From contig MGKI01000011.1 of the NCBI GenBank assembly GCA_001795615.1, positions 44,996 to 108,995 on the forward strand: a stretch of DNA of 64,000 bases, read 5' to 3'. Position 1 is the first letter of the stretch, and every line of letters starts with the position of its first letter. Source of the DNA: Candidatus Yanofskybacteria bacterium RIFCSPLOWO2_01_FULL_42_49. Lineage in GTDB: Bacteria > Patescibacteriota > Minisyncoccia > 2-02-FULL-40-12 > GWA2-44-9. A program made the position numbers and the translations under genes. Of this stretch, positions 1 through 64,000 are shown piece by piece. The notes under the pieces are model-generated. The model had not been told where the DNA came from and ran no database searches. It saw only the letters and a list, made by a program, of their open reading frames with translations.

Positions 1-3000
1 CTTGACGATGAAGTTGAACGCCCCCGTGCCGATATTGTCTTCCTGTTGAAGCGAAGTCCCGCTCCCCCATTGTCCCGAAGCCGCTTTTGCCATTAACTCT
101 TCAGCCGTCATCGATAGCGACGCATATCTGACATCAAGCTTGAGCTCAGGATTCGCCATCCCGATGCCGGGGTTGCCGCTGCTTGTGCCGACAACAACAT
201 TCACTATTTTGTTGCTACCCTTTCTGCTCATTAGATTTCTTAATTCCACTTCGAATCCGCCGTCTGAAGTTTCATTGAATTCATAATTAAATTCGTTGAG
301 TACCCGTCCGATGACCTGTTTATATTGATATGGCTGAATGTTTTCAGACGGTACAGCTACGGCCAAACCGTCGTTCCTGCCAGACGGCATTACATAATCT
401 CCTTCCTTGAATTCGCCTTTCAATAGTACGGGGACTTGTCCTACATAAGCAACAACAATCCATTCTTTGTCATTGTCCCTCGGTGTATCCATTGAATTGC
501 CGCCGCGTATCCCTGACTTTGAAGAAGTCAACATGTAAAACGTCGCGTCATTTGTATCTTTGGTGACCTTCCCGTTCTTGATGCCAACAACTTCAAACGG
601 CAATATCTCTTCATTAGGGTCCAGCTTCTTCATCCATTCGGCATAGTCAACAGCTGCAGTTTCCCAACCATCATCATTTTGCGCAGATGCGTCTACCCTG
701 AAGAGGATTTGATTATCGCCCCCATCGTACCATATCAAATTTCCTGCAGCTTGTTGGGCTTGTTGCCATTTCAATACTCCATTTATATAAAAACCGATCT
801 GTGATTCATCATTTGCGTTACTCGAGTCAATCCGCAGATTTGCCGTAGTCCCGGAAGCGCTCTTTATATGAAGTTGCGTTCCCGGTGCCGTCGTCCCGAT
901 GCCGACGTTGCCGTCGTCTTGTATTCTTATTTTTTCAGCGCTTGGGTCAGCTCCGGAAGATGTTCCAACCGTAAATGTAAAATCACCATCATTTGTACCG
1001 ATAGCCCAATTACGTGCAGAGGCATGAGGGTTCGTAATCCAAATATCCGCAACACTGCTGATTGAATATCGACTTGTAAATTTGGCTACCGTTCCTGCTG
1101 AATCACCACGATCAACATGAAGCGGTGCCCCTGGCCCCGTCGTCCCGATGCCGACGTTGCCGGATTTTACGAAAAGCGTGTTAGACAATGATGCCGGTCC
1201 CTGGAAAGCAAGGGAACCGACGCCGTAAAGGTCGCCGGACACAAGAAGGTCGTTTGAGGTTGTTATCCAGTTTGATGCGGGGCCGGAGATGGTTGAAGTA
1301 CCGAAACGATTGTAGCTGACTGTTGCATATCCTCCAACCTGCAATGTGTTACCAAATAATCCGTAAGATGCACTGGCCGTGCCTTGGACTTCAAAGACAG
1401 TTGACGGGGCGGCGCCAAGACCAATCTTGAAGCCGGCGCGGTTAATGGTCAGATCGGCATCCAGGGTCATCGAGTTCACAAACTCATCAAAGTCCAGAGA
1501 GTTGGAAGCGACTCCGGCTGTGGCCCAGGTAAGAGCGCCTGAACTATTGGTCTGGAGGAATTGGTTGGCTGAACCGTCAGCCGAAGGCCAAGTGTATCTA
1601 ATACCATTAAGAGAGGTGACGCCTGAGATAGAAGCCACGCCTCCAAATGAGACCGTGCCTCTTACTTCAAGGTCGCCGCTTATCAGCAAATCATTGCTTG
1701 CGGAGATGTAATTTGAGTGACCCGTAGTTGCCGTCCCGAATCTTGAATAGGCGGCTGATGAGAATCCCCCGACTTGGAGTGTATTGCCGGTTAAGAGGTA
1801 GGAGGCGCTTGCCGTGCCTTGAAACTCGGCTCTGTCGTCGATGGTGAGTATGCCATCAGCCGTGATTAAACCGATGCCGGTTAAGGCTCCTGTGTTAGAT
1901 ATATCCCAATCATTGGTATTGATTTCTCCCGTATCTCCATTGTCTCCAAGAACGAATCTGCCCGCGATCTGGAAGTTGCTTGAAATACTGGCTTTGCCGT
2001 CAAAGAAGGCGTTGCCGTCGATTTCAAGGGCTCCGGAGATGAGAAGATCGTCAAATTTATCAACATTCGAAGAATAGCCGGTCGTGTTAATACCCAATCT
2101 TGAATATGAAGTTGTCGCTGTTGAAAAGCCAAGGGCAAAGTTAAAGCCCGATGAAGCAGTAAGGAGTCCGGTCTGCTGATCGACGGTCAGCGTGGTCTGA
2201 CTGTTCGGGTTCCTGATTCTGAATACATCCTGAGCCTGTGAAGAAGAAGCGTTAATCAAAAGAGAGAAGTTGGTCAATGAGTACGGATAAACGGTGCCGG
2301 TCATTTTGATGATATCCGTCTGGGCATCACCTAAACGAGAATTGCCTTCAACATTCAAGTCGCCAGTGATGTCGGTTGTTGACTGGACTGTTGTTCCGGA
2401 AAGAGTCAGGTTGCCGGCCACAAAAACATCCCCTTCGGCATCAACTACAAATTTGGGAGAAGTGTTGTTGACATAGGCGATGACATTGCCGTCGGCCACG
2501 GGAGAGGAGGGATTAACATAAAATGTGGCGTTGTCGGTATTAGTAAAATTGGGCCAAGTTCCGCCATGGGCTTGGGTGGGATTCCTTGTTGCCGTAAGCC
2601 GTCCCGTGAACGAACCGCTTCCGATGACGGTAAGTTCGGCGCTAGTGTTGGATGTGCCGATACCGATGTCACCGAAGACATAGAGATTGCCTGATATACT
2701 GGCTACTCCTCCAAACGAAGCCGTGCCTCGGGTTTCAAGATCGCCACTTATCAATAAATCATTGCTCGCCGAAATGTAATTGGCATGGCCCGTGGTTGAC
2801 GTGCCGAACCTTGAATAGCTGGCTGATGAGAAGCCTCCGACTTGAAGGGTATTGCCGGTTAAGAAGTAGGAGGCGGAAGCCGTGCCTTGGACTTCAAATT
2901 TAGTTTGAGGGGTAGTGGTATTAACGCCAACATTGCCTCCAGAAAGAACAGTGAATTTTGTATTAACATCCAATAAGCCCGCGGGTCCCGTAGTCCCAAT

Positions 3001-5775
3001 CCCCACATTGCCTCCCACCAAAACCAAAGTATTCGCCGAAGTATTAGCATTAACAGAAAGAGCTGTGTTGGCTCCGACTCGAAGGCCTTTTGAAATATCC
3101 ATACTTCCCGAGAATGATGTTGAACCTGTTCCGGAAAATGTGTTGATACCGCTTGTGAAGAAACTGCCTGATATACTGGCTACTCCTCCGAACGAAGCCG
3201 TGCCTCGGGTTTCAAGATCGCCACTTATCAATAAATCATTGCTCGCCGAAATGTAATTGGCATGGCCCGTGGTTGACGTGCCGAACCTTGAATAGCTGGC
3301 TGATGAGAAGCCTCCGACTTGAAGGGTATTGCCGGTTAAGAAGTAGGAGGCGGAAGCCGTGCCTTGGACTTCAAATTTAGTTTGAGGGGTAGTGGTATTA
3401 ACGCCAACATTGCCTCCAGAAAGAACAGTGAATTTTGTATTAACATCCAATAAGCCCGCGGGTCCCGTAGTCCCAATCCCCACATTGCCTCCCACCAAAA
3501 CCAAAGTATTCGCCGAAGTATTAGCATTAACAGAAAGAGCTGTGTTGGCTCCGACTCGAAGGCCTTTTGAAATATCCATACTTCCCGAGAATGATGTTGA
3601 ACCTGTTCCGGAAAATGTGTTGATACCGCTTGTGAAGAAACTGCCTGATATACTGGCTACTCCTCCGAACGAAGCCGTGCCTCGGGTTTCAAGATCGCCA
3701 CTTATCAATAAATCATTGCTCGCCGAAATGTAATTGGCATGGCCCGTGGTTGACGTGCCGAACCTTGAATAGCTGGCTGATGAGAAGCCTCCGACTTGAA
3801 GGGTATTGCCGGTTAAGAAGTAGGAGGCCGATGCTGTTCCTTGAACTTCAAATTTAGTTTGAGGGGTAGTGGTATTAACGCCAACATTGCCGCCAGAAAG
3901 AACAGTGAATTTTGTATTAACATCCAATAAGCCCGCGGGTCCCGTAGTCCCAATCCCCACATTGCCTCCCACCAAAACCAAAGTATTCGCCGAAGTATTA
4001 GCATTAACAGAAAGAGCTGTGTTGGCTCCGACTCGAAGGCCTTTTGAAATATCCATACTTCCCGAGAATGATGTTGAACCTGTTCCGGAAAATGTGTTGA
4101 TACCGCTTGTGAAGAAACTGCCTGATATACTGGCTACTCCTCCGAACGAAGCCGTGCCTCGGGTTTCAAGATCGCCACTTATCAATAAATCATTGCTCGC
4201 CGAAATGTAATTGGCATGGCCCGTGGTTGACGTGCCGAACCTTGAATAGCTGGCTGATGAGAAGCCTCCGACTTGAAGGGTATTGCCGGTTAAGAAGTAG
4301 GAGGCGGAAGCCGTGCCTTGGGTCTCGCTTCTCCCGTTTATGGTGAGCAGCGATGTAGGAGTTGTCGTTCCAATGCCGACGAGACCAGAGTTATCAATCC
4401 TCAATCTTTCCGTTCCTCCGGTTGAGAAAGCAAGGAGATCAGAGCCAGGACTGAAGAAACCGGTATTCTGGTCGATACCGAATGAGAATGACGGGGAAGC
4501 GGCGGTGTCTCTCTGAGCATAGAAGTATGAAGCTGAGGCGATGCCAGAAACATTGAGGTCTACTCCGCTTGAACCGCCGCCGATGGAAAGATTGCCACCG
4601 ATGGTTAGATTGCTTGATATGCTGGCTGTACCGACTAATTCAAAGGTTGTTTCAGGAGATATCGTGCCGATACCTACCCTGTTATTAGTCGCATCGACAT
4701 AGAATGTGTTCGTATCCACGGTCAGATCGCTCACGACAGAAAGAGTGCTGTTTAGAGCTGCGCCTCCTTCAAGTGTAGTACCTCCGGATATTTTAAGGGT
4801 TTTGGCATCTATTGTGTCGGGGTTTAAAGTAATCGGACCTATCCCACCGGTATTGGTGGGAGGAAGTTGATAGACAGTTGGTGTAAATCTTTGAAGAGAG
4901 TTGAAGTCACCGGCAAGACTTAAAAGATTTATCCTGTTTGCTTCGATAAGGGAAACGGCCTTGTCGAGACGTTGTTCAAGTTGAGCTAAGACCGCACCGG
5001 AAGGACCGACGGTAACTTCACGGACAACTGTTGTTTTCTTTGTTTGGCCATTGGTTATTGAATTTTGATTGATTACTGGAAATTGGTTATTGGTTATTTG
5101 ATGTTCAAGAGCAGTAATTCTTGATTCCTGTTCTTTTATTTTCTCCTCTCGCAACTTGAACGGATCCACGAGAATATATGTTTGAGTGCTATAGTCGTCG
5201 GTAAATAATCTGACAATGTTTCTGAATGAATCAACTATGCCGGCATATTTCTGTTCTCCCACCGCCACTTTTGCCATTTGAGGAGCAACATCATTTATGA
5301 AAGGACGGAGATATACCGACAAAAACAAAATGCCACCCACAAGTAAAAGAAACATCCTTGGGATGGCATTGGTCCTTACTAACTCTCCTCGCGATAGTGA
5401 ACCTATCTTAGAGGATGGTTTTGCACTGTAGGAACTTTTGTTTAAAAGAGCAGAAGAAAGAACATCAGAGTTTGTTAAATGGGATGTTTGAAATTCGTAT
5501 AAAGATTCTTTCAGAGGCCTGCCCTGAACAGAGTTGAAGGGCTTATGAACTAACTTAACGGCTAACGACTGGCGATAAGCGAGCAATGATTTTTCTTCAG
5601 CATACCATCTGCCGTGCTTTCCATATCGAATGGCCTGAATTCGGCCGGTTCTTGCAAGCCATCCGATGTGATCTTTAGCATATCCGTATTTCTCGGCTAA
5701 ATCATTTATGGGGAAATACCCCCTGGTTACAGGATCATCGTTTGAAATAAATTGTTTATTAAGAATTTCTCGCAT
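1..5775 (-). CDS. Giant cell-surface protein, 5' partial (C-terminus runs past the window start). N-terminal excisionase-like HTH segment (…IQAIRYGKHGRWYAEE…), then one TM helix, then long Gly/Thr/Ser/Asn-rich repeats with recurring N(V/I)GIGTT(T/G)P…L(D/T)V motifs (tail-fibre/adhesin-like).
   Basis: Hand translation of the minus strand in the frame with p mod 3 = 0 from ATG(5775) runs without stops through at least 4280 (…ETQGTASASYFLTGNTLQVGGFSSASYSRFGTSTTGHANYISASNDLLISGDLETRGTASFGG…). The ORF track lists no stop-bounded minus ORF here, consistent with the frame running off the edge. All + strand ORFs in 1379..4516 are antisense artefacts. Confidence 0.75.
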   Translation of the reverse strand, partial: MREILNKQFISNDDPVTRGYFPINDLAEKYGYAKDHIGWLARTGRIQAIRYGKHGRWYAEEKSLLAYRQSLAVKLVHKPFNSVQGRPLKESLYEFQTSHLTNSDVLSSALLNKSSYSAKPSSKIGSLSRGELVRTNAIPRMFLLLVGGILFLSVYLRPFINDVAPQMAKVAVGEQKYAGIVDSFRNIVRLFTDDYSTQTYILVDPFKLREEKIKEQESRITALEHQITNNQFPVINQNSITNGQTKKTTVVREVTVGPSGAVLAQLEQRLDKAVSLIEANRINLLSLAGDFNSLQRFTPTVYQLPPTNTGGIGPITLNPDTIDAKTLKISGGTTLEGGAALNSTLSVVSDLTVDTNTFYVDATNNRVGIGTISPETTFELVGTASISSNLTIGGNLSIGGGSSGVDLNVSGIASASYFYAQRDTAASPSFSFGIDQNTGFFSPGSDLLAFSTGGTERLRIDNSGLVGIGTTTPTSLLTINGRSETQGTASASYFLTGNTLQVGGFSSASYSRFGTSTTGHANYISASNDLLISGDLETRGTASFGGVASISGSFFTSGINTFSGTGSTSFSGSMDISKGLRVGANTALSVNANTSANTLVLVGGNVGIGTTGPAGLLDVNTKFTVLSGGNVGVNTTTPQTKFEVQGTASASYFLTGNTLQVGGFSSASYSRFGTSTTGHANYISASNDLLISGDLETRGTASFGGVASISGSFFTSGINTFSGTGSTSFSGSMDISKGLRVGANTALSVNANTSANTLVLVGGNVGIGTTGPAGLLDVNTKFTVLSGGNVGVNTTTPQTKFEVQGTASASYFLTGNTLQVGGFSSASYSRFGTSTTGHANYISASNDLLISGDLETRGTASFGGVASISGSFFTSGINTFSGTGSTSFSGSMDISKGLRVGANTALSVNANTSANTLVLVGGNVGIGTTGPAGLLDVNTKFTVLSGGNVGVNTTTPQTKFEVQGTASASYFLTGNTLQVGGFSSASYSRFGTSTTGHANYISASNDLLISGDLETRGTASFGGVASISGNLYVFGDIGIGTSNTSAELTVIGSGSFTGRLTATRNPTQAHGGTWPNFTNTDNATFYVNPSSPVADGNVIAYVNNTSPKFVVDAEGDVFVAGNLTLSGTTVQSTTDITGDLNVEGNSRLGDAQTDIIKMTGTVYPYSLTNFSLLINASSSQAQDVFRIRNPNSQTTLTVDQQTGLLTASSGFNFALGFSTATTSYSRLGINTTGYSSNVDKFDDLLISGALEIDGNAFFDGKASISSNFQIAGRFVLGDNGDTGEINTNDWDISNTGALTGIGLITADGILTIDDRAEFQGTASASYLLTGNTLQVGGFSSAAYSRFGTATTGHSNYISASNDLLISGDLEVRGTVSFGGVASISGVTSLNGIRYTWPSADGSANQFLQTNSSGALTWATAGVASNSLDFDEFVNSMTLDADLTINRAGFKIGLGAAPSTVFEVQGTASASYGLFGNTLQVGGYATVSYNRFGTSTISGPASNWITTSNDLLVSGDLYGVGSLAFQGPASLSNTLFVKSGNVGIGTTGPGAPLHVDRGDSAGTVAKFTSRYSISSVADIWITNPHASARNWAIGTNDGDFTFTVGTSSGADPSAEKIRIQDDGNVGIGTTAPGTQLHIKSASGTTANLRIDSSNANDESQIGFYINGVLKWQQAQQAAGNLIWYDGGDNQILFRVDASAQNDDGWETAAVDYAEWMKKLDPNEEILPFEVVGIKNGKVTKDTNDATFYMLTSSKSGIRGGNSMDTPRDNDKEWIVVAYVGQVPVLLKGEFKEGDYVMPSGRNDGLAVAVPSENIQPYQYKQVIGRVLNEFNYEFNETSDGGFEVELRNLMSRKGSNKIVNVVVGTSSGNPGIGMANPELKLDVRYASLSMTAEELMAKAASGQWGSGTSLQQEDNIGTGAFNFIVK
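2693..4330. repeat. Perfect 477-bp (159-codon) tandem repeat, about 3.4 copies, inside the giant surface-protein gene. A diverged extra copy lies near 1560..1800.
   Basis: Identical 113-aa antisense ORFs at 2915, 3392 and 3869, and identical minus ORFs at 2859 and 3336, give a 477-nt period. Unit ends visible at atatactggctactcctccgaacgaagccgtgcctcgggtttcaag (3172, 3649, 4126). Confidence 0.9.
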
Positions 5776-5984
5776 CACACAGAGTTAACAAAAACTCCAT
5801 GCAGCGCAAAACAACAAGTTGTTAAGGACCAATGAACGAGAGGAATCCCTCTCTAAAATTGGTGTTTTTATCTTCTCGAGAATCACGATAATCACGAGAC
5901 GAGATTCGCGAGAAAACAAATGCTACAGCCAATATATATATTATAACGCGCCTCGACATAGGGGCGCAAGCTCTAAATTTTAAA

Positions 5985-6095
5985 CCCTAAATCCTAAACA
6001 AATTCAAAGTTCAAAACCCAAAATTTAAAACAGTTTTTGGCTTAAATATTAGAATTTAGATATTGTTTAGAAATTAGAAATTAGAGATTAGAAAT
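5985..6095. repeat. Composite intergenic element, copy 3 (AT-rich module only, lacking the GC hairpin block), upstream of the giant surface-protein gene.
   Basis: ctaaatcctaaaca…gatattgtttagaaattagaaattagagattagaaatt shares both flanking modules with copies 1 and 2, but the 68-nt hairpin block is absent. Confidence 0.6.
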
Positions 6096-6096
6096 T

Positions 6097-6133
6097 CTAT
6101 ATATCTTTATTAAATCTTAATAAAGATATATAG
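6097..6133. terminator. Perfect inverted repeat ctatatatctttattaa-atc-ttaataaagatatatag immediately after the stop of the minus-strand GT gene.
   Basis: 17-bp stem with 3-nt loop, 2 nt from the stop at 6136. AT-rich, so the stem is weak; it could also be a protein-binding palindrome in the promoter region of the giant gene. Confidence 0.45.
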
Positions 6134-6135
6134 GT

Positions 6136-7299
6136 TTAGGCCTTAATTATGGCCTCGAGAGTCTTGCTAGCGGCATCTTTCCAGTTAAACTTAGATGCTT
6201 GCTTTGTTCCCTTTTTGACCATAAAATGGGAGAGTTTTTTATCTCCCAAAATTTTGGTTATCCACAACTCCAACTCGACAACATCGTAAGGATCTATTAA
6301 TACCGCCGCATCTCCGACTACCTCCGGAAGCGAAGAATTTCTTGAAGTGATGACGGGAACACCAAAAGACATTGCTTCAAGCGGAGGAAAACCAAAGCCC
6401 TCAAAAAAAGATGGATAGATAAAAACATCCGCCGCGGAGTAATATAAAAATTTTTCCTCCTTGCTTAAATGTCCAGTAAAAATTATGTGGTGCCGATAAT
6501 TTGATCCGTCTGCTTCTTTAAAAATTTCTTCGCAAAGCCACCCCTTCGCTCCTGCAATGACCAAGCCGACATCTTTATATTTAGGGTCTGTTTTCAGGTT
6601 GTTAAATGCCTTGATGATGCCTACGATATTTTTTCGCGGTTCAAGTTTGCCGAGAAAAAGAATAAATCTGTCAGGAAGATTTTTTTCACGCTTAAAATTA
6701 ATGATATTAACGACATCGGATGAATTAGCAACATCGAATGTCCGCGGGACATTCGATGTTGTAATACCGGAACAAATAACTTCAATGCGGGCGGGATCAA
6801 TTTTATAAAAATTAACTAAGTCTTTTTTAGTTGACTCTGAAACGGAGATTATTTTGTCGGAAAATTTTGCTTGCCACTCCGGTCTCATTTGTAAATTGTG
6901 CCAAACTCTTTTTACCGGAGTTAAAAATTCCGGATAATGCAGATAGGATAAATCGTGAAAGATGGTTACTCTCTTGCATTCCGGCGACAGAGAAGAAATA
7001 AAAAAGTGAGGAAAGAAAAAAACATCCGCCCCCCCGACCATTTTGTCCAGGCATGGCCTATTAAAAAATCGGGACGAAGTGAACAAAATATTATTTGGAT
7101 AGTTGAATTTATATAACTCAACGTTCTTCTCTTTCAGCCAAGAATAATCGGGGAGCTTATTTTTTGAAGAAGAATAAAAAAGTTTAAATTTAATATCACC
7201 ACCTTCTTTGATCAGGAGGGGTATTAAATTTTCAGCATATTCTTCAATGCCGCTTTTTATGGAATTACCGAGAACACGAATGTCAATACCGATAACCAT
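6136..7299 (-). CDS. Glycosyltransferase family 1 (GT4-type).
   Basis: C-terminal E-X7-E region [40 protein letters not shown]. 387 aa. Confidence 0.8.
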
Positions 7300-7344
7300 A
7301 AGCGTAAAACTTAAAGCGCAAAACGAAAAATAACAGCTTAAAAC

Positions 7345-7725
7345 CTAAAATTTTCTTTTCCCTTTAAGAGTTAGGATGCTAGAACCAAGAATATTGGACA
7401 GCTCTTTAGTCTCTTGCAACAACTGGTTTGCCTTATTTCCATCAGCCTTATGAGAATCTCTTAAAAGACCAAGCCAAAACTTACTTTCATTTGCTGACTT
7501 TAGCGCGTAGCTAAAAAAGTTTGTAAAATCTTTTTTAGTGCTTCCAGCTTGAGCTTCAATTATATTGGCTCCTATACTTGTAGCGCTTCTTAGTAGTTGT
7601 TTAGAGATAATCTCAATACTAAAATCTTTTCTATCCAAAGAATCGATAAAATTTATAATATCTAGGGCATAAATATATGCTCTTCTCTTTAACTCTATTT
7701 TTTCTTTTGAGTTGTTGTTTTGCAC
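7345..7725 (-). CDS. Four-helix-bundle protein (the family often encoded in 23S rRNA intervening sequences). GTG start.
   Basis: ATSIGANIIEAQ… motif (the SIGANIAEG signature of that family). 126 aa. The ORF-track M at 7725 corresponds to GTG. Confidence 0.7.
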   Translation of the reverse strand: MQNNNSKEKIELKRRAYIYALDIINFIDSLDRKDFSIEIISKQLLRSATSIGANIIEAQAGSTKKDFTNFFSYALKSANESKFWLGLLRDSHKADGNKANQLLQETKELSNILGSSILTLKGKRKF

Positions 7726-7740
7726 TTTTCGCTTTGCACT

Positions 7741-8856
7741 TTACGCTTTATCATTTAATTTTTCAAGTACCTTCTGCCTAAATACTTCAACATCAAACTT
7801 AAGTGCCTGGTCTCGACAGTTCTGGGGGTTGAATTTGTTTGTATCAAAATTCTTTACGACATAGGCAAGAGAATCAACCGTCTGCTCATCAAAAAATAAA
7901 CCGGTTTTATTTTCCACTATGGTTTCAACCGCTCCCCCGCTTCGGAAAGCAATCACTGGCCGGCCAGAAGCCATGCCTTCAAGGGGAACTATGCCGAAAT
8001 CTTCTTCTTGGGGAAATATTAAAGCCTGCGCTTTTGCGTAAAGACTGGATAGCCGGTCGTCAGAAACTTGTCCTAAAAATTCTATATTTTTTGCTTTACA
8101 CTTTTCGCTTTGCGATTTTAATTTTCGAAGTTCTGGACCGACGCCCACGATTTTCAGAGGCAAACCGAGTTTAGAAAAAGCCTTAATCCCAAGGTCAAAT
8201 CGTTTATAAGCGACCAAGCGGCCAACCATAAGAAAATAATTTCCAATTTCCAACCCCCTGGTTAGTGAATAATTTCCAAACTTGAATTTTGAAACATCAA
8301 CCGATGGATAAATAACTTGTGATTCTCGTCCGTAATATTTTTTGATTCTTTCTTTAATAAAATCCGATATCGCCCAGAATTCATCTACCCGATACGAGGC
8401 CTCTTTATCCCACATCCTCAGATAAGATATAAACGGCGGCAGAATGGCTTTAATAACTCGCGGATACCCGAACTCCTCGACAAATTTGTGGCTGTCGTCC
8501 CACAAAAACCTCGGTGGCGTCAGGCAAAAGCAAATATGCTTAGTGGAGGGTTTTGTGATAATACCCTTCGCAAAAGAAGCGGAGAGAGAAATCACCACAT
8601 CAAATTGAGAGAAATCAAACTGCTCTATGGCAAGAGGCATCAATAAAGGAAATCCCCGGTGATATTTTTTAACAAATGGGATTTTTTGCAAAAAAGAGGT
8701 CCTGATGTCCTTCCCCTCAAAAATACCGCCCGTAGTATTCTTGTCATAAAAGAGAGTATAAATGGGGGCATCGGGAAATATGGTACATAAAACCTGAAGC
8801 ATTCTCTCCGCTCCACCGAACTGATTGAGATATTCATGAACAAACGCGATACGCAT
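7741..8856 (-). CDS. Glycosyltransferase family 1 (GT4-type).
   Basis: EDFGIVPLEGMASGRPVIAFRSGGAVETIVENKTGLFF (E-X7-E GT4 motif). 371 aa. Confidence 0.8.
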   Translation of the reverse strand: MRIAFVHEYLNQFGGAERMLQVLCTIFPDAPIYTLFYDKNTTGGIFEGKDIRTSFLQKIPFVKKYHRGFPLLMPLAIEQFDFSQFDVVISLSASFAKGIITKPSTKHICFCLTPPRFLWDDSHKFVEEFGYPRVIKAILPPFISYLRMWDKEASYRVDEFWAISDFIKERIKKYYGRESQVIYPSVDVSKFKFGNYSLTRGLEIGNYFLMVGRLVAYKRFDLGIKAFSKLGLPLKIVGVGPELRKLKSQSEKCKAKNIEFLGQVSDDRLSSLYAKAQALIFPQEEDFGIVPLEGMASGRPVIAFRSGGAVETIVENKTGLFFDEQTVDSLAYVVKNFDTNKFNPQNCRDQALKFDVEVFRQKVLEKLNDKA

Positions 8857-8905
8857 AATGTAGTACGAATACTGCGAATAATTCGTGATATTCGTATTGT
8901 GTTAT
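8857..8905. repeat. ACGAAT-rich leader element, copy A (short form), ending 11 nt upstream of the GT (7741..8856) start codon.
   Basis: aatgtagtacgaatactgcgaataattcgtgatattcgtattgtgttat shares the core with copies B–D. Confidence 0.7.
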
Positions 8906-10287
8906 ACCGCTGAGCGGTCGGTAAATATTTTGAGTACTGTTTTGAGAATAATCTTAATGTCCATCCACAGCGACCAATTCTCAACATAAAATGTATCCAG
9001 TGCCACTTCCTGTTCAAACGGCAGGTCGGAACTGCCGGATACTTGCGCAAGTCCAGTGGCTCCTGCTTTTATCGCCAAGACTTTTTTGTGATGTTTCTGA
9101 TAAAGAGAAATCTCATCCGGCTGATGAGGACGGGGGCCGACCAAACTAATGTCCCCCGTCAGAACATTCCAAAACTGAGGTAATTCGTCAATCCTAAGTT
9201 TTCTTATCAACCTGCCGACTCTGGTTACTCTCGGATCATCTTTTATTTTAAAAAGCGGGCCGTCTTTTCTCTCGTTAAATACCGCAAGCGAAGCTTTGAG
9301 CTCTTCGGCGTTTTTAAGCATAGACCGGAATTTAATCAGTCCGAACTCTTTATTTTTGCTGATTCTTTTCAATCGCACGAACACCGGACCGCTGGAGTCG
9401 AGTTTTACTGTTATGCCCACTGCAACATAGAGCGGAGACAACAGGATAAGGCCTAAGATAGACGCAAGTATATCCATGGCTCTTTTTATAACTTTTCCCC
9501 ATCCGTCCAAACGCGTTCTTTTGAGTTCTATGAGCGGAAGCCCGCCGACAACATCAATGTCAAAATTCGTGGTCAAGGTTTTATACATATTCGGGATATA
9601 TTTAAAAACAATATGATTCTCATGACAAAAGTCTACCAACTCCTGAACATTTCCTTCCGGATAATCCGGATTAGTAAGTAGCACTTCATCTACTGTGTCG
9701 GTGGTCAAAAATATTTTAAGCGCCTGAATATCCGGTTCTGCCAGTTGATGAACAACCCGATAGCCAAGTAAGGGATTCAAATAAATTTCTTCTTTTACTT
9801 GCCTGGCCGCAGCATCATTGCCAATAACAAGAACCTGGTGAATCCCAAAGTTAAATTTTGAAACAGCATAAGTCTGAAAAATTTTAATAAGCATCCTCCC
9901 GACAAAAACGAATATAATTGCCAATAACCAGCCGCCTAGAACGAGGAATCGGGAATTAAAAAGTTCCTGCCTCAAGAAAATATACACAATAATAATCATT
10001 ATGCCCGCCGACGAAGCAATAATTATTTTAGAAAATTCTTCCATCAAGCCCAGACGGTTCTTAAGCGAGTAGAGTCCTGATATAGCATAAGCGCCGATAA
10101 AAATTAAAGAAACAAAAACTACCAAATAAAAATATTTGAGAAGGGGCAGGTTGAATTCAAAAAGCACCGGCCTGAAAGCGGAGATTATCTCAGTCCTTAA
10201 AAAATAAGCGGTAATGCCGGCACTCAACAGCATCACAAAATCAACCGGCAGTCGCAAGACGTTAAAGAAAAGTTCAGATTTCTTCAT
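8902..10287 (-). CDS. Polyprenyl-phosphate sugar phosphotransferase (WbaP/bacterial sugar transferase family), initiating enzyme for a glycan.
   Basis: N-terminal TM helices plus C-terminal LFKIKDDPRVTRVGRLIRKLRIDELPQFWNVLTGDISLVGPRP signature. Confidence 0.8.
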   Translation of the reverse strand: MKKSELFFNVLRLPVDFVMLLSAGITAYFLRTEIISAFRPVLFEFNLPLLKYFYLVVFVSLIFIGAYAISGLYSLKNRLGLMEEFSKIIIASSAGIMIIIVYIFLRQELFNSRFLVLGGWLLAIIFVFVGRMLIKIFQTYAVSKFNFGIHQVLVIGNDAAARQVKEEIYLNPLLGYRVVHQLAEPDIQALKIFLTTDTVDEVLLTNPDYPEGNVQELVDFCHENHIVFKYIPNMYKTLTTNFDIDVVGGLPLIELKRTRLDGWGKVIKRAMDILASILGLILLSPLYVAVGITVKLDSSGPVFVRLKRISKNKEFGLIKFRSMLKNAEELKASLAVFNERKDGPLFKIKDDPRVTRVGRLIRKLRIDELPQFWNVLTGDISLVGPRPHQPDEISLYQKHHKKVLAIKAGATGLAQVSGSSDLPFEQEVALDTFYVENWSLWMDIKIILKTVLKIFTDRSAV

Positions 10288-10365
10288 TCCTCGCCAAAAC
10301 TAGCATAAAACTTGAACTTCTTCAACTGAGTATCCGCGACATTATGCATCAGCTTTATGCCAAAG

Positions 10366-10413
10366 ACTTCGTACCAATTTGTCTCATAACCATGCCGATC
10401 GGAATTCTTATAA
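10366..10413. repeat. 45-nt imperfect-palindrome stem-loop, copy i (TTGTCTCATAA-N21-TTATAAGACAA).
   Basis: ttgtctcataaccatgccgatcggaattcttataagacaa. Confidence 0.7.
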
Positions 10414-10443
10414 GACAACCCAAAAACCCCTTTCGGGGTTTTT

Positions 10444-10873
10444 GGGCCTGTGTTCAATAAGCCGAGTTCTGTCTGGTCTGCCTGTCGGCAGACAGGGGCA
10501 ATCATTTATCTGGGCCGCACATTACTGTGGGGCTCTAGCGAGCTAACTTTTCGAACCAGGCATTTTCTAAGTTTCCAAAGAAAGTGCCTGGAACGCTGCT
10601 CTTGCACTCGAGTAAGGATTTAGCCGTTTCATTCTCAACCTTTTATCCCCGGTTGAGACTAAGCTTATTAATGATTGTATCAATAATTCGGGATCAGCTT
10701 TCCTTCGCCTTTCGGCTCAGGACGTCTCTAATCGCACCTCTCGCATCACTGTGGACGGGTGTTACCCGCTACCCTGCTCCCTTCTTCGCATAAAGCTCCG
10801 AAGGGGAGTGCTCGGACTTTCCTCTCTTGCTTTTGGCGAGAGTAATTGCCTAAAACACAGGATAATTTAATCA
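10444..10873 (-). ncRNA. rnpB: RNase P RNA (bacterial type A).
   Basis: Minus strand carries the 5' P4 strand GAGAGGAAAGTCCGAGC, then GGGAGCAGGGTAGCGGGTAACACCCG (compare E. coli GGGCAGGGTGCCAGGTAACGCCTGG), then 3' CAGATAAATGATTGCC…ACAGAACTCGGCTTATTG (compare TAGATGAATGACTG…ACAGAACCCGGCTTATCG). P1 pairs CCTGTGTT with AACACAGG; P2 pairs GGCAAT with ATTGCC; P3 is ctctc/gagag. Followed by terminator hairpin aaaaacccctttcggggttttt (10422..10443). Confidence 0.8.
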
Positions 10874-10947
10874 TAACATTAAAAAAGTCAAAAAACAAGC
10901 GTTTGTTAGACAAACCCACCAAAGCAAAATGACAAGACAACAAGACA

Positions 10948-10996
10948 CCACTTGTCTCATAATCATGCCGACCGGAGTTGTTATAAGACAAGTTAG
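10948..10996. repeat. 45-nt stem-loop, copy ii, between the PaaX-like gene and rnpB.
   Basis: ttgtctcataatcatgccgaccggagttgttataagacaa. Confidence 0.7.
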
Positions 10997-11008
10997 GTGG
11001 AAGGAAAT

Positions 11009-11542
11009 TTATAAACCAAAGGTTTTTAATAGTTCCTCCTCTTTAAAACCGGCGGACTGAGCGATCAGAATATCTATATAATCGCTCACGCCTAATCTAC
11101 CTGCAATGTCCGCAATTTCTTCCTCACACGGATAAGGAAAAATAAACACACTTTTTTGAATCATTTCAAACCCAAGCAACTTGATTTTCTTTCGAAAATT
11201 AACTCTTTCTTTATGCATCTCTTCCGGAATATCAAAAACGATTAACCGCCATTTTTTATCCCACTTGCCTCTAACTTTATTCTTAAAATATTTTTTTATA
11301 GAAGTATCAAGCCATTTTCGGCCTTTATTTGTAAAAACAAAACAGTCGTTATTTTTGTTTTTTATGATTCCCCGTCGCTCAAGATTTTTAAACCCCACAT
11401 ATTTTTTTCTAGTTTTGTAGCCATAAATATTAAAATCACTATATCTACAACCCTTATAAGGGATCCTGCTCCAGCCGATACCTATATCTCTGACAACATG
11501 GGCAAGTTCTGTTAAAAATTTAATTACAAAATCTCCTTTCAT
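11009..11542 (-). CDS. PaaX-family-like transcriptional regulator (C-terminal domain pattern W-x3-W-x-L-I-V-F-D-I-P-E…R…L…GF…Q-x-S-V-F).
   Basis: WDKKWRLIVFDIPEEMHKERVNFRKKIKLLGFEMIQKSVFIFPYP matches the PaaX C-terminal domain consensus. A Cas2-like fold is also possible. 177 aa. Confidence 0.45.
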   Translation of the reverse strand: MKGDFVIKFLTELAHVVRDIGIGWSRIPYKGCRYSDFNIYGYKTRKKYVGFKNLERRGIIKNKNNDCFVFTNKGRKWLDTSIKKYFKNKVRGKWDKKWRLIVFDIPEEMHKERVNFRKKIKLLGFEMIQKSVFIFPYPCEEEIADIAGRLGVSDYIDILIAQSAGFKEEELLKTFGL

Positions 11543-11545
11543 AAA

Positions 11546-11590
11546 ATTTGTCTCATAAAGGTTCCGATCGGTATTATTATAAGATAATTA
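11546..11590. repeat. 45-nt stem-loop, copy iii, upstream of the PaaX-like gene.
   Basis: ttgtctcataaaggttccgatcggtattattataagataa. Confidence 0.65.
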
Positions 11591-11634
11591 TTAGTAGTTA
11601 CAAATTGATAGTTATAATGTTACAACAACAAATA

Positions 11635-12072
11635 TTACAACGCTAACTTGTTGGTTTCCTTGTCTAAAATCTGGTTGGCTATCCGGTCAGCCTCGATGTT
11701 TTTCTCTCTGAAAATATGTTTGAAAACGACTTCCCCAAAATCAGTTTTTAAGTTCCACACCTCCAGAAAAAGACCCTGAATGTTTTTGTCTTTTACTTTG
11801 TATTCTCCATTCAACTGCCTCTCCAAGAGCTCACTGTCAACATGGATCTCAACCCTTGAGTCCTTTGCTTTCTCGCTGCCAATGAGGTGCTTTAATTTTT
11901 TCAACGCCAAAATGACCGCCTGATATTCGGCTTCATTGTTCGTAACCTCTCCCAGATATTCCCCGCCGTTCTTTTTGCCGATTATTCCCCCCTCCAATGT
12001 AAAACCTGCCGCCGCCGGCCCGGGATTGCCTCTCGCTCCCCCATCGGTATGAATTAAAAATTTATATTTCAT
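11635..12072 (-). CDS. rnhA: Ribonuclease HI.
   Basis: HTDGGARGNPGPAAAGF…TNNEAEYQAVILALK RNase H signature. Start taken at MKYKF (12072), not the upstream M at 12087. Confidence 0.8.
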   Translation of the reverse strand: MKYKFLIHTDGGARGNPGPAAAGFTLEGGIIGKKNGGEYLGEVTNNEAEYQAVILALKKLKHLIGSEKAKDSRVEIHVDSELLERQLNGEYKVKDKNIQGLFLEVWNLKTDFGEVVFKHIFREKNIEADRIANQILDKETNKLAL

Positions 12073-12952
12073 TGTTTTGTTTAACAATTTTCCAAGGAAA
12101 ATCGCATTGACTATTTACTCTAAAACCGGCTGCTCCTTTATGCCCCCCTCCGCCATATTTTTTTGCGATTTCAGAAACATCAACGCTTCCGCCAGATCTC
12201 AAAGAAACAGTGATTTTGCCTTCGGACCAACTCCAAACAATCGCCAAAGGTGGTTTTTCTTTGCACAAAAAGTTTCCCATCTGTGAAGCAAAAAAATGAG
12301 GAGCATTTACAGCATACACTTCGTGTCCCTCGAAAATAACCACTTCTTTATTAGAACTGGTGATATCTTCTATGACTTTATTTTCATACCTCTGAATCAA
12401 TTTGCCTTGTTCAATATATTTACGACGCGTATTCTCGTCTTCAAGTTCTTCGGCCAATTTGCCCCATGTCTCAAAATTCTTATCAAATGTGTCCAGCATT
12501 AAGCCCATGGCAAAAGTGTCTGGCAACTCCAATTTCCACATGTCTCGGTCCCCAATATATCTTAACAACCACGGCACAGATAAATCCGGATAAAAATATT
12601 GCCAAGCGAGAACGGCGCCAGAACGATCCATCTCATAGACGTATTCATGAGCCATTTTAACCGATTCTTCGGCGCTTTTATGGTGGTCTATCACGACAAT
12701 TTTTTTATTATTTTTAACCACTTCGGCCATTACCTCTTTGTGAAAAGAAAAATCAAGAATATAAATTTCTTTATTAATTAAACCGTCGGGTATTAGTTCT
12801 CCGTGGCTGACCCTAAAGTAATCGGCATTCTCGCCAAACTTCTTCCAAGCAGCCCAGGCCGCGCTAAAACCATCCGGGCATTCGCCATGATAGATTATCA
12901 CAACATCTTTGGTAATTTTAAATTTTTGTTCTGTCATTTTGATTTTTGACAT
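12062..12952 (-). CDS. nrnA: DHH-family phosphoesterase (NrnA-like oligoribonuclease/pAp phosphatase).
   Basis: DHH motif VVIDHHKS and DHHA1 GGGGHKGAAGF motif. 296 aa. Confidence 0.7.
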   Translation of the reverse strand: MSKIKMTEQKFKITKDVVIIYHGECPDGFSAAWAAWKKFGENADYFRVSHGELIPDGLINKEIYILDFSFHKEVMAEVVKNNKKIVVIDHHKSAEESVKMAHEYVYEMDRSGAVLAWQYFYPDLSVPWLLRYIGDRDMWKLELPDTFAMGLMLDTFDKNFETWGKLAEELEDENTRRKYIEQGKLIQRYENKVIEDITSSNKEVVIFEGHEVYAVNAPHFFASQMGNFLCKEKPPLAIVWSWSEGKITVSLRSGGSVDVSEIAKKYGGGGHKGAAGFRVNSQCDFPWKIVKQNNEI

Positions 12953-12980
12953 TTAATTTTTGATACTTTCTCCGCTCTTC

Positions 12981-14135
12981 CTACTGCGCTGACTTATAGT
13001 ATCCCAATGCTTCAAGCCCCGGCAGTTTTTCTCCGGCCAAGAATGCCAGCATTGCTCCCCCGCCGGTGGAGACGAAGTTTCCGCCAGAGGCGGATCCGCC
13101 TTCGGCGGAAAATTTATCAAAAATTTTGAATTTTGAAACTGCAGCAATTGTATCACCACCCCCGACTATTTTGTAAGCTTTGGACTCAACGATAGCTTCG
13201 GCAATTTTCTGGGTACCCATAGCAAAAGCCGAATTTTCAAAAAGTCCCATCGGCCCGTTCCATATTACCATAGACGCACCACCGATTGCATCAGCATATC
13301 TCTTTATCGTCTTTTCTCCTATATCAAGTATCTTATTGTCAAAAACAACAAAATCCTCCGGAATTAGAAGCTGGGAACTATCCAGGTCAAGACCAGCAAG
13401 AAGCTCCTTTGAATTCTCGTCCACAACTGAACTGCCCATGTCCTGGCCTTTTTCTTTAAGCACATCGTTTGCAACTACGCCACCAAGCAATATCTTTTCG
13501 GCTTTGTCTACAAAATTCTTGATAACCGACACCTTTGTTTCCGTTTTCGCTCCACCGATAATTATTATCTTTCCTAATTTAGAAGCATAAATTGCTTTTC
13601 GAAGTTGAACCGTCTCTTCCTGCACCAATAATCCGGCAAAACTTGGCAAAAATTCGGTTATGGCTGATACGGAAGCGTGGTCGCGATGACAAACCGCAAA
13701 ATTGTTATTAATGTAAATATCAAACCCCTTTGATAAGCTCAGGGCAAGCCCTTTATCATTTTCTTTTTCTCCGGATCCAGCAACTGCCGGATTGCGAATA
13801 TTATCCAAGAGACCGACACCCGGGTAGTTAGCAAGGTGCCCTTCAATGTCTTCGATATTTTTGATAAATACCACTTCGCGTCCCAGAAGGATATGAAGTT
13901 GGGGAATAAGATTGGAAAAAGAACTATCATCTTCGTGAAGGTGGGTAATCATTACCACCTTAGCTCCACGCTCAACTAGCCAGTCAATCATCACCTTTTG
14001 TTTCTTAATTCTAAACGATTCCGTGATTTCAGTAGCACACCCGCCTTCGCCAAGGCTTCGGACGGGCATGTCAAAATCAACCCTTAATAAAACTTTTTTG
14101 TTTTTTAAATCGGGAATATCGAGGACAGTTTTCAT
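12981..14135 (-). CDS. pgk: Phosphoglycerate kinase. Carries a 30-nt in-frame palindromic insertion (SAEGGSASGG) near the C-terminus.
   Basis: KKVLLRVDFDMP…GGGDTIAAV…STGGGAMLAFLAGEKLPGLEAL PGK signatures. 384 aa. Confidence 0.9.
   Translation of the reverse strand: MKTVLDIPDLKNKKVLLRVDFDMPVRSLGEGGCATEITESFRIKKQKVMIDWLVERGAKVVMITHLHEDDSSFSNLIPQLHILLGREVVFIKNIEDIEGHLANYPGVGLLDNIRNPAVAGSGEKENDKGLALSLSKGFDIYINNNFAVCHRDHASVSAITEFLPSFAGLLVQEETVQLRKAIYASKLGKIIIIGGAKTETKVSVIKNFVDKAEKILLGGVVANDVLKEKGQDMGSSVVDENSKELLAGLDLDSSQLLIPEDFVVFDNKILDIGEKTIKRYADAIGGASMVIWNGPMGLFENSAFAMGTQKIAEAIVESKAYKIVGGGDTIAAVSKFKIFDKFSAEGGSASGGNFVSTGGGAMLAFLAGEKLPGLEALGYYKSAQ
13080..13109. repeat. 30-nt GC-rich double mini-hairpin, in frame within pgk.
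   Basis: tccgcc-aga-ggcgga tccgcc-ttc-ggcgga, encoding SAEGGSASGG relative to canonical PGK. Confidence 0.8.
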
Positions 14136-14935
14136 AAAATTTTTGAAACAGTGGCTAAAATTTTTACAAACTCTTCTTTATTTACACTTGCACCGCCTAC
14201 CAAAACACCGTCAAATTGATTATTTTGTAAAAATTCCCGGGCATTAGCAGAAGTGATGGAACCGCCATATAAATAGGTCTTAGGTTTTAGGTTATAGGTT
14301 TTAGATAAAACTTCTTTGATTATAAATATTGACTCCGCAGCACTTTCGGGGGTATCGGAACGGGCGCCGGGAGTCGTGCTTATCGCCCAGACCGGCTCAT
14401 AGGCAATGATACACCGTGTGACTTCATCAGCCGAAAGACCGGCAAAAGTTGCTTCGACTTGTTTTTTTATGAAATCCTTCCAGCCGGAGGCTGGTTCGCC
14501 TTCGGCGGAAAAATCTCTTTCTCTCTCGCCTATGCAGACTATCGGTACCATTTCATTCCTTAAGACGGCCTTAAGTTTTTTATTTACCGTTTCGTTAGAC
14601 TCGTTTAACTTCCATCTTCTTTCGGAGTGGCCAACAATGACATATCCCACACCGAGTTTGCACAACATCGATCCAGAGACCTCGCCGGTTAGAGCCGTTT
14701 TGTCGTCTATCGATATGTCCTGCGCGCCAAGTTCCGCCTGATGTTCCAAGTGTGATGTTTTTAAAATCTTTCCGACTTCCTCAGTAAAAACAAAGGGGGG
14801 ACAAAATATCAGTCCGAATCTTTCGGCTTCCGATAAAGAACCGAGGTATTTGTCAGCCGAATCCAGAATCTCGACCGCTTCGGCCAGCGAATCGGGATGA
14901 TTCTTCCAATTGGCCACAATCAGTTGTTTAGTCAT
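14132..14935 (-). CDS. tpiA: Triosephosphate isomerase. Carries a 30-nt in-frame palindromic insertion (SAEGEPASGW).
   Basis: ANWKNHP…VGHSERR…CIGE…YEPVWAISTTPG TIM signatures. ATGA overlap with pgk. Confidence 0.9.
   Translation of the reverse strand: MTKQLIVANWKNHPDSLAEAVEILDSADKYLGSLSEAERFGLIFCPPFVFTEEVGKILKTSHLEHQAELGAQDISIDDKTALTGEVSGSMLCKLGVGYVIVGHSERRWKLNESNETVNKKLKAVLRNEMVPIVCIGERERDFSAEGEPASGWKDFIKKQVEATFAGLSADEVTRCIIAYEPVWAISTTPGARSDTPESAAESIFIIKEVLSKTYNLKPKTYLYGGSITSANAREFLQNNQFDGVLVGGASVNKEEFVKILATVSKIL
14480..14509. repeat. 30-nt GC-rich double mini-hairpin, in frame within tpiA.
   Basis: ccagcc-gga-ggctgg ttcgcc-ttc-ggcgga, encoding SAEGEPASGW. Confidence 0.8.
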
Positions 14936-15554
14936 GAGTTAAGTGCCTCTTTGTTTTATGGCGATATATATACCATATTACCAAAACAATCAACAAAACG
15001 GCCAAAATATAATTAAACTTTTCAAAATAAGTCAGCAATTTTTGAATATAGTCATCCGCTTTAAAACCGACATAGACATACAAAAAATTGAGAGGCATTG
15101 ATCCTAAAAAAGTAAAAAGCGAAAACTTTGATAAGTTCATTCTTGATATGCCGGCTGGAATCGGAATAACACTTCGCGAAGAAGGCAAGACATAGCCCCA
15201 AAAAACGATTTTATCGCCGTATTTCAAAAACAACCTATCTAAATGCCCAAGTTCGTGTTGAGTTATCAAAAAATACTTTCCATACCTTTCTAAAAACGGC
15301 CTGCCACCCTTCATAAAAATGAAATAAAGAGCCAGATTGCCAAAAAAGTTGCCAAGAGTCACCCACACCATAACGGGCCAAAAAGAAAATTTTCCCTGGC
15401 CGACAAGTATCCCGAAAGCCGGCAAAATTATTTCCGCCGGAATAAGAAATATGGTTAACCTATCCAAGAGAGATGCCCAAAAAACACCGGCGTAGCCAAG
15501 AGATCCAAGAAATCCGACAGCTTTATCTATGGAAGAGGACAGAATTTCAAACAT
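14928..15554 (-). CDS. DedA/TVP38-family membrane protein.
   Basis: Polytopic, with DedA-like G-x3-F…R-x-(F/L) pattern (KGGRPFLERYGKYF). 208 aa. Confidence 0.55.
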   Translation of the reverse strand: MFEILSSSIDKAVGFLGSLGYAGVFWASLLDRLTIFLIPAEIILPAFGILVGQGKFSFWPVMVWVTLGNFFGNLALYFIFMKGGRPFLERYGKYFLITQHELGHLDRLFLKYGDKIVFWGYVLPSSRSVIPIPAGISRMNLSKFSLFTFLGSMPLNFLYVYVGFKADDYIQKLLTYFEKFNYILAVLLIVLVIWYIYRHKTKRHLTHD

Positions 15555-15569
15555 GGTTCAACAAGCTCA

Positions 15570-16598
15570 CTATAAATTAGTTTCTCTTAACAATTTTGCC
15601 GCTTCGTCCGGATCAACCGTATTTACAAACACGTTCGTCCCCAGCTCCATTCCCGCCGCAATGGAAAAACGAGGCATTATCTCAATGTGCCAGTGATAAA
15701 AATCATAAAGACCGGAACTGTCCTTTTTAATCGGCGAAGTGTGGACGAAAAATGTGTAGTCGGGGTTGTTAAGCGCAACATACAACTTTTTTAAAGTCTT
15801 GTTTAAAATTTCCGCCAAGAGCATAAAATCTTCATCTTTTGTATCCCCGAAATTGGAATTTTTCTTTTTGGGGAATATCCTTACCTCATAAGGAGTGCGG
15901 CTTACGAAAGGACAAAGGGCAATAAATTTTTCATTTTCGTAAATAATTCTTTTGTTCTGGTCTGCCTCCCACTCTAAAAGCATCTCATGGATTTTCTCCC
16001 CCGTTCTCTCAAAAAATTCTTTCGCTCCTTTAATATTCTTCAAAATACCCGGCGGTATTATGGGCATGGATAAAATCTGGGAATGGTTGTGGTAAACAGT
16101 TGCCCCGGCGAAGAAACCGTGATTGTGAAATATCAATACATAGTCACCGCATTCGTCTTGAGATATGGAGTTGTACCGGTCTTTATAAACCCTAAGCACT
16201 TCCGCCGTTTCTTCGTCCGTAAATTGAGCAAAACTTTTATCATGGTCACGGGTAATAACAAGCTCATGGAATCCAAAACCGTCTGCGACTAAAAAGGGGC
16301 CGATGTTCCGAGGCGGCACGCAAAACCCGTCGGCAAGAGCCGGATACTTATTCTTTACAACTTGAGTCGTCCACTCCCTGGCAGATTCCTTTTCCCAGAC
16401 AACTTTTTGACCTTTATTGTAAACAAGAATCGGATCTCTATGGTCTGACCTTTGGGGATCTTCAAAGGGACAGGTTTCTTTGTCTTGATAAAGCTGACTA
16501 TGTTTAGTGGTCTCTTGGGGACTTGGTTTTTTAGCTCTTTCGGTAGAAATTAAAACCCAGTCGCCGGAAACAATATCTTGTCGGAATTCATTGAGCAT
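15570..16598 (-). CDS. galT: Galactose-1-phosphate uridylyltransferase (HIT-family GalT).
   Basis: FHNHGFFAGATVYHNHSQILS (H-x-H-x-Q), CPFVSRTPYEVRIFP, HWHIEIMPR. 342 aa. Confidence 0.7.
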   Translation of the reverse strand: MLNEFRQDIVSGDWVLISTERAKKPSPQETTKHSQLYQDKETCPFEDPQRSDHRDPILVYNKGQKVVWEKESAREWTTQVVKNKYPALADGFCVPPRNIGPFLVADGFGFHELVITRDHDKSFAQFTDEETAEVLRVYKDRYNSISQDECGDYVLIFHNHGFFAGATVYHNHSQILSMPIIPPGILKNIKGAKEFFERTGEKIHEMLLEWEADQNKRIIYENEKFIALCPFVSRTPYEVRIFPKKKNSNFGDTKDEDFMLLAEILNKTLKKLYVALNNPDYTFFVHTSPIKKDSSGLYDFYHWHIEIMPRFSIAAGMELGTNVFVNTVDPDEAAKLLRETNL

Positions 16599-16610
16599 CG
16601 CTTCGCTTGT

Positions 16611-16695
16611 GTAATACGAATTTTACAAATATCACACGAATACTGCGAATAATTCGTGGTATTCGTATACCATTCGTAGTATTCAGATTATGTTA
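16611..16695. repeat. ACGAAT-rich leader element, copy B, between GT2 and galT, ending about 12 nt upstream of the galT ATG.
   Basis: gtaatacgaattttacaaatatcacacgaatactgcgaataattcgtggtattcgtataccattcgtagtattcag. Confidence 0.8.
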
Positions 16696-17430
16696 ATCGT
16701 ACTTGCCAGTCATCAGATTCCATCTTATTTTAACTGTTTCCATAAGAACTTGGAAATACGCTTTTAGGCCGACATGGGACTCGGCGGCATTTTTCCAATC
16801 AACGGGAACTTCTTTTATCTTGTAGCCGAACTTCCTTGCCAAAGCAAGCACCTCGACATCAAATCCCCATCTTTCAATCGTAAGTTTGGGAAATATTTTC
16901 TCTGCCGCTTCGGCAGTGAAAAGTTTAAATCCTCTTTGGGTATCATTTATCCCGGGCACAGCCATAATTTGAATGAATAAATTGCCCATTTTACCAAAAA
17001 GACGGCGCCAGGCCGGTTCGCTTCCGGCGGCAACTTTATGGCCTGAAATAGCTATGGAACCGATAACCACTGAGTATCCTTCGCTTATATAAGGAATGAA
17101 CTTCTCCAAATGGTCCATAGAAGTTGAGTTATCAGCATCAGTGAAAAGACGCAGATCGCCGCTTGCTTTGGTCATGCCTTGCTTTACAGCATAACCCTTG
17201 CCACGGTTTATTTCGTAATCAAGAAGTTGAAGTGTTGAAAGCTCGGTTTTTAACAAACGGACAATATCATTGGTCTTATCTTTTGATCCGTCGGTAACAA
17301 CTAAAATTTCATGATCAATGTTTTTATCTTTCAGATAACAAAAAATGGGCCTGATAGTCTTTTCAATATTCTTCTCCTCATTGTAAGCAGGAATGATGAC
17401 GGATAAAAACATATAAATTATAATAACCAA
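16693..17430 (-). CDS. Glycosyltransferase family 2 (dolichyl/polyprenyl-phosphate sugar synthase-like).
   Basis: MFLSVIIPAYNEEKNI…VVTDGSKDKT…DADNS GT2 motifs. Contains a degenerate copy of the mini-hairpin insertion (AAGSEPAW). Confidence 0.8.
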   Translation of the reverse strand: MVIIIYMFLSVIIPAYNEEKNIEKTIRPIFCYLKDKNIDHEILVVTDGSKDKTNDIVRLLKTELSTLQLLDYEINRGKGYAVKQGMTKASGDLRLFTDADNSTSMDHLEKFIPYISEGYSVVIGSIAISGHKVAAGSEPAWRRLFGKMGNLFIQIMAVPGINDTQRGFKLFTAEAAEKIFPKLTIERWGFDVEVLALARKFGYKIKEVPVDWKNAAESHVGLKAYFQVLMETVKIRWNLMTGKYD

Positions 17431-17643
17431 CGGTCAATATCTAATACCAAATAACCAATAACCAACATCCAATAAAACAATTAAAAAATATTTTAAATAA
17501 CCAAACCCGTAATTGTTTTAAACATTATATAATCGTTTATTTATTGGTTATTGGTGATTGAATATTGGTTATTTGTTAATTATTCAGTAGCTTTAATCTA
17601 TCACAATTTGACCCTTTATTCAAACTCGCATAATCTTAATTGA

Positions 17644-18522
17644 ATGACTGGAGAAATTGCTCAAATACCTCTCGATAACAAATACTACCCAAAATTACTG
17701 GCTCAAATTCCTGACCCTCCGAAAAAATTGTACTGCCGGGGAAACTTAAATCTGCTGGACAGCGAATGTTTTGCCGTAGTCGGAACAAGAAAATTAACTT
17801 CTTACGGGAAAGAAGCTGCGCAAAAAATCACCACTGGTTTGGTTCAGTCCGGATTTACAATAGTAAGCGGGCTGGCAATGGGTATTGACGCCGTGGCCCA
17901 TCAGACGACCTTAAATAACGGCGGCAAAACAATTGCCGTGCTGGGAGGCGGGGTTGACGATAAAAGCATTGGCCCTCAAATAAATTTTAAGTTGGCAATA
18001 GATATTTTAAAAAATCACGGTCTAATAATATCCGAGTATCCTGAAGGATTTCATGCCAACGAAAAAACCTTCCCTCAAAGAAACAGGATAATAAGCGGGC
18101 TATCGAGAGGCATATTGGTTATTGAGGCAGACGAGAAAAGCGGAGCGTTAATAACCGCTCACTGCGCCCTTGATCAAAACCGTGATGTTTTTGCCATACC
18201 GGGAAGTATTTTTTCTTCCAAGTCATTCGGACCAAATGAACTAATTAAAAGGGGGGCGAAATCGGTCACATCGGTTCAGGATATAATCGACGAATATGGT
18301 TACAACTTGAATATTTTTGATAAAAAGCGTAATACTATATCCACAAATAATCCTGTCGAGAAAAGTATTATTGCTATACTTGAAGAGAAGGGGGAAGCCA
18401 CCATGGATGAAATGATAAGAGAATCTGCGGAAGAAACTTCAAAAACAATCGCGACAATATCAACACTTGAAATGCGAGGAATAATAAAAGAAACGGGAAA
18501 TGGAAAATACAGAATAGCATAA
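17644..18522 (+). CDS. dprA: DNA processing protein DprA/Smf.
   Basis: AVVGTRKLTSYGKEAA…IVSGLAMGIDAVAHQTTL…TIAVLGGGVD Rossmann-like DprA core. 292 aa. Confidence 0.8.
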   Translation: MTGEIAQIPLDNKYYPKLLAQIPDPPKKLYCRGNLNLLDSECFAVVGTRKLTSYGKEAAQKITTGLVQSGFTIVSGLAMGIDAVAHQTTLNNGGKTIAVLGGGVDDKSIGPQINFKLAIDILKNHGLIISEYPEGFHANEKTFPQRNRIISGLSRGILVIEADEKSGALITAHCALDQNRDVFAIPGSIFSSKSFGPNELIKRGAKSVTSVQDIIDEYGYNLNIFDKKRNTISTNNPVEKSIIAILEEKGEATMDEMIRESAEETSKTIATISTLEMRGIIKETGNGKYRIA

Positions 18523-18523
18523 A

Positions 18524-18592
18524 TATAATACGAATGCCACGAATAGTTATTCGCAGTATTCGTGTGATATTCGTAGAATTCGTATTACACTT
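18524..18592. repeat. ACGAAT-rich leader element, copy C (opposite genomic orientation, same orientation relative to transcription), ending 5 nt upstream of the topA ATG.
   Basis: Reverse complement gtgtaatacgaattctacgaatatcacacgaatactgcgaataactattcgtggcattcg matches B and D. Confidence 0.8.
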
Positions 18593-18594
18593 TA

Positions 18595-20906
18595 TGAATC
18601 TAGTCATCGTTGAGTCACCTACAAAAAGTCGCACAATTTCAAAATTCCTTGATAGGAGTTTTTCGATTCGCGCTTCCGTCGGCCATATTCGCGATCTTCC
18701 TAAAAGCAACAAAAAAGCCGTCGATATCAAAGGGGGGTTTATCCCCCATTACGAAATAAGCGAAGGCAAGAAAGACATCATTGATGATCTTAAAAAAACC
18801 GCCGCAAAGGCCGATGAAATTTATCTGGCTACTGACCCTGACAGAGAAGGTGAAGCAATCGCATGGCACATTGCCCAGGTATTAAACCTGGGAAACTCTA
18901 AATCCGACAGAGATTCCCGGCTTCACACGGGAACCTTTTCCAAGCAAACTCTAAACTCTAAACAATCTCAAATCTCAAATCTCAAATCTCAAAAAATTAA
19001 ACGAATTGTTTTTCACGAGATTACAAAAGAAGCTATACAGGAAGCACTCAAGCATCCTCGTGAAATAGATAAAAAACTTGTAAAAGCGCAGGAGGCGCGA
19101 CGAGTACTCGACCGTCTGGTTGGTTATGACTTATCCGGGTTGATTTGGAAAAAGGTGCGTTACGGACTTTCCGCGGGCCGGGTCCAGTCGCCGGCTCTTC
19201 GCATTATTGCCGAGCGCGAACGCGAAATCCAAGCTTTTAAAAGCGAGGATTATTACATTATTACCGCTGATGTTTTTGGAGGGAATAAGACAGTATTTCA
19301 AGTTACCTGCGAAGATCAGCCTAAAGACGCGAAAATCGCTGAAACCATTCTGGCTAAGAGTAAAACCGGATCATGGTTCGTCAAAAATATTGAAGAAGGA
19401 GAAGCTAAGCGTTCGCCTAGATCACCTTTCACCACATCAACCCTGCAGCAATCTGCGAGTTCGCGTTTGGGATTCTCTCCGTCCCGAACCATGGGCATAG
19501 CCCAAAAACTATATGAACAGGGCTACATCACCTATATGCGCACCGACAGTTTAAATATCGCCTCTTCCGCCCAAGGACAGATTGTAAACCTGATTGAGCA
19601 AAAATACGGCAAACAATATGCCGAGCCAAGAACATATAAGACTAAGAGCAAAAGCGCTCAAGAAGCCCACGAAGCAATCCGGCCGACAAATTCAGCTAGA
19701 GAAATCGCCGGCCACACCGAGGAACAAAAAAAGCTTTATCGCCTAATCAGGGAAAGAACAATCGCCTCTCAAATGGCCGATGCTAAAATTTTGCGAGCCA
19801 AGATAACAGCAAACACCAGAGAAGGGGGTATCCCCGATTTTGCCACAACCGGTTCAAGGGTTCTTTTTGACGGCTGGCTGGCTTGCGATACCAGAGCCAG
19901 AGGTGAAGATATAGAATTGCCGAAAGTCGTTAAAGACGAGCCGCTCACCTTGAAAGACATAATCAGTGAAGAAAAACATACCGAGCCGCCGCCCCGTTAT
20001 ACCGAGGCTGGCCTTGTTAAAGAGTTGGAAAAGCGCGGAATCGGAAGACCGTCTACTTATGCTTCTATTATTAAAACTTTGTACGATAGAAAATATGTAG
20101 AAAAAGAAGGTCGGGCGCTTAAACCGACAGACACAGGAGAAGTTGTCAGTTCTTTCCTTGAAAAAAATTTTATGGCCTATATCAATGACACTTTTACAGC
20201 TGAAATGGAAGACGAACTTGACGATATAGCAACCGGCAAAAGAGACTATGTTAAAACCCTCCAGGATTTTTACGTGCCTTTTCATAAAGATGTTAAAGCC
20301 AAAGAAAAAATAGACAAGCTGACCAACCTCGGTGCAGCGCCAACAAAATGGAAATGCCCGGAATGCGGCAATGCCATGATAATTAAACTTGGCAAGAGCG
20401 GGAAATTCATGAGTTGCGAACGATATCCGGAATGCAAAGGATCTCGTCGTATTGACGGTTCGGTGGTAGAGCCAAACAAACCTATCGGGACCGATCCGAA
20501 AACCGGCCTGCCAATCTTTGTTATGGAAGGAAAATTCGGACCTTATGTTCAAATCGGAGAAACCCATTCGACAAGCTCAGGGCAAGATATTAAAGAAAAG
20601 GTAAAGCCAAAAAGAGCAAGCGTCCCCAAAGGCAAAGACCCGGCAACGGTCAGTCAAGAAGAAGCTCTTAAATATTTAAGCCTGCCCCGCATACTCGGCA
20701 CTCACCCGGAAACCGGAAAAGAAATCGTTGCCAATATCGGCCGTTTTGGGCCTTATATTATGCACGACGGTGACTTTCGATCGCTTAAAAAAGATTCCGG
20801 AGATAATGTTTACACGATTGAACTATCCCGTGCCCTTGAAATATTGAAAGAAGAGAAAAAGATCGGGCGCCGAAGAAAAATTGAAGACAAGAGCGAAAAA
20901 CATTGA
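18595..20906 (+). CDS. topA: DNA topoisomerase I. Has a low-complexity in-frame insert (…KQTLNSKQSQISNLKSQKIK…) and C-terminal Zn-ribbon repeats.
   Basis: MNLVIVESPTKSRTISKFL Toprim start. RVLDRLVGYDLSGLIWKKV. CPECG/C-x-RYPEC zinc ribbons. Start taken at ATG 18595 rather than the upstream alternative start at 18534. Confidence 0.9.
18947..18996. repeat. In-frame heptamer microsatellite in topA (ctctaaa ×2, ctcaaat ×4).
   Basis: caaactctaaactctaaacaatctcaaatctcaaatctcaaatctcaaaaaa. Confidence 0.85.
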
Positions 20907-20940
20907 AAATTACTCCCAAAAGAGTAATTTTCTTTTATAC

Positions 20941-22671
20941 ATGGAAGGTCTATTATCAAAAATCTTAGAGAGTCCCGGGGGCGCTAAAAATCCTGCTTTG
21001 TTAGAGAAGGCTTTTCAATTTGCCGAAAAAGCTCATGCCGGACAAAAACGGCTATCCGGAGAAGAATACATCGTCCATCCTCTGAATGTGGCTAATTTTC
21101 TGGCCGAACTCGGGCTTGATCCCTCAACCATAGCGGCTGGCTTCCTCCACGATGTTTTGGAAGATACGAAAATTACGCTTGAAGAACTTAGAAAAGAATT
21201 TGGCGAAGATATCACTTTTTTGGTTGAAGGCATGACAAAATTAAGGAAAATATCCGATGCGGCCAACAAAGAAGAAAGCGTTCACAGGGGCCACTTCAAC
21301 TCGCTTAAAAAAATGTTCTTCGCTACCGCCGAAGACATCAGGGTAATCCTAATCAAGCTGGCTGATAAATATCACAACATGGAAACCCTCAAATTTATGT
21401 CCAAACCCGACCAGAAAAGAATTGCAACAGAGACGCTGGAGATATACGCTCCCGTAGCCGCTCGGCTTGGAATGGGACGACTAAAAGGCCAGCTTGAAGA
21501 TTTGGCTTTTCCGTATGTATATCCAAAAGAATATTCCTGGCTTTTAAAAAAAGTAAAAGAAAAATATACAGACAGAATTGATTATATTGAGAGGACAAAA
21601 CCTCTCATCAGAAGATATCTCAAAGACGCTGGAGTTCCAGTCATTGATCTACATTCAAGAGCAAAACATTATTACAGCTTATATCAAAAGCTCGAGAGAA
21701 AAGAAATGGACTTGGACAAAATACACGACCTGGTCGCAATGAGAATAATCGTTCCCGACATAAAGTCATGCTATGAAGCGTTGGGCGTAATACATAAACA
21801 CTACAAACCCTTGCCCGGCTTGATAAAGGACTACATAGCGCTTCCCAAGCCAAACGGATACCAGTCACTCCACACTACAATATTTTGCGAAAAAGGACGG
21901 CTCGTCGAAATACAAATACGCACAGAAAGTATGCACGACTACGCCGAAAACGGTATCGCCGCCCACTGGGCCTATGGCGAGAGCGGGAAAAAAGCTCCGG
22001 TATCGGCTAATGCCAGAGAAATCGAATGGGTTTCGCAACTGAAAAGATTTCTGGAAGAACAAAAAACCGAGGACGGGCTGTCGAACCTCAAAATCGATTT
22101 CTTCAAAAACCGAATATTTGTTTTTTCCCCAAAAGGCGATGTAAAAGATTTGCCTGAAGGCGCGACTCCGATTGATTTTGCTTATGCGATCCACACCGAC
22201 CTCGGCCATGCTACCAAGGGAGCAAAAATTAACGGCAAGATCGTTTCTCTGGACTATGAGCTGAGGAATGGCGATGTGGTTGAGATAATAAAGGGAAAAG
22301 AAAAAAAACCGTCATTTGACTGGCTGAAAATAGTTAAAACAGCAATGGCTAAAAAATCTATTTTATCTTGGTTTAGAGAAACTGGGGACGTTAGAGTAGA
22401 AAAAATTGAAGACAAACCAACCAAGCGTAAAACACAAACCGGAAAACGAAAAGCAAATGTGGCCATGATAAAAACCGGCGAACTCTTGATAGCCGGCCAG
22501 CGGGGACTTCTCTATAAAATAGCCAGATGCTGCAACCCGACCCCGAACCAAACAATAAAGGGATACATGACGCTCACCAAAGGAATAAGCATCCACAATC
22601 ACAACTGTTCAAACATAAAAAACGCTTCCGAAGCTAGACTGGTAAGCGTTTTGTGGGAATCAAAAAAATAG
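20941..22671 (+). CDS. relA: Bifunctional (p)ppGpp synthetase/hydrolase (RSH; RelA/SpoT).
   Basis: HD hydrolase HPLNVANFLAELGLDPSTIAAGFLHDVLEDT, synthetase domain, TGS region and C-terminal ACT-like region. Start taken at ATG 20941 (MEGLLSK); the track start at 20881 is TTG. Confidence 0.85.
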   Translation: MEGLLSKILESPGGAKNPALLEKAFQFAEKAHAGQKRLSGEEYIVHPLNVANFLAELGLDPSTIAAGFLHDVLEDTKITLEELRKEFGEDITFLVEGMTKLRKISDAANKEESVHRGHFNSLKKMFFATAEDIRVILIKLADKYHNMETLKFMSKPDQKRIATETLEIYAPVAARLGMGRLKGQLEDLAFPYVYPKEYSWLLKKVKEKYTDRIDYIERTKPLIRRYLKDAGVPVIDLHSRAKHYYSLYQKLERKEMDLDKIHDLVAMRIIVPDIKSCYEALGVIHKHYKPLPGLIKDYIALPKPNGYQSLHTTIFCEKGRLVEIQIRTESMHDYAENGIAAHWAYGESGKKAPVSANAREIEWVSQLKRFLEEQKTEDGLSNLKIDFFKNRIFVFSPKGDVKDLPEGATPIDFAYAIHTDLGHATKGAKINGKIVSLDYELRNGDVVEIIKGKEKKPSFDWLKIVKTAMAKKSILSWFRETGDVRVEKIEDKPTKRKTQTGKRKANVAMIKTGELLIAGQRGLLYKIARCCNPTPNQTIKGYMTLTKGISIHNHNCSNIKNASEARLVSVLWESKK

Positions 22672-22676
22672 GAAAT

Positions 22677-23549
22677 CTAGTCGATGATCGACTTGGCGAT
22701 CTCGTTGAGGTCTTGGAGAGTAGTGAATCGGATGACTATCTTGCCGCCTTTTTCAGCCGCGTGAATAAGTACCGGAGCCTTAAGCGTTTCGCTCAAGTTC
22801 TTTTCAAGTTCCAAGAATTTATTATCAATTTTCGACTTCCTGGTATTGCTCTTGCGAGAAGAAGCAATGCTTTCAACCTCCTTTGATGAAACGCCGCCGG
22901 CCAATATCTGCTTGTACATCTCTCTCTGCTTTCCTTCATCACTGAAAGCAAGAAGCGCCCGCGCATGAGCACGACTTAATTTACCGGAGCGCAACGATTC
23001 TTTTATGTCTTTCGGCAAGCCAAGCAAACGAATTGCATTAGCGACGACCTCTCTTGATTTAGAAACTTTTTCGGCAATTTCTTTTTGGGTTAAATTAAAT
23101 TCTTTAGAGAATCTGTCATACGCTTCCGCTTCTTCAACGGGGTTCAGATCCTTTCGCTGGATATTCTCTATAAGCGCAACTTCGAGATTAGCTTTGGGCT
23201 CTTCAAGATCGTCCCTGATAATAACCGGGACATGAGGCAAACCAGCGGCTTTGGCCGCCCTTAACCTTCTTTCTCCGGCGATTAACTGGTAGTAAACATT
23301 TAAACCCTGCCTGTTTTCTTCTTCAACTTTTGAAACTAAAAGGGGCTGTAAAACTCCGTATTTTCTTATTGATTTAGACAGTTCTTTCAGCCCGTCATCA
23401 TCAAAATCGTGCCTCGGCTGTTCGGGATTTGGCCTTATCTTGTTTACTTCAACATAAAAAACGCTGTCCTTTTTTACTTCAGGAATTATGTGTTTAGCGT
23501 CGGGAATCAACGAGTTTAAACCTTTACCTAATCCAAATAACTTTTTCAT
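22677..23549 (-). CDS. parB: Chromosome partitioning protein ParB/Spo0J.
   Basis: LIAGERRLRAAKAAGL ParB box plus HTH. 290 aa. Confidence 0.85.
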   Translation of the reverse strand: MKKLFGLGKGLNSLIPDAKHIIPEVKKDSVFYVEVNKIRPNPEQPRHDFDDDGLKELSKSIRKYGVLQPLLVSKVEEENRQGLNVYYQLIAGERRLRAAKAAGLPHVPVIIRDDLEEPKANLEVALIENIQRKDLNPVEEAEAYDRFSKEFNLTQKEIAEKVSKSREVVANAIRLLGLPKDIKESLRSGKLSRAHARALLAFSDEGKQREMYKQILAGGVSSKEVESIASSRKSNTRKSKIDNKFLELEKNLSETLKAPVLIHAAEKGGKIVIRFTTLQDLNEIAKSIID

Positions 23550-23550
23550 A

Positions 23551-23637
23551 AATGTAATACGAATTCTACGAATATCACACGAATACTGCGAATAATTCGT
23601 GGTATTCGCATATTATTCGTTATATTCGTATTATGTT
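23551..23637. repeat. ACGAAT-rich leader element, copy D, between parA and parB, ending 4 nt upstream of the parB ATG.
   Basis: aatgtaatacgaattctacgaatatcacacgaatactgcgaataattcgtggtattcgcatattattcgttatattcgtattatg. Confidence 0.8.
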
Positions 23638-23639
23638 GA

Positions 23640-24404
23640 TTAACTTGTTAACCTTATGACTTCCTCCGCCAATTGCCTATACGCTCTTGCCGCACGGGAA
23701 CCAGGGTCAAACTGCAAAATTGTTTTACCGAAACTTGGTGCTTCGGCCAATGACACCAACCGAGGAATAACAGCATTGAAAACTCGGCCGGGGAAATTTT
23801 TGTGGATCTCATTCATCACTTGGTGCGATAACTGGTTCCTCTTATCATACATTGTAAGCAATACCCCAAGCACTTGCAAATCAGGGTTAAGCCCTTGCCG
23901 GACAAGGTTGATTGTATTAAGCAGCTGGCTTAATCCTTCTAGTGCGAAGTATTCGCACTGAACCGGAATTACCACATTCTCTGAAGCAGCCAAAGCATTA
24001 ACGGTCAAAAGCCCTAGCGAAGGCGGACAATCAATCAGTATGTAGTCATAATTTGTACGAATTGAGTTTAGAACTTTCTTGAGACGGGTTTCTCTTTCAT
24101 CCATCGTAACCAGTTCTACGGTAGCACCGGCCAAGCTTTGAGCGGCGGGAAGAATGTCAAAGCCAAAGATTGATGTCTTTCTTATTATCGTCTCTGGATT
24201 TTGGTCAACGACAAGAGAATGATAAACATTGGGGTGATCTTGTTTTAGACTTACTCCAATACCAATCGTAGCATTTGCTTGAGAGTCTAAATCAACCAAT
24301 AAAACATATCTGCCCATAGCCGCAAGGTAGGCGGCTAAATTAGTGGCAGTAGTGGTCTTGCCAACTCCCCCTTTTTGATTGCAAACACTTATTACTCTAG
24401 CCAT
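23640..24404 (-). CDS. parA: Chromosome partitioning ATPase ParA/Soj.
   Basis: ISVCNQKGGVGKTTTATNLAAYLA deviant Walker A. 254 aa. Confidence 0.9.
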   Translation of the reverse strand: MARVISVCNQKGGVGKTTTATNLAAYLAAMGRYVLLVDLDSQANATIGIGVSLKQDHPNVYHSLVVDQNPETIIRKTSIFGFDILPAAQSLAGATVELVTMDERETRLKKVLNSIRTNYDYILIDCPPSLGLLTVNALAASENVVIPVQCEYFALEGLSQLLNTINLVRQGLNPDLQVLGVLLTMYDKRNQLSHQVMNEIHKNFPGRVFNAVIPRLVSLAEAPSFGKTILQFDPGSRAARAYRQLAEEVIRLTS

Positions 24405-24442
24405 ATATAGTTTAATTCTATAACTCTGATATAATTTTGCAA

Positions 24443-24471
24443 TTGAAAATTATCGAATAAAATGGTAAAAT
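24443..24471 (+). promoter_or_regulatory. Sigma70-like promoter for tRNA-Leu: TTGAAA-17-TG-n-TAAAAT (extended -10).
   Basis: ttgaaa (24443..24448), 17-nt spacer, tggTAAAAT (24464..24471), about 11 nt upstream of the mature tRNA 5' end. Confidence 0.5.
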
Positions 24472-24482
24472 TTATACAAGTT

Positions 24483-24569
24483 GCTCGAGTGGCGGAATTG
24501 GCATACGCGCGTGACTCAAAATCGCGTGTCCTTACGGACTTGTGGGTTCAACTCCCACCTCGAGCACCA
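24483..24569 (+). tRNA. tRNA-Leu(CAA), class II with long variable arm. CCA is encoded.
   Basis: Acceptor GCTCGAG/CTCGAGC. D-arm gcgg…cgc. Anticodon stem cgtga/tcgcg with loop cTCAAaa. Variable arm gtcc-ttac-ggac. T-arm gtggg-TTCAACT-cccac. Ends A-CCA. Confidence 0.85.
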
Positions 24570-24653
24570 GTAAGGAAATTGTAGGAGCTTTACAAATAGT
24601 AAAATTGGCATATACTATGCTCCAGATCTCAAGTAAAGTAAAAGGGCTCAGAC

Positions 24654-24905
24654 ATGGACAAGAACAGAATGGCAGTATTGGTGGAAAAAGCCCTAGATGG
24701 CCGGATATCAAAGAAAGGGGCAGCTGACTTATTAAAAGCTCTCTGGCACAAATTCTGGAACGGCGGCCTTGAAAATCATAAAGAGAAGGTGGTTTTATAT
24801 GCTTATACGGTCTTCGACTTTCGGCATAACAGCTTGCGAGAAAAAAGAAACGAATGTATAAAAAGAGAGCTGGAAAGACAAAGAGTACGAACTGCTATAA
24901 TTTAA
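24654..24905 (+). CDS. Hypothetical small protein (83 aa).
   Basis: ORF followed by a weak hairpin plus T-run (24919..24945). No recognisable domain. Confidence 0.3.
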   Translation: MDKNRMAVLVEKALDGRISKKGAADLLKALWHKFWNGGLENHKEKVVLYAYTVFDFRHNSLREKRNECIKRELERQRVRTAII

Positions 24906-25006
24906 AAAACAGTCCCAGTGCCCATTACGGGCATTTTTGTTTACACTAATATTCCGATATGGTAAGGTGATTCTCAGATTATCATTTACAAATAAGCCGA
25001 GGCATA

Positions 25007-25567
25007 ATGAGAAAGCTGCAATGGCTCATAGCGATTATAAGTATTCTGACTGGAATTTTTCTGTTCTCGTTCCCACTTAACGGCACCGATAAAGAACTCC
25101 GTCCAATTGTACTTCCTGACGACTATGACCAACTCAAAGTTGCGGCCAGAGGCACCGTTTCATGCACCCAAAACGAATCTTTCTCAGCGGGAATGGCAGA
25201 CCTTTTGGTATATCCCGACCCCAAAAGTCCTAAACACTATATCATCATCACATCTAATACCGGTTTAACGGACGGCGACCTTGGTAAAAGCGACGAAGAA
25301 CTGAGGGACAAGATGGCGCTTTTATCCCCCTATGCCCTCTTCCACCTGCAAGTTCTAGACAATAAGCAGGTCAAGATAAGCTCCTTCATGAGAGAAGGAG
25401 ATATGTGGCTAGAAGCCCTCAAGCTCTGGCAAACAAGATTTGACATGAACTGGGAACTTGTGGACACACAAACCAGAAATGCAGGCCAAAATGATAATGT
25501 CGGAGATAAAATGCTGGAAGACATTTATAAAATGAGTTGTAAGCTGTCGGTAGGAACCATTCACTGA
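25007..25567 (+). CDS. Hypothetical membrane-anchored protein (N-terminal TM helix).
   Basis: MRKLQWLIAIISILTGIFLFSF, then a soluble domain. Followed by a bidirectional terminator. Confidence 0.5.
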   Translation: MRKLQWLIAIISILTGIFLFSFPLNGTDKELRPIVLPDDYDQLKVAARGTVSCTQNESFSAGMADLLVYPDPKSPKHYIIITSNTGLTDGDLGKSDEELRDKMALLSPYALFHLQVLDNKQVKISSFMREGDMWLEALKLWQTRFDMNWELVDTQTRNAGQNDNVGDKMLEDIYKMSCKLSVGTIH

Positions 25568-25586
25568 CGATAACGCTCCCTACTGC

Positions 25587-25610
25587 AAACCCCGGCATTA
25601 GCCGGGGTTT
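25587..25610. terminator. Rho-independent bidirectional terminator aaaccccggc-atta-gccggggttt between a convergent gene pair.
   Basis: GC-rich 10-bp stem flanked by A- and T-runs. Confidence 0.7.
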
Positions 25611-27479
25611 TTATTCTACAGTAACACTTTTAGCTAAATTTCGTGGTTTATCGACATCATATCCCCGCATCACACCTACATAGTAAGCAAAAAGGTGAAG
25701 CGGGCTAGCCGAAAGAATCGGAGTTAGCATTTCCAGCATCTTCGGAATATATACGACATCGTCGGCAATTTTTGATATTTCTTTGTTGCCTTCAGTGGCA
25801 ATAGCAATAACCTTTCCGTTTCTGGCTTTTATTTCTTGGATATTGCTAACTACCTTTTCATAAACACTGTCAGAGGGAGCAATAATCATGCTCGGAAAAT
25901 TTTTATCTATCATTGCTATCGGCCCATGCTTCATCTCCCCCGCTCCGTAACCTTCAGCGTGAATATAGGAAACCTCTTTTAATTTTAGAGCACCCTCAAG
26001 GGCGACGGGATAGTTATATTTTCTTCCAAGATAAAAAAAGTGGCCGTGTTTATGATATTTTCTTGCAATTTTTTTGATATTCGGCGCTTCCTTCAAGACC
26101 CTTCTCATTTTTTCTGGCAAAGTTGAGAGTTCAGAAGCAATGCGTTTTCCCATTACCAAAGACATGCCCCTTTGACGGCCCACGAAAAGGGTTAAAAGAG
26201 ATAACACGGCTAGCTGTGAAACAAACGCCTTTGTAGAAGCAACGCTTACTTCCGGCCCGGCGTGATTATATACTCCAGCATTGGTCTCACGAGCAATGGA
26301 AGATCCGACCACATTAACTAAGCCCAAATTAAGAACCCCTTTTCTTTTTGCTTCCTTTAACGCCTCGAGGGTATCAGCGGTCTCTCCCGATTGGCTTATG
26401 GATAAAAGAGCGGTTCTGGCGTCAAATAGTTGTTTTTTATATCTGAGTTCCGAAGCGTATTCAACCTCAACCGGCATCCCGCCGTATTCTTCAAGCATAT
26501 ACTCTCCAGTAAGGCCAGCTAGATATGCCGTACCGCAGGCAGAAATTATCAAACGGTTCAGCCGTTTCATTTTATCCTCCACCGATTCAAGCCCCCCAAG
26601 TTTAGCAAGGCCGTCCTTTACGATAAGCCGACCTCTAATAGCGTTCTCTACCGCTTCCGGCTCCTCATAAATTTCTTTGAGCATAAAATGGGGGAAATTA
26701 TTCTTCCTTGCTTCATCTTTCGCGGAGAGAAACCCATGCACAGCCAGGTCTACGGGCGACTGTTCTATTAACTCCTGGCTGCGGAATACTTTTTTCCTAT
26801 CAAGCGTCGCAACTCTAAAATCCGACGGAGTGATAACGGCAAATTCTCCGTCATGAAGATAAACAACTCTTCTGGCGTAAGGCAGAATAGCTGAAACATC
26901 AGAAGCGACAAACTTACTATTTTCAGCAAAGCCGACAAGAAGCGGGCTTGATTTTTTGGCCACTATCATCGTATCCGGGGCATCGGCGCTGATAATAACA
27001 AGGGCATAGGCACCAACTACGGACTCAAGAGTCAGTCGGACCGACTCCTCAAAACTGTACTTTTTTGAGAACTCTTCTATGAGATGAGCCATAACCTCAG
27101 TATCGGTATCCGATTTAAAAATATGGCCTCTTTTTTCAAGTTTGCTTTTTAGTTCTTTGTGGTTTTCTATTATCCCATTGTGAACTAAATGAATCCTTCC
27201 TGTGCAATCGCAATGGGGATGGGCATTTTTATTGGTTGGTTTGCCGTGTGTGGCCCAGCGAGTATGGCCCATGGCAACTGATGATTTAATGCTCCGGGAG
27301 ATAACCTTTTCAAGCTCAAAAACCCTGCCAGATTGTTTTCTCGAGTAGATTTTAGAATTTATCACCGCGGCAAGACCAGACGAATCGTAACCGCGATATT
27401 CAAGACGCTTTAAACCGTCGATAATAATATCGGCCACATTTAACTTATCCTCAGAAACAAAGCCAAAAATACCACACAT
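25611..27479 (-). CDS. glmS: Glutamine--fructose-6-phosphate aminotransferase.
   Basis: MCGIFGFV N-terminal nucleophile plus two SIS domains. 622 aa. Confidence 0.9.
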   Translation of the reverse strand: MCGIFGFVSEDKLNVADIIIDGLKRLEYRGYDSSGLAAVINSKIYSRKQSGRVFELEKVISRSIKSSVAMGHTRWATHGKPTNKNAHPHCDCTGRIHLVHNGIIENHKELKSKLEKRGHIFKSDTDTEVMAHLIEEFSKKYSFEESVRLTLESVVGAYALVIISADAPDTMIVAKKSSPLLVGFAENSKFVASDVSAILPYARRVVYLHDGEFAVITPSDFRVATLDRKKVFRSQELIEQSPVDLAVHGFLSAKDEARKNNFPHFMLKEIYEEPEAVENAIRGRLIVKDGLAKLGGLESVEDKMKRLNRLIISACGTAYLAGLTGEYMLEEYGGMPVEVEYASELRYKKQLFDARTALLSISQSGETADTLEALKEAKRKGVLNLGLVNVVGSSIARETNAGVYNHAGPEVSVASTKAFVSQLAVLSLLTLFVGRQRGMSLVMGKRIASELSTLPEKMRRVLKEAPNIKKIARKYHKHGHFFYLGRKYNYPVALEGALKLKEVSYIHAEGYGAGEMKHGPIAMIDKNFPSMIIAPSDSVYEKVVSNIQEIKARNGKVIAIATEGNKEISKIADDVVYIPKMLEMLTPILSASPLHLFAYYVGVMRGYDVDKPRNLAKSVTVE

Positions 27480-27579
27480 GCCACAAGTATTAAGTATTGA
27501 GAGTTAAGTATCAAGGCCATTAAATCAAAAAGCCATTAAGCGGTTTTAGTCCACAACATTTAATACTGTATACTTAACA

Positions 27580-27921
27580 CTAAGAAGTTGGAGCTTCGGC
27601 GGGAAGCTGTTCTACAGAAGGCGCCGCTGGTTTAGTTTCGGATGCTTGTTCCTTCTTTTTTGGTTTCCAGCTTTGCATTTTGGGCTTATTCCAATATTTA
27701 TAATCTACAAGGAGATTATTAACCGTCGGCGACACTTGAGCGCCTTTTGATGCCCAATATTCAATCCGTTCCATTTTAACATTGAGCTCTTTTTTATGAG
27801 GATCGTAGTTACCCAAAAGCTCCAAAAATTCTCCCTTTGTTTTTTTGGTGTGCTCTAAAACAACTACCCTGAAATAGGCCTGACCTCGCTTCCCTGTTCG
27901 TTGTAATCTAACCTTAAGCAT
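27580..27921 (-). CDS. rpsP: 30S ribosomal protein S16 with Lys/Glu-rich C-terminal extension.
   Basis: MLKVRLQRTGKRGQAYFRVVV. 113 aa. Confidence 0.85.
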   Translation of the reverse strand: MLKVRLQRTGKRGQAYFRVVVLEHTKKTKGEFLELLGNYDPHKKELNVKMERIEYWASKGAQVSPTVNNLLVDYKYWNKPKMQSWKPKKKEQASETKPAAPSVEQLPAEAPTS

Positions 27922-28008
27922 GGGCTATATACTATCAATCTCTCTCAATTTTAGCAAGTTTTAGAATTTGGAATTTGTTATTTGTGATTTGGAATTTCAA
28001 AAGAAAGG

Positions 28009-28698
28009 TTACCATCCTTTCTTTTGAAGCGCGTCTTCCGCCGCCATTTGTTGCGCCTCCTGCTTAGACGGTCCTTGGCCGACTCCAGCCAGTTCTTTTT
28101 CTAAAAATACGCCGACCTTGAAATTCCTTGCATGATCCGGCCCCCACTCTTCAAGCACTTCATAGGTAGGAGTGATGCTGACCTTATCTTGCGCCATTTC
28201 CTGAAACGAGCTCTTGGCGTCTCGGTATAGATGCTTTTCTATTATCATCGGCAGTTCTTTAAGAATAAACCTCTTGATGAATTTTTCGCACGGTTCATAT
28301 CCTTGATCCAAATATATAGCCCCTATTAGCGCTTCGATAGCATTGGCCAAAATATATTGCCTTGCCCGGCCGGTATCTTTTGCCTCTCCGCGCGAAAGAA
28401 GAATATATTCATTCAAATCAAACTCTCCGGTAATTTTTGACAAGATGACCGCATTAACCAGCGCCGCCCGCCAATTGGTCATTTCTCCCTCTGGGTTAGG
28501 ATAATTTTTGTAAAGATATTCCGTAACCACCAATTCTAAAACCGCGTCGCCTAAAAACTCTAGGCGCTCATTGTGGTCCAGTCGCCAGCTCGGATTTTCA
28601 TTAATATATGAACGATGAGTTAAGGCCGTGAGTAGCAGGTCTTTGTTTTTGAATTGAAATCCTATTTTTGACTCTAACTCAGAAGTTTTTTCTAACAT
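28009..28698 (-). CDS. rnc: Ribonuclease III.
   Basis: ERLEFLGDAVLELVV signature plus C-terminal dsRBD. 229 aa. Confidence 0.85.
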   Translation of the reverse strand: MLEKTSELESKIGFQFKNKDLLLTALTHRSYINENPSWRLDHNERLEFLGDAVLELVVTEYLYKNYPNPEGEMTNWRAALVNAVILSKITGEFDLNEYILLSRGEAKDTGRARQYILANAIEALIGAIYLDQGYEPCEKFIKRFILKELPMIIEKHLYRDAKSSFQEMAQDKVSITPTYEVLEEWGPDHARNFKVGVFLEKELAGVGQGPSKQEAQQMAAEDALQKKGW

Positions 28699-28846
28699 TT
28701 ATATTCAGAGCGAGAGGACAATCAATTAGAGACAAGATAGCGAAGCTTGAGCCCAAGACGAATGTTCGGAGGCCGGGTAGCCGAGAGAGAGCGCAAAGCC
28801 CAGCAGGGTTTTGACGCGGTGAGTTGTGGCTTAAGCAAGCGACTGT

Positions 28847-29365
28847 CTATAATTGGTTGTCTTCGAGCTGCTTTTCTTCTTGTTCGTTTGTTTCTTGTTC
28901 TCTGTCTTTCTTCTCTTTCGCCGGCGGCGCATCATCTTTCCCAGGTTCGCCTATTTCTCGATAGATTGTGCCCAATACTCCGTTAACAAATTTCCCGGAC
29001 GACTCTCCGCCGAACGATTTTGCCAGTTCAATTGCCTCATTGATGGCAACTTTGGGAGGCACCTCTTCCCTGTTGCCGAAAAGCAGTTCATAAAGCCCGA
29101 GACGAAGAACATTGCGATCAATAACAGCTATCTGTTCAAGCGGCCACTGGGGTGCAGCCTTTTCAATAATTTTATCCAGCTCTTTAATATGTTCAATAAC
29201 TCCGTTGATAAGATTACGGATAAACGACGGATCTTCCACTCCGGCTGCAAACTCTTTGATATTTCTTTCTACCACCTCAGACAGCATCTCTTCTTTTCTG
29301 CCTCGAAAATCCCACTCATAAAGGGACTGCATAGCAACACTTCTAGAAAGATGTCTACTGGCCAT
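28847..29365 (-). CDS. nusB: Transcription antitermination factor NusB with acidic/Lys-rich C-terminal tail.
   Basis: [20 protein letters not shown]… NusB fold pattern. 172 aa. Confidence 0.7.
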
Positions 29366-29485
29366 CTTTTAAATTTCTAATATCTAATTCCTAATTACCA
29401 ATAAAATGTCCGATGGATTTAATGTCTAATTGGAAATTTAGAATTTAATATTTTATTAGTAATTAGGTATTAGTAATTAGACATT

Positions 29486-29701
29486 CTATTTCCCCGCCTT
29501 CTTCTCCTTCTTCTTCAACTCTTTCGCCAAAACATTTATAACTTCCCTGCCCTTATAATAGCCGCAATTTTTACAAACAATGTGCGGCAAAATCTCACGA
29601 TTACAGTGAGAACATTTAACTAATTTCTTCGGCTTCAGAGCAAGGTGGCTTCGCCTTCGAAGCTGTTTGCCCTTTGCCATATGATGTCTTGGTACTGCCA
29701 T
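29486..29701 (-). CDS. rpmF: 50S ribosomal protein L32 with Lys-rich tail.
   Basis: MAVPRHHMAKGKQLRRRSH…C-x2-C…C-x2-C zinc-ribbon L32 pattern. 71 aa. Confidence 0.7.
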   Translation of the reverse strand: MAVPRHHMAKGKQLRRRSHLALKPKKLVKCSHCNREILPHIVCKNCGYYKGREVINVLAKELKKKEKKAGK

Positions 29702-29812
29702 GGTTTACAAACATTAACACGGAAAACTAGTTTTTGCAAATAAATATCCGAGCGTTAAATGTTGTCCACAATTGTCGTAAACTTTTTTAGAGTGTTAGAA
29801 TGAGGTTATGAA

Positions 29813-29871
29813 CCCCCACACTCATACAAGCGAAAGCTCCAAACAAGAAAATCGCTCGATGAGTGTGGGGG
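29813..29871 (+). promoter_or_regulatory. 13-bp perfect inverted repeat (cccccacactcat … atgagtgtggggg) whose 3' arm contains the dnaE start codon.
   Basis: Seen directly in the sequence. The 33-nt loop carries no obvious SD. Candidate translational control hairpin. Confidence 0.4.
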
Positions 29872-32800
29872 TGAAATTCATTCACCTTCACACTCACTCC
29901 CATTACTCTCTCCTTGACGGACTCTCTAAGGTGAGTGGCATGGTCAAACTGGCAAAGAAACATGGGATGACCGCTATCGGACTGACTGACCATGGGGCAA
30001 TGTACGGAGCTATCGACTTTTACACAGCCTGCGTAAAAAACGGCATCAAGCCCATCATCGGCATAGAAGTATATGTGGCCAACCGCTCCCGTCTTCAAAA
30101 AGAATCTCATGTCGATAACAAACGCTATCATCTAACGCTTCTCGCCAAAAACAATACCGGCTATCAAAATTTAATAAAGCTCACAACCTCCGCCCACTTG
30201 GAGGGCTATTATTATAAACCCCGCGTCGACAAGGACCTGCTTCGCTCCCACGCCGAGGGACTTATCGCCCTCTCCGGCTGTCCAGCCGGCGAACTTGGCC
30301 GGGCTATCCAATCAGGAAACAAAGATAAGGCCGAAGCGGTTATCAGAGAATACCAAGAAATCTTCGGTCTGGAGAATTATTACTTAGAAATAATGCACCA
30401 TCCGGATGTTGAATTTTTCCAAGAATGGAGAGAAGCCCTCATTGAGTTCTCAAGAAAACTCAATATCCCGTTAGTCGCCACCCAGGACTCTCACTACCTT
30501 CACCCAGACGATGCGTTCGCCCACAAAACTTTGGTTGCCATTTCAACAAACACTGACATTGGGGACACCGCCATCTTTTCCGGCAACGGACAGTATCACT
30601 TTATCTCCACCGAGGAAGCCCTTGAGTGGTTTAAAGATATTCCGGAAGCGGTTGAAAACACCGAAAAAGTCGCCGAAAGATGCAATGTTAATTTAACTTT
30701 GGGCAAATTTATTTTCCCAGACTTTGTTCTTGAACCAGGCAAAACAGCCGATCAAATGCTCAATGAACTTACTTTCAAGGGCGCGCAAGAACGAGGATTA
30801 GACAACAGCCCAGAGGCTGAAGAAAGACGCCGTTACGAACTTGAAATCATTAAAAATAAAAATTACTCCCCCTATTTCCTTGTTGTTGCCGACCTACTTC
30901 GATTTGCCCGAGAATCCAAAATTTACACAACCGTCCGCGGTTCAGTCGCCGGCTCTTTGGTGGCATATCTGGCCGGTATCACCAATGTTAATCCCCTGGA
31001 ATTCCAGCTCCCGTTTGAGCGGTTTTTAAACCCCTTCCGGCCCTCGGCTCCGGATATTGACATGGACTTTGCCGACAACCGGCGGGGAGAAGTCATAGAA
31101 TACGCCAAACAGAAATACGGAGCTGACAAGGTAGCTCAAATTGGAACATTCGGCACCATGCTGGCCCGGGGAGCAGTCCGCGACGTAGCAAGAGCACTGG
31201 GGAAGCCGTATGATGTCGGCGATCGTATTGCCAAACTCATACCAATGGGATCCCAAGGATTCCCGATGACGATAGATCGCGCCATGAAACTGGAGCCGGG
31301 GTTAAATAATCTTTACAAACAGGATCTTGAAGCTCGTCAAATCCTTGATGTTGCAAAAAAACTTGAAGGCACAGTCCGACATGTGTCGGTTCACGCCGCC
31401 GGCGTAGTTATCGCCCCCAGACCCTTAACTGAATATGTACCAATACAATTTGACCCCAAGGAGGACGGCAATCTAATCACTCAATATGACATGTACACAG
31501 TCGGCGAAGACGGCGTGGGCCTTACCAAGCTTGATTTTCTGGGAATCCGCAACCTGGCAATCTTAGGAAACGCGGTTCATTTGGTTAAAAAACACAGGGA
31601 CATCGACATTGACATTGAAAAGATACCCTTTGACGATAAGAAAACATTTGAAATGCTGGCCAGAGGAGAAACCGAGGGACTTTTTCAATTAAACGGTTCA
31701 GGTATGACCAAATATCTGGTCGAATTAAAACCGACCTCAATTCATGATATCAATCTCATGGTTGCTTTATACCGTCCGGGGCCGATAAATAACATCGCAG
31801 AATATATTGCCAGAAAACAAGGCCGAAGCCCAATCAGATATTTCCACCCAAAAGCCAAACAATGGCTTGAAAAATCATACGGAGTATTGGTCTATCAGGA
31901 CGATCTCTTGTTTACCGCCTTGGAATTGGCCGGTTATAACTGGGAATCGGTTGATAAATTTCGCAAAGCGGTTGGTAAAAAAATACCTGCCGAAATGGCC
32001 AAACAGCACGAAATTTTTGTCCAGGGCTGCCAAACTCACAGCGGAATGACACAGGTGCAAGCAGAACAGATATGGAATTTATTTGAACCTTTCCAGGGAT
32101 ATGGCTTCAACAAGGCCCACGCCGCCTGTTACGGCCGCGTCGCTTACCAAACCGCATACATGAAGGCAAACTTCCCGGCCGAATACATGTGTGCCGTGCT
32201 CACGGCCGAAGCCGGCGATACGGAAAAAATAGCCGGGGTAATATCCGAGTGTCAACGAATGGGAATACCCGTACTGCCGCCGGACATTAACAGTTCGTTC
32301 AAAGATTTTACGGTAATAAAAAACCGACCATTAGCCATTAGCTATCAGCCATTAGCCGATAAAATTAGATTTGGGCTTTTAACAATTAAAAACCTCGGCG
32401 AGGGTGTTGCCGACGCTGTTATTGCCGAACGAGAAGCCAGCGGACCGTATAAAGACACGGAGGATTTCGTAATTAGGATCAGAAATAAAGATTTAAATAA
32501 AAAGTCATTTGAATCATTGGTAAAATGCGGAGCCTTCGACACATTTGGCGAACGCAGCACATTATTATTTAATATGGAGAATCTTCTAACTTATGCCCGG
32601 GACAGGCAAAAAAATAACAATCTCGGCCAAACAAGCTTATTCGGCGGATCACTTGAAGTCGCTCTTCCTCCGCTTCGCCTTGTTGAAACAACGCCCGCTT
32701 CCAACTCTGAAAAACTTATGTGGGAAAAGGAACTCCTTGGACTGTTTGTTTCTAGCCATCCGCTTAATGAATATCAGACGGCTTTAAAGTTTGAGAGAGT

Positions 32801-33089
32801 CTTACCAATTAAAAATGTATCGTCGGCAACAGCAGGACAAATTAAAATAGGCGGAATGATTACCAAAACCCAGAGAATTACGACTAAGACCGGCAGACCG
32901 ATGATCTTTTCATGGCTTGAAGACCTTACATCAAAGATAGAGGTGGTAGTGTTTCCAAATGTTTTTGAAAAGAACCCCGACATCTGGAAAGAAAACAGCA
33001 TTGTCGTTGCCACCGGAAAAATAAACGACCGCGACGGAACTCTCAAATTACTTTGCGACGAGGTTAAGGCTATCGCGGCAACTGTCTAA
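29859..33089 (+). CDS. dnaE: DNA polymerase III alpha subunit.
   Basis: PHP domain MSVGVKFIHLHTHSHYSLLDG, polymerase core, and OB fold at the C-terminus. About 1076 aa from ATG 29859. The track's 29808 start adds an atypical 17-aa N-terminal extension. Confidence 0.9.
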   Translation: MSVGVKFIHLHTHSHYSLLDGLSKVSGMVKLAKKHGMTAIGLTDHGAMYGAIDFYTACVKNGIKPIIGIEVYVANRSRLQKESHVDNKRYHLTLLAKNNTGYQNLIKLTTSAHLEGYYYKPRVDKDLLRSHAEGLIALSGCPAGELGRAIQSGNKDKAEAVIREYQEIFGLENYYLEIMHHPDVEFFQEWREALIEFSRKLNIPLVATQDSHYLHPDDAFAHKTLVAISTNTDIGDTAIFSGNGQYHFISTEEALEWFKDIPEAVENTEKVAERCNVNLTLGKFIFPDFVLEPGKTADQMLNELTFKGAQERGLDNSPEAEERRRYELEIIKNKNYSPYFLVVADLLRFARESKIYTTVRGSVAGSLVAYLAGITNVNPLEFQLPFERFLNPFRPSAPDIDMDFADNRRGEVIEYAKQKYGADKVAQIGTFGTMLARGAVRDVARALGKPYDVGDRIAKLIPMGSQGFPMTIDRAMKLEPGLNNLYKQDLEARQILDVAKKLEGTVRHVSVHAAGVVIAPRPLTEYVPIQFDPKEDGNLITQYDMYTVGEDGVGLTKLDFLGIRNLAILGNAVHLVKKHRDIDIDIEKIPFDDKKTFEMLARGETEGLFQLNGSGMTKYLVELKPTSIHDINLMVALYRPGPINNIAEYIARKQGRSPIRYFHPKAKQWLEKSYGVLVYQDDLLFTALELAGYNWESVDKFRKAVGKKIPAEMAKQHEIFVQGCQTHSGMTQVQAEQIWNLFEPFQGYGFNKAHAACYGRVAYQTAYMKANFPAEYMCAVLTAEAGDTEKIAGVISECQRMGIPVLPPDINSSFKDFTVIKNRPLAISYQPLADKIRFGLLTIKNLGEGVADAVIAEREASGPYKDTEDFVIRIRNKDLNKKSFESLVKCGAFDTFGERSTLLFNMENLLTYARDRQKNNNLGQTSLFGGSLEVALPPLRLVETTPASNSEKLMWEKELLGLFVSSHPLNEYQTALKFERVLPIKNVSSATAGQIKIGGMITKTQRITTKTGRPMIFSWLEDLTSKIEVVVFPNVFEKNPDIWKENSIVVATGKINDRDGTLKLLCDEVKAIAATV

Positions 33090-33145
33090 AGAGGAACCTG
33101 CTTCTCTTTTTTGCTAATCACTTTTCTGATATTCTGATAAATAAC

Positions 33146-34366
33146 ATGACGGCAGACGAAAAAACCCTAAAAGACCATCGGGACATAGGCCAAGCATTGG
33201 ATCTTTTTAGTTTCCACGAAATCGCTCCAGGAGCGCCGTTTTGGCATGCTAAAGGAATGACTATTTTTAAGGAGCTGGAAAAACTTGCCAGAGAAATAAA
33301 CGAACAGGAACATTATCTTGAGATTTCGACTCCGATTCTGGTCAAAAAAGAAGTCTTTGTAAAATCAGGCCATTGGGATCATTACCGCGATAACATGTTT
33401 TACTTTGCTAATCCACGGGACGAAAACGAAATGCTGGTTGTGAAACCCATGAACTGTCCCGAATCAACCTACATCTACAATTCTCGAACAAGAAGCTACC
33501 GCGATTTGCCGTTGCGGTTAGCCGAGATTGGGCGCTTAAACCGAAACGAGCTTTCTGGCACCTTAGGCGGCTTATTCAGGGTCAGACAAATCACCATGGA
33601 TGACGCCCATATCTATCTTCGACCCGACCAAGTTGAAGAAGAAATCGTTAAAATAATCGCTACAATCAAGAAATTTTACGATATGTTCGGTTTTAAAACT
33701 ACCTATGTCTTGGCCACCAGTCCAAAAGATGCCCTGGGAAGCAAAGAAGAGTGGAATATGGCAGAAAAAGCGCTTAAAAACGCTCTAGAGATCGCCGATG
33801 TTAAATATACAATTGCAAAAGGCGAGGGGGCTTTTTACGGACCCAAAATAGAAGCACACTTGAGAGATTCTCAGGATCGTGATTGGCAAATGGGCACAGC
33901 TCAATTGGACTTGGTGATGCTCCCCAAACAGTTTGATGTTTTTTACACCGACGAAAATGGCCAACAGAAAATGCCATGGGTTATCCATAGATCTATTTTC
34001 GGTTCGTTCGAAAGATTTATCGGGGTCTTGCTTGAACATACCGCCGGAGCTTTTCCTGTTTGGCTCTCTCCCGTTCAAGTGGTAATATTACCTATCACAG
34101 AAAAACAGAACGAGTGGGCAAAAAGCATCTGCCAAGAATTAAAGGGGGCCGGCATACGCTCGGAAATAAATCTGGAAAATGAAACCCTCGGCAAAAAAAT
34201 ACGCGAAGCCGAAACACAAAAAATTCCCTACCTTCTTGTCGTGGGAGACAAAGAGGTCCAAGCCGGAACTGTTGCAGTCAGACAAAGGGGTAAGGGTGAT
34301 ACTGGCCAGATAAAAGTTGAAGAATTTATAGAAAAAATTAAAAAAGAAATAAACGATAAAAGCTAG
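33146..34366 (+). CDS. thrS: Threonyl-tRNA synthetase, catalytic plus anticodon-binding domains only (no N-terminal TGS/editing domains).
   Basis: KDHRDIGQALDLFSFHEIAPGAPFWHAKGMTIF aligns with the start of the ThrRS class II core. Only 56 nt separate it from dnaE upstream. 406 aa. Confidence 0.8.
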   Translation: MTADEKTLKDHRDIGQALDLFSFHEIAPGAPFWHAKGMTIFKELEKLAREINEQEHYLEISTPILVKKEVFVKSGHWDHYRDNMFYFANPRDENEMLVVKPMNCPESTYIYNSRTRSYRDLPLRLAEIGRLNRNELSGTLGGLFRVRQITMDDAHIYLRPDQVEEEIVKIIATIKKFYDMFGFKTTYVLATSPKDALGSKEEWNMAEKALKNALEIADVKYTIAKGEGAFYGPKIEAHLRDSQDRDWQMGTAQLDLVMLPKQFDVFYTDENGQQKMPWVIHRSIFGSFERFIGVLLEHTAGAFPVWLSPVQVVILPITEKQNEWAKSICQELKGAGIRSEINLENETLGKKIREAETQKIPYLLVVGDKEVQAGTVAVRQRGKGDTGQIKVEEFIEKIKKEINDKS

Positions 34367-34441
34367 AAAACCCCGAAAGGGGTTTTTAGATATTTTTTCC
34401 AGAATTTGCAAAATAGCAAAATTTAAAGGCCCATAAGGGCC

Positions 34442-35044
34442 CTAAAGTATTCTGCTCCAGCCGTATATCACTCCGACAGTCTTTAGAAAGTTGCCGATAG
34501 ATAAAGCGATAAAACCCATTTTCCATCTAGCAGTTCCGCACAATACATCAGGCAAAACGCGAAAACCCGGAATCGGCATCAGGCCGAATATAAATACCGT
34601 AATCACTCCCCCGCTTTTCAATAAGACAACAAGCCATTTTAAGATCCCGTTTATGTTACGAAATAACCATCTCTTAGAAACTGGCTCTTCATAGTACTCT
34701 TTGTTGTCCGTAAATTTTAGATATTTTCTGGTAAGACGTATTTCGAGACCTTCTACAAAATTATCCACGCCCTCCTCGCCTCTCAACTTTTTAATAAACT
34801 CTTTATTTTTGAGCCATTTGTCAAAAAGTAGTCCTCTAAAACCCGACCAGCCGTTATAGCCCCCCAACATTTCTAAAAATCCGATGGAACCGACGATTAA
34901 TACTATCACCGGCTTAGTGAATAATTTGTTTCTTATCAAAAACGGGGCAATAATATAATCGGGATTAAAATAAGATAGGAGGTAAACACAAGCAAGAAGA
35001 AAAACAGGCCAAAGTTCCAAAAATTTGGACTTTTTGCTGCTCAC
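34442..35044 (-). CDS. Hypothetical polytopic membrane protein.
   Basis: Several hydrophobic helices. 200 aa. Flanked by a terminator hairpin ggcccataagggcc. Confidence 0.45.
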   Translation of the reverse strand: MSSKKSKFLELWPVFLLACVYLLSYFNPDYIIAPFLIRNKLFTKPVIVLIVGSIGFLEMLGGYNGWSGFRGLLFDKWLKNKEFIKKLRGEEGVDNFVEGLEIRLTRKYLKFTDNKEYYEEPVSKRWLFRNINGILKWLVVLLKSGGVITVFIFGLMPIPGFRVLPDVLCGTARWKMGFIALSIGNFLKTVGVIYGWSRIL

Positions 35045-35092
35045 ATGCTGTACCTATTTTCTTGTTAAGAAACTTAGTTTATTCTACCTAAC

Positions 35093-36142
35093 ATGGCAGC
35101 TAAAATCAATCCGCCAGCTGGCGGACAAAAACTAATCGTCATTGTAGGCCCGACGGCTTCAGGAAAGTCGGATTTGGGCATCAAAATTGCTAAAAAAATT
35201 TCCGCCAGAGGCGGACCAGCCTCTGGCTGGAACGGTGCGGAAATAATTTCCGCGGATAGCCGACAAGTTTATCGTGGAATGGACGTCGGAACAGGAAAAG
35301 TTTTGCGAGACAAAACTTTTCCTGTTCCGAGTTCAAAAGTTAAAAGTGAAAAGTTAAAAGTTTTAAGAAATTATTTTTATTCTTCGGGGATTCGACATCA
35401 TTTGATAGATGTTGCTTCACCGAAAAAACAATTTACGGCTGATGACTTTAAAAGATTAGGGCAAAAAGCAATAAAAGAAATACTCGAGAAAAATAAAATC
35501 CCCATCATTGTCGGAGGTACCGGATTTTACATTGATATCTTGCTTGGCCGAATGTCGGTTGCCGAAGTCCCGCCAAATCCCAAATTGCGTAAATGCTTCG
35601 AGAGACTCAATACGGAGCATCTTTTCAAAATGCTTCGAAAACTAGACCTCCAACGAGCTAAAACAATAGGACCCAAAAACAAGCGCCGACTTATCCGAGC
35701 ATTGGAGATAATTCTAATAACCGGCAGACCGATACCAAAACCAGTATTAAGTATAAAGTATAAAGTATTATGGTTAGGGTTAAATCCTAAAAACTTGAAA
35801 GAGAGAATTAAGGTTCGCCTAGACGAGCGACTAAAACAAGGGATGATTGAAGAAGTTATAAATTTGCGCAAGCAAGGGGTAAGCTGGAAACGGCTTGATG
35901 GTTTCGGACTGGAATACCGCTATATCTCAAAGTACCTTCGAGAATTTTCAATTTCCAATTTTCAATTTTCAAAAAAAGATTACTACAATAATTTCAAGAA
36001 ATCATTCTATTACGGTAAACTCTTAAGAGATATAATCAAATACTCAAAGCGCCAGATGACCTGGTTCAAGAGAAATGAGGAAACATGTTGGATTAAAAAT
36101 TATTTGGAAGCAGAGAAATTGACGAAAAATTTTGTCTCATAG
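35093..36142 (+). CDS. miaA: tRNA dimethylallyltransferase with three in-frame low-complexity/palindromic insertions.
   Basis: GPTASGKSDLGIKIAKK…AEIISADSRQVYRGMDVGTGK…HHLIDV MiaA signatures. Inserts are SARGGPASGW, a KVKSEKLKV block and a FSISNFQFS block. Confidence 0.85.
   Translation: MAAKINPPAGGQKLIVIVGPTASGKSDLGIKIAKKISARGGPASGWNGAEIISADSRQVYRGMDVGTGKVLRDKTFPVPSSKVKSEKLKVLRNYFYSSGIRHHLIDVASPKKQFTADDFKRLGQKAIKEILEKNKIPIIVGGTGFYIDILLGRMSVAEVPPNPKLRKCFERLNTEHLFKMLRKLDLQRAKTIGPKNKRRLIRALEIILITGRPIPKPVLSIKYKVLWLGLNPKNLKERIKVRLDERLKQGMIEEVINLRKQGVSWKRLDGFGLEYRYISKYLREFSISNFQFSKKDYYNNFKKSFYYGKLLRDIIKYSKRQMTWFKRNEETCWIKNYLEAEKLTKNFVS
35201..35230. repeat. 30-nt GC-rich double mini-hairpin, in frame within miaA.
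   Basis: tccgcc-aga-ggcgga ccagcc-tct-ggctgg, encoding SARGGPASGW. Confidence 0.8.
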
Positions 36143-36177
36143 CTCTTCCGTACGGAATAGTTGTGAGACACTCGTAT

Positions 36178-37773
36178 CTATGCTCTTAACCTTTCTCTAA
36201 ATATCCCCTCGATTATTTGGGGATTTGCTTTACCCTTTGTTTCCCGCATGGCCATGCCGACAAGAAATTTTAGCGACGCTTCTTTCCCTTTTTTATAATC
36301 TTCCACGGCTTTAGGATTATCAGCAACAACCTTGTCCACCGCCATCTCAAGATCGCCGATGCTTGATAACTGTGCAAGATCTTTTTCTTCTATTATTTTC
36401 CCCGGAGAAGCTCCGGTCGCAAACATTTCTTTCAGCACTGTCTGGGCGCCGCTTGAAGAAACCTCGCCATGGAATATTCTGACGACAAGATCGGCCAGCA
36501 TTTCCGGTAACACTTTTGTATCTGCCAGTTCAGCATAAACCTCTTCGGCCATTCGTTTTAATTCGGTGATAAGATAGTTAGCTGCTAATTTAAAAAGTTG
36601 TTTGTGATGCTCCTCCAGTTTGCCCGCCCCGTAGTGTGATTTCGATTTTTCTTTGCCGGAGGAGGCATTCGAAATCTCTACTTCGGGGTCAAAAGATAAC
36701 AATTCCGAAGCCACATGTTCAAAATAATCTCCGAGCAGTTTGTCTGTGGTAAAAAGCTTAGTGTCCTTTTCTGGCAAACCGTATTGCTTGGCAAATCTTT
36801 CTCTTCTTTGTTGCGGTAACTCTGGAAGTCGGGACTTGATGTCTTCAATGTCGACGTCTTCAAAATGAAGCGGCGGCAAGTCCGGTTCCGGGAAATATCT
36901 GTAATCCTGCGCCTCTTCCTTTGTTCTCATTAAATACGTCTCCCCTTTTTTCTCATCCCAACCCCGTGTCTCTTGCTTTACCTTCTCCCCTGCCTCAAGA
37001 AGTTCGGTTTGTCTTTTTATCTCATAATTAACAGCATCGGCGGCAAACTTAATAGAGTTAATGTTTTTAACCTCAACTTTTGTCCCTAATTTGTTTGGTA
37101 ATTGTCCGCCAACTGGCGGATTGGAAATTGGTAATTCCGGTCGAAGTGATATATTCACTTCTACGCGCATCTGTCCTTTTTCCATGTCGGCGTCGGAAAC
37201 ATTTAAGTATCTCCAAATAAGCTGCAACTCCTCCGCAAATTTTTTGACCTCCTGTCCGCTTTCAAGATCTGGTTCTGTCACCAACTCCATAAGTGGCACC
37301 CCGGCACGATTAAAATCAACCAGTGAGTAGTCGGCACCAGTCGGATGGTACAACCGTCCAGCATCTTCCTCAAGATGTATTCGTGTTATTCTTATTCGTT
37401 TCGGATTTGAAATTTCTGGTTCTGAACTTGTTTCAGATTTTATATCAAGATACCCTTCATAACACAACGGTTTCTGGTATTGAGAAATCTGATAACCCTT
37501 AGGCAAATCTGGGTAAAAGTAATTTTTTCTTTCAAAAAAGGTGTCTTTTTCAATTTTACAATTCAACGCCAATCCGGTCATAATCACTTTTTTCACAGCA
37601 TCTTCGTTTGCGACGGGCAAGGTTCCCGGATGCCCCATACAAATTGGACAGACATTAACATTCGGGTGTTTTTCATCCGGATCATTTAACGAATCACAAA
37701 ACATTTTAGTTTTTGTCTTCAGCTCGGCGTGTATTTCCAGACCGATAACTGGCTTGTATTTAGTAGCGGCCAT
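36178..37773 (-). CDS. gatB: Asp/Glu-tRNA amidotransferase subunit B. Contains a 65-nt in-frame palindromic insertion (DPEVEISNASSGKEKSKSHYGAG).
   Basis: MAATKYKPVIGLEIHAELKTKTKMFC…NVCPICMGHPGTLP GatB N-terminus. 531 aa. Confidence 0.85.
   Translation of the reverse strand: MAATKYKPVIGLEIHAELKTKTKMFCDSLNDPDEKHPNVNVCPICMGHPGTLPVANEDAVKKVIMTGLALNCKIEKDTFFERKNYFYPDLPKGYQISQYQKPLCYEGYLDIKSETSSEPEISNPKRIRITRIHLEEDAGRLYHPTGADYSLVDFNRAGVPLMELVTEPDLESGQEVKKFAEELQLIWRYLNVSDADMEKGQMRVEVNISLRPELPISNPPVGGQLPNKLGTKVEVKNINSIKFAADAVNYEIKRQTELLEAGEKVKQETRGWDEKKGETYLMRTKEEAQDYRYFPEPDLPPLHFEDVDIEDIKSRLPELPQQRRERFAKQYGLPEKDTKLFTTDKLLGDYFEHVASELLSFDPEVEISNASSGKEKSKSHYGAGKLEEHHKQLFKLAANYLITELKRMAEEVYAELADTKVLPEMLADLVVRIFHGEVSSSGAQTVLKEMFATGASPGKIIEEKDLAQLSSIGDLEMAVDKVVADNPKAVEDYKKGKEASLKFLVGMAMRETKGKANPQIIEGIFRERLRA
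36624..36688. repeat. 65-nt imperfect palindromic element, in frame in gatB.
   Basis: cccgccccgtagtgtgatttcgatttttctttgccggaggaggcattcgaaatctctacttcgggg. Arms cccgtagtgtgatttcga and tcgaaatctctacttcggg. Confidence 0.8.
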
Positions 37774-37821
37774 AACTACATTAAAATACCATTATTTTTT
37801 GTAATAAAAAAGTCTCCATTA

Positions 37822-39561
37822 TTAGAGACTTTGTGTCAACGGCACTTCAGAACCGCGAGCAAATATGTAGGCAGGAGTCATGTTGGCCCTCGAAAATAGG
37901 TGCCACCACGGATAAAGATCACGCAAACCTTTCTCAATAGAGAGAAAGATCTGCCTCACTTCGTGATTAACTGACGGTTTAGTTCTTTGCCAGTTACAAA
38001 ACTCATGCTGTCGCAAATTGGCTGAATAAATAAACCCAGCCCTAAAACCAATCGGCAGAATATACTGAGATATTACTGGCGGAACTTGATTTAATCCCAC
38101 ATAAACATTTTGGCTTGACTGTTTGGCGATTTGGAAACTTTTAGCAAGCTTAGGAGGCTGTGGTTTATCATACCGATAAAATCCGAGAGAGGGGGTCAAT
38201 AAAGTCCTCCGATGAGTAGACAGACCCTGACGATGCAAGTCGCGCCATCCTCTAAAAGACATCACCCCCACAAAGGGAACGGTGACTAACTCAAATTCTC
38301 GAGGCAACTTGTCGTGATCGTCGCGTCCGCCAATAAATAATTCCCCAACGATATCTCGAATGTCCAAAATACTCAGATGCTCGTCTTCTTCTCTAAAGAA
38401 AAATGCCTCTTCGATAATGTTTTTGGCTATTTCGTTCTTGGGAACAGTAATAAAGGGCACAATTCTTTCTAACCCGCCAAACAAGGTTAGCGGTATATGC
38501 TTCCACCCCCGTATTTCAGCATCCGAGGGTTGATAGTGACGAATGAACTGGTCTGCTCCGACTTTGCCTGCTTCCTGCAAAATCAATTCCACAAGCGCTA
38601 AATTTTCAGCCGTATCATCAAGAATAAGGTGTCTTAGAACAGACGGCAGTGACTCGCCACTAATCGCGGCGGCGACAGAAGTAAGGGTTGCTGCCGGAAG
38701 TAAGTTGCCTAAAATATCAAATGTTTCACCGGCAACACCAACTTCAACTTTGCCTCCATTCTCTTCGATCAACTTCCCCCATTTCTCTCTAAGAAAGTTA
38801 GGAAACAGACCGTTTAAATTATCGCCCAAGTTGTCTGCATAAAGAATAAACAGACTGTTTAGGTGATTTTGAATAACTGACGCGGATGTTCCTAATACTC
38901 GGAGTTCGTTATCAATTGGATATACTCCCGCTTTTTCTCTGTCGACAAATCTTGTCGACAGCTCAACATAACCGGCTCCGGGCCGCGTCCACTCAATTGA
39001 TTTAGCGGCAAGAATAGAAACATCCTCAAAACAGATCCATACCTCACCCATCCTGGCAATAGAGTTGTGGCCATATTGATCCAACCACATACCAAGAAAT
39101 TTTTTGGCTTTTTGCGAATCTGCCAACAGCCGAGTATATGCTTCTTCGGGGGCTTGAGACACAAACCACTCAAATTTAGACCTCGTTTCAGATGAGTAGG
39201 AAATAAAATCGCGCAGATTTTTTATTTCATGGTTCTTAAGAAATGGCTCAACATCGTCTTGGCTCGTGCATAAATTACTCACCAGAAGACCAGGCAAAAA
39301 AGAGTCGACAAAAACACCCCTGATTCCGCGTTTATTTTTAAGCCTGGAGAACATCGAGGCAAGCGTGGCCATTACATTAGAAGGCAAGGAATGCATAAAA
39401 AATACCCGTTGATCAATATTAGTAAAGAATGGTTTTAATGTTTTTTGTTCATCTCCTGAAAAAGAGTATCCGACTTTGGAATGAACAAACTCTCTAGCAA
39501 CCGAAACAAGAGCATCCTGCTTTTCTTTCGGCAGCACAGACAAGCCAAGACCTGTGTCCAT
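37822..39561 (-). CDS. Thy1/ThyX-family (flavin-dependent thymidylate synthase) homolog with tandem duplicated domains and degenerate catalytic motifs.
   Basis: Half 1: YGHNSIARMGEVWICFEDVSILAAKSIEWTRPGAGYVELSTRF versus ThyX GH-x-SV-x-EH…F-x-GVSR…QLVRHR-x-ASY-x-E-x-S-x-RY (AGYVELSTRF matches ASYNELSGRY). Half 2: …FVGVMSFRGWRDLHRQG…SLGFYRY. The RHR and E-H residues are substituted in both halves. 579 aa. Confidence 0.4.
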   Translation of the reverse strand: MDTGLGLSVLPKEKQDALVSVAREFVHSKVGYSFSGDEQKTLKPFFTNIDQRVFFMHSLPSNVMATLASMFSRLKNKRGIRGVFVDSFLPGLLVSNLCTSQDDVEPFLKNHEIKNLRDFISYSSETRSKFEWFVSQAPEEAYTRLLADSQKAKKFLGMWLDQYGHNSIARMGEVWICFEDVSILAAKSIEWTRPGAGYVELSTRFVDREKAGVYPIDNELRVLGTSASVIQNHLNSLFILYADNLGDNLNGLFPNFLREKWGKLIEENGGKVEVGVAGETFDILGNLLPAATLTSVAAAISGESLPSVLRHLILDDTAENLALVELILQEAGKVGADQFIRHYQPSDAEIRGWKHIPLTLFGGLERIVPFITVPKNEIAKNIIEEAFFFREEDEHLSILDIRDIVGELFIGGRDDHDKLPREFELVTVPFVGVMSFRGWRDLHRQGLSTHRRTLLTPSLGFYRYDKPQPPKLAKSFQIAKQSSQNVYVGLNQVPPVISQYILPIGFRAGFIYSANLRQHEFCNWQRTKPSVNHEVRQIFLSIEKGLRDLYPWWHLFSRANMTPAYIFARGSEVPLTQSL

Positions 39562-39650
39562 CTTCCCTCTTTATCAAAGAACGGTTTTTAAATGTTATCA
39601 AAAAACTTGTAAACAAAAAAGCCCTTCTGGGGGCTTGAGCGAAAAAGGTA

Positions 39651-40334
39651 TTATGACAACTTGATCCCGTTGGCGTTTAGAAGTTTTAACAATTCGCTTT
39701 TGACATCAGAGAATATCTCCTCAATGCTTCTGGACCCGTCAATAAAATGAAGATTTGCTTCCGGGTACTCGCGAGCAAAGATATAAAAATTTTCCCTTAC
39801 TCTTGCTAGCGTGTCTAGCCTTTCCATTTCGTCAAACGACCGACCCGACGCCTTGCCTCGTTCAATGGCCAGTTCAGGTGGTACATCAAAAATAAATACT
39901 TTGTCAGGCCACACCCAGTATCGGCGGTGGAGTTGTTGGTTCATTTCCATAAGCATGTGCAATTCAATAACATTGCCCTTTTCTGCTCCGTAAACCATCG
40001 ACTCCCTAAACCTGTCAGTGCAGACGATGTGTCCCGCTTCAAGACCAGGTATTACTTCCATCTCGCAATGCATCCGGCTGTCTTTGGCAAACAACTCTTG
40101 CAAATCAAACGGATCGGTTTGAGCAAACAATTGCTTGTCTCCCAAAATAGACCTTATCATCCTTCCAAAGCGTTGAGTAGTCGGTTGTTTTGTCCGCAGA
40201 ACCGCAATATTTTTATCTGCCAGATTGGCCCTCAACCAGTTGCATATCCTCAAAACCTGGCTTGACTTCCCACAGAAGTCGATACCACTGCCACACAAAA
40301 AAAGGCCACGATAGGGATTTTGTAAAACACCCAT
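39651..40334 (-). CDS. Divergent thymidylate-kinase-like P-loop nucleotide kinase.
   Basis: FLCGSGIDFCGKSSQ P-loop, LRTKQPT…GRMIRSIL, lid region HIVCTDRFRESMVYGAEKG, and DVPPELAIERGKASG…FDEMERL (Tmk architecture). A canonical tmk exists at 59920. Confidence 0.55.
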   Translation of the reverse strand: MGVLQNPYRGLFLCGSGIDFCGKSSQVLRICNWLRANLADKNIAVLRTKQPTTQRFGRMIRSILGDKQLFAQTDPFDLQELFAKDSRMHCEMEVIPGLEAGHIVCTDRFRESMVYGAEKGNVIELHMLMEMNQQLHRRYWVWPDKVFIFDVPPELAIERGKASGRSFDEMERLDTLARVRENFYIFAREYPEANLHFIDGSRSIEEIFSDVKSELLKLLNANGIKLS

Positions 40335-40508
40335 GTTTTTCTCCTTAAAGAACTAAAATGCTCCAGTAGGAGCATTTTAGTTCACTTTCAAAAATTAAGC
40401 AAGTTTTTACTTCATCCCGCACCAATCTTATCCCTGCCTGCCGGCAGGCAGGCGTTGACCGCCATTAAGAAAGGTGGCGGGATTGGTGCGGGATTCCGTT
40501 CGCTTCGC

Positions 40509-40931
40509 TCACTTCACTTCAATCCCCATCGATCTTGCCGTTCCCTCGATTATTTTCATTGCCCCTTCGACATCATTCGCGTTTAAATCGGCCATTTTTT
40601 GTTCAGCTATCTCTTTGACTTGGGCTTTGGTAACTTTGCCGACTTTTGTCTTGTTTGGCACACCGGAACCTTTTTCAAGTCCGGCGGCAACTCGTAAAAG
40701 ATATGCCGCAGGAGGGGTTTTTAATTTAAATTCAAAACTCCTGTCTTCATAGATAGTTATCTCGACTGGGGTAACTTGGCCCATTTTATCTTTGGTTGCA
40801 TCATTAAACTGCGACACGAACTGCTGGAGATTTATTCCATGAGGACCCAAAGCCGTACCAACCGGCGGAGCCGGAGTAGCTCGCCCGCTTTCGACTTGGA
40901 GTTTTACAATTGTTTTTATTTTCTTAGCCAT
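40509..40931 (-). CDS. rplK: 50S ribosomal protein L11.
   Basis: [34 protein letters not shown]. 140 aa. Confidence 0.9.
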
Positions 40932-40934
40932 AAA

Positions 40935-41112
40935 TTTTAATAAATCTCTAAATCCTAATCTCTAAATCCTAAACACCTGCCTGCCGGCAGGCAGGAATCC
41001 AAAATTCTCAGCCTGAGGCTGATCCGCCTCTGGCGGAAAATATCTAAATGTTTTTGGATTTTGATATTTGGTCATTTGATATTGTTTAGAAATTAGAAAT
41101 TGCGAGTTATAT
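40935..41112. repeat. Composite intergenic element, copy 1 (AT-rich heptad module plus three GC hairpins), upstream of rplK.
   Basis: aaatctctaaatcctaatctctaaatcctaaacacctgcctgccggcaggcaggaatccaaaattctcagcctgaggctgatccgcctctggcggaaaatat…gatattgtttagaaattagaaatt. Nearly identical to copy 2. Confidence 0.85.
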
Positions 41113-41115
41113 TTT

Positions 41116-41661
41116 TTACAATTTCTTAATTTGTAAAAAATCTAACTCGACTGGTGTTTCGCGACCAAAAATAGTCACCAACACCTTTACTCGGCCCTTT
41201 TCCGGATCTATCTCGGATATCTTGCCGTCAAAGTCCTTGAACGGACCGTCGGTTATTTTTACCCTATCACCCACCTCCACGTCAATCTTGTACTTCGGTT
41301 CGTCAACGCCCATTCTCTTCAATAATGTCTCAACTTCTTCGCTTGAAAGAGGCGTCGGCACGGTGCCAGCTCCGATAAATCCGGTCACATTCGGCGTATT
41401 TCTAACTACATACCAGGAATCATCATCCACCAACATCTCAACTAAAACATAGCCGGGATAAATTTTTTCCTCAATCGTTTCTCTTTTCCCGCCCTTAATT
41501 CTGATCTTTTTTTCCTTGGGAACAAGAACATTAAAAATTTTGTCTTCAAATCCAAGCGACTCAACACGCTGTTTGAGGTTTCGGGACACATTGTCTTCAT
41601 AACCTGAATAGGTATGGATCGCGTACCACTGTTTCTCTCCGGTTGTAACTTGCTTCGGCAT
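41116..41661 (-). CDS. nusG: Transcription termination/antitermination factor NusG.
   Basis: WYAIHTYSGYEDNV NGN domain plus KOW (VGDRVKITDGPFKDFDGKISEID). 181 aa. Confidence 0.85.
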   Translation of the reverse strand: MPKQVTTGEKQWYAIHTYSGYEDNVSRNLKQRVESLGFEDKIFNVLVPKEKKIRIKGGKRETIEEKIYPGYVLVEMLVDDDSWYVVRNTPNVTGFIGAGTVPTPLSSEEVETLLKRMGVDEPKYKIDVEVGDRVKITDGPFKDFDGKISEIDPEKGRVKVLVTIFGRETPVELDFLQIKKL

Positions 41662-41844
41662 TTATAACTTGCTGGCCGCTCTCGCCTTCCGGCAACTGCC
41701 GGATTATGGCGAGTACGCTCTTGACCGACTTTTTCGTTAAATCTTTCGCTTGCTCCTTACCATACATTAGTATGGCTCGTCGCAATGCTCAGATTTGTCT
41801 CAAATTCGGTCAAGCCAGCTGCGTTCTAATCTAAATCTTTTTTA

Positions 41845-42027
41845 TTAAATTATGAATTTATTCAACAACCACTCGAACATAAAATCTAATAACCCTAAAA
41901 ACACCGCTGTAGCCAAACTAATAGCAACCACCACAATGGTATATTGGACAGTTTGGCTTTTGGTCGGCCAGCTTACTTTTGATAATTCGTGTCTGACCTC
42001 TTTTAGAAAAGTAATGAGTTTATCCAT
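41845..42027 (-). CDS. secE: Preprotein translocase subunit SecE.
   Basis: MDKLITFLKEVRHELSKVSWPTKSQTVQYTIVVVAISLATAVFLGLLDF. Conserved secE-nusG-rplK order. Confidence 0.75.
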   Translation of the reverse strand: MDKLITFLKEVRHELSKVSWPTKSQTVQYTIVVVAISLATAVFLGLLDFMFEWLLNKFII

Positions 42028-42098
42028 TCCATTAATTAAAGTATTTAAAAACGCCCTCGGGCGCACTTAATTTCCCTTAATGATAGCAAAATTTAATA

Positions 42099-42392
42099 TT
42101 AACTGTCAATAGCCTTCTTCTGAACATCGGTGGCCAATAAATAACCTGAGCGAAAGTAGTATTTAAGATTTTCCAAAAAAGACATTCCGTCGTAAGGATA
42201 TAGTTTGCCGGGTTTCGCATTTTTGTAATCAAAAATTCCTTCTCCTTCTATGTTTTTTAAAACGGGGTGGTTTTCATCTCCGTCAATTTCAACTCTCCCC
42301 GGTTCATCGCCTTGCATTTTAAAAGTAGCAATCTTTCTTTGCTTTGCATCTTTGTCCAGTTCGTATAAGTCAACGAAATAAAATAAGGTCAT
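42099..42392 (-). CDS. Hypothetical protein (97 aa).
   Basis: ORF only. Overlaps the next gene by 4 nt. Confidence 0.4.
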   Translation of the reverse strand: MTLFYFVDLYELDKDAKQRKIATFKMQGDEPGRVEIDGDENHPVLKNIEGEGIFDYKNAKPGKLYPYDGMSFLENLKYYFRSGYLLATDVQKKAIDS

Positions 42393-43147
42393 ATCGAGAT
42401 TGTTCCGGTTTCCAATACCGTTGCCGCTATTTGCTTAACACCGGTTATAACTTTGATCAAGGTCGGTGTCACTGTTTCAACACCTATTTCTCTTGGGTCA
42501 ACCAGAAGCCGCTCTAAGGCCTCAACGAGCCTTCTCAATGGCTCTCTCGATTCGTCGTTAATTTCTGTCTTTAGCCCCCGGCGTTTAGCTTCACCTAACA
42601 TGTAATTATACTGATTCCATTCTTCCTTGGCATCTGCAAACATAAAATCATCATGGTCTGTGAGCCAAATTTTTTTAGTTCTTTCTAAAAAAATATTTGC
42701 TAATTTTCTGTCCGCTGCCTTTATCAGATGTTCAAAAAGTACCGCTCGAAATAATTCCTCGTCTGAAATTTCTCTTAAACAATCATCCTCAAGTTTCACG
42801 GCCGGTGTGGCTTCACCTAAAAACCGCTGCAAGGTTCCCTCTTCTTGATTAACCGTCCTCATTACGACTTCTGGGACGACTCCTAATTCTGCGGTTTTAC
42901 TGATAAGTCTCGCTAATAGCTCAAGTTGAACTCTTAATGGCCTTCCTCTGGCTTCGCTCTCTTTGGGCCTGAACAAACCCTTCCCGTCATCTCTAATTTC
43001 TACAACATCAAATCTCTCCGCTCCCTCAAGTGGCCGACTGTCAACAATCTCTCCTCTCTCCAAAACCGACTCAATATCAACTTCCGGACCTGTTTCCGGC
43101 TTTGTGACTGGAGCTTCATGTTTTTCGAAAGATTGACCCTCTGCCAT
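42389..43147 (-). CDS. Hypothetical acidic protein (about 252 aa from MAEGQ).
   Basis: ORF. The track's 69-nt N-terminal extension (MDSCLPAGRCLGF…) is translation of the intergenic palindromic repeat, so the start is placed at 43147. Confidence 0.45.
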   Translation of the reverse strand: MAEGQSFEKHEAPVTKPETGPEVDIESVLERGEIVDSRPLEGAERFDVVEIRDDGKGLFRPKESEARGRPLRVQLELLARLISKTAELGVVPEVVMRTVNQEEGTLQRFLGEATPAVKLEDDCLREISDEELFRAVLFEHLIKAADRKLANIFLERTKKIWLTDHDDFMFADAKEEWNQYNYMLGEAKRRGLKTEINDESREPLRRLVEALERLLVDPREIGVETVTPTLIKVITGVKQIAATVLETGTISI

Positions 43148-43335
43148 AAGTGGTAAAATCTCTAAATCCCAATCTCTAAATCCTAAACACCTGCCTGCCG
43201 GCAGGCAGGAATCCAAAATTCTCAGCCTGAGGCTGATCCGCCTCTGGCGGAAAATATTTAAACGGTTTTGAGCTTTGATATTTGGTTATTTGATATTGTT
43301 TAGAGTTTAGAAATTAGAGTTTAGGGTTTTCTGTT
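43148..43335. repeat. Composite intergenic element, copy 2, upstream of the hypothetical gene 42389..43147 and downstream of gyrB.
   Basis: Same about 150-nt sequence as copy 1 with a few substitutions. Confidence 0.85.
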
Positions 43336-43341
43336 CAAAAC

Positions 43342-45477
<2,136 letters not shown>

Positions 45478-45762
45478 CTAGACTGCTTAGAGGGCGGGAC
45501 ATTTTTATCATCTAATTATATCATTTTAAACTATTGAAATCAAGCAAAATTGTGGCTAATTTTGTAAAACAAAAGAGGGCCTTATTTGCCCTCCCAAATC
45601 TCCTGACTCGACTCGCGCCGGAATTGGTTGCGGTCATACCGGCCGCCTCTTCGCGCCGGCACGACTTTCTCGGTCTGCCGCGGAAGTGGCGCCCGCGGAA
45701 GCGCGATTCGCACCGCTTTTTTTCTGTTTTTCACCTTATCCTCCCACCAAACCCTCACATCA

Positions 45763-45798
45763 CCGCCATATAACTAGCAATTGTTAGTTATATGGCGG
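45763..45798. terminator. Perfect hairpin ccgccatataacta-gcaattgt-tagttatatggcgg at the 3' end of pheS.
   Basis: 14-bp stem seen directly, immediately downstream of the pheS stop (minus strand). Confidence 0.6.
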
Positions 45799-45799
45799 T

Positions 45800-46954
45800 T
45801 TACCTTAGTTCTACGTTAAATTGCTCCGCCGTTTGTTTATAAACTTTATCTTGAATTGCATCCACTTCCCCACTCTTCAGTGTCCTTTCCATACTTCTAT
45901 AAACGATACGGTAGGTGTAGCTGATCTTATCGGATCCAAATTTTTTAGAATCTTCGTATTTATCTATCAGCTCAACTTGTTCCACCAAATCTCCGCCCAG
46001 ATCTCTTATTAGTTCGAAATAGTTGTTGGGAATGAAATCTTTGTTTACCACAAAAGAAATATCGCGAGTTATGGCCGGGTACTTCGAAACTTCTTTGTAC
46101 TCCTGTCCTAGTTTCAACTGTTTTTTGACCCTCTCGTCCTGCGACCAGAAAAGACGGATATCGGGAATATTCATATTGGCTATCGCTAGACGCTCCAATC
46201 CGAATCCAAAAGCCCAGCCGTTGTAAACATCCGGGTCAACGCCAAAATTTTTCAACACGGTTCCTCTCACAATGCCGCATCCAAGCACCTCAACCCACCT
46301 TTCTTTTATCTTTACTTCCATCTCAACGCTTGGATCCGTATACGGAAACTGGTCAATATTAAAACGATGTTCAACTTTTTCTCCAAAAATCGCCTTGGCA
46401 ATTTCGGTCAGCACTTCTTTCAAATCGTCGATGGTAATAACCTTTTCTTCCCGCCGTACAAGATACCAGCCGTCGATCTGATGAAACACCGGCATGTGGA
46501 AACGATCAATCTCATCTTTACGATATACTTTCCCGTGAGATAAGGCTCCGACGCTTTTCCCTTTTTCAATTTCACTTTTTACTTGAGGCAACCCCAAATG
46601 GTAATACCACATCACGGTGGTGTGGGTCCTTAAAACATTTTCTTGATCTACAAAATATGTATCCGACGGATTGCGGGCGGGGTGATCCGAAGGAAAGTTA
46701 AACAAATCAAAACTCACATCGTATCGGACGATTTCCGGCACTTTCAAAACATTAAAATCGGCAAACCGAGGCAGAGCGACTATACGCTCAGCGAGTTCCG
46801 CAAGCGGACTGTCCGGTGTACGGGACAGGTCGGGCATGGCTAAAAAACGCTTTAAGCGCAGCCCATCCGAGTCTGTCCTTCCTTCCAGTTGTTTGACAAG
46901 TTCAGATTCTTCCGGTGATTTTATTTCAATATATTTTGAATCGTCAACTGACAT
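45800..46954 (-). CDS. pheS: Phenylalanine--tRNA ligase alpha subunit.
   Basis: FPYTDPSVEMEV…GWAFGFGLERLAI class II motifs. 384 aa. Confidence 0.85.
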   Translation of the reverse strand: MSVDDSKYIEIKSPEESELVKQLEGRTDSDGLRLKRFLAMPDLSRTPDSPLAELAERIVALPRFADFNVLKVPEIVRYDVSFDLFNFPSDHPARNPSDTYFVDQENVLRTHTTVMWYYHLGLPQVKSEIEKGKSVGALSHGKVYRKDEIDRFHMPVFHQIDGWYLVRREEKVITIDDLKEVLTEIAKAIFGEKVEHRFNIDQFPYTDPSVEMEVKIKERWVEVLGCGIVRGTVLKNFGVDPDVYNGWAFGFGLERLAIANMNIPDIRLFWSQDERVKKQLKLGQEYKEVSKYPAITRDISFVVNKDFIPNNYFELIRDLGGDLVEQVELIDKYEDSKKFGSDKISYTYRIVYRSMERTLKSGEVDAIQDKVYKQTAEQFNVELR

Positions 46955-46959
46955 GGCCG

Positions 46960-47154
46960 TTATTTCTTAAATATTTTTTTAACCACCAGCTTTAATATCA
47001 GAAACAATCCCGACAGTGAAAGCAGCAGCGAACTAAAAAATAAAAATTTAACTAATTTACCAGCCGTATACGGATCGTGGCCGATGACTATAATAATTAG
47101 TCCGGCCACCGATGAACTGACGATTATAAGAATGCTCCAGATAAAAAACTTCAT
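46960..47154 (-). CDS. Small two-TM membrane protein (64 aa).
   Basis: Two hydrophobic helices and a Lys-rich tail. Confidence 0.35.
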   Translation of the reverse strand: MKFFIWSILIIVSSSVAGLIIIVIGHDPYTAGKLVKFLFFSSLLLSLSGLFLILKLVVKKIFKK

Positions 47155-47256
47155 AGTGAGATCATCTCAAAATATCTTAACTGAAATTCCCGTTTTTGAC
47201 AATTATTTATCAGGTTGTATGCTAGCGGCATCATCCTTAAAAACTAGGGGTTTTTA

Positions 47257-48807
47257 ATGTCCGGATCTTGGACAATACAAAAACTTTCTGAAAACACGGT
47301 CCGAACGGGTCCTGCTTTGGTTTTGCTTAAAAAAGACGGCTCCAGGATAAGTTATTCATGGCAATGTTATGAATGGCAAGTCGGGCAAACAATGTCCTCT
47401 TTGAAACGGATTGGTGTCTCTGAAAATGACTTTGTCGTTGTGGCTGCCCCCAACCTCCCTGAATCATTTTTTGTTCTGTTGGGAGTAATCGCAGTTGGAG
47501 CCATTCCCGTACCAATCAACATTCCCATTCTTAAAGAACCGGGGCAAGGCGAGTTCTTGTCAATCATAAAAGACTGTCGGCCTAAATTGATTTTAGCCGA
47601 TTCATGTTTGTCGAAATATTTAAGCAGCGTGGAACATGCTACTTTTGGCAAGCTGCTGTTTCACGGCCGTATTCCGCCATCGCTTGAATTTGATAAAAAT
47701 AAATCTAACCCCGAAGCTTTGCTGATAATGCCCTATACTTCCGGAACAACCGGCAAATCCAAAGGGGTTATGCTTAGCGAAGAAAACATATTAGACAGGG
47801 TCTCGGCCGTCACCCAAGAATTGGACGCCGATTCACAAGAGAGGATCCTTTCTTACTTATCTCTGGGTCATATCTCCGAACTTATCGCTACCTTCTTCGG
47901 ACAACTGTACGGCGGCTTCTGCGTTTATTTTACCGAGTACGCTAAGGATGTGGTTGAAAATAGAGAAAAATTTAGAGCGGCGTTCCCGACGATCCTTCAA
48001 GCGGCCCGGCCGACCATATTTCTTGCCGTTCCCAAAGTCTGGGCGAACATCAGAAAACAGATTGAACACAAAACCAGATATATTCCCGTGGATCTGGGCA
48101 AACAAGGTCTGATCAGAAACTATCTGGTCAGTAAAATAAAAAATCGGCTTGGATTTGACGAAACAAGACGGTTCATCAGCGCCGGATCTAAAATTCTACA
48201 GGAAGATGTCAATTTCTTCGCCAAATTAGGAATTCATGTTGACGATATATACGGCCAAACGGAAACTGCCGGTCCGCTTACTCTCAACGGCAAGGCGATA
48301 GGAAATGTTTCCGTGACAAGCGGAGAGGATGATGAAATATTGGTATCGGGGCCAAATGTAATGACTGGTTACTATAACAATCCCGAGGTGACAAAACGGA
48401 TTTTAGTTGATGGAGTTTATCGGACCGGCGACATTGGAATATGGACGACTGATAAAGTCCTCTACGGCGGACGACTTAGAGACGGGTTTAAAAACGCCCA
48501 AGGCGAATTTGTGTCCGCCACTAAAATTGAAGAAATGGAAGACAAGATAAGAAAAATTCCTGGAGTTGATGAGGTTATAATCTGTGGCGACGGAAAACCT
48601 TATCCCGTAGCCCTCGTATTCAGCGCCACTCCTTCCGAAAACCTGAGAAGCAGACTGCAAAAAACCCTGCCAAAAATAGAAAACAGCCTTTTCAGAATAG
48701 GGAATTTCATTCTCGCTGATATAAGCACTCTTGAAACGACGGCAACCCTGAAAGTAAAGCGAAACGCAATGATTAAAAAATTCGAGAAAGAAATAGCCAA
48801 ACTTTAA
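47257..48807 (+). CDS. AMP-dependent synthetase/ligase (acyl-CoA synthetase-like).
   Basis: AMP-binding motif YTSGTTGKSKGV, TGD…GR motif, and C-terminal lysine region. Followed by terminator aaaaaccccc-ttcg-ggggtttt (48806..48828). Confidence 0.8.
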   Translation: MSGSWTIQKLSENTVRTGPALVLLKKDGSRISYSWQCYEWQVGQTMSSLKRIGVSENDFVVVAAPNLPESFFVLLGVIAVGAIPVPINIPILKEPGQGEFLSIIKDCRPKLILADSCLSKYLSSVEHATFGKLLFHGRIPPSLEFDKNKSNPEALLIMPYTSGTTGKSKGVMLSEENILDRVSAVTQELDADSQERILSYLSLGHISELIATFFGQLYGGFCVYFTEYAKDVVENREKFRAAFPTILQAARPTIFLAVPKVWANIRKQIEHKTRYIPVDLGKQGLIRNYLVSKIKNRLGFDETRRFISAGSKILQEDVNFFAKLGIHVDDIYGQTETAGPLTLNGKAIGNVSVTSGEDDEILVSGPNVMTGYYNNPEVTKRILVDGVYRTGDIGIWTTDKVLYGGRLRDGFKNAQGEFVSATKIEEMEDKIRKIPGVDEVIICGDGKPYPVALVFSATPSENLRSRLQKTLPKIENSLFRIGNFILADISTLETTATLKVKRNAMIKKFEKEIAKL

Positions 48808-48989
48808 AAACCCCCTTCGGGGGTTTTGTTTTACTACTGGCGGGCGCGACGGCGGTTGGAATGAACTGCTTCATTCCAACCAGGAATTTTAGTGTGCGTC
48901 TATTGCTGTTGCGGCATAGAACGCGTTGGAAAATTCCCGAAGAACATCGCGAAGCGCGTTCGAGTCTGTCAGCTTTGCTGGCAATAATA

Positions 48990-49021
48990 GATAAGACCGC
49001 CATTTGAATGGCGGTCTTATC
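48990..49021. terminator. Perfect 13-bp-stem hairpin gataagaccgcca-tttgaa-tggcggtcttatc downstream of the minus-strand tRNA-Asp.
   Basis: Seen directly. Confidence 0.55.
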
Positions 49022-49031
49022 TATTACCGGC

Positions 49032-49104
49032 GGGGCCGACGGGACTCGAACCCGCAACCTCTTCCGTGACAGGGAGGCGCTCTAACCAATTGAGCTACGG
49101 CCCC
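49032..49104 (-). tRNA. tRNA-Asp(GUC). CCA is not encoded.
   Basis: Minus strand GGGGCCG-TA-GCTC-AATTGGTTA-GAGC-G-CCTCC-CTGTCAC-GGAAG-AGGTT-GCGGG-TTCGAGT-CCCGT-CGGCCCC-G. Anticodon loop and T-arm are identical to E. coli tRNA-Asp. One C·A mismatch in the anticodon stem. Confidence 0.85.
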
Positions 49105-49171
49105 AAATTATTAAAATAATGCTTAAATGTTAGCATATTTTGCCTAAAATAAAAGCCCCGCTACTGCGGGA

Positions 49172-50632
49172 CTACCTCTCAAATGATTCTTTCTTTGCGG
49201 CTTCGGAAAGTTTAACGAGATATCTGGCGGGATCTGCCATAAATATTCCTTTGGCTTCTTTTAAATTTCGCGCGCCCAAGTAACTTACCATCGAGGATAA
49301 ATGGCCGACTATTTCTTTTACGATCGGAACAACCGGACCTCGATACTCAACCTCTTTTTCCATGCCTTCTGGGCTTATTCTGGAAGAAATTTCATAGGGA
49401 TCGTCAGTTTCTTCGGCTCTAAGCTTTTCGTACATTGCTTCTCGCGAAGCCATCCCTCTGAACCTTTTGACTTTCCTGCCTTCAGAATTTCTGAAAACCA
49501 GTCCTGGGGTTTCGTCCGTACCGGCGAATGTGCCTCCTGCCATCACCGAATCGGCTCCCAACAAAAGAGCCAAGCCGAAATGTCCGTTTCTTTTAACGCC
49601 TCCGTCGGCGCAAATAGGAATTTCCGCATCAACAGAGCACTCAAAAATCGCTTGAGCTTGGGGAACGCCAATATTGGTATTCTTTCTGGTGGTACAGGCA
49701 GAACCTGGCCCTAGGCCGACTTTTAGTCCGTTAGCCCCGAGCGTCTGGTACTTTTTGACAGCTCCCGATAAAACAATATTGCCTACAACCAACTCAAAAT
49801 CAGGAAATCTTTTCCTAAACTCTCGAACCGCTTTTTCTCCCACTACCGACTGTGCGTTAGCTATATCAAGAACGATAACGTCCGCGTCGGTCCTGATTAG
49901 TTCAGCCGCCCTTTCAAGGTAGTCCCCCGTAGCTCCTATAGCCGCCCCGACAACAAGCTGGCCTTTTTCGTCTTTATTTGCTAACGGATGGCGTTCTATG
50001 CTCTCTATGTCCTTAGCCGTAATCAATCCAAGCAACCGACCCGTACCTTTATCAATAAGCGGTAATTTCTCCAAACGGTGAGTGTCGATAATTTTTTTGG
50101 CCTCTTCCAAGGTTGTAGAAAGAAAACCATACTTAAGATTATCAATCGGCGTCATCCGTTTGACGACTCTTGCGTCGTCGCCACAAAATCTGACATCACG
50201 ACCGGACAACATGCCTACAAGCCGTTTGTTTTGGTCAACGACAACCAACCCCCCGACCTTATTCTTTTGCATCAAATCCCTGGCCTCACCCACTGATGCT
50301 CCCGGATTTATTTCATACGGCTCTTTTATCACAAAACTTTCAGCGCGTTTTACTTCTCTAATTTTTGCGCACTGATCTTCAATGTTGAGATAACGGTGAA
50401 TAACCCCTAAACCGCCTTGTTTGGCAATCGCGATAGCCATCCGCGCTCCCGTAACAGTATCCATATTCGCAGACACTATCGGAATGTTAAGTTTTACATT
50501 AGTCGAGAATCGCGAAGTAAGAGAAATACCGCCACGACTTTCGACGACACCCCAACCGGGCGGGTTAAGAAAGTCGTCAAAAGCACACCCGTTCAACACG
50601 GAACGGAGCCACTTATTTCTTTTACCACTCAT
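49172..50632 (-). CDS. guaB: IMP dehydrogenase with CBS pair.
   Basis: IPIVSANMDTVTGARMAIAIAKQGGLGVIH, GLGPGSACTTR, and CBS pair (…MLSGRDVRF…LGLITAKDI). 486 aa. Confidence 0.85.
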   Translation of the reverse strand: MSGKRNKWLRSVLNGCAFDDFLNPPGWGVVESRGGISLTSRFSTNVKLNIPIVSANMDTVTGARMAIAIAKQGGLGVIHRYLNIEDQCAKIREVKRAESFVIKEPYEINPGASVGEARDLMQKNKVGGLVVVDQNKRLVGMLSGRDVRFCGDDARVVKRMTPIDNLKYGFLSTTLEEAKKIIDTHRLEKLPLIDKGTGRLLGLITAKDIESIERHPLANKDEKGQLVVGAAIGATGDYLERAAELIRTDADVIVLDIANAQSVVGEKAVREFRKRFPDFELVVGNIVLSGAVKKYQTLGANGLKVGLGPGSACTTRKNTNIGVPQAQAIFECSVDAEIPICADGGVKRNGHFGLALLLGADSVMAGGTFAGTDETPGLVFRNSEGRKVKRFRGMASREAMYEKLRAEETDDPYEISSRISPEGMEKEVEYRGPVVPIVKEIVGHLSSMVSYLGARNLKEAKGIFMADPARYLVKLSEAAKKESFER

Positions 50633-50699
50633 TTTCGCCCCTTTTTAAGTCAAAGAACATTTACCCATAGATAACAAAAATGTAAGAACAAGAGAAGAG

Positions 50700-51227
50700 T
50701 TATTCAAGCCACAACATCCCTCCGCGCCAGCCGGCGAGAAATTCTTTTTTAGAAACAACGTACCTGTTGCCTCTTTTGCCCGGATACGGATCGGCGATAT
50801 GATAGCCCAAGACAAATGGACCCAGCTTCTTTATTTTTTCTACGATGACCAAATGAGCCGTGTCGGACAAATTAAATTCTTTCAGGACTGAAACCGCAAC
50901 CGGTGATTTTAATATTGACAATTGATTATTGATCATTTTAATCCCCTCTTTTTTCTTTTCCGGGGTGTTGAAAAATTCTTTCTGGAAATTCATGGGTACT
51001 CCATATGAAGCGGCCAGATCCACCAGAGCTTGATGCTTCCAGCCGATATTTTTAATATAGCCGCCGGCATTGAAAGCTTGGCTTAATAAAGTCATAATCG
51101 GGATACTCTGAAATTTCTGATTTTTAAAAACCATCAGCATCTTAATAACACAAATCCCGCACGAGTGCTTGCTCCAACTTTCATCCCCAGCATCGGTAAT
51201 TTGATTTACAAGTTTAACTTCTGCCAT
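50700..51227 (-). CDS. Papain-like cysteine peptidase, C39-like domain.
   Basis: WSKHSCGICVIKMLM (catalytic Cys context of C39-like peptidases) with downstream His. 175 aa. Confidence 0.45.
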   Translation of the reverse strand: MAEVKLVNQITDAGDESWSKHSCGICVIKMLMVFKNQKFQSIPIMTLLSQAFNAGGYIKNIGWKHQALVDLAASYGVPMNFQKEFFNTPEKKKEGIKMINNQLSILKSPVAVSVLKEFNLSDTAHLVIVEKIKKLGPFVLGYHIADPYPGKRGNRYVVSKKEFLAGWRGGMLWLE

Positions 51228-51255
51228 TTATTCGTAATTCTTAATTCATAATTCG

Positions 51256-51801
51256 TTATTCCAGTTCGGGATGCCAATAAATTTTTTCTATTTTACGGGT
51301 GCCATTATAGGTATAGTGATGCTTATGCGGAAACCCTGTGCCTTTGGAATCGTTGCTTATCGCTTCCTGTCCGCTCCAAAAAAATCCAATATGATTGTGA
51401 GGCTCTCCGTCGTGGCCGTCTTTTTTCTCCCAAATTATTACAGCGCCAGGCTTGAGTTCTTTTATTTCGTACCAACCATTTTCAAGCAAATCTTTTTCGG
51501 TTGAAACGACGGTAAGGTGGATGTATTTAATCCAATGTTTCTTGCCCGTAAACTCCAACAGTGGGTTGAATGAGTAAAGAATGGACGACACCATAACCGC
51601 GCAGGAGTTCCTGCCGTTTTCAAGCGAATCTTCGATTTCCCCGCCCGCCCCGTAGTGTGATTTCGATTTATCTTTGCCGGAGGCATTCGAAATCTCTACT
51701 TCGGGGTGTTTTTCCACATAAAAATTCCTGAACAAATGGTTCTCGCCTTTTGCGGAATTTTCGATTTGAGTTAAATAATTTTTTTTTAACAACAACCTCA
51801 T
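51256..51801 (-). CDS. CHAP/NlpC-P60-like cysteine peptidase (putative cell-wall hydrolase). Carries the 65-nt in-frame palindromic insertion also present in gatB.
   Basis: NSCAVMVSSIL…GW…KPGAVIIW…HIGFFWSG Cys/His arrangement. Insertion is PEVEISNASGKDKSKSHYGAGG. Confidence 0.5.
   Translation of the reverse strand: MRLLLKKNYLTQIENSAKGENHLFRNFYVEKHPEVEISNASGKDKSKSHYGAGGEIEDSLENGRNSCAVMVSSILYSFNPLLEFTGKKHWIKYIHLTVVSTEKDLLENGWYEIKELKPGAVIIWEKKDGHDGEPHNHIGFFWSGQEAISNDSKGTGFPHKHHYTYNGTRKIEKIYWHPELE
51641..51704. repeat. 65-nt imperfect palindromic element, second copy, in frame in the CHAP-like peptidase gene.
   Basis: ccgcccgccccgtagtgtgatttcgatttatctttgccggaggcattcgaaatctctacttcgggg. Identical to the gatB copy apart from 3 nt and one codon. 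Confidence 0.8.
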
Positions 51802-51902
51802 ACTGATTAAAATTACTAAAACCTCGCCAGCGCGTCAATCAAACGTAAAGGGCATCTTTACAAAATGTAAAGATGCCCTTTACGCTACTAGCTTTAAATC
51901 TT

Positions 51903-53264
51903 TTACGGCTCGCAGGTTACTGTATATGTATAGGTGGCGGGGCCGGTGAGATTACCGGTTGAACGAGAGTTATCTGTTCCAGCCCAACCAGTTGGTGAAA
52001 CAGTACATTGAGATACATTTTGGGAGGACCAGTTGACTTTTGCGGAAGAATTATACGGGATTGAAGAAGGTTCGCAAGTTATTGAAACCGAAGGCTCTAA
52101 AACAGGAACTGTTGTTTGGGCAGTAGGGCTTGTTCCCCCCGGTCCGGTGCAAGTCAAAGTGTATGTTTGAGATGAAGTCAATGGTAGCGTGGTTCTTCTG
52201 GATAGAGGCACACCATTGGACGATGTTTCCACTGGTCCCTGCCAACCGGTTGTAGTGCCGCCGGCGGTACAGGAAGTGGCATCGGTTGAAGACCAAGTCA
52301 AAACAGAAGTACCGTTATATCGGACACTAGCCGGAGAAGCAGAAATAGATGCGGTCGGCCGAGCTGGCTGAATTACCGCAACTGACCTTTCTTTAAGATC
52401 CGACCCTCCGGGTCCTTCGCATCTGACTCCAAAAGTAGTCGGATCAGCGGTCAGACCGCCCGTAGTGGTTGAAGAGTACCCGCTGGTACCAAGCCACTGT
52501 CCGCTCCAAGTGGGCCAGTTACCCGTACCCCAACAGCCGGTTACATTACCACTGACTGACCACGAAACCGTAACATTTTCCCCCCTGTTAACCCTTGACG
52601 GACTGACGGAAACAGAAACCGACGGAGGCGATGGTTCTTGAACCTTAACCGTTGTACTGGCCAAAGTCGATCCGCCTGATGAATTATAGCAAGTTATATC
52701 ATAAGTTTTAGTTATGGTTAAATTTCCGGTCGTTGTGTCATAATTAGCAGGAATCTGGACTCCTTGCGGGCTCCAGTTTTGGCCAGTGACACAATAACTG
52801 GCATTGGAACGAACATGAAGACCTGTGGATGTGTTGTATGGGATCGAAGAAGAATCAGGATAGAAATTGACGGTCGGAGGTGGCTGGTTTTGGTTCCATG
52901 TCACATAATAACCCCTTTCTTTGCCGTTTCTATTAGACACCCAGCCTTCTGGATCTACTTTATTAAAAGTGTAGCCTGGTACAGAATTTAAGTCTACTAT
53001 AATAGTCCAATCTCCTTCTTCCATGCCGTACCAATAATAACGGACGGAATACGAACCCCACTGGTTAAGGCATTGATACCAGCTGTCTTCCCTATACCCC
53101 GAAGGGGTTTCCCCTTTGGCCATTAAAGTGTAGCAAAAATTGGGCACGTTGCCGCTGATAGTAACTCCTCCCGGGTTATACGCTTTTGCGTCCTCGGCCA
53201 GCATAAAAAAACAGGCTAAAATAAAGGTTGTAAAAACAATCAGTTTTAGTTTCATTTTATTCAT
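51903..53264 (-). CDS. Secreted/surface protein with signal peptide and three to four tandem Ig-like beta-sandwich repeats, Ser/Thr/Gly-rich.
   Basis: MNKMKLKLIVFTTFILACFFMLAEDAKA signal. Repeated …PS-x-S-x-S-x-SP-x-V-x3-(N/T)-x-(V/L)-x-W-S-(S/V)-x5-C… modules. Confidence 0.6.
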   Translation of the reverse strand: MNKMKLKLIVFTTFILACFFMLAEDAKAYNPGGVTISGNVPNFCYTLMAKGETPSGYREDSWYQCLNQWGSYSVRYYWYGMEEGDWTIIVDLNSVPGYTFNKVDPEGWVSNRNGKERGYYVTWNQNQPPPTVNFYPDSSSIPYNTSTGLHVRSNASYCVTGQNWSPQGVQIPANYDTTTGNLTITKTYDITCYNSSGGSTLASTTVKVQEPSPPSVSVSVSPSRVNRGENVTVSWSVSGNVTGCWGTGNWPTWSGQWLGTSGYSSTTTGGLTADPTTFGVRCEGPGGSDLKERSVAVIQPARPTASISASPASVRYNGTSVLTWSSTDATSCTAGGTTTGWQGPVETSSNGVPLSRRTTLPLTSSQTYTLTCTGPGGTSPTAQTTVPVLEPSVSITCEPSSIPYNSSAKVNWSSQNVSQCTVSPTGWAGTDNSRSTGNLTGPATYTYTVTCEP

Positions 53265-53637
53265 TTATCAAAATTATTTTTTTGGCTATAAATCTACCGT
53301 CCGATGAAACTTCATACTCAGCTGAAATAATTGAACCTTCCGTTATTTTTGAAATTTCTTCCAAAACAAGTTCTCCATAACCGGGAAGAGTTTTATTTAC
53401 CAAAGTTTGATCATTGTAATAAATTGCTGCCTCCTGATTTTGCCCGGCTTTGTTGGTTGATAAATCAACTGAACCAGCCCGGATGACGATTCTCCCTTCA
53501 TTTATTGAGATAATCTCTCCCGAAACAAACGAGAAACTCTCGTTTTGGTTGTTACTCTGTAAATTAAAGTACCAAACCATGCCCGCACCAATAAGGGTTA
53601 AGATCATAATTATAATTGTAATTCTTTTGACTTTCAT
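53257..53637 (-). CDS. Small N-terminally membrane-anchored protein, paralog of 56264..56680.
   Basis: MKVKRITIIIMILTLIGAGMVWYF TM helix, then …GEIISINEGRIVIRAG…, similar to …GRIIEIKENSIVVSG… of the paralog. Overlaps its downstream partner by 8 nt. Confidence 0.5.
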   Translation of the reverse strand: MKVKRITIIIMILTLIGAGMVWYFNLQSNNQNESFSFVSGEIISINEGRIVIRAGSVDLSTNKAGQNQEAAIYYNDQTLVNKTLPGYGELVLEEISKITEGSIISAEYEVSSDGRFIAKKIILINE

Positions 53638-53670
53638 ATCACATTTTAGAATTTTTCCCAGTCGAAGTCT

Positions 53671-56289
53671 TTATCTTGGAGCTATTTCTTTCCACAGCGG
53701 AATTGATTTTTGAATAAGTATCGGCCCCTTTGTCCTGGCGCAGGATTGGTTTGCGTTATCTGTCGCTGTAAGGGTTACATAATATGTTCCTTCTCCAACA
53801 TAAGTATGGGACGGGTTCTGTTGCGCCGATGATCCGCCGTCGCCAAATGTCCAACTCCATAGCCGGCCGTTCGGATTACCGCCAAATACGGTTTGATCAG
53901 TAAACTGTACAGGATTGTTTAAAGGAGGGTTGGGTGGCGACCAACTAAAATCGACTTGAGGATAAGCATAATTCGGAGTTTTCCAGCTAGAACCAGTCAT
54001 CCAGTTTGACACCCTATCAAAACCGTTCCAAACCCTAACTCTGGCCCGATAAGTAACATTGAATTGCAGAATACCCTGGCCGGTAAAATAAGATTTAGAA
54101 CCGGAAATTATCTTGCCGGTGTCAACTTCCGGACTGTCAAATGAGCCCTTGTCGTCGATTTGGACCTGATAAGCCGACTGGGGACCACCACCGGGGTCGC
54201 TGTAAGTCCAGCCAACCGTCGCCGCCGGCCCCGATATACAGTAGTTGGGCTCGGTGACGGTAATATCAGATACTGAAGGGATAGAAGGCGGCGGGGGATC
54301 AACGGTTACGGTGCAAAAATCGCTTACTGGTCCGGGTGGAGGCGGTGGTGGAGGAGCAGCATTATTATTAACACGAATGTTGACAGTATAAGATGTCGTA
54401 TTCCCGGCGTTGTCTGTGGCCCTGACAGTAATTGTATGCGACCCATTGCTTACCGTAGCTGAATCCCATATATAGGTATAGCCCACAAAAGGACATCCGG
54501 TCCTAAAGCCTCCTGCAGCAGTACAAGCATCTCTCCTGTCAGTATTTCCATATGAATTGTTGTTAACCAAAACCGAGTCAACAAATATATCTACCATGGA
54601 AACTGGCCCCTCATCAGCATTCCAGTAATCAAGGGCCCATCCTCCCACAACAACACTGCCTGAAAGGTTGGCGCCGTTTTGCGGAGCATCTAGCGCTAAT
54701 GTCGGCGGGTTACCTACCGGTAGCGGTGGTGGAAGAGAATCAACTACTACAGTAGCAGAACATGTCCTGATTGACCCGGCACTATTTACAACTGTTAGCA
54801 CACAGGTTTGCGAATCAGGTACAATATCTATTTCTCCATTTGGGCTAATGAATGTTCCTGAACCGATACTCCCCCTACCACAATCAAAAGGAATATACCC
54901 ATCAACATCATTAGACGAACTCCATGATAAATTACTTGATTCGCCGGAGTTTATATTTGATGGGAAAAAATTGGCAACACAAGTTGCATCGCTCGGTTGT
55001 GGTGGAGGCGGTGACGATGGAGGCGGTGACGATGGAGGCGGTGACGATGGAGGCGGTGACGATGGAGGCGGCGGCGGTAGGGCTCCGCTGATAAAATCAG
55101 CGGTAACGGTTCTATCGGCATTCATCGTAACACTACATTGGTTGCCGCTTGAACTGTCGCATCCCGACCAGGCCGTTACGAAACCGCTATCTGGGATGGC
55201 ATCAAGAGAAACATTGGTACCATCCGGGTAACTCTCGGTACAGTCGGATCCGCAACTTATACCGGGGCCGGAAACGCTTCCGTTGGCTCCGCGGTTAACA
55301 TCCAGATTATAATTGCCCGGAGGCGAAGGAGGCACAGACGAAGAACAGTTCCCGCCAAACGCAACATTATCAGCGTCCGTTGTGCCAGCACTGTTTTTGG
55401 CTATTACAAAATAGTAAAGGTCCACATCTTGAATGGGACTGTCAACAGTATAATCGGTGCCTCCAATGTTAGTGGCTATAGTCCTCCAGCTCCCACCTAA
55501 CCATTGCTTTTCTAATAGATCATAGAGGGTTGCATTAGCCGAAGAACCCCAGCTTATATCTATATACTGGGAACCATCGCCTCTGGTTTGGCAACTTGAA
55601 TTATTCATACTAAAAGGCCCCGGGGAAGGAACATAAACATCAACACTACAATCATCGGATTGGCCAGCACTTGTTACGGTAACGGTTTTTGTTCCGGCAG
55701 TTGAATAAACAGTAGATAAGTTGCTTCCCGTTCCGGATGTCGGAGATCCGTCGGGAGCCGACCAAGAAAAATTCCCGTCACCGTCAGAAGCGCTGAAATT
55801 TACAGTTTGATCGGTACTGGCCGTCTGGCTTGATGGGCTACAGGCAGGAGGCAAGATAGCGGGTTCAATTTCAACAGTCCAGGTCCAGTTAACAGTCGAT
55901 TTAATGCCTTGTATAAAAAAGTCTGTCCACTCTTCCCCTGTCCCGCCGGATAACGTCATCGAATCGGAAAATTGCTGTTGATACCAGGATCTTGTATCAG
56001 CGTCAGTCATCCCTGAACTGTTGCCAATACGAATGGCGACATGCCCTTGGCCGTTGTTAAGACTGCCGCTTATGGTAAAGTTTATCTGTGATGATCTTAT
56101 GTACTCGCCAGGGTCAGCCCATTCTTCTCGTGGTCTAGGATAACAATACTCAAAAGTACTTTGATCAAAATTACAGTAACCACTTTGAACCTGAGTACGT
56201 GCATACGCCCCGTTAAAAATAAAAGGTAGCCCGACCAATACTAAGCCAAAAAATATAAAATTTTTAGTCCTTGAGGATAATGGATTCAT
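53671..56289 (-). CDS. Large secreted surface protein with signal peptide, Ig/FN3-like domains, a (PPPSS)n linker and a C-terminal PKD domain.
   Basis: Signal MNPLSSRTKNFIFFGLVLVGLPFIFNGAYA. PPPPSSPPPSSPPPSSPPPSSPPPP linker. C-terminal WSWTFGDGGSSAQQNPSHTYVGEGTYYVTLTATD (PKD signature). 872 aa. Confidence 0.7.
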   Translation of the reverse strand: MNPLSSRTKNFIFFGLVLVGLPFIFNGAYARTQVQSGYCNFDQSTFEYCYPRPREEWADPGEYIRSSQINFTISGSLNNGQGHVAIRIGNSSGMTDADTRSWYQQQFSDSMTLSGGTGEEWTDFFIQGIKSTVNWTWTVEIEPAILPPACSPSSQTASTDQTVNFSASDGDGNFSWSAPDGSPTSGTGSNLSTVYSTAGTKTVTVTSAGQSDDCSVDVYVPSPGPFSMNNSSCQTRGDGSQYIDISWGSSANATLYDLLEKQWLGGSWRTIATNIGGTDYTVDSPIQDVDLYYFVIAKNSAGTTDADNVAFGGNCSSSVPPSPPGNYNLDVNRGANGSVSGPGISCGSDCTESYPDGTNVSLDAIPDSGFVTAWSGCDSSSGNQCSVTMNADRTVTADFISGALPPPPPSSPPPSSPPPSSPPPSSPPPPQPSDATCVANFFPSNINSGESSNLSWSSSNDVDGYIPFDCGRGSIGSGTFISPNGEIDIVPDSQTCVLTVVNSAGSIRTCSATVVVDSLPPPLPVGNPPTLALDAPQNGANLSGSVVVGGWALDYWNADEGPVSMVDIFVDSVLVNNNSYGNTDRRDACTAAGGFRTGCPFVGYTYIWDSATVSNGSHTITVRATDNAGNTTSYTVNIRVNNNAAPPPPPPPGPVSDFCTVTVDPPPPSIPSVSDITVTEPNYCISGPAATVGWTYSDPGGGPQSAYQVQIDDKGSFDSPEVDTGKIISGSKSYFTGQGILQFNVTYRARVRVWNGFDRVSNWMTGSSWKTPNYAYPQVDFSWSPPNPPLNNPVQFTDQTVFGGNPNGRLWSWTFGDGGSSAQQNPSHTYVGEGTYYVTLTATDNANQSCARTKGPILIQKSIPLWKEIAPR
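55004..55078. repeat. Perfect 15-bp tandem repeat (ggaggcggtgacgat ×4, plus a degenerate unit) encoding the Pro/Ser linker on the minus strand.
   Basis: Seen directly: ggaggcggtgacgatggaggcggtgacgatggaggcggtgacgatggaggcggtgacgatggaggcggcggcggt. Confidence 0.9.
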
Positions 56290-56680
56290 AATTTATGTAT
56301 AAAGCGGTAGCTTCGTTGACGGTAAACAAATCTTCGTTGCTTTCAACTCTTAAAATTCTAACGTTGGTATTATTCATTAAGTCAGAAAGTGAACCATCTG
56401 CCATCTCTGGAGGAGTAATCTTGTTGGCCAAACTGATAACAGTGATGCTTTTTTTAAATACAGTTTCAGGTGTAATTCTGAATTCAACCGTTCTTTCCTG
56501 TCGATACTCGTCTCCTGATTTTAACGACCTCGCCATTCCTGAAACAACAATCGAGTTTTCCTTAATTTCAATAATTCTTCCATACATCCAGTACATATTT
56601 TTGTCCTGATTGAAAAAGTAGAATAAAAATATTCCTAAAATTAAAACGATGAATCCCAAAATCCACACCTTTTTATTCAT
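56264..56680 (-). CDS. Small N-terminally membrane-anchored protein, paralog of 53257..53637.
   Basis: MNKKVWILGFIVLILGIFLFYFF TM helix. Overlaps the start of the PKD protein by 26 nt. Confidence 0.5.
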   Translation of the reverse strand: MNKKVWILGFIVLILGIFLFYFFNQDKNMYWMYGRIIEIKENSIVVSGMARSLKSGDEYRQERTVEFRITPETVFKKSITVISLANKITPPEMADGSLSDLMNNTNVRILRVESNEDLFTVNEATALYINYESIILKD

Positions 56681-56732
56681 ACTGACATTATATCATATCA
56701 AATTCCTGGGGCTAAAAAGTTATAAACAAAAA

Positions 56733-56752
56733 GGGCCGACCACGGTCAGCCC
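56733..56752. terminator. Rho-independent terminator (gggccgacc-ac-ggtcagccc plus T-run on the minus strand) after the GC-rich lipoprotein gene.
   Basis: Minus strand reads ggaagggctgaccgtggtcggccctttttgtttat. Confidence 0.6.
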
Positions 56753-56762
56753 TTCCCTTCCC

Positions 56763-57398
56763 CTACTCCGATGTTCTAAGAAATGTCACCTCCCATTCTA
56801 GCACCTGATGCGACAGTACATTCCTCAAAGCGCTAATAAGAATGGGGGGTTTTGTTTCGGGGGCGCTAGGAGGGAACCCCCGAAATACAAGCACGTGAAC
56901 GAAGCTGAAGGTGGTATCTTGTCTTACTGATACCCCCACCGCCAGAGTCGCTGGATTCTCTTGTCTCCAGTCTCCAACCCTCCTAACCCACTGACCACCG
57001 AATCCGTGTGTGAGCACATCTCTCTCTTGAGAGACTGCCGTAACTACGCCCACATACTCCGAATCCGACATACCGTCGAACAAGAGCCAGACTGTCAACA
57101 AGGCTATCTGGCCTTTCTCGATAACTCCACCATTCGGGGTTATCATCTGAATCCTCTGAATTTCAGCGGTACCACCCCCGGGTGAAGGCGAAGTGGGTCC
57201 GCTATCGCACCCGGCAAGGACAAGCCCCGCCAGCGCGATCAGCATCACGGCCAAAATCGGCCACAGATCGACGAACACGAACTTCGTGTTGCCGATACGT
57301 CGAATGGCGAATCCCGCCGAAGAGCGTCGTGCACGAGTTGCCCCAAAAGTCATTGTTCTTCTCCTTGTTGTCGAGCTTGACTCGACAGTAAATGTCAA
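56763..57398 (-). CDS. Putative lipoprotein (lipobox LAGC) in a GC-rich (about 55% versus about 40%) island. Likely start is the internal M at 57353.
   Basis: …RRIGNTKFVFVDLWPILAVMLIALAGLVLAGCDSGPTSPSPGGG signal plus lipobox. Local GC is clearly above the flanks. Has its own terminator. Confidence 0.5.
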   Translation of the reverse strand: MTFTVESSSTTRRRTMTFGATRARRSSAGFAIRRIGNTKFVFVDLWPILAVMLIALAGLVLAGCDSGPTSPSPGGGTAEIQRIQMITPNGGVIEKGQIALLTVWLLFDGMSDSEYVGVVTAVSQERDVLTHGFGGQWVRRVGDWRQENPATLAVGVSVRQDTTFSFVHVLVFRGFPPSAPETKPPILISALRNVLSHQVLEWEVTFLRTSE

Positions 57399-57497
57399 CG
57401 ATCGATCCTTACATCTTAATCATACCATAAAACACCCACAAAAGTCAAGCAAAAAATTCCTAGGAATTTTGGATATGAAAACGGCCTTATCGGGCCG

Positions 57498-58454
57498 TTA
57501 CTTTAGCTTAATTCTCAAAAGCAACTGAACAGAGGAAGGGCTGTTTTTAAACAAGAGCTCATCTTCTCTGTCAAAATTAAAACGCCCCTTCAACACAAAT
57601 CTTAGTCTGTCTGCGCGCAATAGCGGAACCGCCTCCAAAGATCCCTCCGCCGCAAGATCGTCGAATCTGTTTAGTCCATATGTATTTTCATCCCAGAACA
57701 TAAAGACTTTTTCGTAAAAACTTTTTTCAACTCGCATTCTATAACTGAACCGTTTCAAAAAATCTATTCTTCCGTCTGTCGCCACAAAAAAGGTTCTGTA
57801 CTGATCGTCATAAAGAGGAAGCGGCCCAACATCTCTAAACGAAGCTATGTAAACCTCCTGGCTTTCGGTCCATATATACCCACCGCCTACCCTTATCGCC
57901 AGATACCTGTCGTTGAGATCTCCAAATTTTGCACCACCCCAGCCTCGACTGCCATAAGACAATCTTTCAAAGTCAGCATTGAACTGAATACCATTGATGA
58001 TCGATAACGCTTTTTCCTGCTCAACAAATCCTCCTATTCCAAATAAAAACCCGCCCAAACTTTCTTCACCGGAAAACTTAAAAGACTTATTGTTTCTTAC
58101 ATTGACGCCATCATCGGAATAAGAAAACCCGCCGGAAACATCAACTGCATAGTCAACCCCTTCAAATCTTACACTTGGATTGGGCCAAACCACCGAAATT
58201 TGATCCTCCCAAGGATCTCTCAATGTTCCAAGGTTGACAGACCTATCCTGAATCCTGCCTATATCCACACTTCTTTCAAAAGGAAGAAGTGGGATATCCA
58301 AAAAAATGGCTTTCTTTTTTTTGACCTTAACAGGTTCGGACGGTTGGGAAGGTTGATCAGCCACAACCGGTTCCGGCTCTTTTTCCTGAGCAAGGACACT
58401 CGAACCCGAAAAAATTAAAAACATAGCAAAAACTAAGCACAACCCCTGCTTCAT
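57498..58454 (-). CDS. Secreted hypothetical protein (signal peptide; Gly/aromatic-rich).
   Basis: MKQGLCLVFAMFLIFSGSSVLAQE signal. Terminator aacggccttatcgggccgtt overlaps the stop. 318 aa. Confidence 0.55.
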   Translation of the reverse strand: MKQGLCLVFAMFLIFSGSSVLAQEKEPEPVVADQPSQPSEPVKVKKKKAIFLDIPLLPFERSVDIGRIQDRSVNLGTLRDPWEDQISVVWPNPSVRFEGVDYAVDVSGGFSYSDDGVNVRNNKSFKFSGEESLGGFLFGIGGFVEQEKALSIINGIQFNADFERLSYGSRGWGGAKFGDLNDRYLAIRVGGGYIWTESQEVYIASFRDVGPLPLYDDQYRTFFVATDGRIDFLKRFSYRMRVEKSFYEKVFMFWDENTYGLNRFDDLAAEGSLEAVPLLRADRLRFVLKGRFNFDREDELLFKNSPSSVQLLLRIKLK

Positions 58455-58549
58455 TAGACTTCCTTTTAAAGAGCTATGCCCCTAGAGTTAACATTTGATG
58501 CCTGAAAAATCAAATCCCGTACCATGGTACGGGAATAAAAATGTTATCT

Positions 58550-59782
58550 TTACCGGAAAAAATTTCGAAGTATTTCCAGTCTAACTGTGCCGCAACCCAC
58601 GAACCGGCCGGGCGCATCCCTGGTCTCAGACAAACATTGAGATTCAATCACCGCTGCCCCCTCCGGAAGCTCACTATAAATAACAAACGGTCCGCTATCA
58701 TAGATACGACGCGTCATGCCATCTTTGATCAGCTCGGCATGAAGCTCAACTTCTCCTCTTTCTCTAGCATACATAACTGTTTTGTCTGGTCTATTCGCTA
58801 TTTTGGAGTCGTCGTAAGCTGCCTGAAATGTCGGAATAATCAAATATCTCTTTCCGGCAGATTGAGAAAGTCCGTCTAAATATCTCCTCCAACTGTAAGA
58901 ATTGCGGGCATATTCGTGAATTCTGGCCACATAACTTTTAGTGTCGTCTGCCAGCGAGTAGTCCATAAATCCGTCCAAGCTTTTTATTCTGTTTTTATCA
59001 TCCTCTCTTTCGGGAAAAGCCCGCATTCCTTCCGAACCGATAAAAAACACGGGGTAATCTTTTTTCGCTTCTTCAAGAAGACTAGCAAAATCTCCAACCA
59101 TCTGTATCGATGACCACATATATATAACGGCTCGACCGTTTACGGTGACATATCTCGACTGATAGGGCATAATCACATTTTTAAACATAAAATCTATATC
59201 TTCCTTAAACACTTGGCGATTGCGCGGATCATTCATGTTTTTTGGTCCGCCGTCTGAAGGATTATACCTGGTACCGTAGATATGCTCGTAGAGAAGAAAG
59301 AATGGCCCGCATCCACTGGCAAAATTATTGCTTAACCAGTAATTGTGATCATAGTGACTGGGGTTGGGGTTATACTCAAGAACAGCCGCTCCGCCACCAA
59401 ACTCTTTGATCTGCCGGCATTGTTCCATAACTTGAAAGGGCGAAGGTCTTTGATTGGGAGTCCAAAGCCGTGAAATCGGATGAACCGCAGCTTCATGTGG
59501 AGAATAGTCCCACGGATAAGTGTTAGCAAACCAGCCTTGAATTGTTGTCAGTTCAACGCCGCCAATCACACTGGGGGTGCTTAAGGCCATCTCCGAAGCG
59601 GAAGTAACACCCAAAATATCACCCGCAATTTCTTTGGCTTCATCGATAGGATTTGCCGCATCACCCCGGTTTTCTGTCGAAACAGAAGACGGACTTAGGG
59701 GAAATGTCTCGTCACAACTTTCGCAGCCCGGAATAGACGATACGGCAAGCACAAATACTGACATCATGACAGACTTATACAT
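58550..59782 (-). CDS. Putative lipoprotein (…SSIPGC), possibly a glycoside-hydrolase-like TIM-barrel enzyme.
   Basis: MYKSVMMSVFVLAVSSIPGCESC lipobox. 410 aa. No confident family assignment. Confidence 0.4.
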   Translation of the reverse strand: MYKSVMMSVFVLAVSSIPGCESCDETFPLSPSSVSTENRGDAANPIDEAKEIAGDILGVTSASEMALSTPSVIGGVELTTIQGWFANTYPWDYSPHEAAVHPISRLWTPNQRPSPFQVMEQCRQIKEFGGGAAVLEYNPNPSHYDHNYWLSNNFASGCGPFFLLYEHIYGTRYNPSDGGPKNMNDPRNRQVFKEDIDFMFKNVIMPYQSRYVTVNGRAVIYMWSSIQMVGDFASLLEEAKKDYPVFFIGSEGMRAFPEREDDKNRIKSLDGFMDYSLADDTKSYVARIHEYARNSYSWRRYLDGLSQSAGKRYLIIPTFQAAYDDSKIANRPDKTVMYARERGEVELHAELIKDGMTRRIYDSGPFVIYSELPEGAAVIESQCLSETRDAPGRFVGCGTVRLEILRNFFR

Positions 59783-59919
59783 ACTTGTTCCTTGTTTTTA
59801 AAAAACAAAACTGCCCTTACTAAAGCAGTTTTTATCAGGTTAGCAATATTGACAACTATGAATATTCGAGTTATTTATAAGCCATCTTTTACAACAAAAC
59901 GCCTGGAGAACATACGAAA

Positions 59920-60552
59920 GTGAGCACAAAAGGGGTTTTGGTCGCAATCGAAGGAATAGATGGTTCGGGAAAATCCACCCAATGCAAGCTCTTGAAAGAA
60001 CGCCTTGAGAAAGCCGGCTTTCCCGCCACCATTGTTAAGGCGAAGAACGATAAACAAGGTCGTGTTTTTAAAAATTTCCTGAGTGTTTTCGGAATTACAG
60101 CCGATTCAGTTTCTTTCACACTGCTTTATCAAGCGTTACACCGCCGGCAATTTGAAATCGCTCGGAACGAACTTGGTAAAAAACATATTGTCGTCGCCGA
60201 TCGATGGAACCCTTCATTTTTTGTTTTTCATAACCTTTATGGCCTCCTGGCTGATAAACCCCAAATCAGAGAGTCTCTCGACAAACTAGCGTTTGAAAAT
60301 CTCAGGCCGGACATATGCTTCCTTTTAAATGTTCCAGTGAAAGTGTCTTTCACGAGAAGGTCTGGCCGAAAAAATGAACCGGAACGAGAACCAAGCCCAG
60401 ACAGATTGGAGTTTTATGAGAAAATAGCTGCAGAGTATTTGCGGCTTGCATCTAGAGAAGGGTGGGTGGTTATTGACGCTAATTTGCCAATATCAGAAAT
60501 ACATCGACAAATAATGGGGACAGTCGAAAACATATTGCTCAAAAGAAATTAG
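59920..60552 (+). CDS. tmk: Thymidylate kinase (canonical). GTG start.
   Basis: VLVAIEGIDGSGKSTQCKLLKERLEKAGF…DRW… Tmk signatures. 210 aa. Confidence 0.8.
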   Translation: MSTKGVLVAIEGIDGSGKSTQCKLLKERLEKAGFPATIVKAKNDKQGRVFKNFLSVFGITADSVSFTLLYQALHRRQFEIARNELGKKHIVVADRWNPSFFVFHNLYGLLADKPQIRESLDKLAFENLRPDICFLLNVPVKVSFTRRSGRKNEPEREPSPDRLEFYEKIAAEYLRLASREGWVVIDANLPISEIHRQIMGTVENILLKRN

Positions 60553-60589
60553 TACTAACACCGGGGGCATGGGCCCCTGTTTTACTATA

Positions 60590-61141
60590 ATGAACAACCA
60601 CGGAAAAGTTATTTTTATAGAGGGGATATGGGGCAGTGGAAAGACGGCCCTTGTTAAAGTACTCAAAAAATCTTTAGACGGGAGAACTGTAACTCTAAAA
60701 GAACCCAATCACCTTACCAGTCTTAAAAAGGCTTCCCCCGAAAAAATCACGAACTGGTATCTTCGGGCCCACCACAAAAACATTCGAAGAGCCATCAGCT
60801 TGTCGAGCGATAACGACACCGTACTGACAGAGCGCTCCCCTATTTCCTCAATATCTTTTATGCGGGCCTATCTTAACAAAGACTCGAGGGGTTTAGAAAA
60901 GAATATGATCCGTCTGGAAACCGAGCTTGGCCGAATATTAAAATTAACCGGCAAAAAGGCGGTCATCGTTTATCTCAACCACAACCTAGACAGGACCTTG
61001 GCAAAATTGCATTCTAAAGCACACCTTAAACACCTAGACTCAGTCGACTCGCTTATGATCCTTGCTAAAAGCACGAGAGAATTTTTAGCAAGATTAAACA
61101 AGAGGGGCATAATAGACTTAATAATTTTAAAAAATGAGTAG
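60590..61141 (+). CDS. Deoxynucleoside-kinase-like P-loop NTPase.
   Basis: VIFIEGIWGSGKTALVKVL Walker A, and ERSPISS (dNK-like ERS motif). Start taken at MNNHGK. Confidence 0.5.
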   Translation: MNNHGKVIFIEGIWGSGKTALVKVLKKSLDGRTVTLKEPNHLTSLKKASPEKITNWYLRAHHKNIRRAISLSSDNDTVLTERSPISSISFMRAYLNKDSRGLEKNMIRLETELGRILKLTGKKAVIVYLNHNLDRTLAKLHSKAHLKHLDSVDSLMILAKSTREFLARLNKRGIIDLIILKNE

Positions 61142-62417
61142 CGAAATAATTTTATATTCTGCGTCAGCTTTCTTTGTGTTTCTGGGACTTTTGAATTCTT
61201 TTAAGGTCTCCCATTCGCTGGCCCACATCAAAAAACAGCAAAAGAATCTTGCGGCCAAAAAAGCAGAATACTGCCCGGATGTTTTTGTGCTTATCCCTGT
61301 CCTTAGAGAAGCAAAAATTATAGGAAACTCCCTCGAAAATTTTTCCCGGTTAAAGTACCCCGCAGACAAGCTTAATATCGTTGTGGTAACGACTGAAAAA
61401 GAGCACGAGACTTTCTCCGAGCCGGATACCCCAGAAGTCGTCAAAACCAAAATAACTTTACTTAATAAGAGGCTCGAAAGAGAAGCTTTTCTGCATATCC
61501 ACTATCCTAATAAAGACGGGGTTAAATCTGACCAGCTAAACTATGCGATAGAAAAGCTTTCTCAAAAATTTCCGTCGCGTTTTCAAGACAATACTTACAT
61601 CGGAGTCTACGACGCCGATTCGTCCACAAACGACGATGTCATTGAGTTGCTAGCCGCAGATGGTTCCGTTAACGGCTGGGCCGACGCTTATCAGCAACCG
61701 ACGCTATATATCAAGAATCATCCCGGTGGAAATATTTTGGCTGGTTCTTTTTCATTACTGCAAACTGCTTTTGCTTTTTACCACGAAAACTACAACCTCA
61801 TCACCGCTTCAAAAATGCGCTATCTTATCGGACACGGTTTATTTGTTAAATGGTCTTCGTTAAAAGAAGCCGGACTTTTCCCTACACCGGTAGAAGATAC
61901 CCGCCTGGGTCACATTTTTTCATATCTAAAAAAGGATATCCGTCTCCTTCCGTCTTTTGATACCGTAGAAACTGCTCCGAGAATAACGGCCAGGATAAGA
62001 CAGGCGTCGGTGTGGTTTATCGGAGAGAGTTATTTCTGGATGGATCGGAAAATAGCTACAAAAATTAAACCTATTCCAAGTTTACGGATACTTTGGCTGG
62101 GAACATATAAACTTTATAGAAACGCGGTCTGGATGTTTCGTGGTGGAATTTTATTGATACTACTGGCTTTGTTGATTTATAAATTCGGCCCGATTGCGCT
62201 CCTGCCTCCCCTAATCTACCTGACATTACCGATTGTCATACTCATATCTAAACTTGACCAGATAAATGTGAGCTGGCCGAAAATATTATTTTCTCTTCTT
62301 CTTTCACCGGTAGAATTTTTATTCATGTCTCTGGGGCCGCTAGTCGGATTTATAAAAACAAGCATCTTCAGATCTGACAATAAAAATTTCTTGTTTCCCA
62401 AGACAGAAAGAGTGTGA
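61134..62417 (+). CDS. Membrane glycosyltransferase family 2 (processive synthase-like; multiple C-terminal TM helices).
   Basis: VLIPVLREAKIIGNSLEN…VVVTTEKE…YDADSS GT2 motifs plus C-terminal TM helices. 427 aa. Confidence 0.65.
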   Translation: MSSEIILYSASAFFVFLGLLNSFKVSHSLAHIKKQQKNLAAKKAEYCPDVFVLIPVLREAKIIGNSLENFSRLKYPADKLNIVVVTTEKEHETFSEPDTPEVVKTKITLLNKRLEREAFLHIHYPNKDGVKSDQLNYAIEKLSQKFPSRFQDNTYIGVYDADSSTNDDVIELLAADGSVNGWADAYQQPTLYIKNHPGGNILAGSFSLLQTAFAFYHENYNLITASKMRYLIGHGLFVKWSSLKEAGLFPTPVEDTRLGHIFSYLKKDIRLLPSFDTVETAPRITARIRQASVWFIGESYFWMDRKIATKIKPIPSLRILWLGTYKLYRNAVWMFRGGILLILLALLIYKFGPIALLPPLIYLTLPIVILISKLDQINVSWPKILFSLLLSPVEFLFMSLGPLVGFIKTSIFRSDNKNFLFPKTERV

Positions 62418-63148
62418 CTAACAAATATTACCAACAATTCAGCAATATCTTCGCCCATTCGTCTGTCCCTTGGCAACAGGAAATATTAAAGCAGTTTTTA
62501 AATAAGGCCGAAGTTACAGATTCTTACCTTATAGCCGATATCGGCTCTGGTGTTGGAAACAATATACAAACCATCCTAGGGTTTACGAGACAAATCACCG
62601 CCATTGACATCTCGCCAGGAGCCTTGAGTATGCTTAAAAAAAGATACGCTGGGATTGATAGTTTATCAATTATCCAGGCCGATGCGACGAAACTTCCTTT
62701 TCGTGCGGAAACATTTGACGCGGTAATACTGACGGAGATCCTTGAACACTGTGAAAACCCCGCAAAAGCTTTGTCCGAATCCTTGAGAATTTTAAAAAAA
62801 GGTGGACACATAATAATGAGCACCCCTAACTACTTTAATCCAGCCGGACTCTGGAAAAAAATCTGTGACCTAGTTAACCCTGCTTCAACTTGGGACGCCT
62901 GGGGAAATCACGAAAAGGGCGTTGAAAACTTTTTCACATCTTTTAAACTGTCGAATTTGGCCAAATCACAAGATATTAAAATCGTTACGGAGTTGGGCGG
63001 AGACATAATAAGAAGCTGGCTACCATTTTTTAGAAAACAGTACCGTTTTATAGACCGGCATCCGTTTTTAAGAGTGGGCAAAATGTGGCCAATCAAATAT
63101 CTGCTAATGAACTACTTTATTTTGGGTAAAAAGGATGACATTAACTGA
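62414..63148 (+). CDS. Class I SAM-dependent methyltransferase.
   Basis: LIADIGSGVGNNIQ (motif I) … ILKKGGHIIMSTPN. 244 aa. Confidence 0.75.
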   Translation: MTNKYYQQFSNIFAHSSVPWQQEILKQFLNKAEVTDSYLIADIGSGVGNNIQTILGFTRQITAIDISPGALSMLKKRYAGIDSLSIIQADATKLPFRAETFDAVILTEILEHCENPAKALSESLRILKKGGHIIMSTPNYFNPAGLWKKICDLVNPASTWDAWGNHEKGVENFFTSFKLSNLAKSQDIKIVTELGGDIIRSWLPFFRKQYRFIDRHPFLRVGKMWPIKYLLMNYFILGKKDDIN

Positions 63149-63593
63149 CACCGATAAACGGGTCTTCTTCTATGATAAATTTATCAATATTATCCCAAAA
63201 AGTATTTTTTAAACGCTTTGGGAAAACTTTTAAATCCTGCAGCTCTTCTTTTGAGAACCATCTGCCTGTCTCCACTTGGCCGTTCGGATCAAGATCAATA
63301 TGGTTCTCGTTTATTTCAGTTCCCGCTTTGGGCACAGCAAGCCAGAATGTCTCGAAGAAGATGGAGTCCTCGGTAGCGTGGAATTCTTGAAGATAGAGAA
63401 TTCTTTTTATCTCAACGCTCAGGCCGACTTCTTCGGTAACCTCTCTTTCAGCGCACTGAAGAATATTTTCTTTATCATACTCCCATCCTCCGCCAGGAGC
63501 ATACCAAAAGTTAGTCCCCTTATTTTTGACCAGAAGTATTTTATTGTCTTCGGGATTATAGATAACCACCCTCGCCAAAATGCGTATATTCAT
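63141..63593 (-). CDS. NUDIX hydrolase.
   Basis: Nudix box G-x5-E-x7-REVTEEVGL. 150 aa. Confidence 0.8.
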   Translation of the reverse strand: MNIRILARVVIYNPEDNKILLVKNKGTNFWYAPGGGWEYDKENILQCAEREVTEEVGLSVEIKRILYLQEFHATEDSIFFETFWLAVPKAGTEINENHIDLDPNGQVETGRWFSKEELQDLKVFPKRLKNTFWDNIDKFIIEEDPFIGVS

Positions 63594-63607
63594 TGGTGTA
63601 GAATGTC

Positions 63608-64000
63608 TTACTTAAGTTTTTCTTCGAGTAACTTCGCTATGTCTTTGGTGTCAATTCTCTTTTGTTCCATGGTGTCCCGGTCACGCAAAGTTACCGTCCC
63701 GTCCTCCAGCGTCTGAAAGTCCACCGTGATACAGAATGGGGTGCCTATTTCGTCTTGCGAATAATATCGTTTGCCGATATTTCCTCTGTCGTCCCAGGCG
63801 ATATTTAAACTTGTCATTTTTAAATCTTTAAACACCTGTCGCGCTTTGGCGGCTAACTCCGGCTTGTTCTTTAACAACGGAAACACCGCCGCTTTGTACG
63901 GCGCGAGTTTTGGGTGGATTTTCAGGACGATCCTATCTTTTTCTTCTTGATATGCATCGAGCAAAAAGAATAGTAGCGCCCGGTCCACACCGCCTGATGT
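63608..64000 (-). CDS. glyQS: Glycine--tRNA ligase (alpha2 type), C-terminal anticodon-binding domain only; the 5' part lies beyond the window end.
   Basis: …KAAVFPLLKNKPELAAKARQVF…DDRGNIGKRYYSQDEIGTPFCITVDFQTLEDGTVTLRDRDTMEQKRI matches the GlyRS C-terminus. Confidence 0.7.
   Translation of the reverse strand, partial: TSGGVDRALLFFLLDAYQEEKDRIVLKIHPKLAPYKAAVFPLLKNKPELAAKARQVFKDLKMTSLNIAWDDRGNIGKRYYSQDEIGTPFCITVDFQTLEDGTVTLRDRDTMEQKRIDTKDIAKLLEEKLK

What the first reader, a model, noticed from the sequence alone, without database searches (positions are those of the whole stretch)
1..5775. A giant surface-protein gene with three perfectly identical 477-bp tandem repeats and an unusual HTH-like N-terminus
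A run of at least 1925 codons continues off the window edge. It consists of tail-fibre-like N(V/I)GIGTTxP…LxV repeats with three 100%-identical 159-aa units (2693..4123), a partial fourth unit, and diverged upstream copies. This points to recent unequal crossing-over and likely length or phase variation of a surface structure. The N-terminus (MREILNKQF…IQAIRYGKHGRWYAEE) resembles an excisionase-type HTH, followed by a single TM helix. That is an odd architecture for an adhesin-like protein. A long low-complexity, possibly regulatory, upstream region (5776..6135) precedes it.
Basis: partly seen in the sequence, partly recalled or inferred. Interest (0 to 1): 0.55.

Follow-up and report, generated by a model that had tools for sequence, protein, structure and literature searches.

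The report
Membrane-anchored phage-like surface fibre gene
This is a real, very large gene of an ultra-small (Patescibacteria/CPR) bacterium that encodes a phage-tail-fibre-like surface fibre anchored in the membrane. It carries a recently triplicated 159-residue segment and, unusually, a DNA-binding-type domain on the cytoplasmic end, so it is an undescribed variant of a known kind of adhesin.

Summary
On the minus strand an ORF starts at ATG 5775 and runs off the window at base 1 (1925 codons, no stop).

- **Repeats.** Residues 486-1029 are 3 full and 0.42 partial copies of a 159-aa unit, 100% identical as protein. The DNA copies are not identical: 7 variable sites, all synonymous third positions. 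This argues against an assembly artefact and for purifying selection.
- **N-terminus.** It is a confidently modelled Xis/BldC/MerR-type winged HTH (TM-score 0.70-0.77), followed by a linker, one hydrophobic helix and helical stalk segments.
- **Fibre.** The body is homologous to the Bdellovibrio MAT trimeric fibres (Bd2133).
- **C-terminus.** It is a phi29 gp12-type (peptidase G2) autochaperone domain with an invariant D-x-x-E motif.
- **Context.** The gene sits in a housekeeping, Yanofskybacteria-like chromosome, syntenic across many relatives. No viral contig carries the N-terminal module.
- **Mosaic relatives.** They keep the HTH-TM head and a C-terminal cassette but swap the distal fibre.
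- **Leader element.** A tandem ~9-nt repeat found only in the leader of these genes suggests, but does not prove, that the HTH binds its own gene.

Because 477 = 3 x 159, copy-number change alters length in frame; it is not on/off phase variation.

The parts
1..5775 (-). Fibre protein CDS, 5' complete and 3' truncated by the window edge. 1925 codons are present; about 120-140 more are expected.
   Evidence: Translation without a stop. The complete orthologues P0169 and P0182 have 334 and 353 residues after the D of the DxxE motif, against 215 present here.
5548..5724 (-). Cytoplasmic winged HTH, aa 18-76 (Xis/BldC/MerR type, HTH_17-like)
   Evidence: Pfam HTH_17 scores 18.9 bits, E=0.0019, below the gathering cutoff of 27. 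The AF2 model has pLDDT 89.8 with b-a-a-b-b-a topology. Foldseek matches Pukovnik Xis at TM 0.70/0.75 and BldC at 0.67/0.77. It is the most conserved part of the family (alignment A2, 66% mean column identity).
5365..5547 (-). Low-confidence, variable-length linker, aa 77-137
   Evidence: pLDDT below 50. Length and sequence vary between homologues.
5308..5355 (-). Single hydrophobic membrane helix; the core is aa 141-156 (MFLLLVGGILFLSVYL)
   Evidence: It is the only Kyte-Doolittle peak above 1.6 in 1925 aa. Net charge is +9 for aa 1-138 and -1 for the 15 residues after the helix. The helix is conserved in homologues.
4909..5286 (-). Predicted helical segments after the membrane helix, aa 164-289 (possible coiled-coil stalk)
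   Evidence: AF2 helices at 164-192, 205-229 and 260-289, at moderate to low confidence. The segments are conserved in homologues.
706..4878 (-). Gly/Ser/Thr-rich fibre body, aa ~300-1690, with 12 'xVGIGTTxPxxxL'-type motifs
   Evidence: PHROG tail-fibre families phrog_9942 (6.9e-21) and phrog_18345. PDB match to Bd2133 (8ond) at E=8e-9 for the single sequence and 5e-23 for the profile; also 8ojn, 8oml, 8on4 and 8ol4. Motif map and composition.
2689..4320 (-). Tandem array of 3 full 159-aa/477-nt units (4320-3844, 3843-3367, 3366-2890) plus a 67-aa partial fourth (2889-2689)
   Evidence: TRF. The protein is 100% periodic. There are 7 variable DNA sites, all synonymous third positions.
1621..1821 (-). 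Diverged copy of the 67-aa sub-module (aa 1319-1385, 91% aa identity; 38-41 nt differences)
1183..1386 (-). Older diverged copy of the sub-module (aa 1464-1531, 62% identity)
190..699 (-). C-terminal intramolecular-chaperone / autoproteolysis-type domain (phi29 gp12, peptidase G2 type), aa ~1693-1862
   Evidence: Pfam PF11962 at E=0.01, below the cutoff. The homologue profile hits PDB 3gqh (phi29 preneck appendage C-terminal domain) at E=4.3e-6 and tailspike chaperone 28nb at 0.0056. Invariant D, E, GxV and GD columns.
637..648 (-). DYAE motif (aa 1710-1713), candidate autocleavage/catalytic D-x-x-E
   Evidence: D and E are invariant in 12 aligned homologues. The catalytic role is taken from my recollection of the phi29 gp12 literature and was not tested.
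1..189 (-). Start of the post-chaperone C-terminal cassette (aa 1863-1925). It ends at '...GAFNFIVK', which corresponds to the 'AFNIVFEKG' box of orthologues.
   Evidence: Comparison with the complete relatives P0169, P0144 and L010
5940..5969 (-). Promoter-like element: TTGCGC (5969-5964), an 18-nt spacer, TATAAT (5945-5940)
   Evidence: Read from the sequence. TTGC and TATAAT are invariant in 6 orthologous loci. The consensus scan missed it because the -35 box matches only 3 of 6 positions.
5873..5913 (-). Tandem ~9-nt direct repeats in the leader (TCTCGCGAA, a partial TCTCG, TCTCGTGAT, TATCGTGAT, TCTCGAGAA)
   Evidence: The triple 'NTCGNG' pattern occurs once in the window (0.06 expected). 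In 297 kb of related loci it occurs 10 times, all on the gene strand upstream of the HTH-fibre gene: within about 165 nt of the called start in nine, and about 635 nt upstream in L019.
5788..5811 (-). Conserved pre-start box TTTTGCGCTGCATGGAGTTTTTGT, containing GGAG and an invariant ATG
   Evidence: Invariant columns in alignment A5. A related 'GGAGCTTTTGT' box occurs in distant members.
5759..5800 (-). 13-codon upstream ORF (MEFLLTLCDARNS*) opened by the conserved ATG. It is out of frame with, and overlaps, the main start.
   Evidence: Read from the sequence. The same ATG is in frame in L001, L009 and L015 but out of frame in the window and L008.

Best explanation
The gene encodes a protein of about 2,050 residues that is a membrane-anchored, probably homotrimeric, phage-tail-fibre-like surface fibre of a Patescibacteria (CPR, Yanofskybacteria-like) bacterium.

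Architecture that is shown:
- A cytoplasmic Xis/BldC/MerR-type winged HTH (aa 18-76).
- A variable linker.
- One membrane helix (core aa 141-156).
- Helical stalk segments.
- About 1,400 aa of Gly/Ser/Thr-rich fibre built from 'NVGIGTTxPxxxL' repeats, homologous to the Bdellovibrio MAT trimeric fibres.
- A C-terminal phi29 gp12-type intramolecular chaperone domain carrying an invariant D-x-x-E.

Inferred:
- Topology is N-in/C-out. The evidence is the positive-inside charge pattern and a folded N-terminal domain with no signal peptide.
- The chaperone domain drives trimerisation of the fibre outside the cell and is probably cut off at the DYAE site, as in phage spikes.
- The mature fibre projects from the cell and binds a host cell or particle surface.

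Evolution:
- The 159-aa unit was amplified to 3.4 copies by recent in-frame tandem duplication through unequal recombination. By rough scaling from the Bd3182 model, each unit would add about 9-10 nm.
- Only synonymous differences have accumulated between the copies, so the protein sequence is under purifying selection.
- Across relatives the head (HTH-TM-stalk) and a C-terminal cassette are kept constant while the distal fibre is exchanged. This is the mosaic pattern expected of a recognition device.
- The role of the HTH is not established.
For: - ORF and repeats.
- HTH fold. HTH_17 passes Pfam's cutoff in the family relatives P0185 (41.1 bits), P0194 (32.6) and P0211 (30.7).
- The N-terminal HTH-TM-stalk-fibre order is conserved in independent homologues.
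- One hydrophobic helix with a +9/-1 charge asymmetry.
- Fibre homology: PHROG tail-fibre families; Bd2133 and other MAT structures at E=5e-23 to 6.5e-4. MAT proteins are trimeric, surface displayed and mosaic (PMC10769870).
- Chaperone domain: profile hit to phi29 gp12 C-terminal domain 3gqh at E=4.3e-6, and invariant D/E. Paralogous family members carry Peptidase_S74 instead.
- Cellular rather than viral: housekeeping neighbours (TopA, DnaE, ParAB, PGK, TIM, GyrB). The order TIM-PGK-DHH-Bac_transf-GT4-GT4-fibre is conserved in about 17 loci. No viral contig encodes the head.
- Mosaicism: L009 and L010 are 99.7% identical over 11,988 nt, and L013 and L014 are 97.6% identical over 8.5 kb. Both stretches include the first ~670-700 codons. 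After that the proteins are about 20% identical.
- Tandem amplification recurs. P0145 has at least 3.6 units of 215 aa at 97% identity, and 7 of 109 fibre homologues have long near-identical arrays.
Against: - Nothing here is experimental.
- The window protein itself scores below Pfam's gathering cutoffs for both HTH_17 (18.9 vs 27) and Peptidase_G2 (15.7 vs 25).
- Trimerisation, surface exposure, autocleavage and ligand binding are all inferred by homology.
- The distal C-terminus lies outside the window, and no recognisable adhesin or lectin tip domain was found.
- The hydrophobic core is only 16 residues long and is flanked by arginines.
- The exact copy number (3.4) depends on an assembly I cannot audit.
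- The strain-pair 'cassette swaps' also change the downstream housekeeping genes, so some could be metagenome chimeras.
Confidence: 0.7

Rival explanations
1. The protein is both a fibre and a membrane-tethered DNA-binding regulator. The cytoplasmic Xis/BldC-like HTH domains, brought together by the trimeric fibre, bind the tandem ~9-nt direct repeats just downstream of the gene's own promoter. This would give autoregulation, or tethering of the locus to the membrane, and might couple what happens at the fibre (assembly, load, host contact) to transcription. ToxR/CadC and MYRF couple membrane events to transcription in a comparable way. This adds to the best explanation rather than replacing it.
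For: - The fold matches the wHTH proteins that bind direct repeats head-to-tail: Xis, and BldC (9-bp repeats in variable number; PMC5859096).
- The arginines in the recognition helix and wing are invariant, and aa 1-80 have a net charge of +6.
- The triple NTCGNG tandem motif occurs exactly once in 64 kb (0.06 expected). In 297 kb of related loci all 10 hits lie upstream of these genes, including distant members in different genomic contexts (L006, L007).
- The layout is constant: TATAAT, then 18-26 nt, then 3-7 repeats.
- A phage-spike chaperone domain combined with a membrane-tethered transcription factor has a precedent in MYRF/MrfA (PMC3828593, abstract).
Against: - There are no binding data.
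- The repeats could act at RNA level or be bound by another factor.
- Conservation among orthologous loci could partly reflect shared ancestry.
- The chaperone domain is extracellular and C-terminal, so its cleavage cannot release the HTH as it does in MYRF.
- Another HTH-bearing giant protein (L032) has no such tandem repeats upstream.
- The 2xHTH ~310-aa family sits in a SecA-GatB operon with almost no leader.
Confidence: 0.2
2. The HTH-like domain no longer binds DNA. It serves as a conserved cytoplasmic handle (for localisation, docking to a secretion or assembly partner, or retention of the N-terminus) that Patescibacteria attach to many membrane proteins.
For: - The same domain, in 1-3 copies, heads hundreds of membrane-protein clusters with unrelated extracellular parts: 437 representatives at E<1e-10, with lengths from about 100 to 2582 aa.
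- Minimal members such as P0008 have only the head plus the C-terminal cassette.
- The 2xHTH family is encoded next to SecA.
Against: - The fold and its basic residues are those of genuine DNA binders.
- The gene-specific leader repeats fit DNA binding better.
Confidence: 0.3
3. The tandem array, or its copy number, is an assembly artefact: expansion or collapse of a repeat, or strain variants stitched in tandem.
For: - Units that are 98.7-99.2% identical over 477 nt are longer than short reads.
- Most homologues in public data are 'partial' and end at contig edges, which shows that these genes break assemblies.
Against: - The copies carry unit-specific variants, all synonymous and in frame.
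- The array ends in a partial unit that diverges cleanly into unique sequence.
- Independent relatives carry comparable arrays with other unit lengths: 215, 209, 269 and 166 aa.
Confidence: 0.07
4. It is a prophage or phage tail-fibre gene (a virion part) rather than a cellular surface protein.
For: PHROG tail-fibre hits. A phage-type autochaperone domain. Weak tblastn hits to cyanophage and pelagiphage fibre genes.
Against: - It has an N-terminal cytoplasmic domain and a membrane anchor instead of a tail-attachment domain.
- The housekeeping context is syntenic across many genomes.
- Genes downstream of complete orthologues are LeuRS, TrmD, LepA and similar.
- None of 2.9 million viral contigs encodes the head.
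Confidence: 0.03

Closest known systems
Bdellovibrio bacteriovorus MAT (mosaic adhesive trimer) fibres, e.g. Bd2133, Bd3182 (Caulton et al. 2024, PMC10769870)
   Same: - Cellular rather than viral, long fibres derived from phage tail fibres.
- Direct sequence homology of the beta-helical 'VGIGT..P...L' repeat region (E=5e-23 with the profile).
- Mosaic design: a constant presentation end and a variable distal end.
- A C-terminal autoproteolytic chaperone in many members.
- Found in a bacterium that lives on other bacteria.
   Different: - MATs have a signal peptide and a conserved ~130-aa beta-rich N-terminal domain. This protein has a cytoplasmic wHTH and a membrane helix instead.
- The chaperone here is the phi29 gp12/G2 type, not S74 (although paralogues use S74).
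- It is roughly twice as long, and it contains a near-identical 159-aa tandem array.
- The envelope is presumably single-membraned (from prior knowledge of Patescibacteria, not tested here).
- Complete relatives add a Cys-pair box and a Pro/Thr-rich tail after the chaperone.
Phage phi29 gp12 pre-neck appendage / peptidase G2 intramolecular chaperone (PDB 3gqh)
   Same: The C-terminal domain is homologous (profile E=4.3e-6), and it has an invariant D-x-x-E at the position of the autocleavage site.
   Different: - It is below Pfam's cutoff for PF11962.
- About 190-340 further residues follow the domain in this family.
- Cleavage and ATP dependence are untested.
Xis / BldC / RacA small MerR-like winged-HTH DNA-binding proteins (Pfam HTH_17)
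   Same: Same fold (rmsd 1.3-2.3 A, TM 0.6-0.77). HTH_17 passes its cutoff in family relatives. The candidate target is tandem direct repeats of ~9 nt, as for BldC.
   Different: Those proteins are free, soluble and 50-70 aa long. Here the domain is the N-terminal head of a ~2,050-aa membrane protein.
Membrane-tethered transcription factors: ToxR/CadC (bacteria) and MYRF/MrfA (eukaryotes, PMC3828593)
   Same: - An N-terminal cytoplasmic DNA-binding domain, one membrane helix and a large non-cytoplasmic part.
- MYRF also combines a DNA-binding domain with a phage-tailspike chaperone domain that trimerises.
   Different: - ToxR/CadC use an OmpR-type wHTH and a small periplasmic sensor.
- In MYRF the chaperone domain lies between the DNA-binding domain and the membrane helix and releases the factor. 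Here it is at the far extracellular end.
Automatically annotated Patescibacteria 'tail fiber domain-containing' and 'helix-turn-helix domain-containing, partial' proteins
   Same: They are true homologues.
   Different: They are database names only. No family model covers the head-TM-fibre-cassette architecture (NCBIfam gave no hit), and no paper describing it was found in four literature searches aimed at it.

Membership tests
HTH_17 / Xis-BldC-MerR winged HTH | Match to Pfam PF12728 above the gathering score (27 bits) | tested here: not met
   The window protein scores 18.9 bits, E=0.0019. Relatives linked by the A2 profile do pass: P0185 41.1, P0194 32.6 and P0211 30.7 bits.
HTH_17 / Xis-BldC-MerR winged HTH | Fold of strand, helix, turn, recognition helix, two-strand wing and C-terminal helix | tested here: met
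   AF2 pLDDT 89.8 with elements E7-9, H10-17, H21-30, E35-38, E43-47, H48-60. Foldseek: Xis 4j2n at TM 0.70/0.75 and rmsd 1.3 A; BldC 6amk at 0.67/0.77; RacA at 0.67/0.61; SoxR at 0.63 normalised to the query (0.36 to the target).
HTH_17 / Xis-BldC-MerR winged HTH | Sequence-specific DNA binding | not testable with these tools
   The evidence is only circumstantial: basic invariant residues and gene-specific tandem repeats in the leader.
Bdellovibrio MAT fibre family | Beta-helical trimeric fibre repeats with the V-G-x-x-x-x-P-x-x-x-L capping-loop motif | tested here: met
   Sequence homology to the solved MAT structures 8ond, 8ojn, 8oml, 8on4 and 8ol4. There are 12 such motifs in the protein. 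Trimeric state itself was not tested.
Bdellovibrio MAT fibre family | Signal peptide followed by the conserved ~130-aa beta-rich N-terminal domain | tested here: not met
   The N-terminus is wHTH + linker + membrane helix + helices.
Bdellovibrio MAT fibre family | C-terminal S74 chaperone or an alternative adhesive tip | tested here: inconclusive
   The window protein has no S74 hit. It has a G2-type chaperone instead. The relatives P0134, P0138 and P0144 have S74. The extreme C-terminus lies outside the window.
Peptidase G2 / phi29 gp12 intramolecular chaperone | Match to Pfam PF11962 above the gathering score (25 bits) | tested here: not met
   15.7 bits, E=0.01, covering only profile positions 159-194.
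Peptidase G2 / phi29 gp12 intramolecular chaperone | Homology to the solved gp12 C-terminal autochaperone domain | tested here: met
   The profile of 12 homologues hits 3gqh at E=4.3e-6, and tailspike chaperone 28nb at E=0.0056.
Peptidase G2 / phi29 gp12 intramolecular chaperone | Conserved Asp and Glu (D-x-x-E) at the cleavage site | tested here: met
   DYAE at aa 1710-1713. D and E are invariant columns. Assigning them as catalytic rests on my recollection of the gp12 literature.
Peptidase G2 / phi29 gp12 intramolecular chaperone | Autoproteolytic release after trimerisation | not testable with these tools
   This needs expression of the C-terminal fragment and of D1710A and E1713A mutants.
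Phage virion tail fibre | Encoded in a phage or prophage next to tail/baseplate genes, with an N-terminal tail-attachment domain | tested here: not met
   The neighbours are housekeeping genes and the locus is syntenic. No viral contig carries the head. The window's downstream side is not visible.
MYRF-type membrane-tethered transcription factor | Domain order: DNA-binding domain, then chaperone (ICA) domain, then membrane helix, so that cleavage frees the factor | tested here: not met
   The order here is HTH, membrane helix, fibre, chaperone.
Sortase-anchored (LPXTG) Gram-positive surface protein | C-terminal LPXTG, hydrophobic stretch and basic tail | tested here: not met
   Complete relatives end in a Pro/Thr/Glu-rich tail with no LPXTG and no hydrophobic end. 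The window's own C-terminus is missing.

The most novel reading that the evidence does not exclude
A surface fibre of about 2,000 residues derived from phage tail fibres is physically continuous, through one membrane helix, with a Xis/BldC-type DNA-binding domain. That domain sits on tandem repeats in the leader of its own gene. If so, Patescibacteria would have a one-protein device that links events at the tip of a host-binding fibre (assembly, tension, host contact) to the chromosome: autoregulation, contact-dependent transcription, or membrane tethering of the locus. The wider HTH(1-3)-TM family (hundreds of clusters) would then be a CPR-specific class of membrane-tethered DNA-binding proteins.
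Probability: 0.15. Interest if true: 0.85.

Novelty: new variant of a known kind. Interest (0 to 1): 0.6.

Why it matters
How most Patescibacteria (outside the Saccharibacteria, where type IV pili are implicated) recognise and hold on to their hosts is unknown. This locus gives a concrete candidate, and it has the features expected of a recognition device:
- It is a long, mosaic, MAT-like fibre with a constant anchoring end and an exchangeable distal end.
- It sits at a conserved chromosomal position next to a sugar-transferase operon.
- Its length can be tuned by in-frame tandem duplication.

The cytoplasmic Xis/BldC-type domain, together with a leader repeat element found only at these genes, makes a specific hypothesis directly testable with a 60-80-residue domain and a 40-bp DNA: a membrane-tethered DNA-binding head on a surface fibre.

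There is also a practical point. These genes systematically break short-read assemblies, so their diversity is under-counted in CPR genomes.

Tried and rejected
- NCBIfam scan of the whole protein: no family.
- Pfam DUF6501 hit (24.6 bits, no single stretch passing, at the unit junction): treated as a summed repeat artefact.
- Rfam on 5600-6300 at E<=1: nothing.
- The sigma-70 consensus scan found no promoter because the -35 box is TTGCGC. The promoter-like element was identified by conservation instead.
- Same-population copy-number variants could not be found. The best hit of the metagenome scan with the head was 60% identical. The best alignment of the 5.8-billion-protein search with the array plus flanks was 81% identical over 20% of the query, and 52% over 56% for the top-scoring hit. 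The single genome-contig scan returned only truncated Yanofskybacteria/Saccharibacteria loci.
- Look-up of the closest arrayed relative P0145: not on record.
- Diversity-generating retroelement idea, prompted by the 23S-IVP/Avd-like gene next door: no reverse transcriptase in the scanned window ORFs, only an RNase H/RVT_3-like 150-aa protein, and no template/variable repeat pair in 1-6200. Dropped.
- Test of whether other HTH-headed proteins have leader repeats. L032 has dispersed CCGATAC motifs but no tandem array. The 2xHTH family has almost no leader. Inconclusive.
- The AF2 model of aa 1-308 is confident only for the HTH, so nothing is claimed from the rest beyond helix positions.
- Prophage reading: rejected.
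- On/off phase variation: rejected on arithmetic (477 = 3 x 159).


Full report

The gene is on the minus strand. Reverse-complementing 1..5775 gives 1925 sense codons starting MREILNKQF at ATG 5775-5773. An in-frame TAA lies four codons upstream. There is no stop before base 1, so the 3' end is cut by the window.

Tandem Repeats Finder reports a 477-nt period, 3.4 copies, at 2688-4321. At protein level, residues 486-1029 are perfectly periodic at 159 aa. That is three identical units (nt 4320-3844, 3843-3367, 3366-2890) and an identical 67-residue partial fourth (2889-2689).

The title claim of 'perfectly identical 477-bp' units is wrong at DNA level. The copies differ at seven sites (unit positions 6, 9, 12, 15, 177, 429, 477). 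Every one is a third codon position and synonymous. If about a quarter of random substitutions are synonymous, seven out of seven has a probability near 5e-5. It is about 0.004 if the four clustered changes count as one event. This is my own estimate.

The copies are therefore distinct, real and under purifying selection, which an assembler-made duplication would not show.

Each unit is a 67-aa 'QGTASASY...ASISG' sub-module plus a 92-aa sub-module. Older copies of the first sub-module lie at aa 1319 (91% identity), 1464 (62%) and 1216 (56%).

**2. Anatomy of the protein**

*N-terminus.*
- Pfam HTH_17 matches residues 23-70 weakly: 18.9 bits, E=0.0019, against a cutoff of 27.
- AlphaFold2 on an 11-sequence alignment models residues ~18-76 at pLDDT 89.8, as strand, helix, helix, two-strand wing, helix.
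- The best structural matches are mycobacteriophage Pukovnik Xis (rmsd 1.3 A, TM 0.70/0.75), BldC (0.67/0.77), RacA and SoxR.

*Membrane anchor.* After a low-confidence linker comes the only strongly hydrophobic segment in the protein, with its core at aa 141-156. Residues 1-138 carry net charge +9, and the flank after the helix carries -1. This fits an N-in/C-out signal anchor. AF2 then places helices at 164-192, 205-229 and 260-289, with modest confidence.

*Fibre body.*
- About 1,400 residues are 14% Gly, 13% Ser and 13% Thr, with no cysteine, and contain 12 'VGIGT'-type motifs.
- The region hits PHROG tail-fibre families (6.9e-21).
- In the PDB it hits the Bdellovibrio bacteriovorus fibre proteins: Bd2133 (8ond) at E=8e-9 with the single sequence and 5e-23 with a profile, plus 8ojn, 8oml, 8on4 and 8ol4.
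- These are the MAT 'mosaic adhesive trimer' fibres. They are trimeric, surface displayed, and have diverse tips (PMC10769870).

*C-terminus.*
- Residues ~1693-1862 weakly match Peptidase_G2 (PF11962, E=0.01).
- A profile of 12 homologues hits the phi29 gp12 C-terminal autochaperone domain (3gqh, E=4.3e-6) and a tailspike chaperone (28nb, E=0.0056).
- The D and E of DYAE (aa 1710-1713) are invariant in the alignment.
- That these two residues are the autocleavage dyad of gp12 is my recollection of the literature, not a test made here.

**3. Is the head part of the same protein, and how big is the family?**

Homologues of the first 308 residues keep the same order of HTH, linker, membrane helix, helices and fibre start. 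The fusion is therefore conserved and is not a mis-called start.

An exhaustive HMMER search with the 61-position HTH profile found 2,053 cluster representatives at E<=1e-3 and 437 at E<=1e-10. Among the best 150 listed, the domain lies near the N-terminus in nearly all, in one to three copies, and in proteins up to 2582 aa. HTH_17 passes Pfam's cutoff in several of them.

Complete members (P0134, P0138, P0144, P0169, P0182, and the genes in L009, L010, L013 and L014) share this plan:
- HTH, one or two copies.
- Membrane helix.
- Stalk.
- Fibre.
- Chaperone, either S74 type or G2 type.
- An 'IVFExG' box.
- A Cys pair.
- A Pro/Thr-rich tail.

Minimal members (P0008, P0011) join the head almost directly to the C-terminal cassette.

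The window protein ends at '...GAFNFIVK', at the 'AFNIVFEKG' box. In P0169 and P0182 there are 334 and 353 residues after the D of DxxE, against 215 here. About 120-140 residues are therefore missing, and the full protein is about 2,050 aa.

**4. Cellular or viral?**

The window is a bacterial chromosome. It carries topoisomerase I, DnaE, ParA/ParB, RelA/SpoT, DprA, GyrB, PGK, TIM, GatB and several aminoacyl-tRNA synthetases.

The order TIM, PGK, DHH, Bac_transf, GT4, GT4, fibre gene recurs in about 17 fetched loci. Their housekeeping proteins are only 50-88% identical to the window's. Several of the loci are named Candidatus Yanofskybacteria. P0169 (1813 aa, complete) is the gene at the same position in one of them.

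None of 2.9 million viral contigs encodes the head. Phage genomes give only weak fibre-repeat hits. This is a cellular gene built from phage-fibre parts.

**5. Variation**

Two pairs of near-identical loci from different samples diverge abruptly inside the gene.
- L009 and L010 are 99.7% identical over 11,988 nt: 10 kb upstream plus about 670 codons.
- L013 and L014 are 97.6% identical over 8.5 kb.
- After these stretches the proteins are about 20% identical.

This is the constant-head, variable-distal mosaic expected of a recognition fibre. However, the downstream housekeeping genes also differ within each pair. Rearrangement at the gene or metagenome chimeras cannot be excluded.

Long near-identical tandem arrays recur in the family with other unit lengths:
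- P0145, the closest head homologue, has at least 3.6 units of 215 aa at 97% identity.
- 7 of 109 fibre homologues have such arrays.

Since 477 = 3 x 159, copy-number change is in frame. It alters length and cannot act as an on/off phase switch.

By rough scaling from the ~550 A model of the 922-aa Bd3182, one unit would add about 9-10 nm. This is an inference.

No near-identical sequence exists in the searched collections, so heterogeneity within the same population could not be tested.

**6. The upstream region**

The AT-rich TTAGAAA heptads (6067-6096) are not conserved in the orthologous locus L001. Closer to the gene, six orthologous loci whose heads are only 44-60% identical share invariant non-coding blocks:
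- TTGC, then 17-18 nt, then TATAAT. In the window these are at 5969-5964 and 5945-5940.
- A run of 4-7 tandem ~9-nt repeats (TCTCGTGAW). In the window it spans 5913-5873.
- A 'GCATGGAGTTTTTGT' box at 5811-5788.

Distant members in other genomic contexts (L005, L002, L006, L007, L028) keep the same layout with variant cores such as ATATCGCG and TGTCGNNN.

A triple 'NTCGNG' pattern with 8-10-nt spacing occurs once in the 64-kb window, against 0.06 expected from Markov shuffles. It occurs ten times in 297 kb of fetched loci, always on the gene's strand upstream of an HTH-fibre gene. Nine of these lie within about 165 nt of the called start, and one lies about 635 nt upstream, in L019. Rfam has no match.

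BldC, one of the two closest folds, binds 9-bp direct repeats head-to-tail in variable number (PMC5859096). It is therefore a reasonable, untested hypothesis that the head binds its own leader.

The counter-tests were inconclusive. L032 has no tandem array, and the 2xHTH ~310-aa family lies in a SecA-GatB operon with hardly any leader.

**7. Most likely mechanism**

*Shown:* the domain order, the homologies, the conserved fusion, the chromosomal context, and the synonymous-only divergence of the repeats.

*Inferred:*
- The N-terminal domain stays in the cytoplasm.
- The helix anchors the protein.
- The rest is exported.
- The C-terminal chaperone nucleates trimerisation and is probably cleaved at DYAE.
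- The fibre projects from the cell and binds a partner surface.
- The distal part is exchanged by recombination, and the length changes by unequal crossing-over.

The neighbouring sugar-transferase operon and the 26% Ser+Thr content make glycosylation of the fibre conceivable. This is only a guess from synteny.

**8. Comparison and novelty**

It works like a Bdellovibrio MAT fibre and shares its repeat region by homology. It fails the MAT N-terminal criterion (signal peptide plus beta-rich domain) and uses a different chaperone type.

It is not a virion fibre, not a sortase substrate, and not a MYRF-type factor because the domain order differs (PMC3828593).

Database names for homologues are 'hypothetical', 'helix-turn-helix domain-containing, partial', 'tail fiber domain-containing', and some mis-annotations such as 'TonB-dependent receptor'. 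Four literature searches aimed at this found no description of the architecture.

I rate it a new variant of a known kind, with interest 0.6. The most novel reading still open is a fibre that is also a membrane-tethered DNA-binding protein acting on its own leader. I give it a probability of about 0.15.

Noticed in passing
window 5873-5969 (minus strand); also L001, L003, L005-L010, L012, L019, L022, L028 upstream of the gene: There is a promoter-like TTGC-N17/18-TATAAT followed by 3-7 tandem 8-10-nt repeats with a TCG core. The triple motif occurs only in the leaders of HTH-TM-fibre genes: 1 hit in 64 kb against 0.06 expected, and 10 of 10 hits in 297 kb of loci upstream of these genes.
   Followed up: partly
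window 5759-5800 (minus strand): The invariant ATG in the conserved 'GCATGGAG' box is in frame with the gene in L001, L009 and L015 (MEFL...MREI...). It is one base out of frame in the window and in L008, where it opens a 13-codon uORF overlapping the main ATG. Either the box is a non-coding signal or start usage differs between relatives.
   Followed up: partly
L009 vs L010; L013 vs L014: Pairs of loci from different samples are 99.7% and 97.6% identical for 8-12 kb, up to about codon 670-700 of the fibre gene. After that they are unrelated, including different downstream housekeeping genes (LeuRS/TrmD vs DUF4012/LepA; RmuC/H+-PPase vs IleRS/S51). This is either a recombination or rearrangement hotspot, or chimeric assembly.
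   Followed up: partly
window 6136-10287 (minus strand) and about 17 related loci: A sugar-phosphate transferase (Bac_transf) and two GT4 glycosyltransferases always lie directly upstream of the fibre gene on the same strand, even where PGK is only 53% identical. This may indicate a functional link, such as glycosylation of the Ser/Thr-rich fibre or envelope synthesis.
   Followed up: partly
window 7345-7725 (minus strand): A 23S-rRNA-intervening-sequence-protein gene (PF05635) sits between the two GT4 genes here. It is absent at that spot in L001, where the GT4 genes abut. A homologue lies just downstream of the fibre gene in L009. It behaves like a small mobile insertion. No reverse transcriptase or template/variable repeat pair was seen nearby.
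   Followed up: partly
relatives P0134, P0138, P0144, P0169, P0182, L009, L010, L013, L014; P0008, P0011: All complete family members end in a conserved cassette after the chaperone domain: an 'IVFExG' box, a Cys pair ('LCVxxxCVTExxLKxLL' or 'YCIxxxNGxxVTTPGxC') and an 80-130-aa Pro/Thr/Glu-rich tail. No Pfam model reported a match to the box or the Cys pair in the members scanned. Short proteins exist that have only the head and this cassette.
   Followed up: partly
L033, L034, L035 (proteins P0185, P0200): A separate ~310-aa family with two tandem HTH_17 domains, a linker and one membrane helix is encoded directly after SecA and GatB. In L033 and L034 it is followed by a giant ORF (2318 aa and >1393 aa).
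   Followed up: partly
L007 3-3761 (minus strand): A second giant protein (>1250 aa) with a more distant copy of the HTH head (E=1.9e-9) lies divergently upstream of P0138, separated from it by two housekeeping genes (RNase HII, SpoU methylase). Some genomes therefore carry several such proteins.
   Followed up: no
window 1-6000 vs the rest: The fibre gene has 44-49% G+C, against 36-43% in the adjacent 6-18 kb. I did not separate an amino-acid composition effect (Gly/Ala/Ser/Thr codons) from foreign origin.
   Followed up: no
window 53671-56289 (minus strand): This is another large putative surface protein (872 aa) with PKD, Big_7, Ig and InlB B-repeat-like domains.
   Followed up: no
window 11009-11542 (minus strand): A 177-aa protein with a PaaX central / Cas2-like domain, conserved at the same position in L001 (84% identity). 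No CRISPR array was looked for.
   Followed up: no
L006 14036-16042: In the distant family member P0182, the gene immediately downstream encodes a 668-aa protein with a T4SS_pilin domain.
   Followed up: no

Follow-up and report, generated by a model that had tools for sequence, protein, structure and literature searches.

The intervening sequence of Coxiella carries an ORF for the protein S23p, has a 28-bp terminal stem cut by RNase III, and shows tandem heptameric repeats, variable in number among strains, upstream of the start codon (PMC4990558). Such S23p/PF05635 elements, also known from Leptospira and Brucella, lie in helix 25 or 45 of 23S rRNA and are viewed as selfish elements of unknown origin (PMC4990558). 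Here we analyse a family of spacer elements in a 64-kb window, that is, the whole stretch of 64,000 nucleotides studied from Candidatus Yanofskybacteria, and in metagenomic contigs. Like the rRNA intervening sequences, the family shows terminal inverted repeats, a long stem around an ORF, a start codon adjoining or inside the stem, tandem heptamers of variable number and a decay-prone ORF. Unlike them, it occupies spacers between protein genes, the ORF is missing from most copies, a genome has several of them (three to four in the 64 kb of the window), and the arm sequences are common to distant hosts.

Transcripts of the Correia elements of Neisseria are also cut by RNase III. These and other MITEs (reviewed in PMC10969869 and PMC3184786) resemble the present elements in being short, non-coding and multicopy, with inverted-repeat ends; they likewise reside in spacers, are co-transcribed with their neighbours and have length variants generated by internal deletion. 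Unlike MITEs, the present elements have arms of heptad arrays instead of unique terminal repeats, and their long relative codes for a four-helix-bundle protein and for no recognisable transposase.

Two copies in the window are of a filled form containing GC hairpins. Copy 1 (40941-41117, plus strand in the family orientation) takes up the whole nusG-rplK spacer (40932-41115), whose flanking genes are on the minus strand, and copy 2 (43154-43334, plus) occupies the spacer between gyrB and a gene for a hypothetical protein of 252 amino acids (43148-43341). Copy 3 (5962-6101, plus) is empty, with its left core CTAAACA at 5994-6000 and its right core GATATTGTTTAG at 6059-6070, and lies between a GT4 glycosyltransferase gene and a small ORF of 45 amino acids. 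The heptads, hairpins and tail that the first-pass annotation had reported are all in place. Copies 1 and 2, given there as about 95% identical, are indeed nearly so, although the measured value is 93.4% (155/166 positions). Copy 3, described as upstream of the giant surface-protein gene, does precede the giant ORF, which starts at 5775, with the 45-amino-acid ORF intervening. Weaker matches are a fourth copy of the AT-rich family, itself diverged, which lies between divergent genes (29361-29494, minus; nhmmer E 1e-5), and a half element with left-arm heptads, read in frame within topA (18931-19023, plus; E 2e-5).

The AT-rich sequence of these elements has 23% G+C and is made of short repeats, so that copy 3 might resemble the other two through low complexity only. 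We give this explanation a negligible probability. Against a profile built from 43 metagenomic family members, from which copy 3 was excluded, copies 1, 2 and 3 gave nhmmer E values of 4e-18, 3e-23 and 2.2e-28, respectively, and copy 3 can be aligned column for column with those 43 members. When the GC hairpins are removed from copies 1 and 2, the remaining sequences agree with copy 3 at 91/106 and 97/116 positions (84-86%). These alignments score 98 and 105, whereas dinucleotide shuffles reach 20 ± 3 (z 25-29) and the other AT-rich spacers of the window at most 43, less than half. Copies 1 and 3 share an exact 24-mer tail, from which copy 2 deviates at two positions; the chance expectation for this tail is none. 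The independent profile, the shuffles and the spacer scores thus reject a chance similarity, and copy 3 is, as judged from sequence comparison, a true homologue of copies 1 and 2.

On the transcribed strand, all three copies stop 3-10 nt short of a start codon, and they fold strongly. The minus-strand RNA of copy 1 reaches -59.8 kcal/mol (z -6.8), and copy 2 folds at -63 kcal/mol (z -5.9); z-scores for the three copies range from -4.9 to -6.8, the transcribed minus strand being the more stable. In Escherichia coli, the nusG-rplK spacer holds the promoter and leader of the L11 operon. These features would agree with a host cis-regulatory leader, or 5'UTR, for rplK and the other downstream genes, in which the GC hairpins would be optional regulatory stems; nevertheless, we regard it as quite improbable. 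The first-pass annotation had tied the element to 5' regions of minus-strand genes, and copies 1-3 do precede minus-strand starts. However, the elements fill whole spacers, and they are therefore no less 3' of one gene than 5' of the next. The link to 5' regions fails in the family at large, whose copies, all between protein-coding genes, occur in every configuration of flanking genes (25 ++, 18 --, 14 +- and 8 -+) and in every orientation. The three genes downstream in the window have no functional relation. In a close relative (L260/L261; NusG 96% identical), the orthologous nusG-rplK element is present but empty, and its centre is inverted; in the other close relatives L251, L253, L255 and L257, this spacer contains unrelated sequence. 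Searches of the gene strand yielded no Rfam match, either at the gathering score or at E <= 1, and no promoter consensus; likewise, no rRNA was found in the window. No covariation between the arms was observed: complementarity is alike for self and non-self arms, matched heptad variants are uncorrelated, and RNAalifold retains only an invariant 8-bp core, so that selection on the stem is not supported. A dedicated 5'UTR role is thus unsupported, given the occurrence in all orientations, the lack of arm covariation and the inverted or unrelated sequences at orthologous spacers.

In members of the family, one arm is an array of CTAAAnn heptads and the opposite arm an array of nnTTTAG heptads, around a conserved core, CTAAACA ... 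GATATTGTTTAG. A metagenome scan with a right-arm 22-mer matched at least 120 contigs, among which the left arm, which was outside the query, is also conserved; the 704 kb of fetched loci held 158 distinct matches, with 39 extra copies. Of the 68 copies whose left core could be recognised, 44 had a core-to-core spacing of 50-69 nt, five one of about 390-402 nt, and a further eight one of 70-219 nt, several of these last with other GC-rich inserts. Between the same heptad arms, L134, L169, L228, L231, L241, L248, L297 and L298 contain a PF05635 ORF that begins within the inner stem. The four-helix-bundle protein is the only product encoded by the long form, and no recognisable transposase is encoded by the long forms. 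Copies 1-3 contain no PF05635 ORF. Family copies without the ORF keep CAAATGACCAAAATCC, its start-codon context. Since the short forms retain the first codons of the gene, they are most simply internal-deletion derivatives. No target-site duplication is visible at the element ends, although the heptad arms have no sharp outer boundary; with no transposase found either, it is from the distribution of the elements only that we infer mobility. At high identity, PF05635 homologues of the long form are mostly located at one Planctomycetota locus, leuC-leuD, where they may be vertically inherited.

A sister heptad family is represented in the window by an intervening-sequence-type cassette that still has its gene (7300-7745, minus). 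Its PF05635 ORF (7345-7725; Pfam 72.7 bits, E 3e-20) is flanked by arms of AAAGCGN/AAAGTGC heptads, which directly adjoin two consecutive GT4 genes, at the stop codon of the first and the start codon of the second, and which pair at -27.6 kcal/mol, as compared to -15.2 ± 3.7 for shuffles. Other heptad palindromes exist as well: those of the ACGAATA and AATAACC types in the window, and one of the GCGCAGTAG.../...CTACTGCGC type in the nusG-rplK spacer of L255 and after gyrB in L251.

This diversity bears on a further explanation, by which heptad palindromes would be selected by the host to insulate adjacent genes in translation and transcription. Every frame would meet a stop codon, a purine-rich arm would come next, before the start codon, and the sequence families would be interchangeable and not selfish. 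Indeed, different heptad palindromes appear at equivalent spacers in the Yanofskybacteria loci compared, the elements occupy entire spacers, and the polarity of the arms on the RNA, read directly from the sequence, is the same in both orientations. We still consider it unlikely. Some relatives do without a palindrome at the site, where L253 has an ORF and L257 another sequence, and the stop triplets are not strictly conserved, because CGAA heptad variants disrupt the pattern. Moreover, the core sequence is identical between Planctomycetota-type and CPR contigs, which is more consistent with spread than with selection at each site.

BIMEs and the NIMEs of Neisseria are modular or mosaic spacer repeats. 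The pneumococcal BOX (PMC3049150) is likewise a modular spacer repeat, with internal modules that are optional or variable in number, and in this the filled copies resemble it. They have no sequence relation with BOX, BIMEs or NIMEs, and, unlike in those repeats, the optional modules are independent families also present in genes and in other phyla. The first module, PAL, is a perfect palindrome of 20 nt, CCTGCCTGCCGGCAGGCAGG, found as a clean insertion right after the left core CTAAACA in copy 1 (40976-40995) and at the matching position in copy 2 (43190-43209). The second, DHE, is a 30-nt double hairpin (41008-41037 in copy 1; 43222-43251 in copy 2) that in copy 1 consists of two 15-nt units, TCAGCC-TGA-GGCTGA and TCCGCC-TCT-GGCGGA. 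A 12-nt linker, AATCCAAAATTC, separates the two and is kept in copy 3 as AATTCAAAGTTC. The breakpoint alignment proposed in the first-pass annotation defines the ends of both modules; for PAL, 10/10 aligned sequences agree on both flanks, and the 20 nt are present in copies 1 and 2 only. What had been taken for a single 68-nt hairpin block is a GC part of 62 nt with two independent modules, each of them also found alone.

That the hairpins come and go independently of the AT-rich backbone, as had been proposed, is borne out by copy 3, by the L260/L261 element, and by 118/120 metagenomic copies among the matches listed, all without them. Specifically, PAL and CCGCC-type hairpins are absent from those 118 copies, and their absence was followed base by base in 44 sequences of alignment A2 and 10 of alignment A3. 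Outside the window, the family member L197 has the same 20-mer PAL shifted by 7 nt, and L009, from a strain with identical NusG, bears one more double hairpin, situated within its outer arm. Two states alone do not give the direction of an indel, and palindromes are prone to deletion; the filled form might thus be ancestral, with copy 3 and the other empty copies having lost the GC block. We find this very unlikely in view of the 118/120 copies without the hairpins, of the different position of PAL in L197, the one other PAL-bearing copy among the matches listed, and of the many unrelated contexts in which PAL and DHE each occur alone. The best reading of these alignments is that the two GC modules are separate families, secondarily picked up by the AT-rich backbone.

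In total, the window contains 33 GC hairpins, against 5-7 in shuffled sequence. A solitary PAL (40433-40452) lies within a three-way stem structure downstream of rplK, in the rplK-tmk spacer; in L251, a relative, this structure is present but lacks PAL. Coding regions hold copies as well. DHE is in frame in miaA (35201-35230), where it encodes SARGGPASGW and corresponds to an 11-residue insertion relative to a solved MiaA (PDB 2qgn); in the triosephosphate isomerase gene (14480-14509), encoding (S)AEGEPASGW; and in ORF 12981-14135 (13080-13109; SAEGGSASGG), a putative phosphoglycerate kinase gene (pgk) according to its sequence motifs. A single hairpin unit of 15/16 nt, TCCGCCAGCTGGCGGA, encodes PPAGG in miaA (35110-35125), and a sister unit in gatB (37105-37120) encodes PPVGG. 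PAL and the 15-nt units hence also occur solitarily, including in frame within genes. The GC mini-palindromes are stop-free in all six frames, and their sizes of 15 and 30 nt preserve the reading frame, which would let them survive in genes besides hairpin-rich spacers.

PAL was found at 166 distinct sites from at least eight phyla and from viral contigs, as an identical 20-mer throughout and also in ORFs and tRNA-like sequences. Its ends are sharp, no target duplication was found at these 166 sites, and their flanks are near random, with only position -1 biased (A 41%, T 9%). REP sequences, tagged by GTAG or CGTC (PMC3733652), are similarly short GC-rich extragenic palindromes, single or paired, with no target duplication. 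In contrast to them, PAL is a perfect 20-nt palindrome with neither tag across its 166 sites, and it goes beyond the lineage-specific REPs in its identity among phyla and in its presence in ORFs and tRNA-like sequences.

Rickettsia palindromic elements are in-frame palindromic insertions in protein and RNA genes that add surface peptide segments; they measure about 100-150 bp and occur only in Rickettsia. DHE resembles these elements, which are mentioned in PMC10969869, in its in-frame positions in miaA, the triosephosphate isomerase gene and the putative pgk, but the units here are of 15, 20 and 30 nt and belong to a CPR genome and other phyla.

GC clusters and double-hairpin elements are found in the mitochondria of yeast and Allomyces. 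Together with repetitive hairpin-forming elements (PMC2800124), they are small GC hairpins that optionally invade AT-rich spacers and sometimes genes; being organellar and of other sequences, they may be compared with PAL and DHE as an analogy of behaviour only.

Taken together, copies 1-3 are probably gene-less, MITE-like derivatives of intervening-sequence-type cassettes, within a widespread family of AT-rich palindromic spacer elements, and two of them were later colonised by GC mini-palindromes, a reading we hold with moderate confidence. [quoted passage not shown] In the Candidatus Yanofskybacteria lineage, one copy would have gained PAL after the core and DHE 12 nt further in, both in the left inner arm, and the filled element would then have been copied to a second spacer 2.2 kb away, yielding copies 1 and 2, with copy 3 as the ancestral empty state. 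In a polycistronic transcript, the element would form a long imperfect duplex that RNase III would cut, as it cuts the rRNA intervening sequences. The 5' arm of the transcript would offer UAA triplets in every frame and in either orientation, a pattern that the CGAA heptad variants break, and the 3' arm would be purine-rich (UAGAG/AGGA) directly upstream of the next start codon, and insertion in either orientation would thus be nearly harmless to the host.

A broader proposal, which we put forward tentatively and at low probability, is that, of all DNA insertions known to spread horizontally, PAL (CCTGCCTGCCGGCAGGCAGG) and the 15-nt hairpins of the form CCGCC-N3-GGCGG are the smallest, and that PF05635 proteins are the dedicated partner of heptad-armed cassettes, in mobility or in processing. 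The mini-palindromes would be moved in trans by a putative enzyme and would enter spacers, protein loops, tRNA-like sequences and each other, across at least eight bacterial phyla and viruses. If true, PF05635 heptad cassettes would invade both operon spacers and rRNA, which would explain the origin of the rRNA intervening sequences.

The window derives from a population of Candidatus Yanofskybacteria (CPR/Patescibacteria) whose identical proteins also occur in GCA_001794105.1, in Rifle aquifer samples and in several other assemblies. On the minus strand, the gene order is gyrB, copy 2 of the AT-rich element (43154..43334), a 252-aa hypothetical gene, a 97-aa ORF, secE, nusG, copy 1 (40941..41117), rplK, a structured spacer and tmk; copy 3 (5962..6101) is found between a GT4 glycosyltransferase gene and a small ORF of 45 aa, followed by a giant ORF (start 5775). 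The small ORF (5775-5959, minus strand), which begins like a signal peptide (MSRRVIIYILAVAFVFS...), directly precedes the giant ORF in a different frame; the N-terminus of the giant gene may have been frameshifted or split here. The giant minus-strand ORF contains tandem repeats of 477 nt (1614-4412), whose three central copies are 97-99% identical, and a perfect AT-only palindrome (CTATATATCTTTATTAAATCTTAATAAAGATATATAG, 6097-6133) is located between the GT4 stop codon and copy 3.

All the features listed in the first-pass annotation were found in the window, and the three copies are homologous. Copies 1 and 2 match at 155 of 166 positions. Copy 3, which might have been unrelated low-complexity AT-rich sequence, is a true homologue by both profile and alignment scores: it matched a family profile, built from 43 independent metagenomic sequences, with an E value of 2.2e-28 and, once the GC hairpins were removed from copies 1 and 2, these showed 86% and 84% identity to it, respectively, with alignment scores 25-29 SD over dinucleotide shuffles; no other AT-rich spacer of the window reached half of these scores.

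Alignment of the three copies and of family members indicated that, as previously proposed, the GC hairpins are independent of the AT-rich backbone, but that they form two separate modules with definable breakpoints instead of a single block. The first, PAL (CCTGCCTGCCGGCAGGCAGG), is a perfect palindrome and a clean insertion of 20 nt, with an invariant CTAAACA on one side and AAYCCAAAATTC on the other. The second, a double hairpin of 30 nt (DHE), starts 12 bases past PAL and comprises two 15-nt units, TCAGCC-TGA-GGCTGA and TCCGCC-TCT-GGCGGA; its breakpoints are defined less sharply than for PAL, because the apical region around it varies across the family. The 12-nt linker between both modules is retained in copy 3. 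The filled element was probably copied between spacers after gaining its GC modules.

An exact 22-mer of the right arm, a query biased towards conserved cores, retrieved at least 120 metagenome contigs from many habitats; this count, like those of the PAL scan described below, is a lower bound from an arbitrary sample. The left arm and the inner inverted repeat, although absent from the query, were conserved in the matching contigs, and 704 kb of fetched loci contained 39 further copies besides those used to find them. The arm was not found in viral contigs. Among 68 copies whose left core could be recognised, the distance from left to right core was 50-69 nt in 44, as it is in copy 3, 70-219 nt in eight, and approximately 390-402 nt in five. 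Several copies with a core spacing above 63 nt contained other GC-rich hairpin repeats. In four metagenomic members (L184, L211, L245 and L143), the loops hold different GC-rich hairpin repeats, of the GTCATTCTGG...CCAGGATGAC and CTCTCCC...GGGAGAGGGTTAGGGTGAGGGG types, so the apical region appears to receive such repeats in general.

[quoted passage not shown] This start context is kept exactly in several copies that lack the ORF and thus, most simply, the short forms would derive from gene-bearing cassettes by internal deletion. The link to PF05635 cassettes is family-wide. ORF-less derivatives are abundant, and their conserved core is common to contigs with PF05635 homologues labelled Planctomycetota and to CPR genomes. 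The window itself contains a cassette of a sister family (7300-7745), located between two GT4 genes and 1.2 kb from copy 3, whose PF05635 ORF (7345-7725, minus strand) scored 72.7 bits against Pfam. The ORF is flanked by AAAGCGN/AAAGTGC heptads and, at its opposite end, by the complementary heptads. These arms run right up to the stop and start codons of the neighbours; the start codon of the ORF itself is within the 5' arm, and the 3' arm reaches the ATG of the next gene. These arms pair at -27.6 kcal/mol, versus -15.2 ± 3.7 for shuffled sequences.

The anatomy of PF05635 heptad cassettes matches that published for the intervening sequence of Coxiella, which combines a 28-bp terminal stem with an S23p ORF whose start codon is preceded by tandem heptameric repeats, differing in number by strain; RNase III cuts within the stem, the ORF is decaying and the origin of the sequence is unknown (PMC4990558). 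The backbone works like an rRNA intervening sequence but is not located in rRNA. It also works like a MITE, but we found no transposase-bearing parent and saw no target duplication. In turn, the GC modules behave like REPs, although they lack the REP tag, like Rickettsia palindromic elements, although they are far shorter, and like mitochondrial GC clusters or double-hairpin elements. Integron attC sites were also considered and rejected, because the CCTAAAC and GTTTAGA cores are at odds with RYYYAAC and GTTRRRY, and because the neighbours are housekeeping genes. In the searchable literature, we found no account of the family, of mRNA spacers holding PF05635 cassettes, of the 20-mer or of such hairpin insertions.

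Heptad repeats are not restricted to this family. Palindromes of ACGAATA / TATTCGT heptads, a second family, occupy three spacers (8857-8901, 16599-16692 and 23550-23639), with the two long copies being 89% identical. Other spacers contain AT-rich heptad inverted repeats (17431-17643, 27930-28014 and 29361-29494); two of these spacers are divergent, and the last repeat is a weak member of the family of copies 1-3 (E value of 1e-5). Within topA (18534-20906), a half element on the plus strand (18931-19023) consists of left-arm heptads (AAACTCTAAACTCTAAACAATCTCAAATCTCAAATCTC) in frame, and belongs to an insertion within topoisomerase I. Additionally, a 43-nt hairpin repeat (TTGTCTCATAA...CCGATCGG...TTATAAGACAA) appears four times at gene ends (10376-10418, 10949-10991, 11545-11587 and 36129-36171).

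The element had been associated with the 5' regions of genes, and this did not hold across the family: as judged from crude, stop-to-stop ORF calls in the fetched loci, copies occur between co-directional, convergent and divergent ORFs, with no orientation bias relative to the flanking ORFs. There is no dependence on gene context. Empty versions exist at both paralogous and orthologous sites. In the relative L260/L261, the nusG-rplK spacer contains the same element in an empty form of 129 nt, with the outer flanks of the window's copy and an inverted centre, which fits recombination between the inverted arms of the element itself. The nusG-rplK spacer and that downstream of gyrB are wholly different among Yanofskybacteria with NusG proteins 91-97% identical (L251, L253, L255, L257, L258 and L260). 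The nusG-rplK spacer of L255 and the gyrB-downstream spacer of L251 hold another heptad palindrome (GCGCAGTAGGTAGTAG...CTACTGCGCTACTGCGC), the nusG-rplK spacer of L253 a small ORF, and those of L251 and L257/L258 unrelated structured sequence. Because its content varies so widely among relatives, nusG-rplK is a site of fast turnover rather than a conserved leader. Several independent assemblies end inside or beside the element at this site (L007, L009, L010 and L259) and, in practical terms, repeats of this kind fragment metagenome assemblies and yield spurious ORF calls.

The minus-strand RNAs of copies 1-3, corresponding to the transcribed strand, fold far better than shuffled sequences; their folding is also slightly more favourable than that of the plus strand, because of G-U pairs. 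No Rfam family matched the elements, either with the whole window at gathering scores or with 40300-43400 at E ≤ 1; likewise, the elements contain no sigma-70-like promoter on the gene strand and no terminator-like site. RNAalifold with 44 members recovered an invariant core of 8 bp only, with no compensatory changes. Across the family, comparisons of self versus non-self complementarity were negative for covariation in the outer arms and in the interior half, as was a correlation test for matched heptad variants between arms. As the arms are inverted repeats, the RNA has CUAAAnn heptads at the 5' side and nnUUUAG heptads at the 3' side in either orientation. Read directly, the 5' arm contains UAA in all three frames, and the 3' arm UAG in all three frames plus purine-rich AGAG/AGGA runs ahead of the start codon that follows; these stop triplets are not strictly kept, given the existence of CGAA heptad variants. 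Such a heptad design could make insertion harmless in both orientations, and transcripts of the element would be predicted to be cut by RNase III, as in rRNA intervening sequences.

Both GC modules also occur away from the element. The window has 33 GC-rich hairpins, versus 5-7 in shuffled sequences; among them are seven TCCGCC-N3/4-GGCGGA units, of which five are in genes. In miaA, in a putative pgk and in the gene for triosephosphate isomerase, the double hairpins span 30 nt, are in frame and encode SA[E/R]G[G/E][S/P]ASG[G/W]; this inserts 11 residues into MiaA, as compared with a solved structure, and enlarges a loop of triosephosphate isomerase. A solitary PAL lies in a three-way structure after rplK, and the same structure lacks PAL in L251. 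A PAL-like hairpin (CCUGUCUGCCGACAGGCAGA) occupies the variable P19 position of a class A RNase P RNA (10443-10861, minus strand), which default annotation missed because its 91.8 bits fall just under the Rfam gathering score of 100. The modules also vary within the AT-rich family: in the metagenomic member L197, PAL is 7 nt off the insertion point seen in the window, and in L009, whose NusG is identical, the outer arm contains an additional double hairpin.

The exact PAL 20-mer was retrieved from at least 120 loci in genomes, when by our arithmetic about 0.5 matches would be expected by chance in 596 Gb. As named in the record titles, its hosts include Patescibacteria, Bacteroidota (with cultured strains), Omnitrophota, Planctomycetota, Gammaproteobacteria, Bdellovibrionales, Thermodesulfovibrio, Chloroflexi and others. 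In all, PAL occupies at least 166 distinct sites in genomes of at least 8 phyla and in viral contigs, with at least 35 viral-contig stretches, several of them with multiple copies. At these sites its boundaries are sharp at 20 nt, with essentially random flanks that do not extend the stem, and we found neither a target duplication nor a target motif other than an A bias at position -1. Around one sixth of the testable genomic sites are in long ORFs, where PAL is mostly read LPAGRQ; some sites interrupt tRNA-like sequences, and a few PALs are nested in another PAL. A sequencing-adaptor artefact was discarded, because independent assemblies carry PAL at the same sites, because it is in frame in genes, and because some records titled as culture strains rather than MAGs contain it. 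PAL is not a fixed partner of heptad arrays either: lag-7 periodicity was enriched in its flanks (2.5%, versus 0.2% in controls) but was not general.

For decades it has been an open question where rRNA intervening sequences come from, how they move and what their S23p/PF05635 gene does (PMC4990558). The anatomy of these sequences, with heptad arms, a terminal stem, a PF05635 ORF and a start codon in the stem, is now found in ordinary spacers between protein genes, and these spacer cassettes and their ORF-less derivatives point to a possible reservoir for rRNA intervening sequences. The family also offers many natural variants on which cleavage by RNase III and binding by PF05635 could be tested. 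The nested GC mini-palindromes indicate that very short hairpins act as independent insertions, even in essential genes of a reduced CPR genome, and the occurrence of an identical 20-mer across phyla and viruses demands a mechanism.

Follow-up and report, generated by a model that had tools for sequence, protein, structure and literature searches.

CPR bacteria have tiny, dense genomes in which almost no expression signals have been defined experimentally. In the 64,000 nucleotides of Candidatus Yanofskybacteria DNA analysed here (the window), an ACGAAT-rich element recurs between genes, each time close to a start codon. In a preliminary description it was proposed to be a promoter/leader cassette, and its symmetry was thought to fit an operator. 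The locus raises the question of whether the element is a regulatory site of this kind or a repeat of another nature.

Four related copies between co-directional genes

All four copies that had been reported are present where they were placed, and they are mutually related. Their extents and surroundings are as follows.

Copy 1, short form: 8857..8901, minus strand; two distal and two proximal CGAAT-core units; spans the gap from the sugar-transferase stop codon (8902-8904) to the GT4 start codon (8854-8856)
Copy 2: 16599..16692, minus strand; 4+4 units, the ACAAAT and ATTCAG units being degenerate; spans the gap from the GT2 stop codon (16693-16695) to the GalT-like start codon (16596-16598)
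Copy 3: 18523..18593, plus strand (inverted); two distal and four proximal units with a 4-nt centre; spans the gap from the dprA stop codon (18520-18522) to the topA ATG (18594-18596)
Copy 4: 23550..23639, minus strand; full 4+4 palindrome, unit spacing 9, 11, 9 / 7 / 9, 11, 9; spans the gap from the parA stop codon (23640-23642) to the parB ATG (23547-23549)

Rather than having a fixed length of 75 nt, as had been supposed, the copies measure 45-94 nt. The neighbours are indeed co-directional in all four gene pairs, with each copy occupying the entire gap, and Pfam supported the flanking genes named earlier (sugar transferase followed by GT4, GT2 by GalT-like, DprA by TopA, and ParA by ParB). 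The GT4 start is called 18 codons short in another assembly. The copies also share, as described, one orientation relative to transcription. An asymmetry between the distal (...ACC-ACGAAT) and proximal (ATTCGC-AGT...) sides is found in 4/4 copies, the chance expectation for four copies oriented alike being 1/8. The element was said to end 4-12 nt before the ATG; it does lie close, but counted from the last unit the distance to the start codon is 8, 17, 10 and 9 nt in copies 1 to 4, respectively. On the other side, the first unit begins 6-15 nt past the upstream stop codon.

The shared parts of the four copies are 89-100% identical. Copies 2 and 4 are 89% identical over 88 nt, copies 3 and 4 98% over 46 nt, and copies 2 and 3 95% over 44 nt, while a 33-nt core of copies 1, 2 and 4 is 94-100% identical. 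As spacer and flank sequences are common to all four (89-98% identity), we consider that the copies were duplicated and not born in situ. The core pattern ACGAAT-N4-CGAAT-N1-3-ATTCG-N4-ATTCG gave five matches against none in 100 shuffles; the plain hexamer ACGAAT was not enriched across the window (50 occurrences, 41.8 expected). All four copies fall in a 15-kb cluster around parAB; the other ~59 kb examined contain none, and 10 kb of genome added beyond the window had no further copies. By eye, no target-site duplication was seen beside any of the four copies, an inspection that short or degraded ones could escape. Neither a transposase nor an autonomous element with matching ends was noticed in the 74 kb of this genome that were examined.

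An imperfect palindrome built of CGAAT-core units

Each copy is an imperfect palindrome with two to four CGAAT-core units per arm, spaced 9/11/9 nt. The partial palindromy noted earlier in fact extends to the whole element, an inverted repeat whose arms are inverted copies of each other. The CGAAT cores hardly change, in contrast to the spacers; among the copies compared, the centre (loop) has 1-4 nt and the second spacer 4-13 nt. TRF reported period-9 arrays in copies 3 and 4 with only 72% matches and 13% indels, the units falling into two inverted sets with variable spacers. A strict exact-word detector of periodic palindromes caught copy 4 only, and TRF was used instead together with a tolerant palindrome scan. 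The predicted hairpins of the copies have ΔG values of -15 to -37 kcal/mol and z scores of -2.7 to -7.5, considering both strands. Rfam at its gathering threshold gave no match to the element and only two tRNAs in the window; at a permissive threshold nothing specific appeared, only sub-threshold matches to generic hairpins (miRNA precursor).

Within the family, CGAAT/ATTCG is replaced by CAAAT/ATTTG in one syntenic relative (L120), and ACGAAT pairs with ATTTGT in another (L140). Such changes are compensatory or wobble-preserving. Palindromy and covariation equally fit an RNA hairpin, a symmetry at the DNA level or an origin by inverted duplication. Coupling through an upstream ORF was considered and rejected. 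A conserved RTG after the second proximal unit begins a frame of 10 codons that closes with ATGA at parB, which we take to be chance because the frame relation differs at topA and galT.

The genome also carries other small palindromic or periodic repeats, some of them in frame inside the genes for PGK, TIM and topA. One array in the window is made of a related word.

51228..51255, minus strand: (ATTCGTA)x4.6, period 7, a plain heptamer array

This array fills a 28-nt gap and abuts the ATG of the gene at 50700-51227.

Promoter-like hexamers and start-codon context

The element had been said to contain TTCGCA-18-TAGAAT, a statement that holds for copies 3 and 4. Copy 2 has TAAAAT in place of TAGAAT, and in copy 1 TTCGCA lies just 16 nt from the ATG with no -10 hexamer.

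16620..16649, minus strand: TTCGCA-18-TAAAAT in the proximal arm of copy 2, the -10 ending 21 nt before the ATG
18550..18579, plus strand: TTCGCA-18-TAGAAT in the proximal arm of copy 3, the -10 ending 14 nt before the topA ATG
23563..23592, minus strand: sigma-70-like pair in the proximal arm of copy 4, TTCGCA (23592-23587), 18 nt, TAGAAT (23568-23563), the -10 ending 13 nt ahead of the parB ATG

These pairs score 9/12. The mirror arm gives a similar match by symmetry (23605-23634), and matches across the region number 43 against a shuffled expectation of 38.6. Near topA, TGGAAA-17-TATAAT (18501-18529) matches better and stops at the 5' edge of the element. The proposed cassette is supported in part, with a sigma-70-like pair in three of the four copies, copy 1 unfit and no enrichment over shuffles. 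Promoter activity of the element is possible, but on this sequence would not be general across copies. Probably the unit sequence itself gives rise to the hexamers of the gene-proximal arm as a by-product, and they may add some internal transcription in copies 2-4. The lack of a Shine-Dalgarno (SD) sequence was confirmed, with duplexes to the anti-SD of +0.6 to -1.4 kcal/mol; 34 of the 55 genes in the window are likewise SD-less.

The same junctions in syntenic relatives

The ParB of the window is 100% identical to a protein of Candidatus Yanofskybacteria RIFCSPHIGHO2_01_FULL. The syntenic loci of 12 relatives were compared. Presence and absence of the element vary among them. The junctions are empty in L119, L145 and L146, with ATGA overlaps at all three junctions, and in L141 and L142, the most distant relatives (ParB identity 74-75%), with gaps of 0-10 nt; in L121 the parA-parB gap is 2 nt. 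They are filled in the window and in L120 and L140, the latter two having diverged ACGAAT-type inserts at some junctions and a palindrome of TAAAAT/ATTTTA words at others. Elsewhere the spacer is a palindrome of unrelated words, GATTTAY/TAAATCT in L122, AAGTTTAT/ACGAACTTT in L143 and GACTAAG/CTTTAGAC in L147-149. Even relatives whose ParB is 85-89% identical have other words or nothing at the junction. The arms are mutually complementary in every lineage's palindrome, whatever the word, and each of the unrelated-word spacers is predicted to fold into one long hairpin interrupted at regular intervals by small mismatches (z scores of -2.2 to -9.2). RNase III is encoded within syntenic loci of relatives.

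The comparison suggests that the junctions were originally gap-free, with spacings of 0-10 nt or ATGA overlaps, and that the change was an insertion. The idea of an operator was not sustained, as the site is missing from orthologous junctions of close relatives; being empty or holding unrelated-word palindromes, these junctions argue against a conserved operator. The variation in centre spacing points in the same direction, as does the replacement of the word with arm complementarity kept. Likenesses to a Fur/Zur-like 7-1-7 centre, LexA, NrdR, DnaA box and uptake sequences were considered and dropped, given the variable centre spacing, a word that shows no enrichment and sites that relatives do not conserve. 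A relation to parS was also rejected: the window has no canonical site, the element is unlike the 16-bp parS palindrome, and the word has no link to ParB.

Occurrence in other genomes

The CGAAT architecture is found again in many CPR classes, where it immediately precedes tuf, fusA, rplK, nusA and hpf, and other phyla have it as well. There are at least 118 CGAAT-word loci in many phyla, with ~1 expected by our own calculation. The CGAAT cores, the unit spacing and a terminal GCGAT...ATCGC are kept across distant CPR classes; the termini are (C/T)A(T/C)AAT...ATTACA in the window copies. Among 19 CPR copies none lies between convergent genes, and a gene start is within 45 nt in 14; across CPR, the complete four-unit arm usually faces the start codon. 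A near-identical copy, which carries a sigma-70-like pair, is present in a relative at a different junction, rplP-rpmC.

A scan of metagenome contigs with the core of the window copies returned copy 1 itself, one rplP-rpmC copy (on two contigs), a single CPR copy that precedes a short gene, and seven chance matches in coding DNA. In an Acidobacteriota MAG, the CGAAT word forms REP-like repeats, mainly at gene 3' ends. A control-word scan of viral contigs gave one match for ACGAAT and one to two for each of three permuted words, and is uninformative on whether CGAAT is privileged in bacteria. A 77-bp inverted repeat of P. gingivalis (PMC3969353) was set aside as unrelated, the likeness lying in primers that begin with ATTCGT.

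A probable dispersed inserted palindrome and its rivals

Taken together, the findings make it probable that the element is an inserted, dispersed repeat and not a conserved site of regulation. From its sequence, it would be an insertion able to form a hairpin, akin to REP, MITE and Correia elements and with an internal periodicity like that of STRR; it looks like a recent insertion between tightly packed genes and behaves more as a mobile palindromic spacer than as a regulatory site. We suppose that the element was copied into once gap-free junctions of presumably co-transcribed Yanofskybacteria genes. The inverted arms would let the operon transcript and single-stranded DNA fold into a long imperfect hairpin, whose base would lie a few nt past the upstream stop and 3-12 nt ahead of the SD-less downstream start. 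Such a spacer could be tolerated, and possibly useful, in that it folds away and holds stop and start near each other. Its likeliest action, should it fold in vivo, would be that of a co-transcribed intercistronic hairpin beside the start codon, which might punctuate the mRNA through processing, stability or re-initiation. We take the primary mode to be structural because it is architecture and not sequence that persists across lineages, namely palindromy, periodic units and abutment on the start codon. For the full statement, a dispersed inserted palindrome family together with this hairpin mode of action, we put the chances at about even. Of 15 gene-oriented copies, 12 have a more stable fold on the antisense than on the mRNA-sense strand, whereas selection on a sense hairpin predicts otherwise. 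The conserved cores, spacing and termini and the fuller proximal arm do not sit well with a purely structural model and hint at sequence-specific recognition; a polymerase, a binding protein or a mobilising enzyme are the recognisers hinted at. The absence of a visible target-site duplication and of a transposase in the DNA examined speaks against the inserted-element view.

The promoter/leader cassette is in our judgement possible but rather unlikely. It would make the gene-proximal arm an outward sigma-70-type promoter, with the -35 TTCGCA in unit 1 and the -10 TAGAAT where units 3 and 4 meet, producing a short-leader, SD-independent transcript and leaving the distal arm dispensable. The pairs in copies 2-4 and in the relative's rpmC copy fit this layout, as do the only two mismatches of the inner stem, by which TTCGTG becomes TTCGCA in the gene-ward arm alone, and the proximal arm of about four units in most oriented copies (two to four in the distal arm). 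In long gaps (L081, L083, L021) the element lies at the start-proximal end, and the terminator-like hairpin directly upstream of it in L081 leaves little other space for a nusA promoter. Many starts in the window also appear to be leaderless or short-leader. However, the -10 of the copies sits 13-21 nt from the ATG, compared to 6-7 nt in the clear leaderless genes of the window; the -35 is weak and its spacer 18 nt long, a -10 is missing from copy 1, and neither the regional matches nor the scores of the mirror arm set the pair apart. The tuf and hpf copies of other CPR genomes are without a usable -10, better promoter-like matches lying upstream, and the unrelated-word palindromes at the same junction have no such pair and in some relatives precede TTG or ATT codons, which are poor starts for leaderless initiation. 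Distinctly less probable is a functionless by-product, born of replication slippage and inverted duplication, spread by gene conversion and kept where harmless. This would agree with the abundance of 7-nt arrays (~26-34 per 100 kb, a density common to the window, Yanofsky relatives and other CPR loci), with arrays in frame within genes, with the change of words between lineages at one junction, and with the words of L143, which resemble the 5' coding sequence of the adjacent parB. Heptamer arrays have been ascribed to polymerase slippage (Mrazek et al. 2007), at least as summarised in PMC4679880. The recurrence of one architecture across CPR classes, the start-proximal placement in long gaps and the asymmetric arm orientation are difficult to reconcile with a mere by-product.

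Very improbable, in our view, is a multi-site operator or binding array on duplex DNA for a putative CGAAT-recognising protein, be it a global regulator, a centromere/repressor protein of the ribbon-helix-helix type or the mobilising enzyme of the element. The near-invariant cores between variable spacers, units about one helical turn apart, the symmetric 4+4 layout, the use of the word in many phyla, the clustering of copies around parAB and the absence of canonical parS would all suit such an array. Set against these are the missing element at the same junctions in relatives with 85% identical ParB, the unrelated words that take its place, the variable centre and second spacer, downstream genes that share no function, and the REP-like use of the word in the Acidobacteriota MAG. 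Intrinsic termination for the upstream gene is almost certainly not the explanation. A consensus scan did flag a hairpin followed by a T-run in copy 4 (plus strand, 23580-23608) and copy 3 (minus strand, 18556-18537), but both sites lie on the strand opposite to the flanking genes, the sense-strand hairpin has no U-tract after it, and the evident terminators of this genome are GC-rich hairpins of another family. Returning to the inserted palindrome, a broader version deserves mention, although we give it little credence. Periodic palindromes would here form a structure-defined, sequence-free class, renewed at stop/start junctions of CPR and some other bacteria as SD-independent restart modules, with the CGAAT family, whose fixed 4+4 layout is kept across CPR classes and whose word occurs in other phyla too, recognised by a conserved putative factor. 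A polymerase, a ribosome-associated protein, an RNase or a mobilising enzyme might be such a factor.

Unit-built palindromes here repeatedly split gene pairs that would once have overlapped, and across many CPR classes they stand immediately before SD-less housekeeping starts. The family offers a testable handle on translation initiation and operon punctuation in CPR, and marks intergenic DNA that turns over very fast, one junction carrying different words in genomes whose ParB is 85-89% identical. Even if merely a selfish repeat, it would be relevant to annotation, as gene callers misplace neighbouring starts (GT4 being an example).

Comparison with known systems

The kinds of element to which it is closest, REP/MITE/Correia and STRR, are already known, and the CGAAT-unit palindrome, which has no Rfam family, is a variant. 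Correia elements (CREE/NEMIS) of Neisseria are dispersed palindromes of ~100-150 bp beside genes, often co-transcribed; they end in 26-bp inverted repeats, duplicate a TA target and enclose a segment that is not repeated; their hairpins can be cut by RNase III, some copies make outward promoters, and presence/absence is polymorphic among strains. Small size, dispersal beside genes, a predicted hairpin and presence/absence polymorphism are shared by the ACGAAT element, which, unlike Correia elements, consists of two arrays of 5-6-nt units, shows no target duplication and spans many CPR classes. REP/BIME sequences are short, imperfect extragenic palindromes in many copies, transcribed within operons, affecting mRNA stability and associated with RAYT transposases. 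The CGAAT palindromes of the Acidobacteriota MAG behave in this way, whereas the window copies lack the conserved GTAG head and adjoin start codons; REP/BIME lie mainly at 3' ends or in convergent gaps, and none of the 19 CPR copies is in a convergent gap. No RAYT gene was seen in the DNA examined.

The RNase III hairpins of phage T7 are repeated, related and intercistronic, placed just before the initiation region of the next gene; they precede SD-led genes and have a characteristic internal loop. The ACGAAT element would similarly provide related, predicted hairpins between cistrons, but precedes SD-less starts. In 2012, Matus-Garcia and colleagues reportedly described 'putative mobile promoters', near-identical segments before unrelated genes of one genome. 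That concept rests on promoter function, which is putative here and impossible for one of the four copies.

Marine Beggiatoaceae carry TAACTGA heptamer repeats, which are mainly intergenic and mostly lie a few nt upstream of starts without a canonical RBS (MacGregor 2015, PMC4679880). The genes downstream have no common function and include those for ribosomal proteins, the repeats are patchy across phyla, and long simple sequence repeats (LSSR) and cyanobacterial STRR are cited alongside them (PMC4679880). Like these repeats, the ACGAAT element is of short period, intergenic and start-proximal, and the window itself is rich in 7-nt arrays. TAACTGA repeats are contiguous direct heptamers, whereas the ACGAAT element has 9-11-nt spacing, variable spacers and inverted arrays that would form a hairpin.

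Four related palindromes occupy gaps between co-directional genes

Direct reading of the window located four ACGAAT-rich copies at the positions given in the preliminary description, all flanked by co-directional genes and all in the same orientation to transcription (flanking genes assigned by Pfam):

c1, 8857-8901, sugar transferase to GT4
c2, 16599-16692, GT2 to GalT-like
c3, 18523-18593, DprA to TopA
c4, 23550-23639, ParA to ParB

Each copy occupies the entire intergenic gap, the topA start being the ATG at 18594 (MNLVIVESPTK) and not the start of the longer ORF. The copies are closely related (c2/c4, 89% identity over 88 nt; c3/c4, 98% over 46 nt; c2/c3, 95% over 44 nt), and a 33-nt core is common to c1, c2 and c4 (94-100% identity). 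A degenerate core pattern gave 5 matches in the window and 0 in 100 shuffles; the hexamer ACGAAT alone was not enriched window-wide (50 vs 41.8 expected). All four copies cluster in a 15-kb stretch around parAB, and the remaining ~59 kb examined yielded none. Neither a target duplication flanking them nor a transposase was seen. The window ParB is 100% identical to a protein of Candidatus Yanofskybacteria RIFCSPHIGHO2_01_FULL (Parcubacteria/CPR).

The element is an imperfect palindrome of CGAAT-core units. Read in mRNA sense, the stop codon is followed after 6-15 nt by the distal arm (ACGAAT units), then by the centre, the proximal arm (ATTCGN units), ATTAC and, after a further 3-12 nt, the ATG. 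There are 2+2 units in c1, 4+4 in c2 and c4 (unit-start spacing in c4: 9, 11, 9, then 7 across the centre, then 9, 11, 9 nt), and 2 distal plus 4 proximal units around a 4-nt centre in c3. The arm asymmetry relative to transcription is identical in all four, for which the chance expectation is 1/8.

Orthologous junctions are tight or hold diverged inserts or unrelated words

Three orthologous junctions were read in the syntenic parA-parB-relA-topA-dprA-GT2-galT loci of 12 relatives.

Junction states in syntenic loci of relatives (locus; ParB identity; state)
L141, L142; 74-75%, most distant; 0-10-nt gaps at all three
L119, L145, L146; 85%; each junction an ATGA overlap
L121; 83%; parA-parB gap of 2 nt; GT2-galT, palindrome of ATTACG/CGTAAT word
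L120, L140; 83-85%; some junctions with diverged ACGAAT-type inserts, others with a TAAAAT/ATTTTA-word palindrome
L122; 79%; parA-parB, (GATTTAY)3...(TAAATCT)3; GT2-galT, (GTTGTAG)3-4
L143; 89%; parA-parB, (AAGTTTAT)3...(ACGAACTTT)3, then ATT where the start codon aligns
L147-149; 86%; parA-parB, (GACTAAG)...(CTTTAGAC), then TTG

From these relatives we infer that tight junctions are ancestral and that the spacers are insertions. Several junctions of one genome are occupied by one repeat family; the word differs between genomes, and the mutual complementarity of the two arms is always kept. Spacers of unrelated words are each predicted to fold into a single long hairpin with small mismatches at regular spacing (z -2.2 to -9.2), and c1-c4 likewise (z -2.7 to -7.5, both strands). 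The earlier idea of an operator was not borne out, as orthologous junctions in many relatives are empty or hold unrelated words. Together with the word-independent folding, these junction states rule out a conserved operator or regulon site and point to a hairpin-forming insertion defined by its architecture. The element is very probably a family of palindromic repeats, dispersed and recently inserted, and not a conserved regulatory site.

The family extends across distant lineages

Scanning one genome per species, we found the core pattern at no fewer than 118 loci, against ~1 expected by our own calculation (596 Gb, both strands, 21 specified bases, three gap lengths). The matches listed include CPR lineages (Moranbacteria, Falkowbacteria, Doudnabacteria, Saccharibacteria, Liptonbacteria, Zambryskibacteria, Brennerbacteria, Paceibacterales) and others (Planctomycetota, Bacteroidota, Chloroflexota, Elusimicrobia, Auribacterota, Acidobacteriota). 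Both the CGAAT word and the layout of 4+4 units are conserved over these distances, and the CPR layout is strikingly constant: GCGAT-(NCGAAT)2-4-centre-(ATTCGN)4-ATCGC, spaced 9/10-12/8-9 and ending 2-17 nt before ATG. A gene start lies within 45 nt on one side in 14 of 19 CPR copies; 10 fill a stop-to-start gap and none a convergent one. Where gaps are long (L081, L083, L021), the element stands at the start-proximal end. Judged by N-terminal sequence, fusA, tuf, nusA, hpf, rplK, a ferredoxin and rpmC are among the genes downstream. Non-CPR loci fetched for an ACGAAT match also carry periodic palindromes of other words. An Acidobacteriota MAG carries 50 copies, with 15 in convergent gaps and 14 at gene ends, a placement resembling that of REP. 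Rfam held no family matching the element.

Start codons and mode of action

The four downstream genes do lack a Shine-Dalgarno (SD) sequence, as had been claimed (anti-SD duplex dG +0.6 to -1.4 kcal/mol), and 34 of 55 window genes are SD-less to the same degree. Many window genes carry a TAnnnT box 6-7 nt 5' of ATG, the leaderless pattern, which suggests that leaderless mRNAs are widespread in this Yanofskybacteria genome. Such boxes without SD occur at 27921, 29808, 37773 and 56680, among others; rpsP has TAGTAT-7-ATG, and further cases are TGTTAGAAT-6-ATG and TGATATAAT-6-ATG.

In a second assembly of this species, GT4 is called 18 codons downstream (L151 8498; window 8802 vs 8856), after an SD-like GGAGCGGAGAGA. 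This shorter call loses the conserved N-terminal GGAE motif; GT4 more plausibly begins at the element-abutting ATG (8856). In relatives with a non-ACGAAT palindrome at parA-parB, the parB ATG aligns with ATT in L143 (about 5790) and with TTG in L147-149 (L147 1034) and L122 (10001); parB starts with ATG in all genomes without a spacer.

As to how the element acts, the likeliest mode, at about even odds, is a co-transcribed intercistronic hairpin, which would be tolerated or used because it holds stop and start codons near each other and punctuates the mRNA. Consistent with this are the independence of arm complementarity from the word, the tolerated variation in loop length, and compensatory or wobble changes (CAAAT/ATTTG in L120; ACGAAT over ATTTGT in L140). 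Against it, the antisense strand is predicted to be more stable in 12 of 15 oriented copies, and palindromy alone leaves RNA and DNA symmetry indistinguishable. That the units are bound by a protein is very unlikely and that they form an intrinsic terminator is hardly credible; a lack of any function is unlikely, though less so than either.

An internal promoter giving short-leader transcripts is possible, if doubtful. The -35/-10-like pair proposed in the preliminary description, TTCGCA-18-TAGAAT, is present in c3 and c4, and TTCGCA-18-TAAAAT in c2, placing a sigma-like pair in the proximal arm, but c1 cannot work in this way. The identical pair recurs in the rpmC copy of a relative, the two inner-stem mismatches yield TTCGCA gene-ward and TTCGTG in the mirror, and the proximal arm is fuller than the distal (mean 3.7 vs 3.1 units; Wilcoxon p = 0.045, with copies not independent). 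However, the -10 to ATG distance is 13-21 nt, the mirror arm scores too, and promoter-like matches in the region do not exceed shuffles (43 vs 38.6 expected). Moreover, a usable pair is missing from the copies at tuf and hpf, and palindromes of other words, which are followed by TTG or ATT starts, show no such pair.

Other repeats and comparison with known elements

The window holds several further repeats. A GC-rich double-hairpin repeat (TTTCCGCCAGAGGCGGATCCGCCTTCGGCGGAAA) is intergenic and terminator-like at 35196-35232, 41003-41039 and 43217-43253. It also lies in frame within PGK (13075-13111, 'FSAEGGSASGGN', before STGGG) and TIM (14475-14511, 'FSAEGEPASGWK'), recalling the Rickettsia palindromic elements inside ORFs. 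A composite cassette of 160 nt, in which GC hairpins are flanked on both sides by word arrays, has two copies of 94% identity, at 40942-41101, 5' of rplK, and 43156-43315, 5' of an unannotated 250-aa ORF; the latter copy overlaps the longest-ORF start, so the real start is probably further downstream. A ~43-nt palindromic repeat (TTGTCTCATAA...TTATAAGACAA) occurs at 10376-10418, 10949-10991, 11545-11587 and 36129-36171, three of the copies lying around a small PaaX_M/Cas2-like gene (11009-11542) and 500 nt of non-coding sequence. A 477-nt tandem repeat (2688-4321; 3.4 copies, 98% identical) lies inside the large repetitive region 1-4500, which probably encodes a giant repetitive surface protein.

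Tandem arrays of 7-nt words are unusually dense in the window (~34 per 100 kb; ~26 in Yanofsky relatives and ~29 in other CPR loci), often in inverted sets that enclose GC-rich terminator hairpins. Those of the window (words such as TTAGAAA, ATTGGTT, TAAATCC and ATTTGGA) often flank terminator hairpins in this way or sit 5' of -35 regions; array-rich gaps include 5968-6100, 17436-17599, 27960-27997, 29372-29480, 40941-41101 and 43156-43329. Two arrays are in frame: (AAACTCT)2.6(AATCTCA)4.3 in topA (18946-18993, 'KQTLNSKQSQISNLKSQ'), between the Toprim and Topoisom_bac domains, and (TAGGTTT)4.4 in TIM (14274-14304, 'KTYNLKPKTYLY'). Heptamer arrays are slippage-prone according to Mrazek et al. 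2007, as cited in PMC4679880. Among the published descriptions found, the nearest to the element is that of the TAACTGA heptamer repeats (MacGregor 2015, PMC4679880), which lie just 5' of RBS-less start codons, precede genes without a functional theme and are patchily distributed across phyla.
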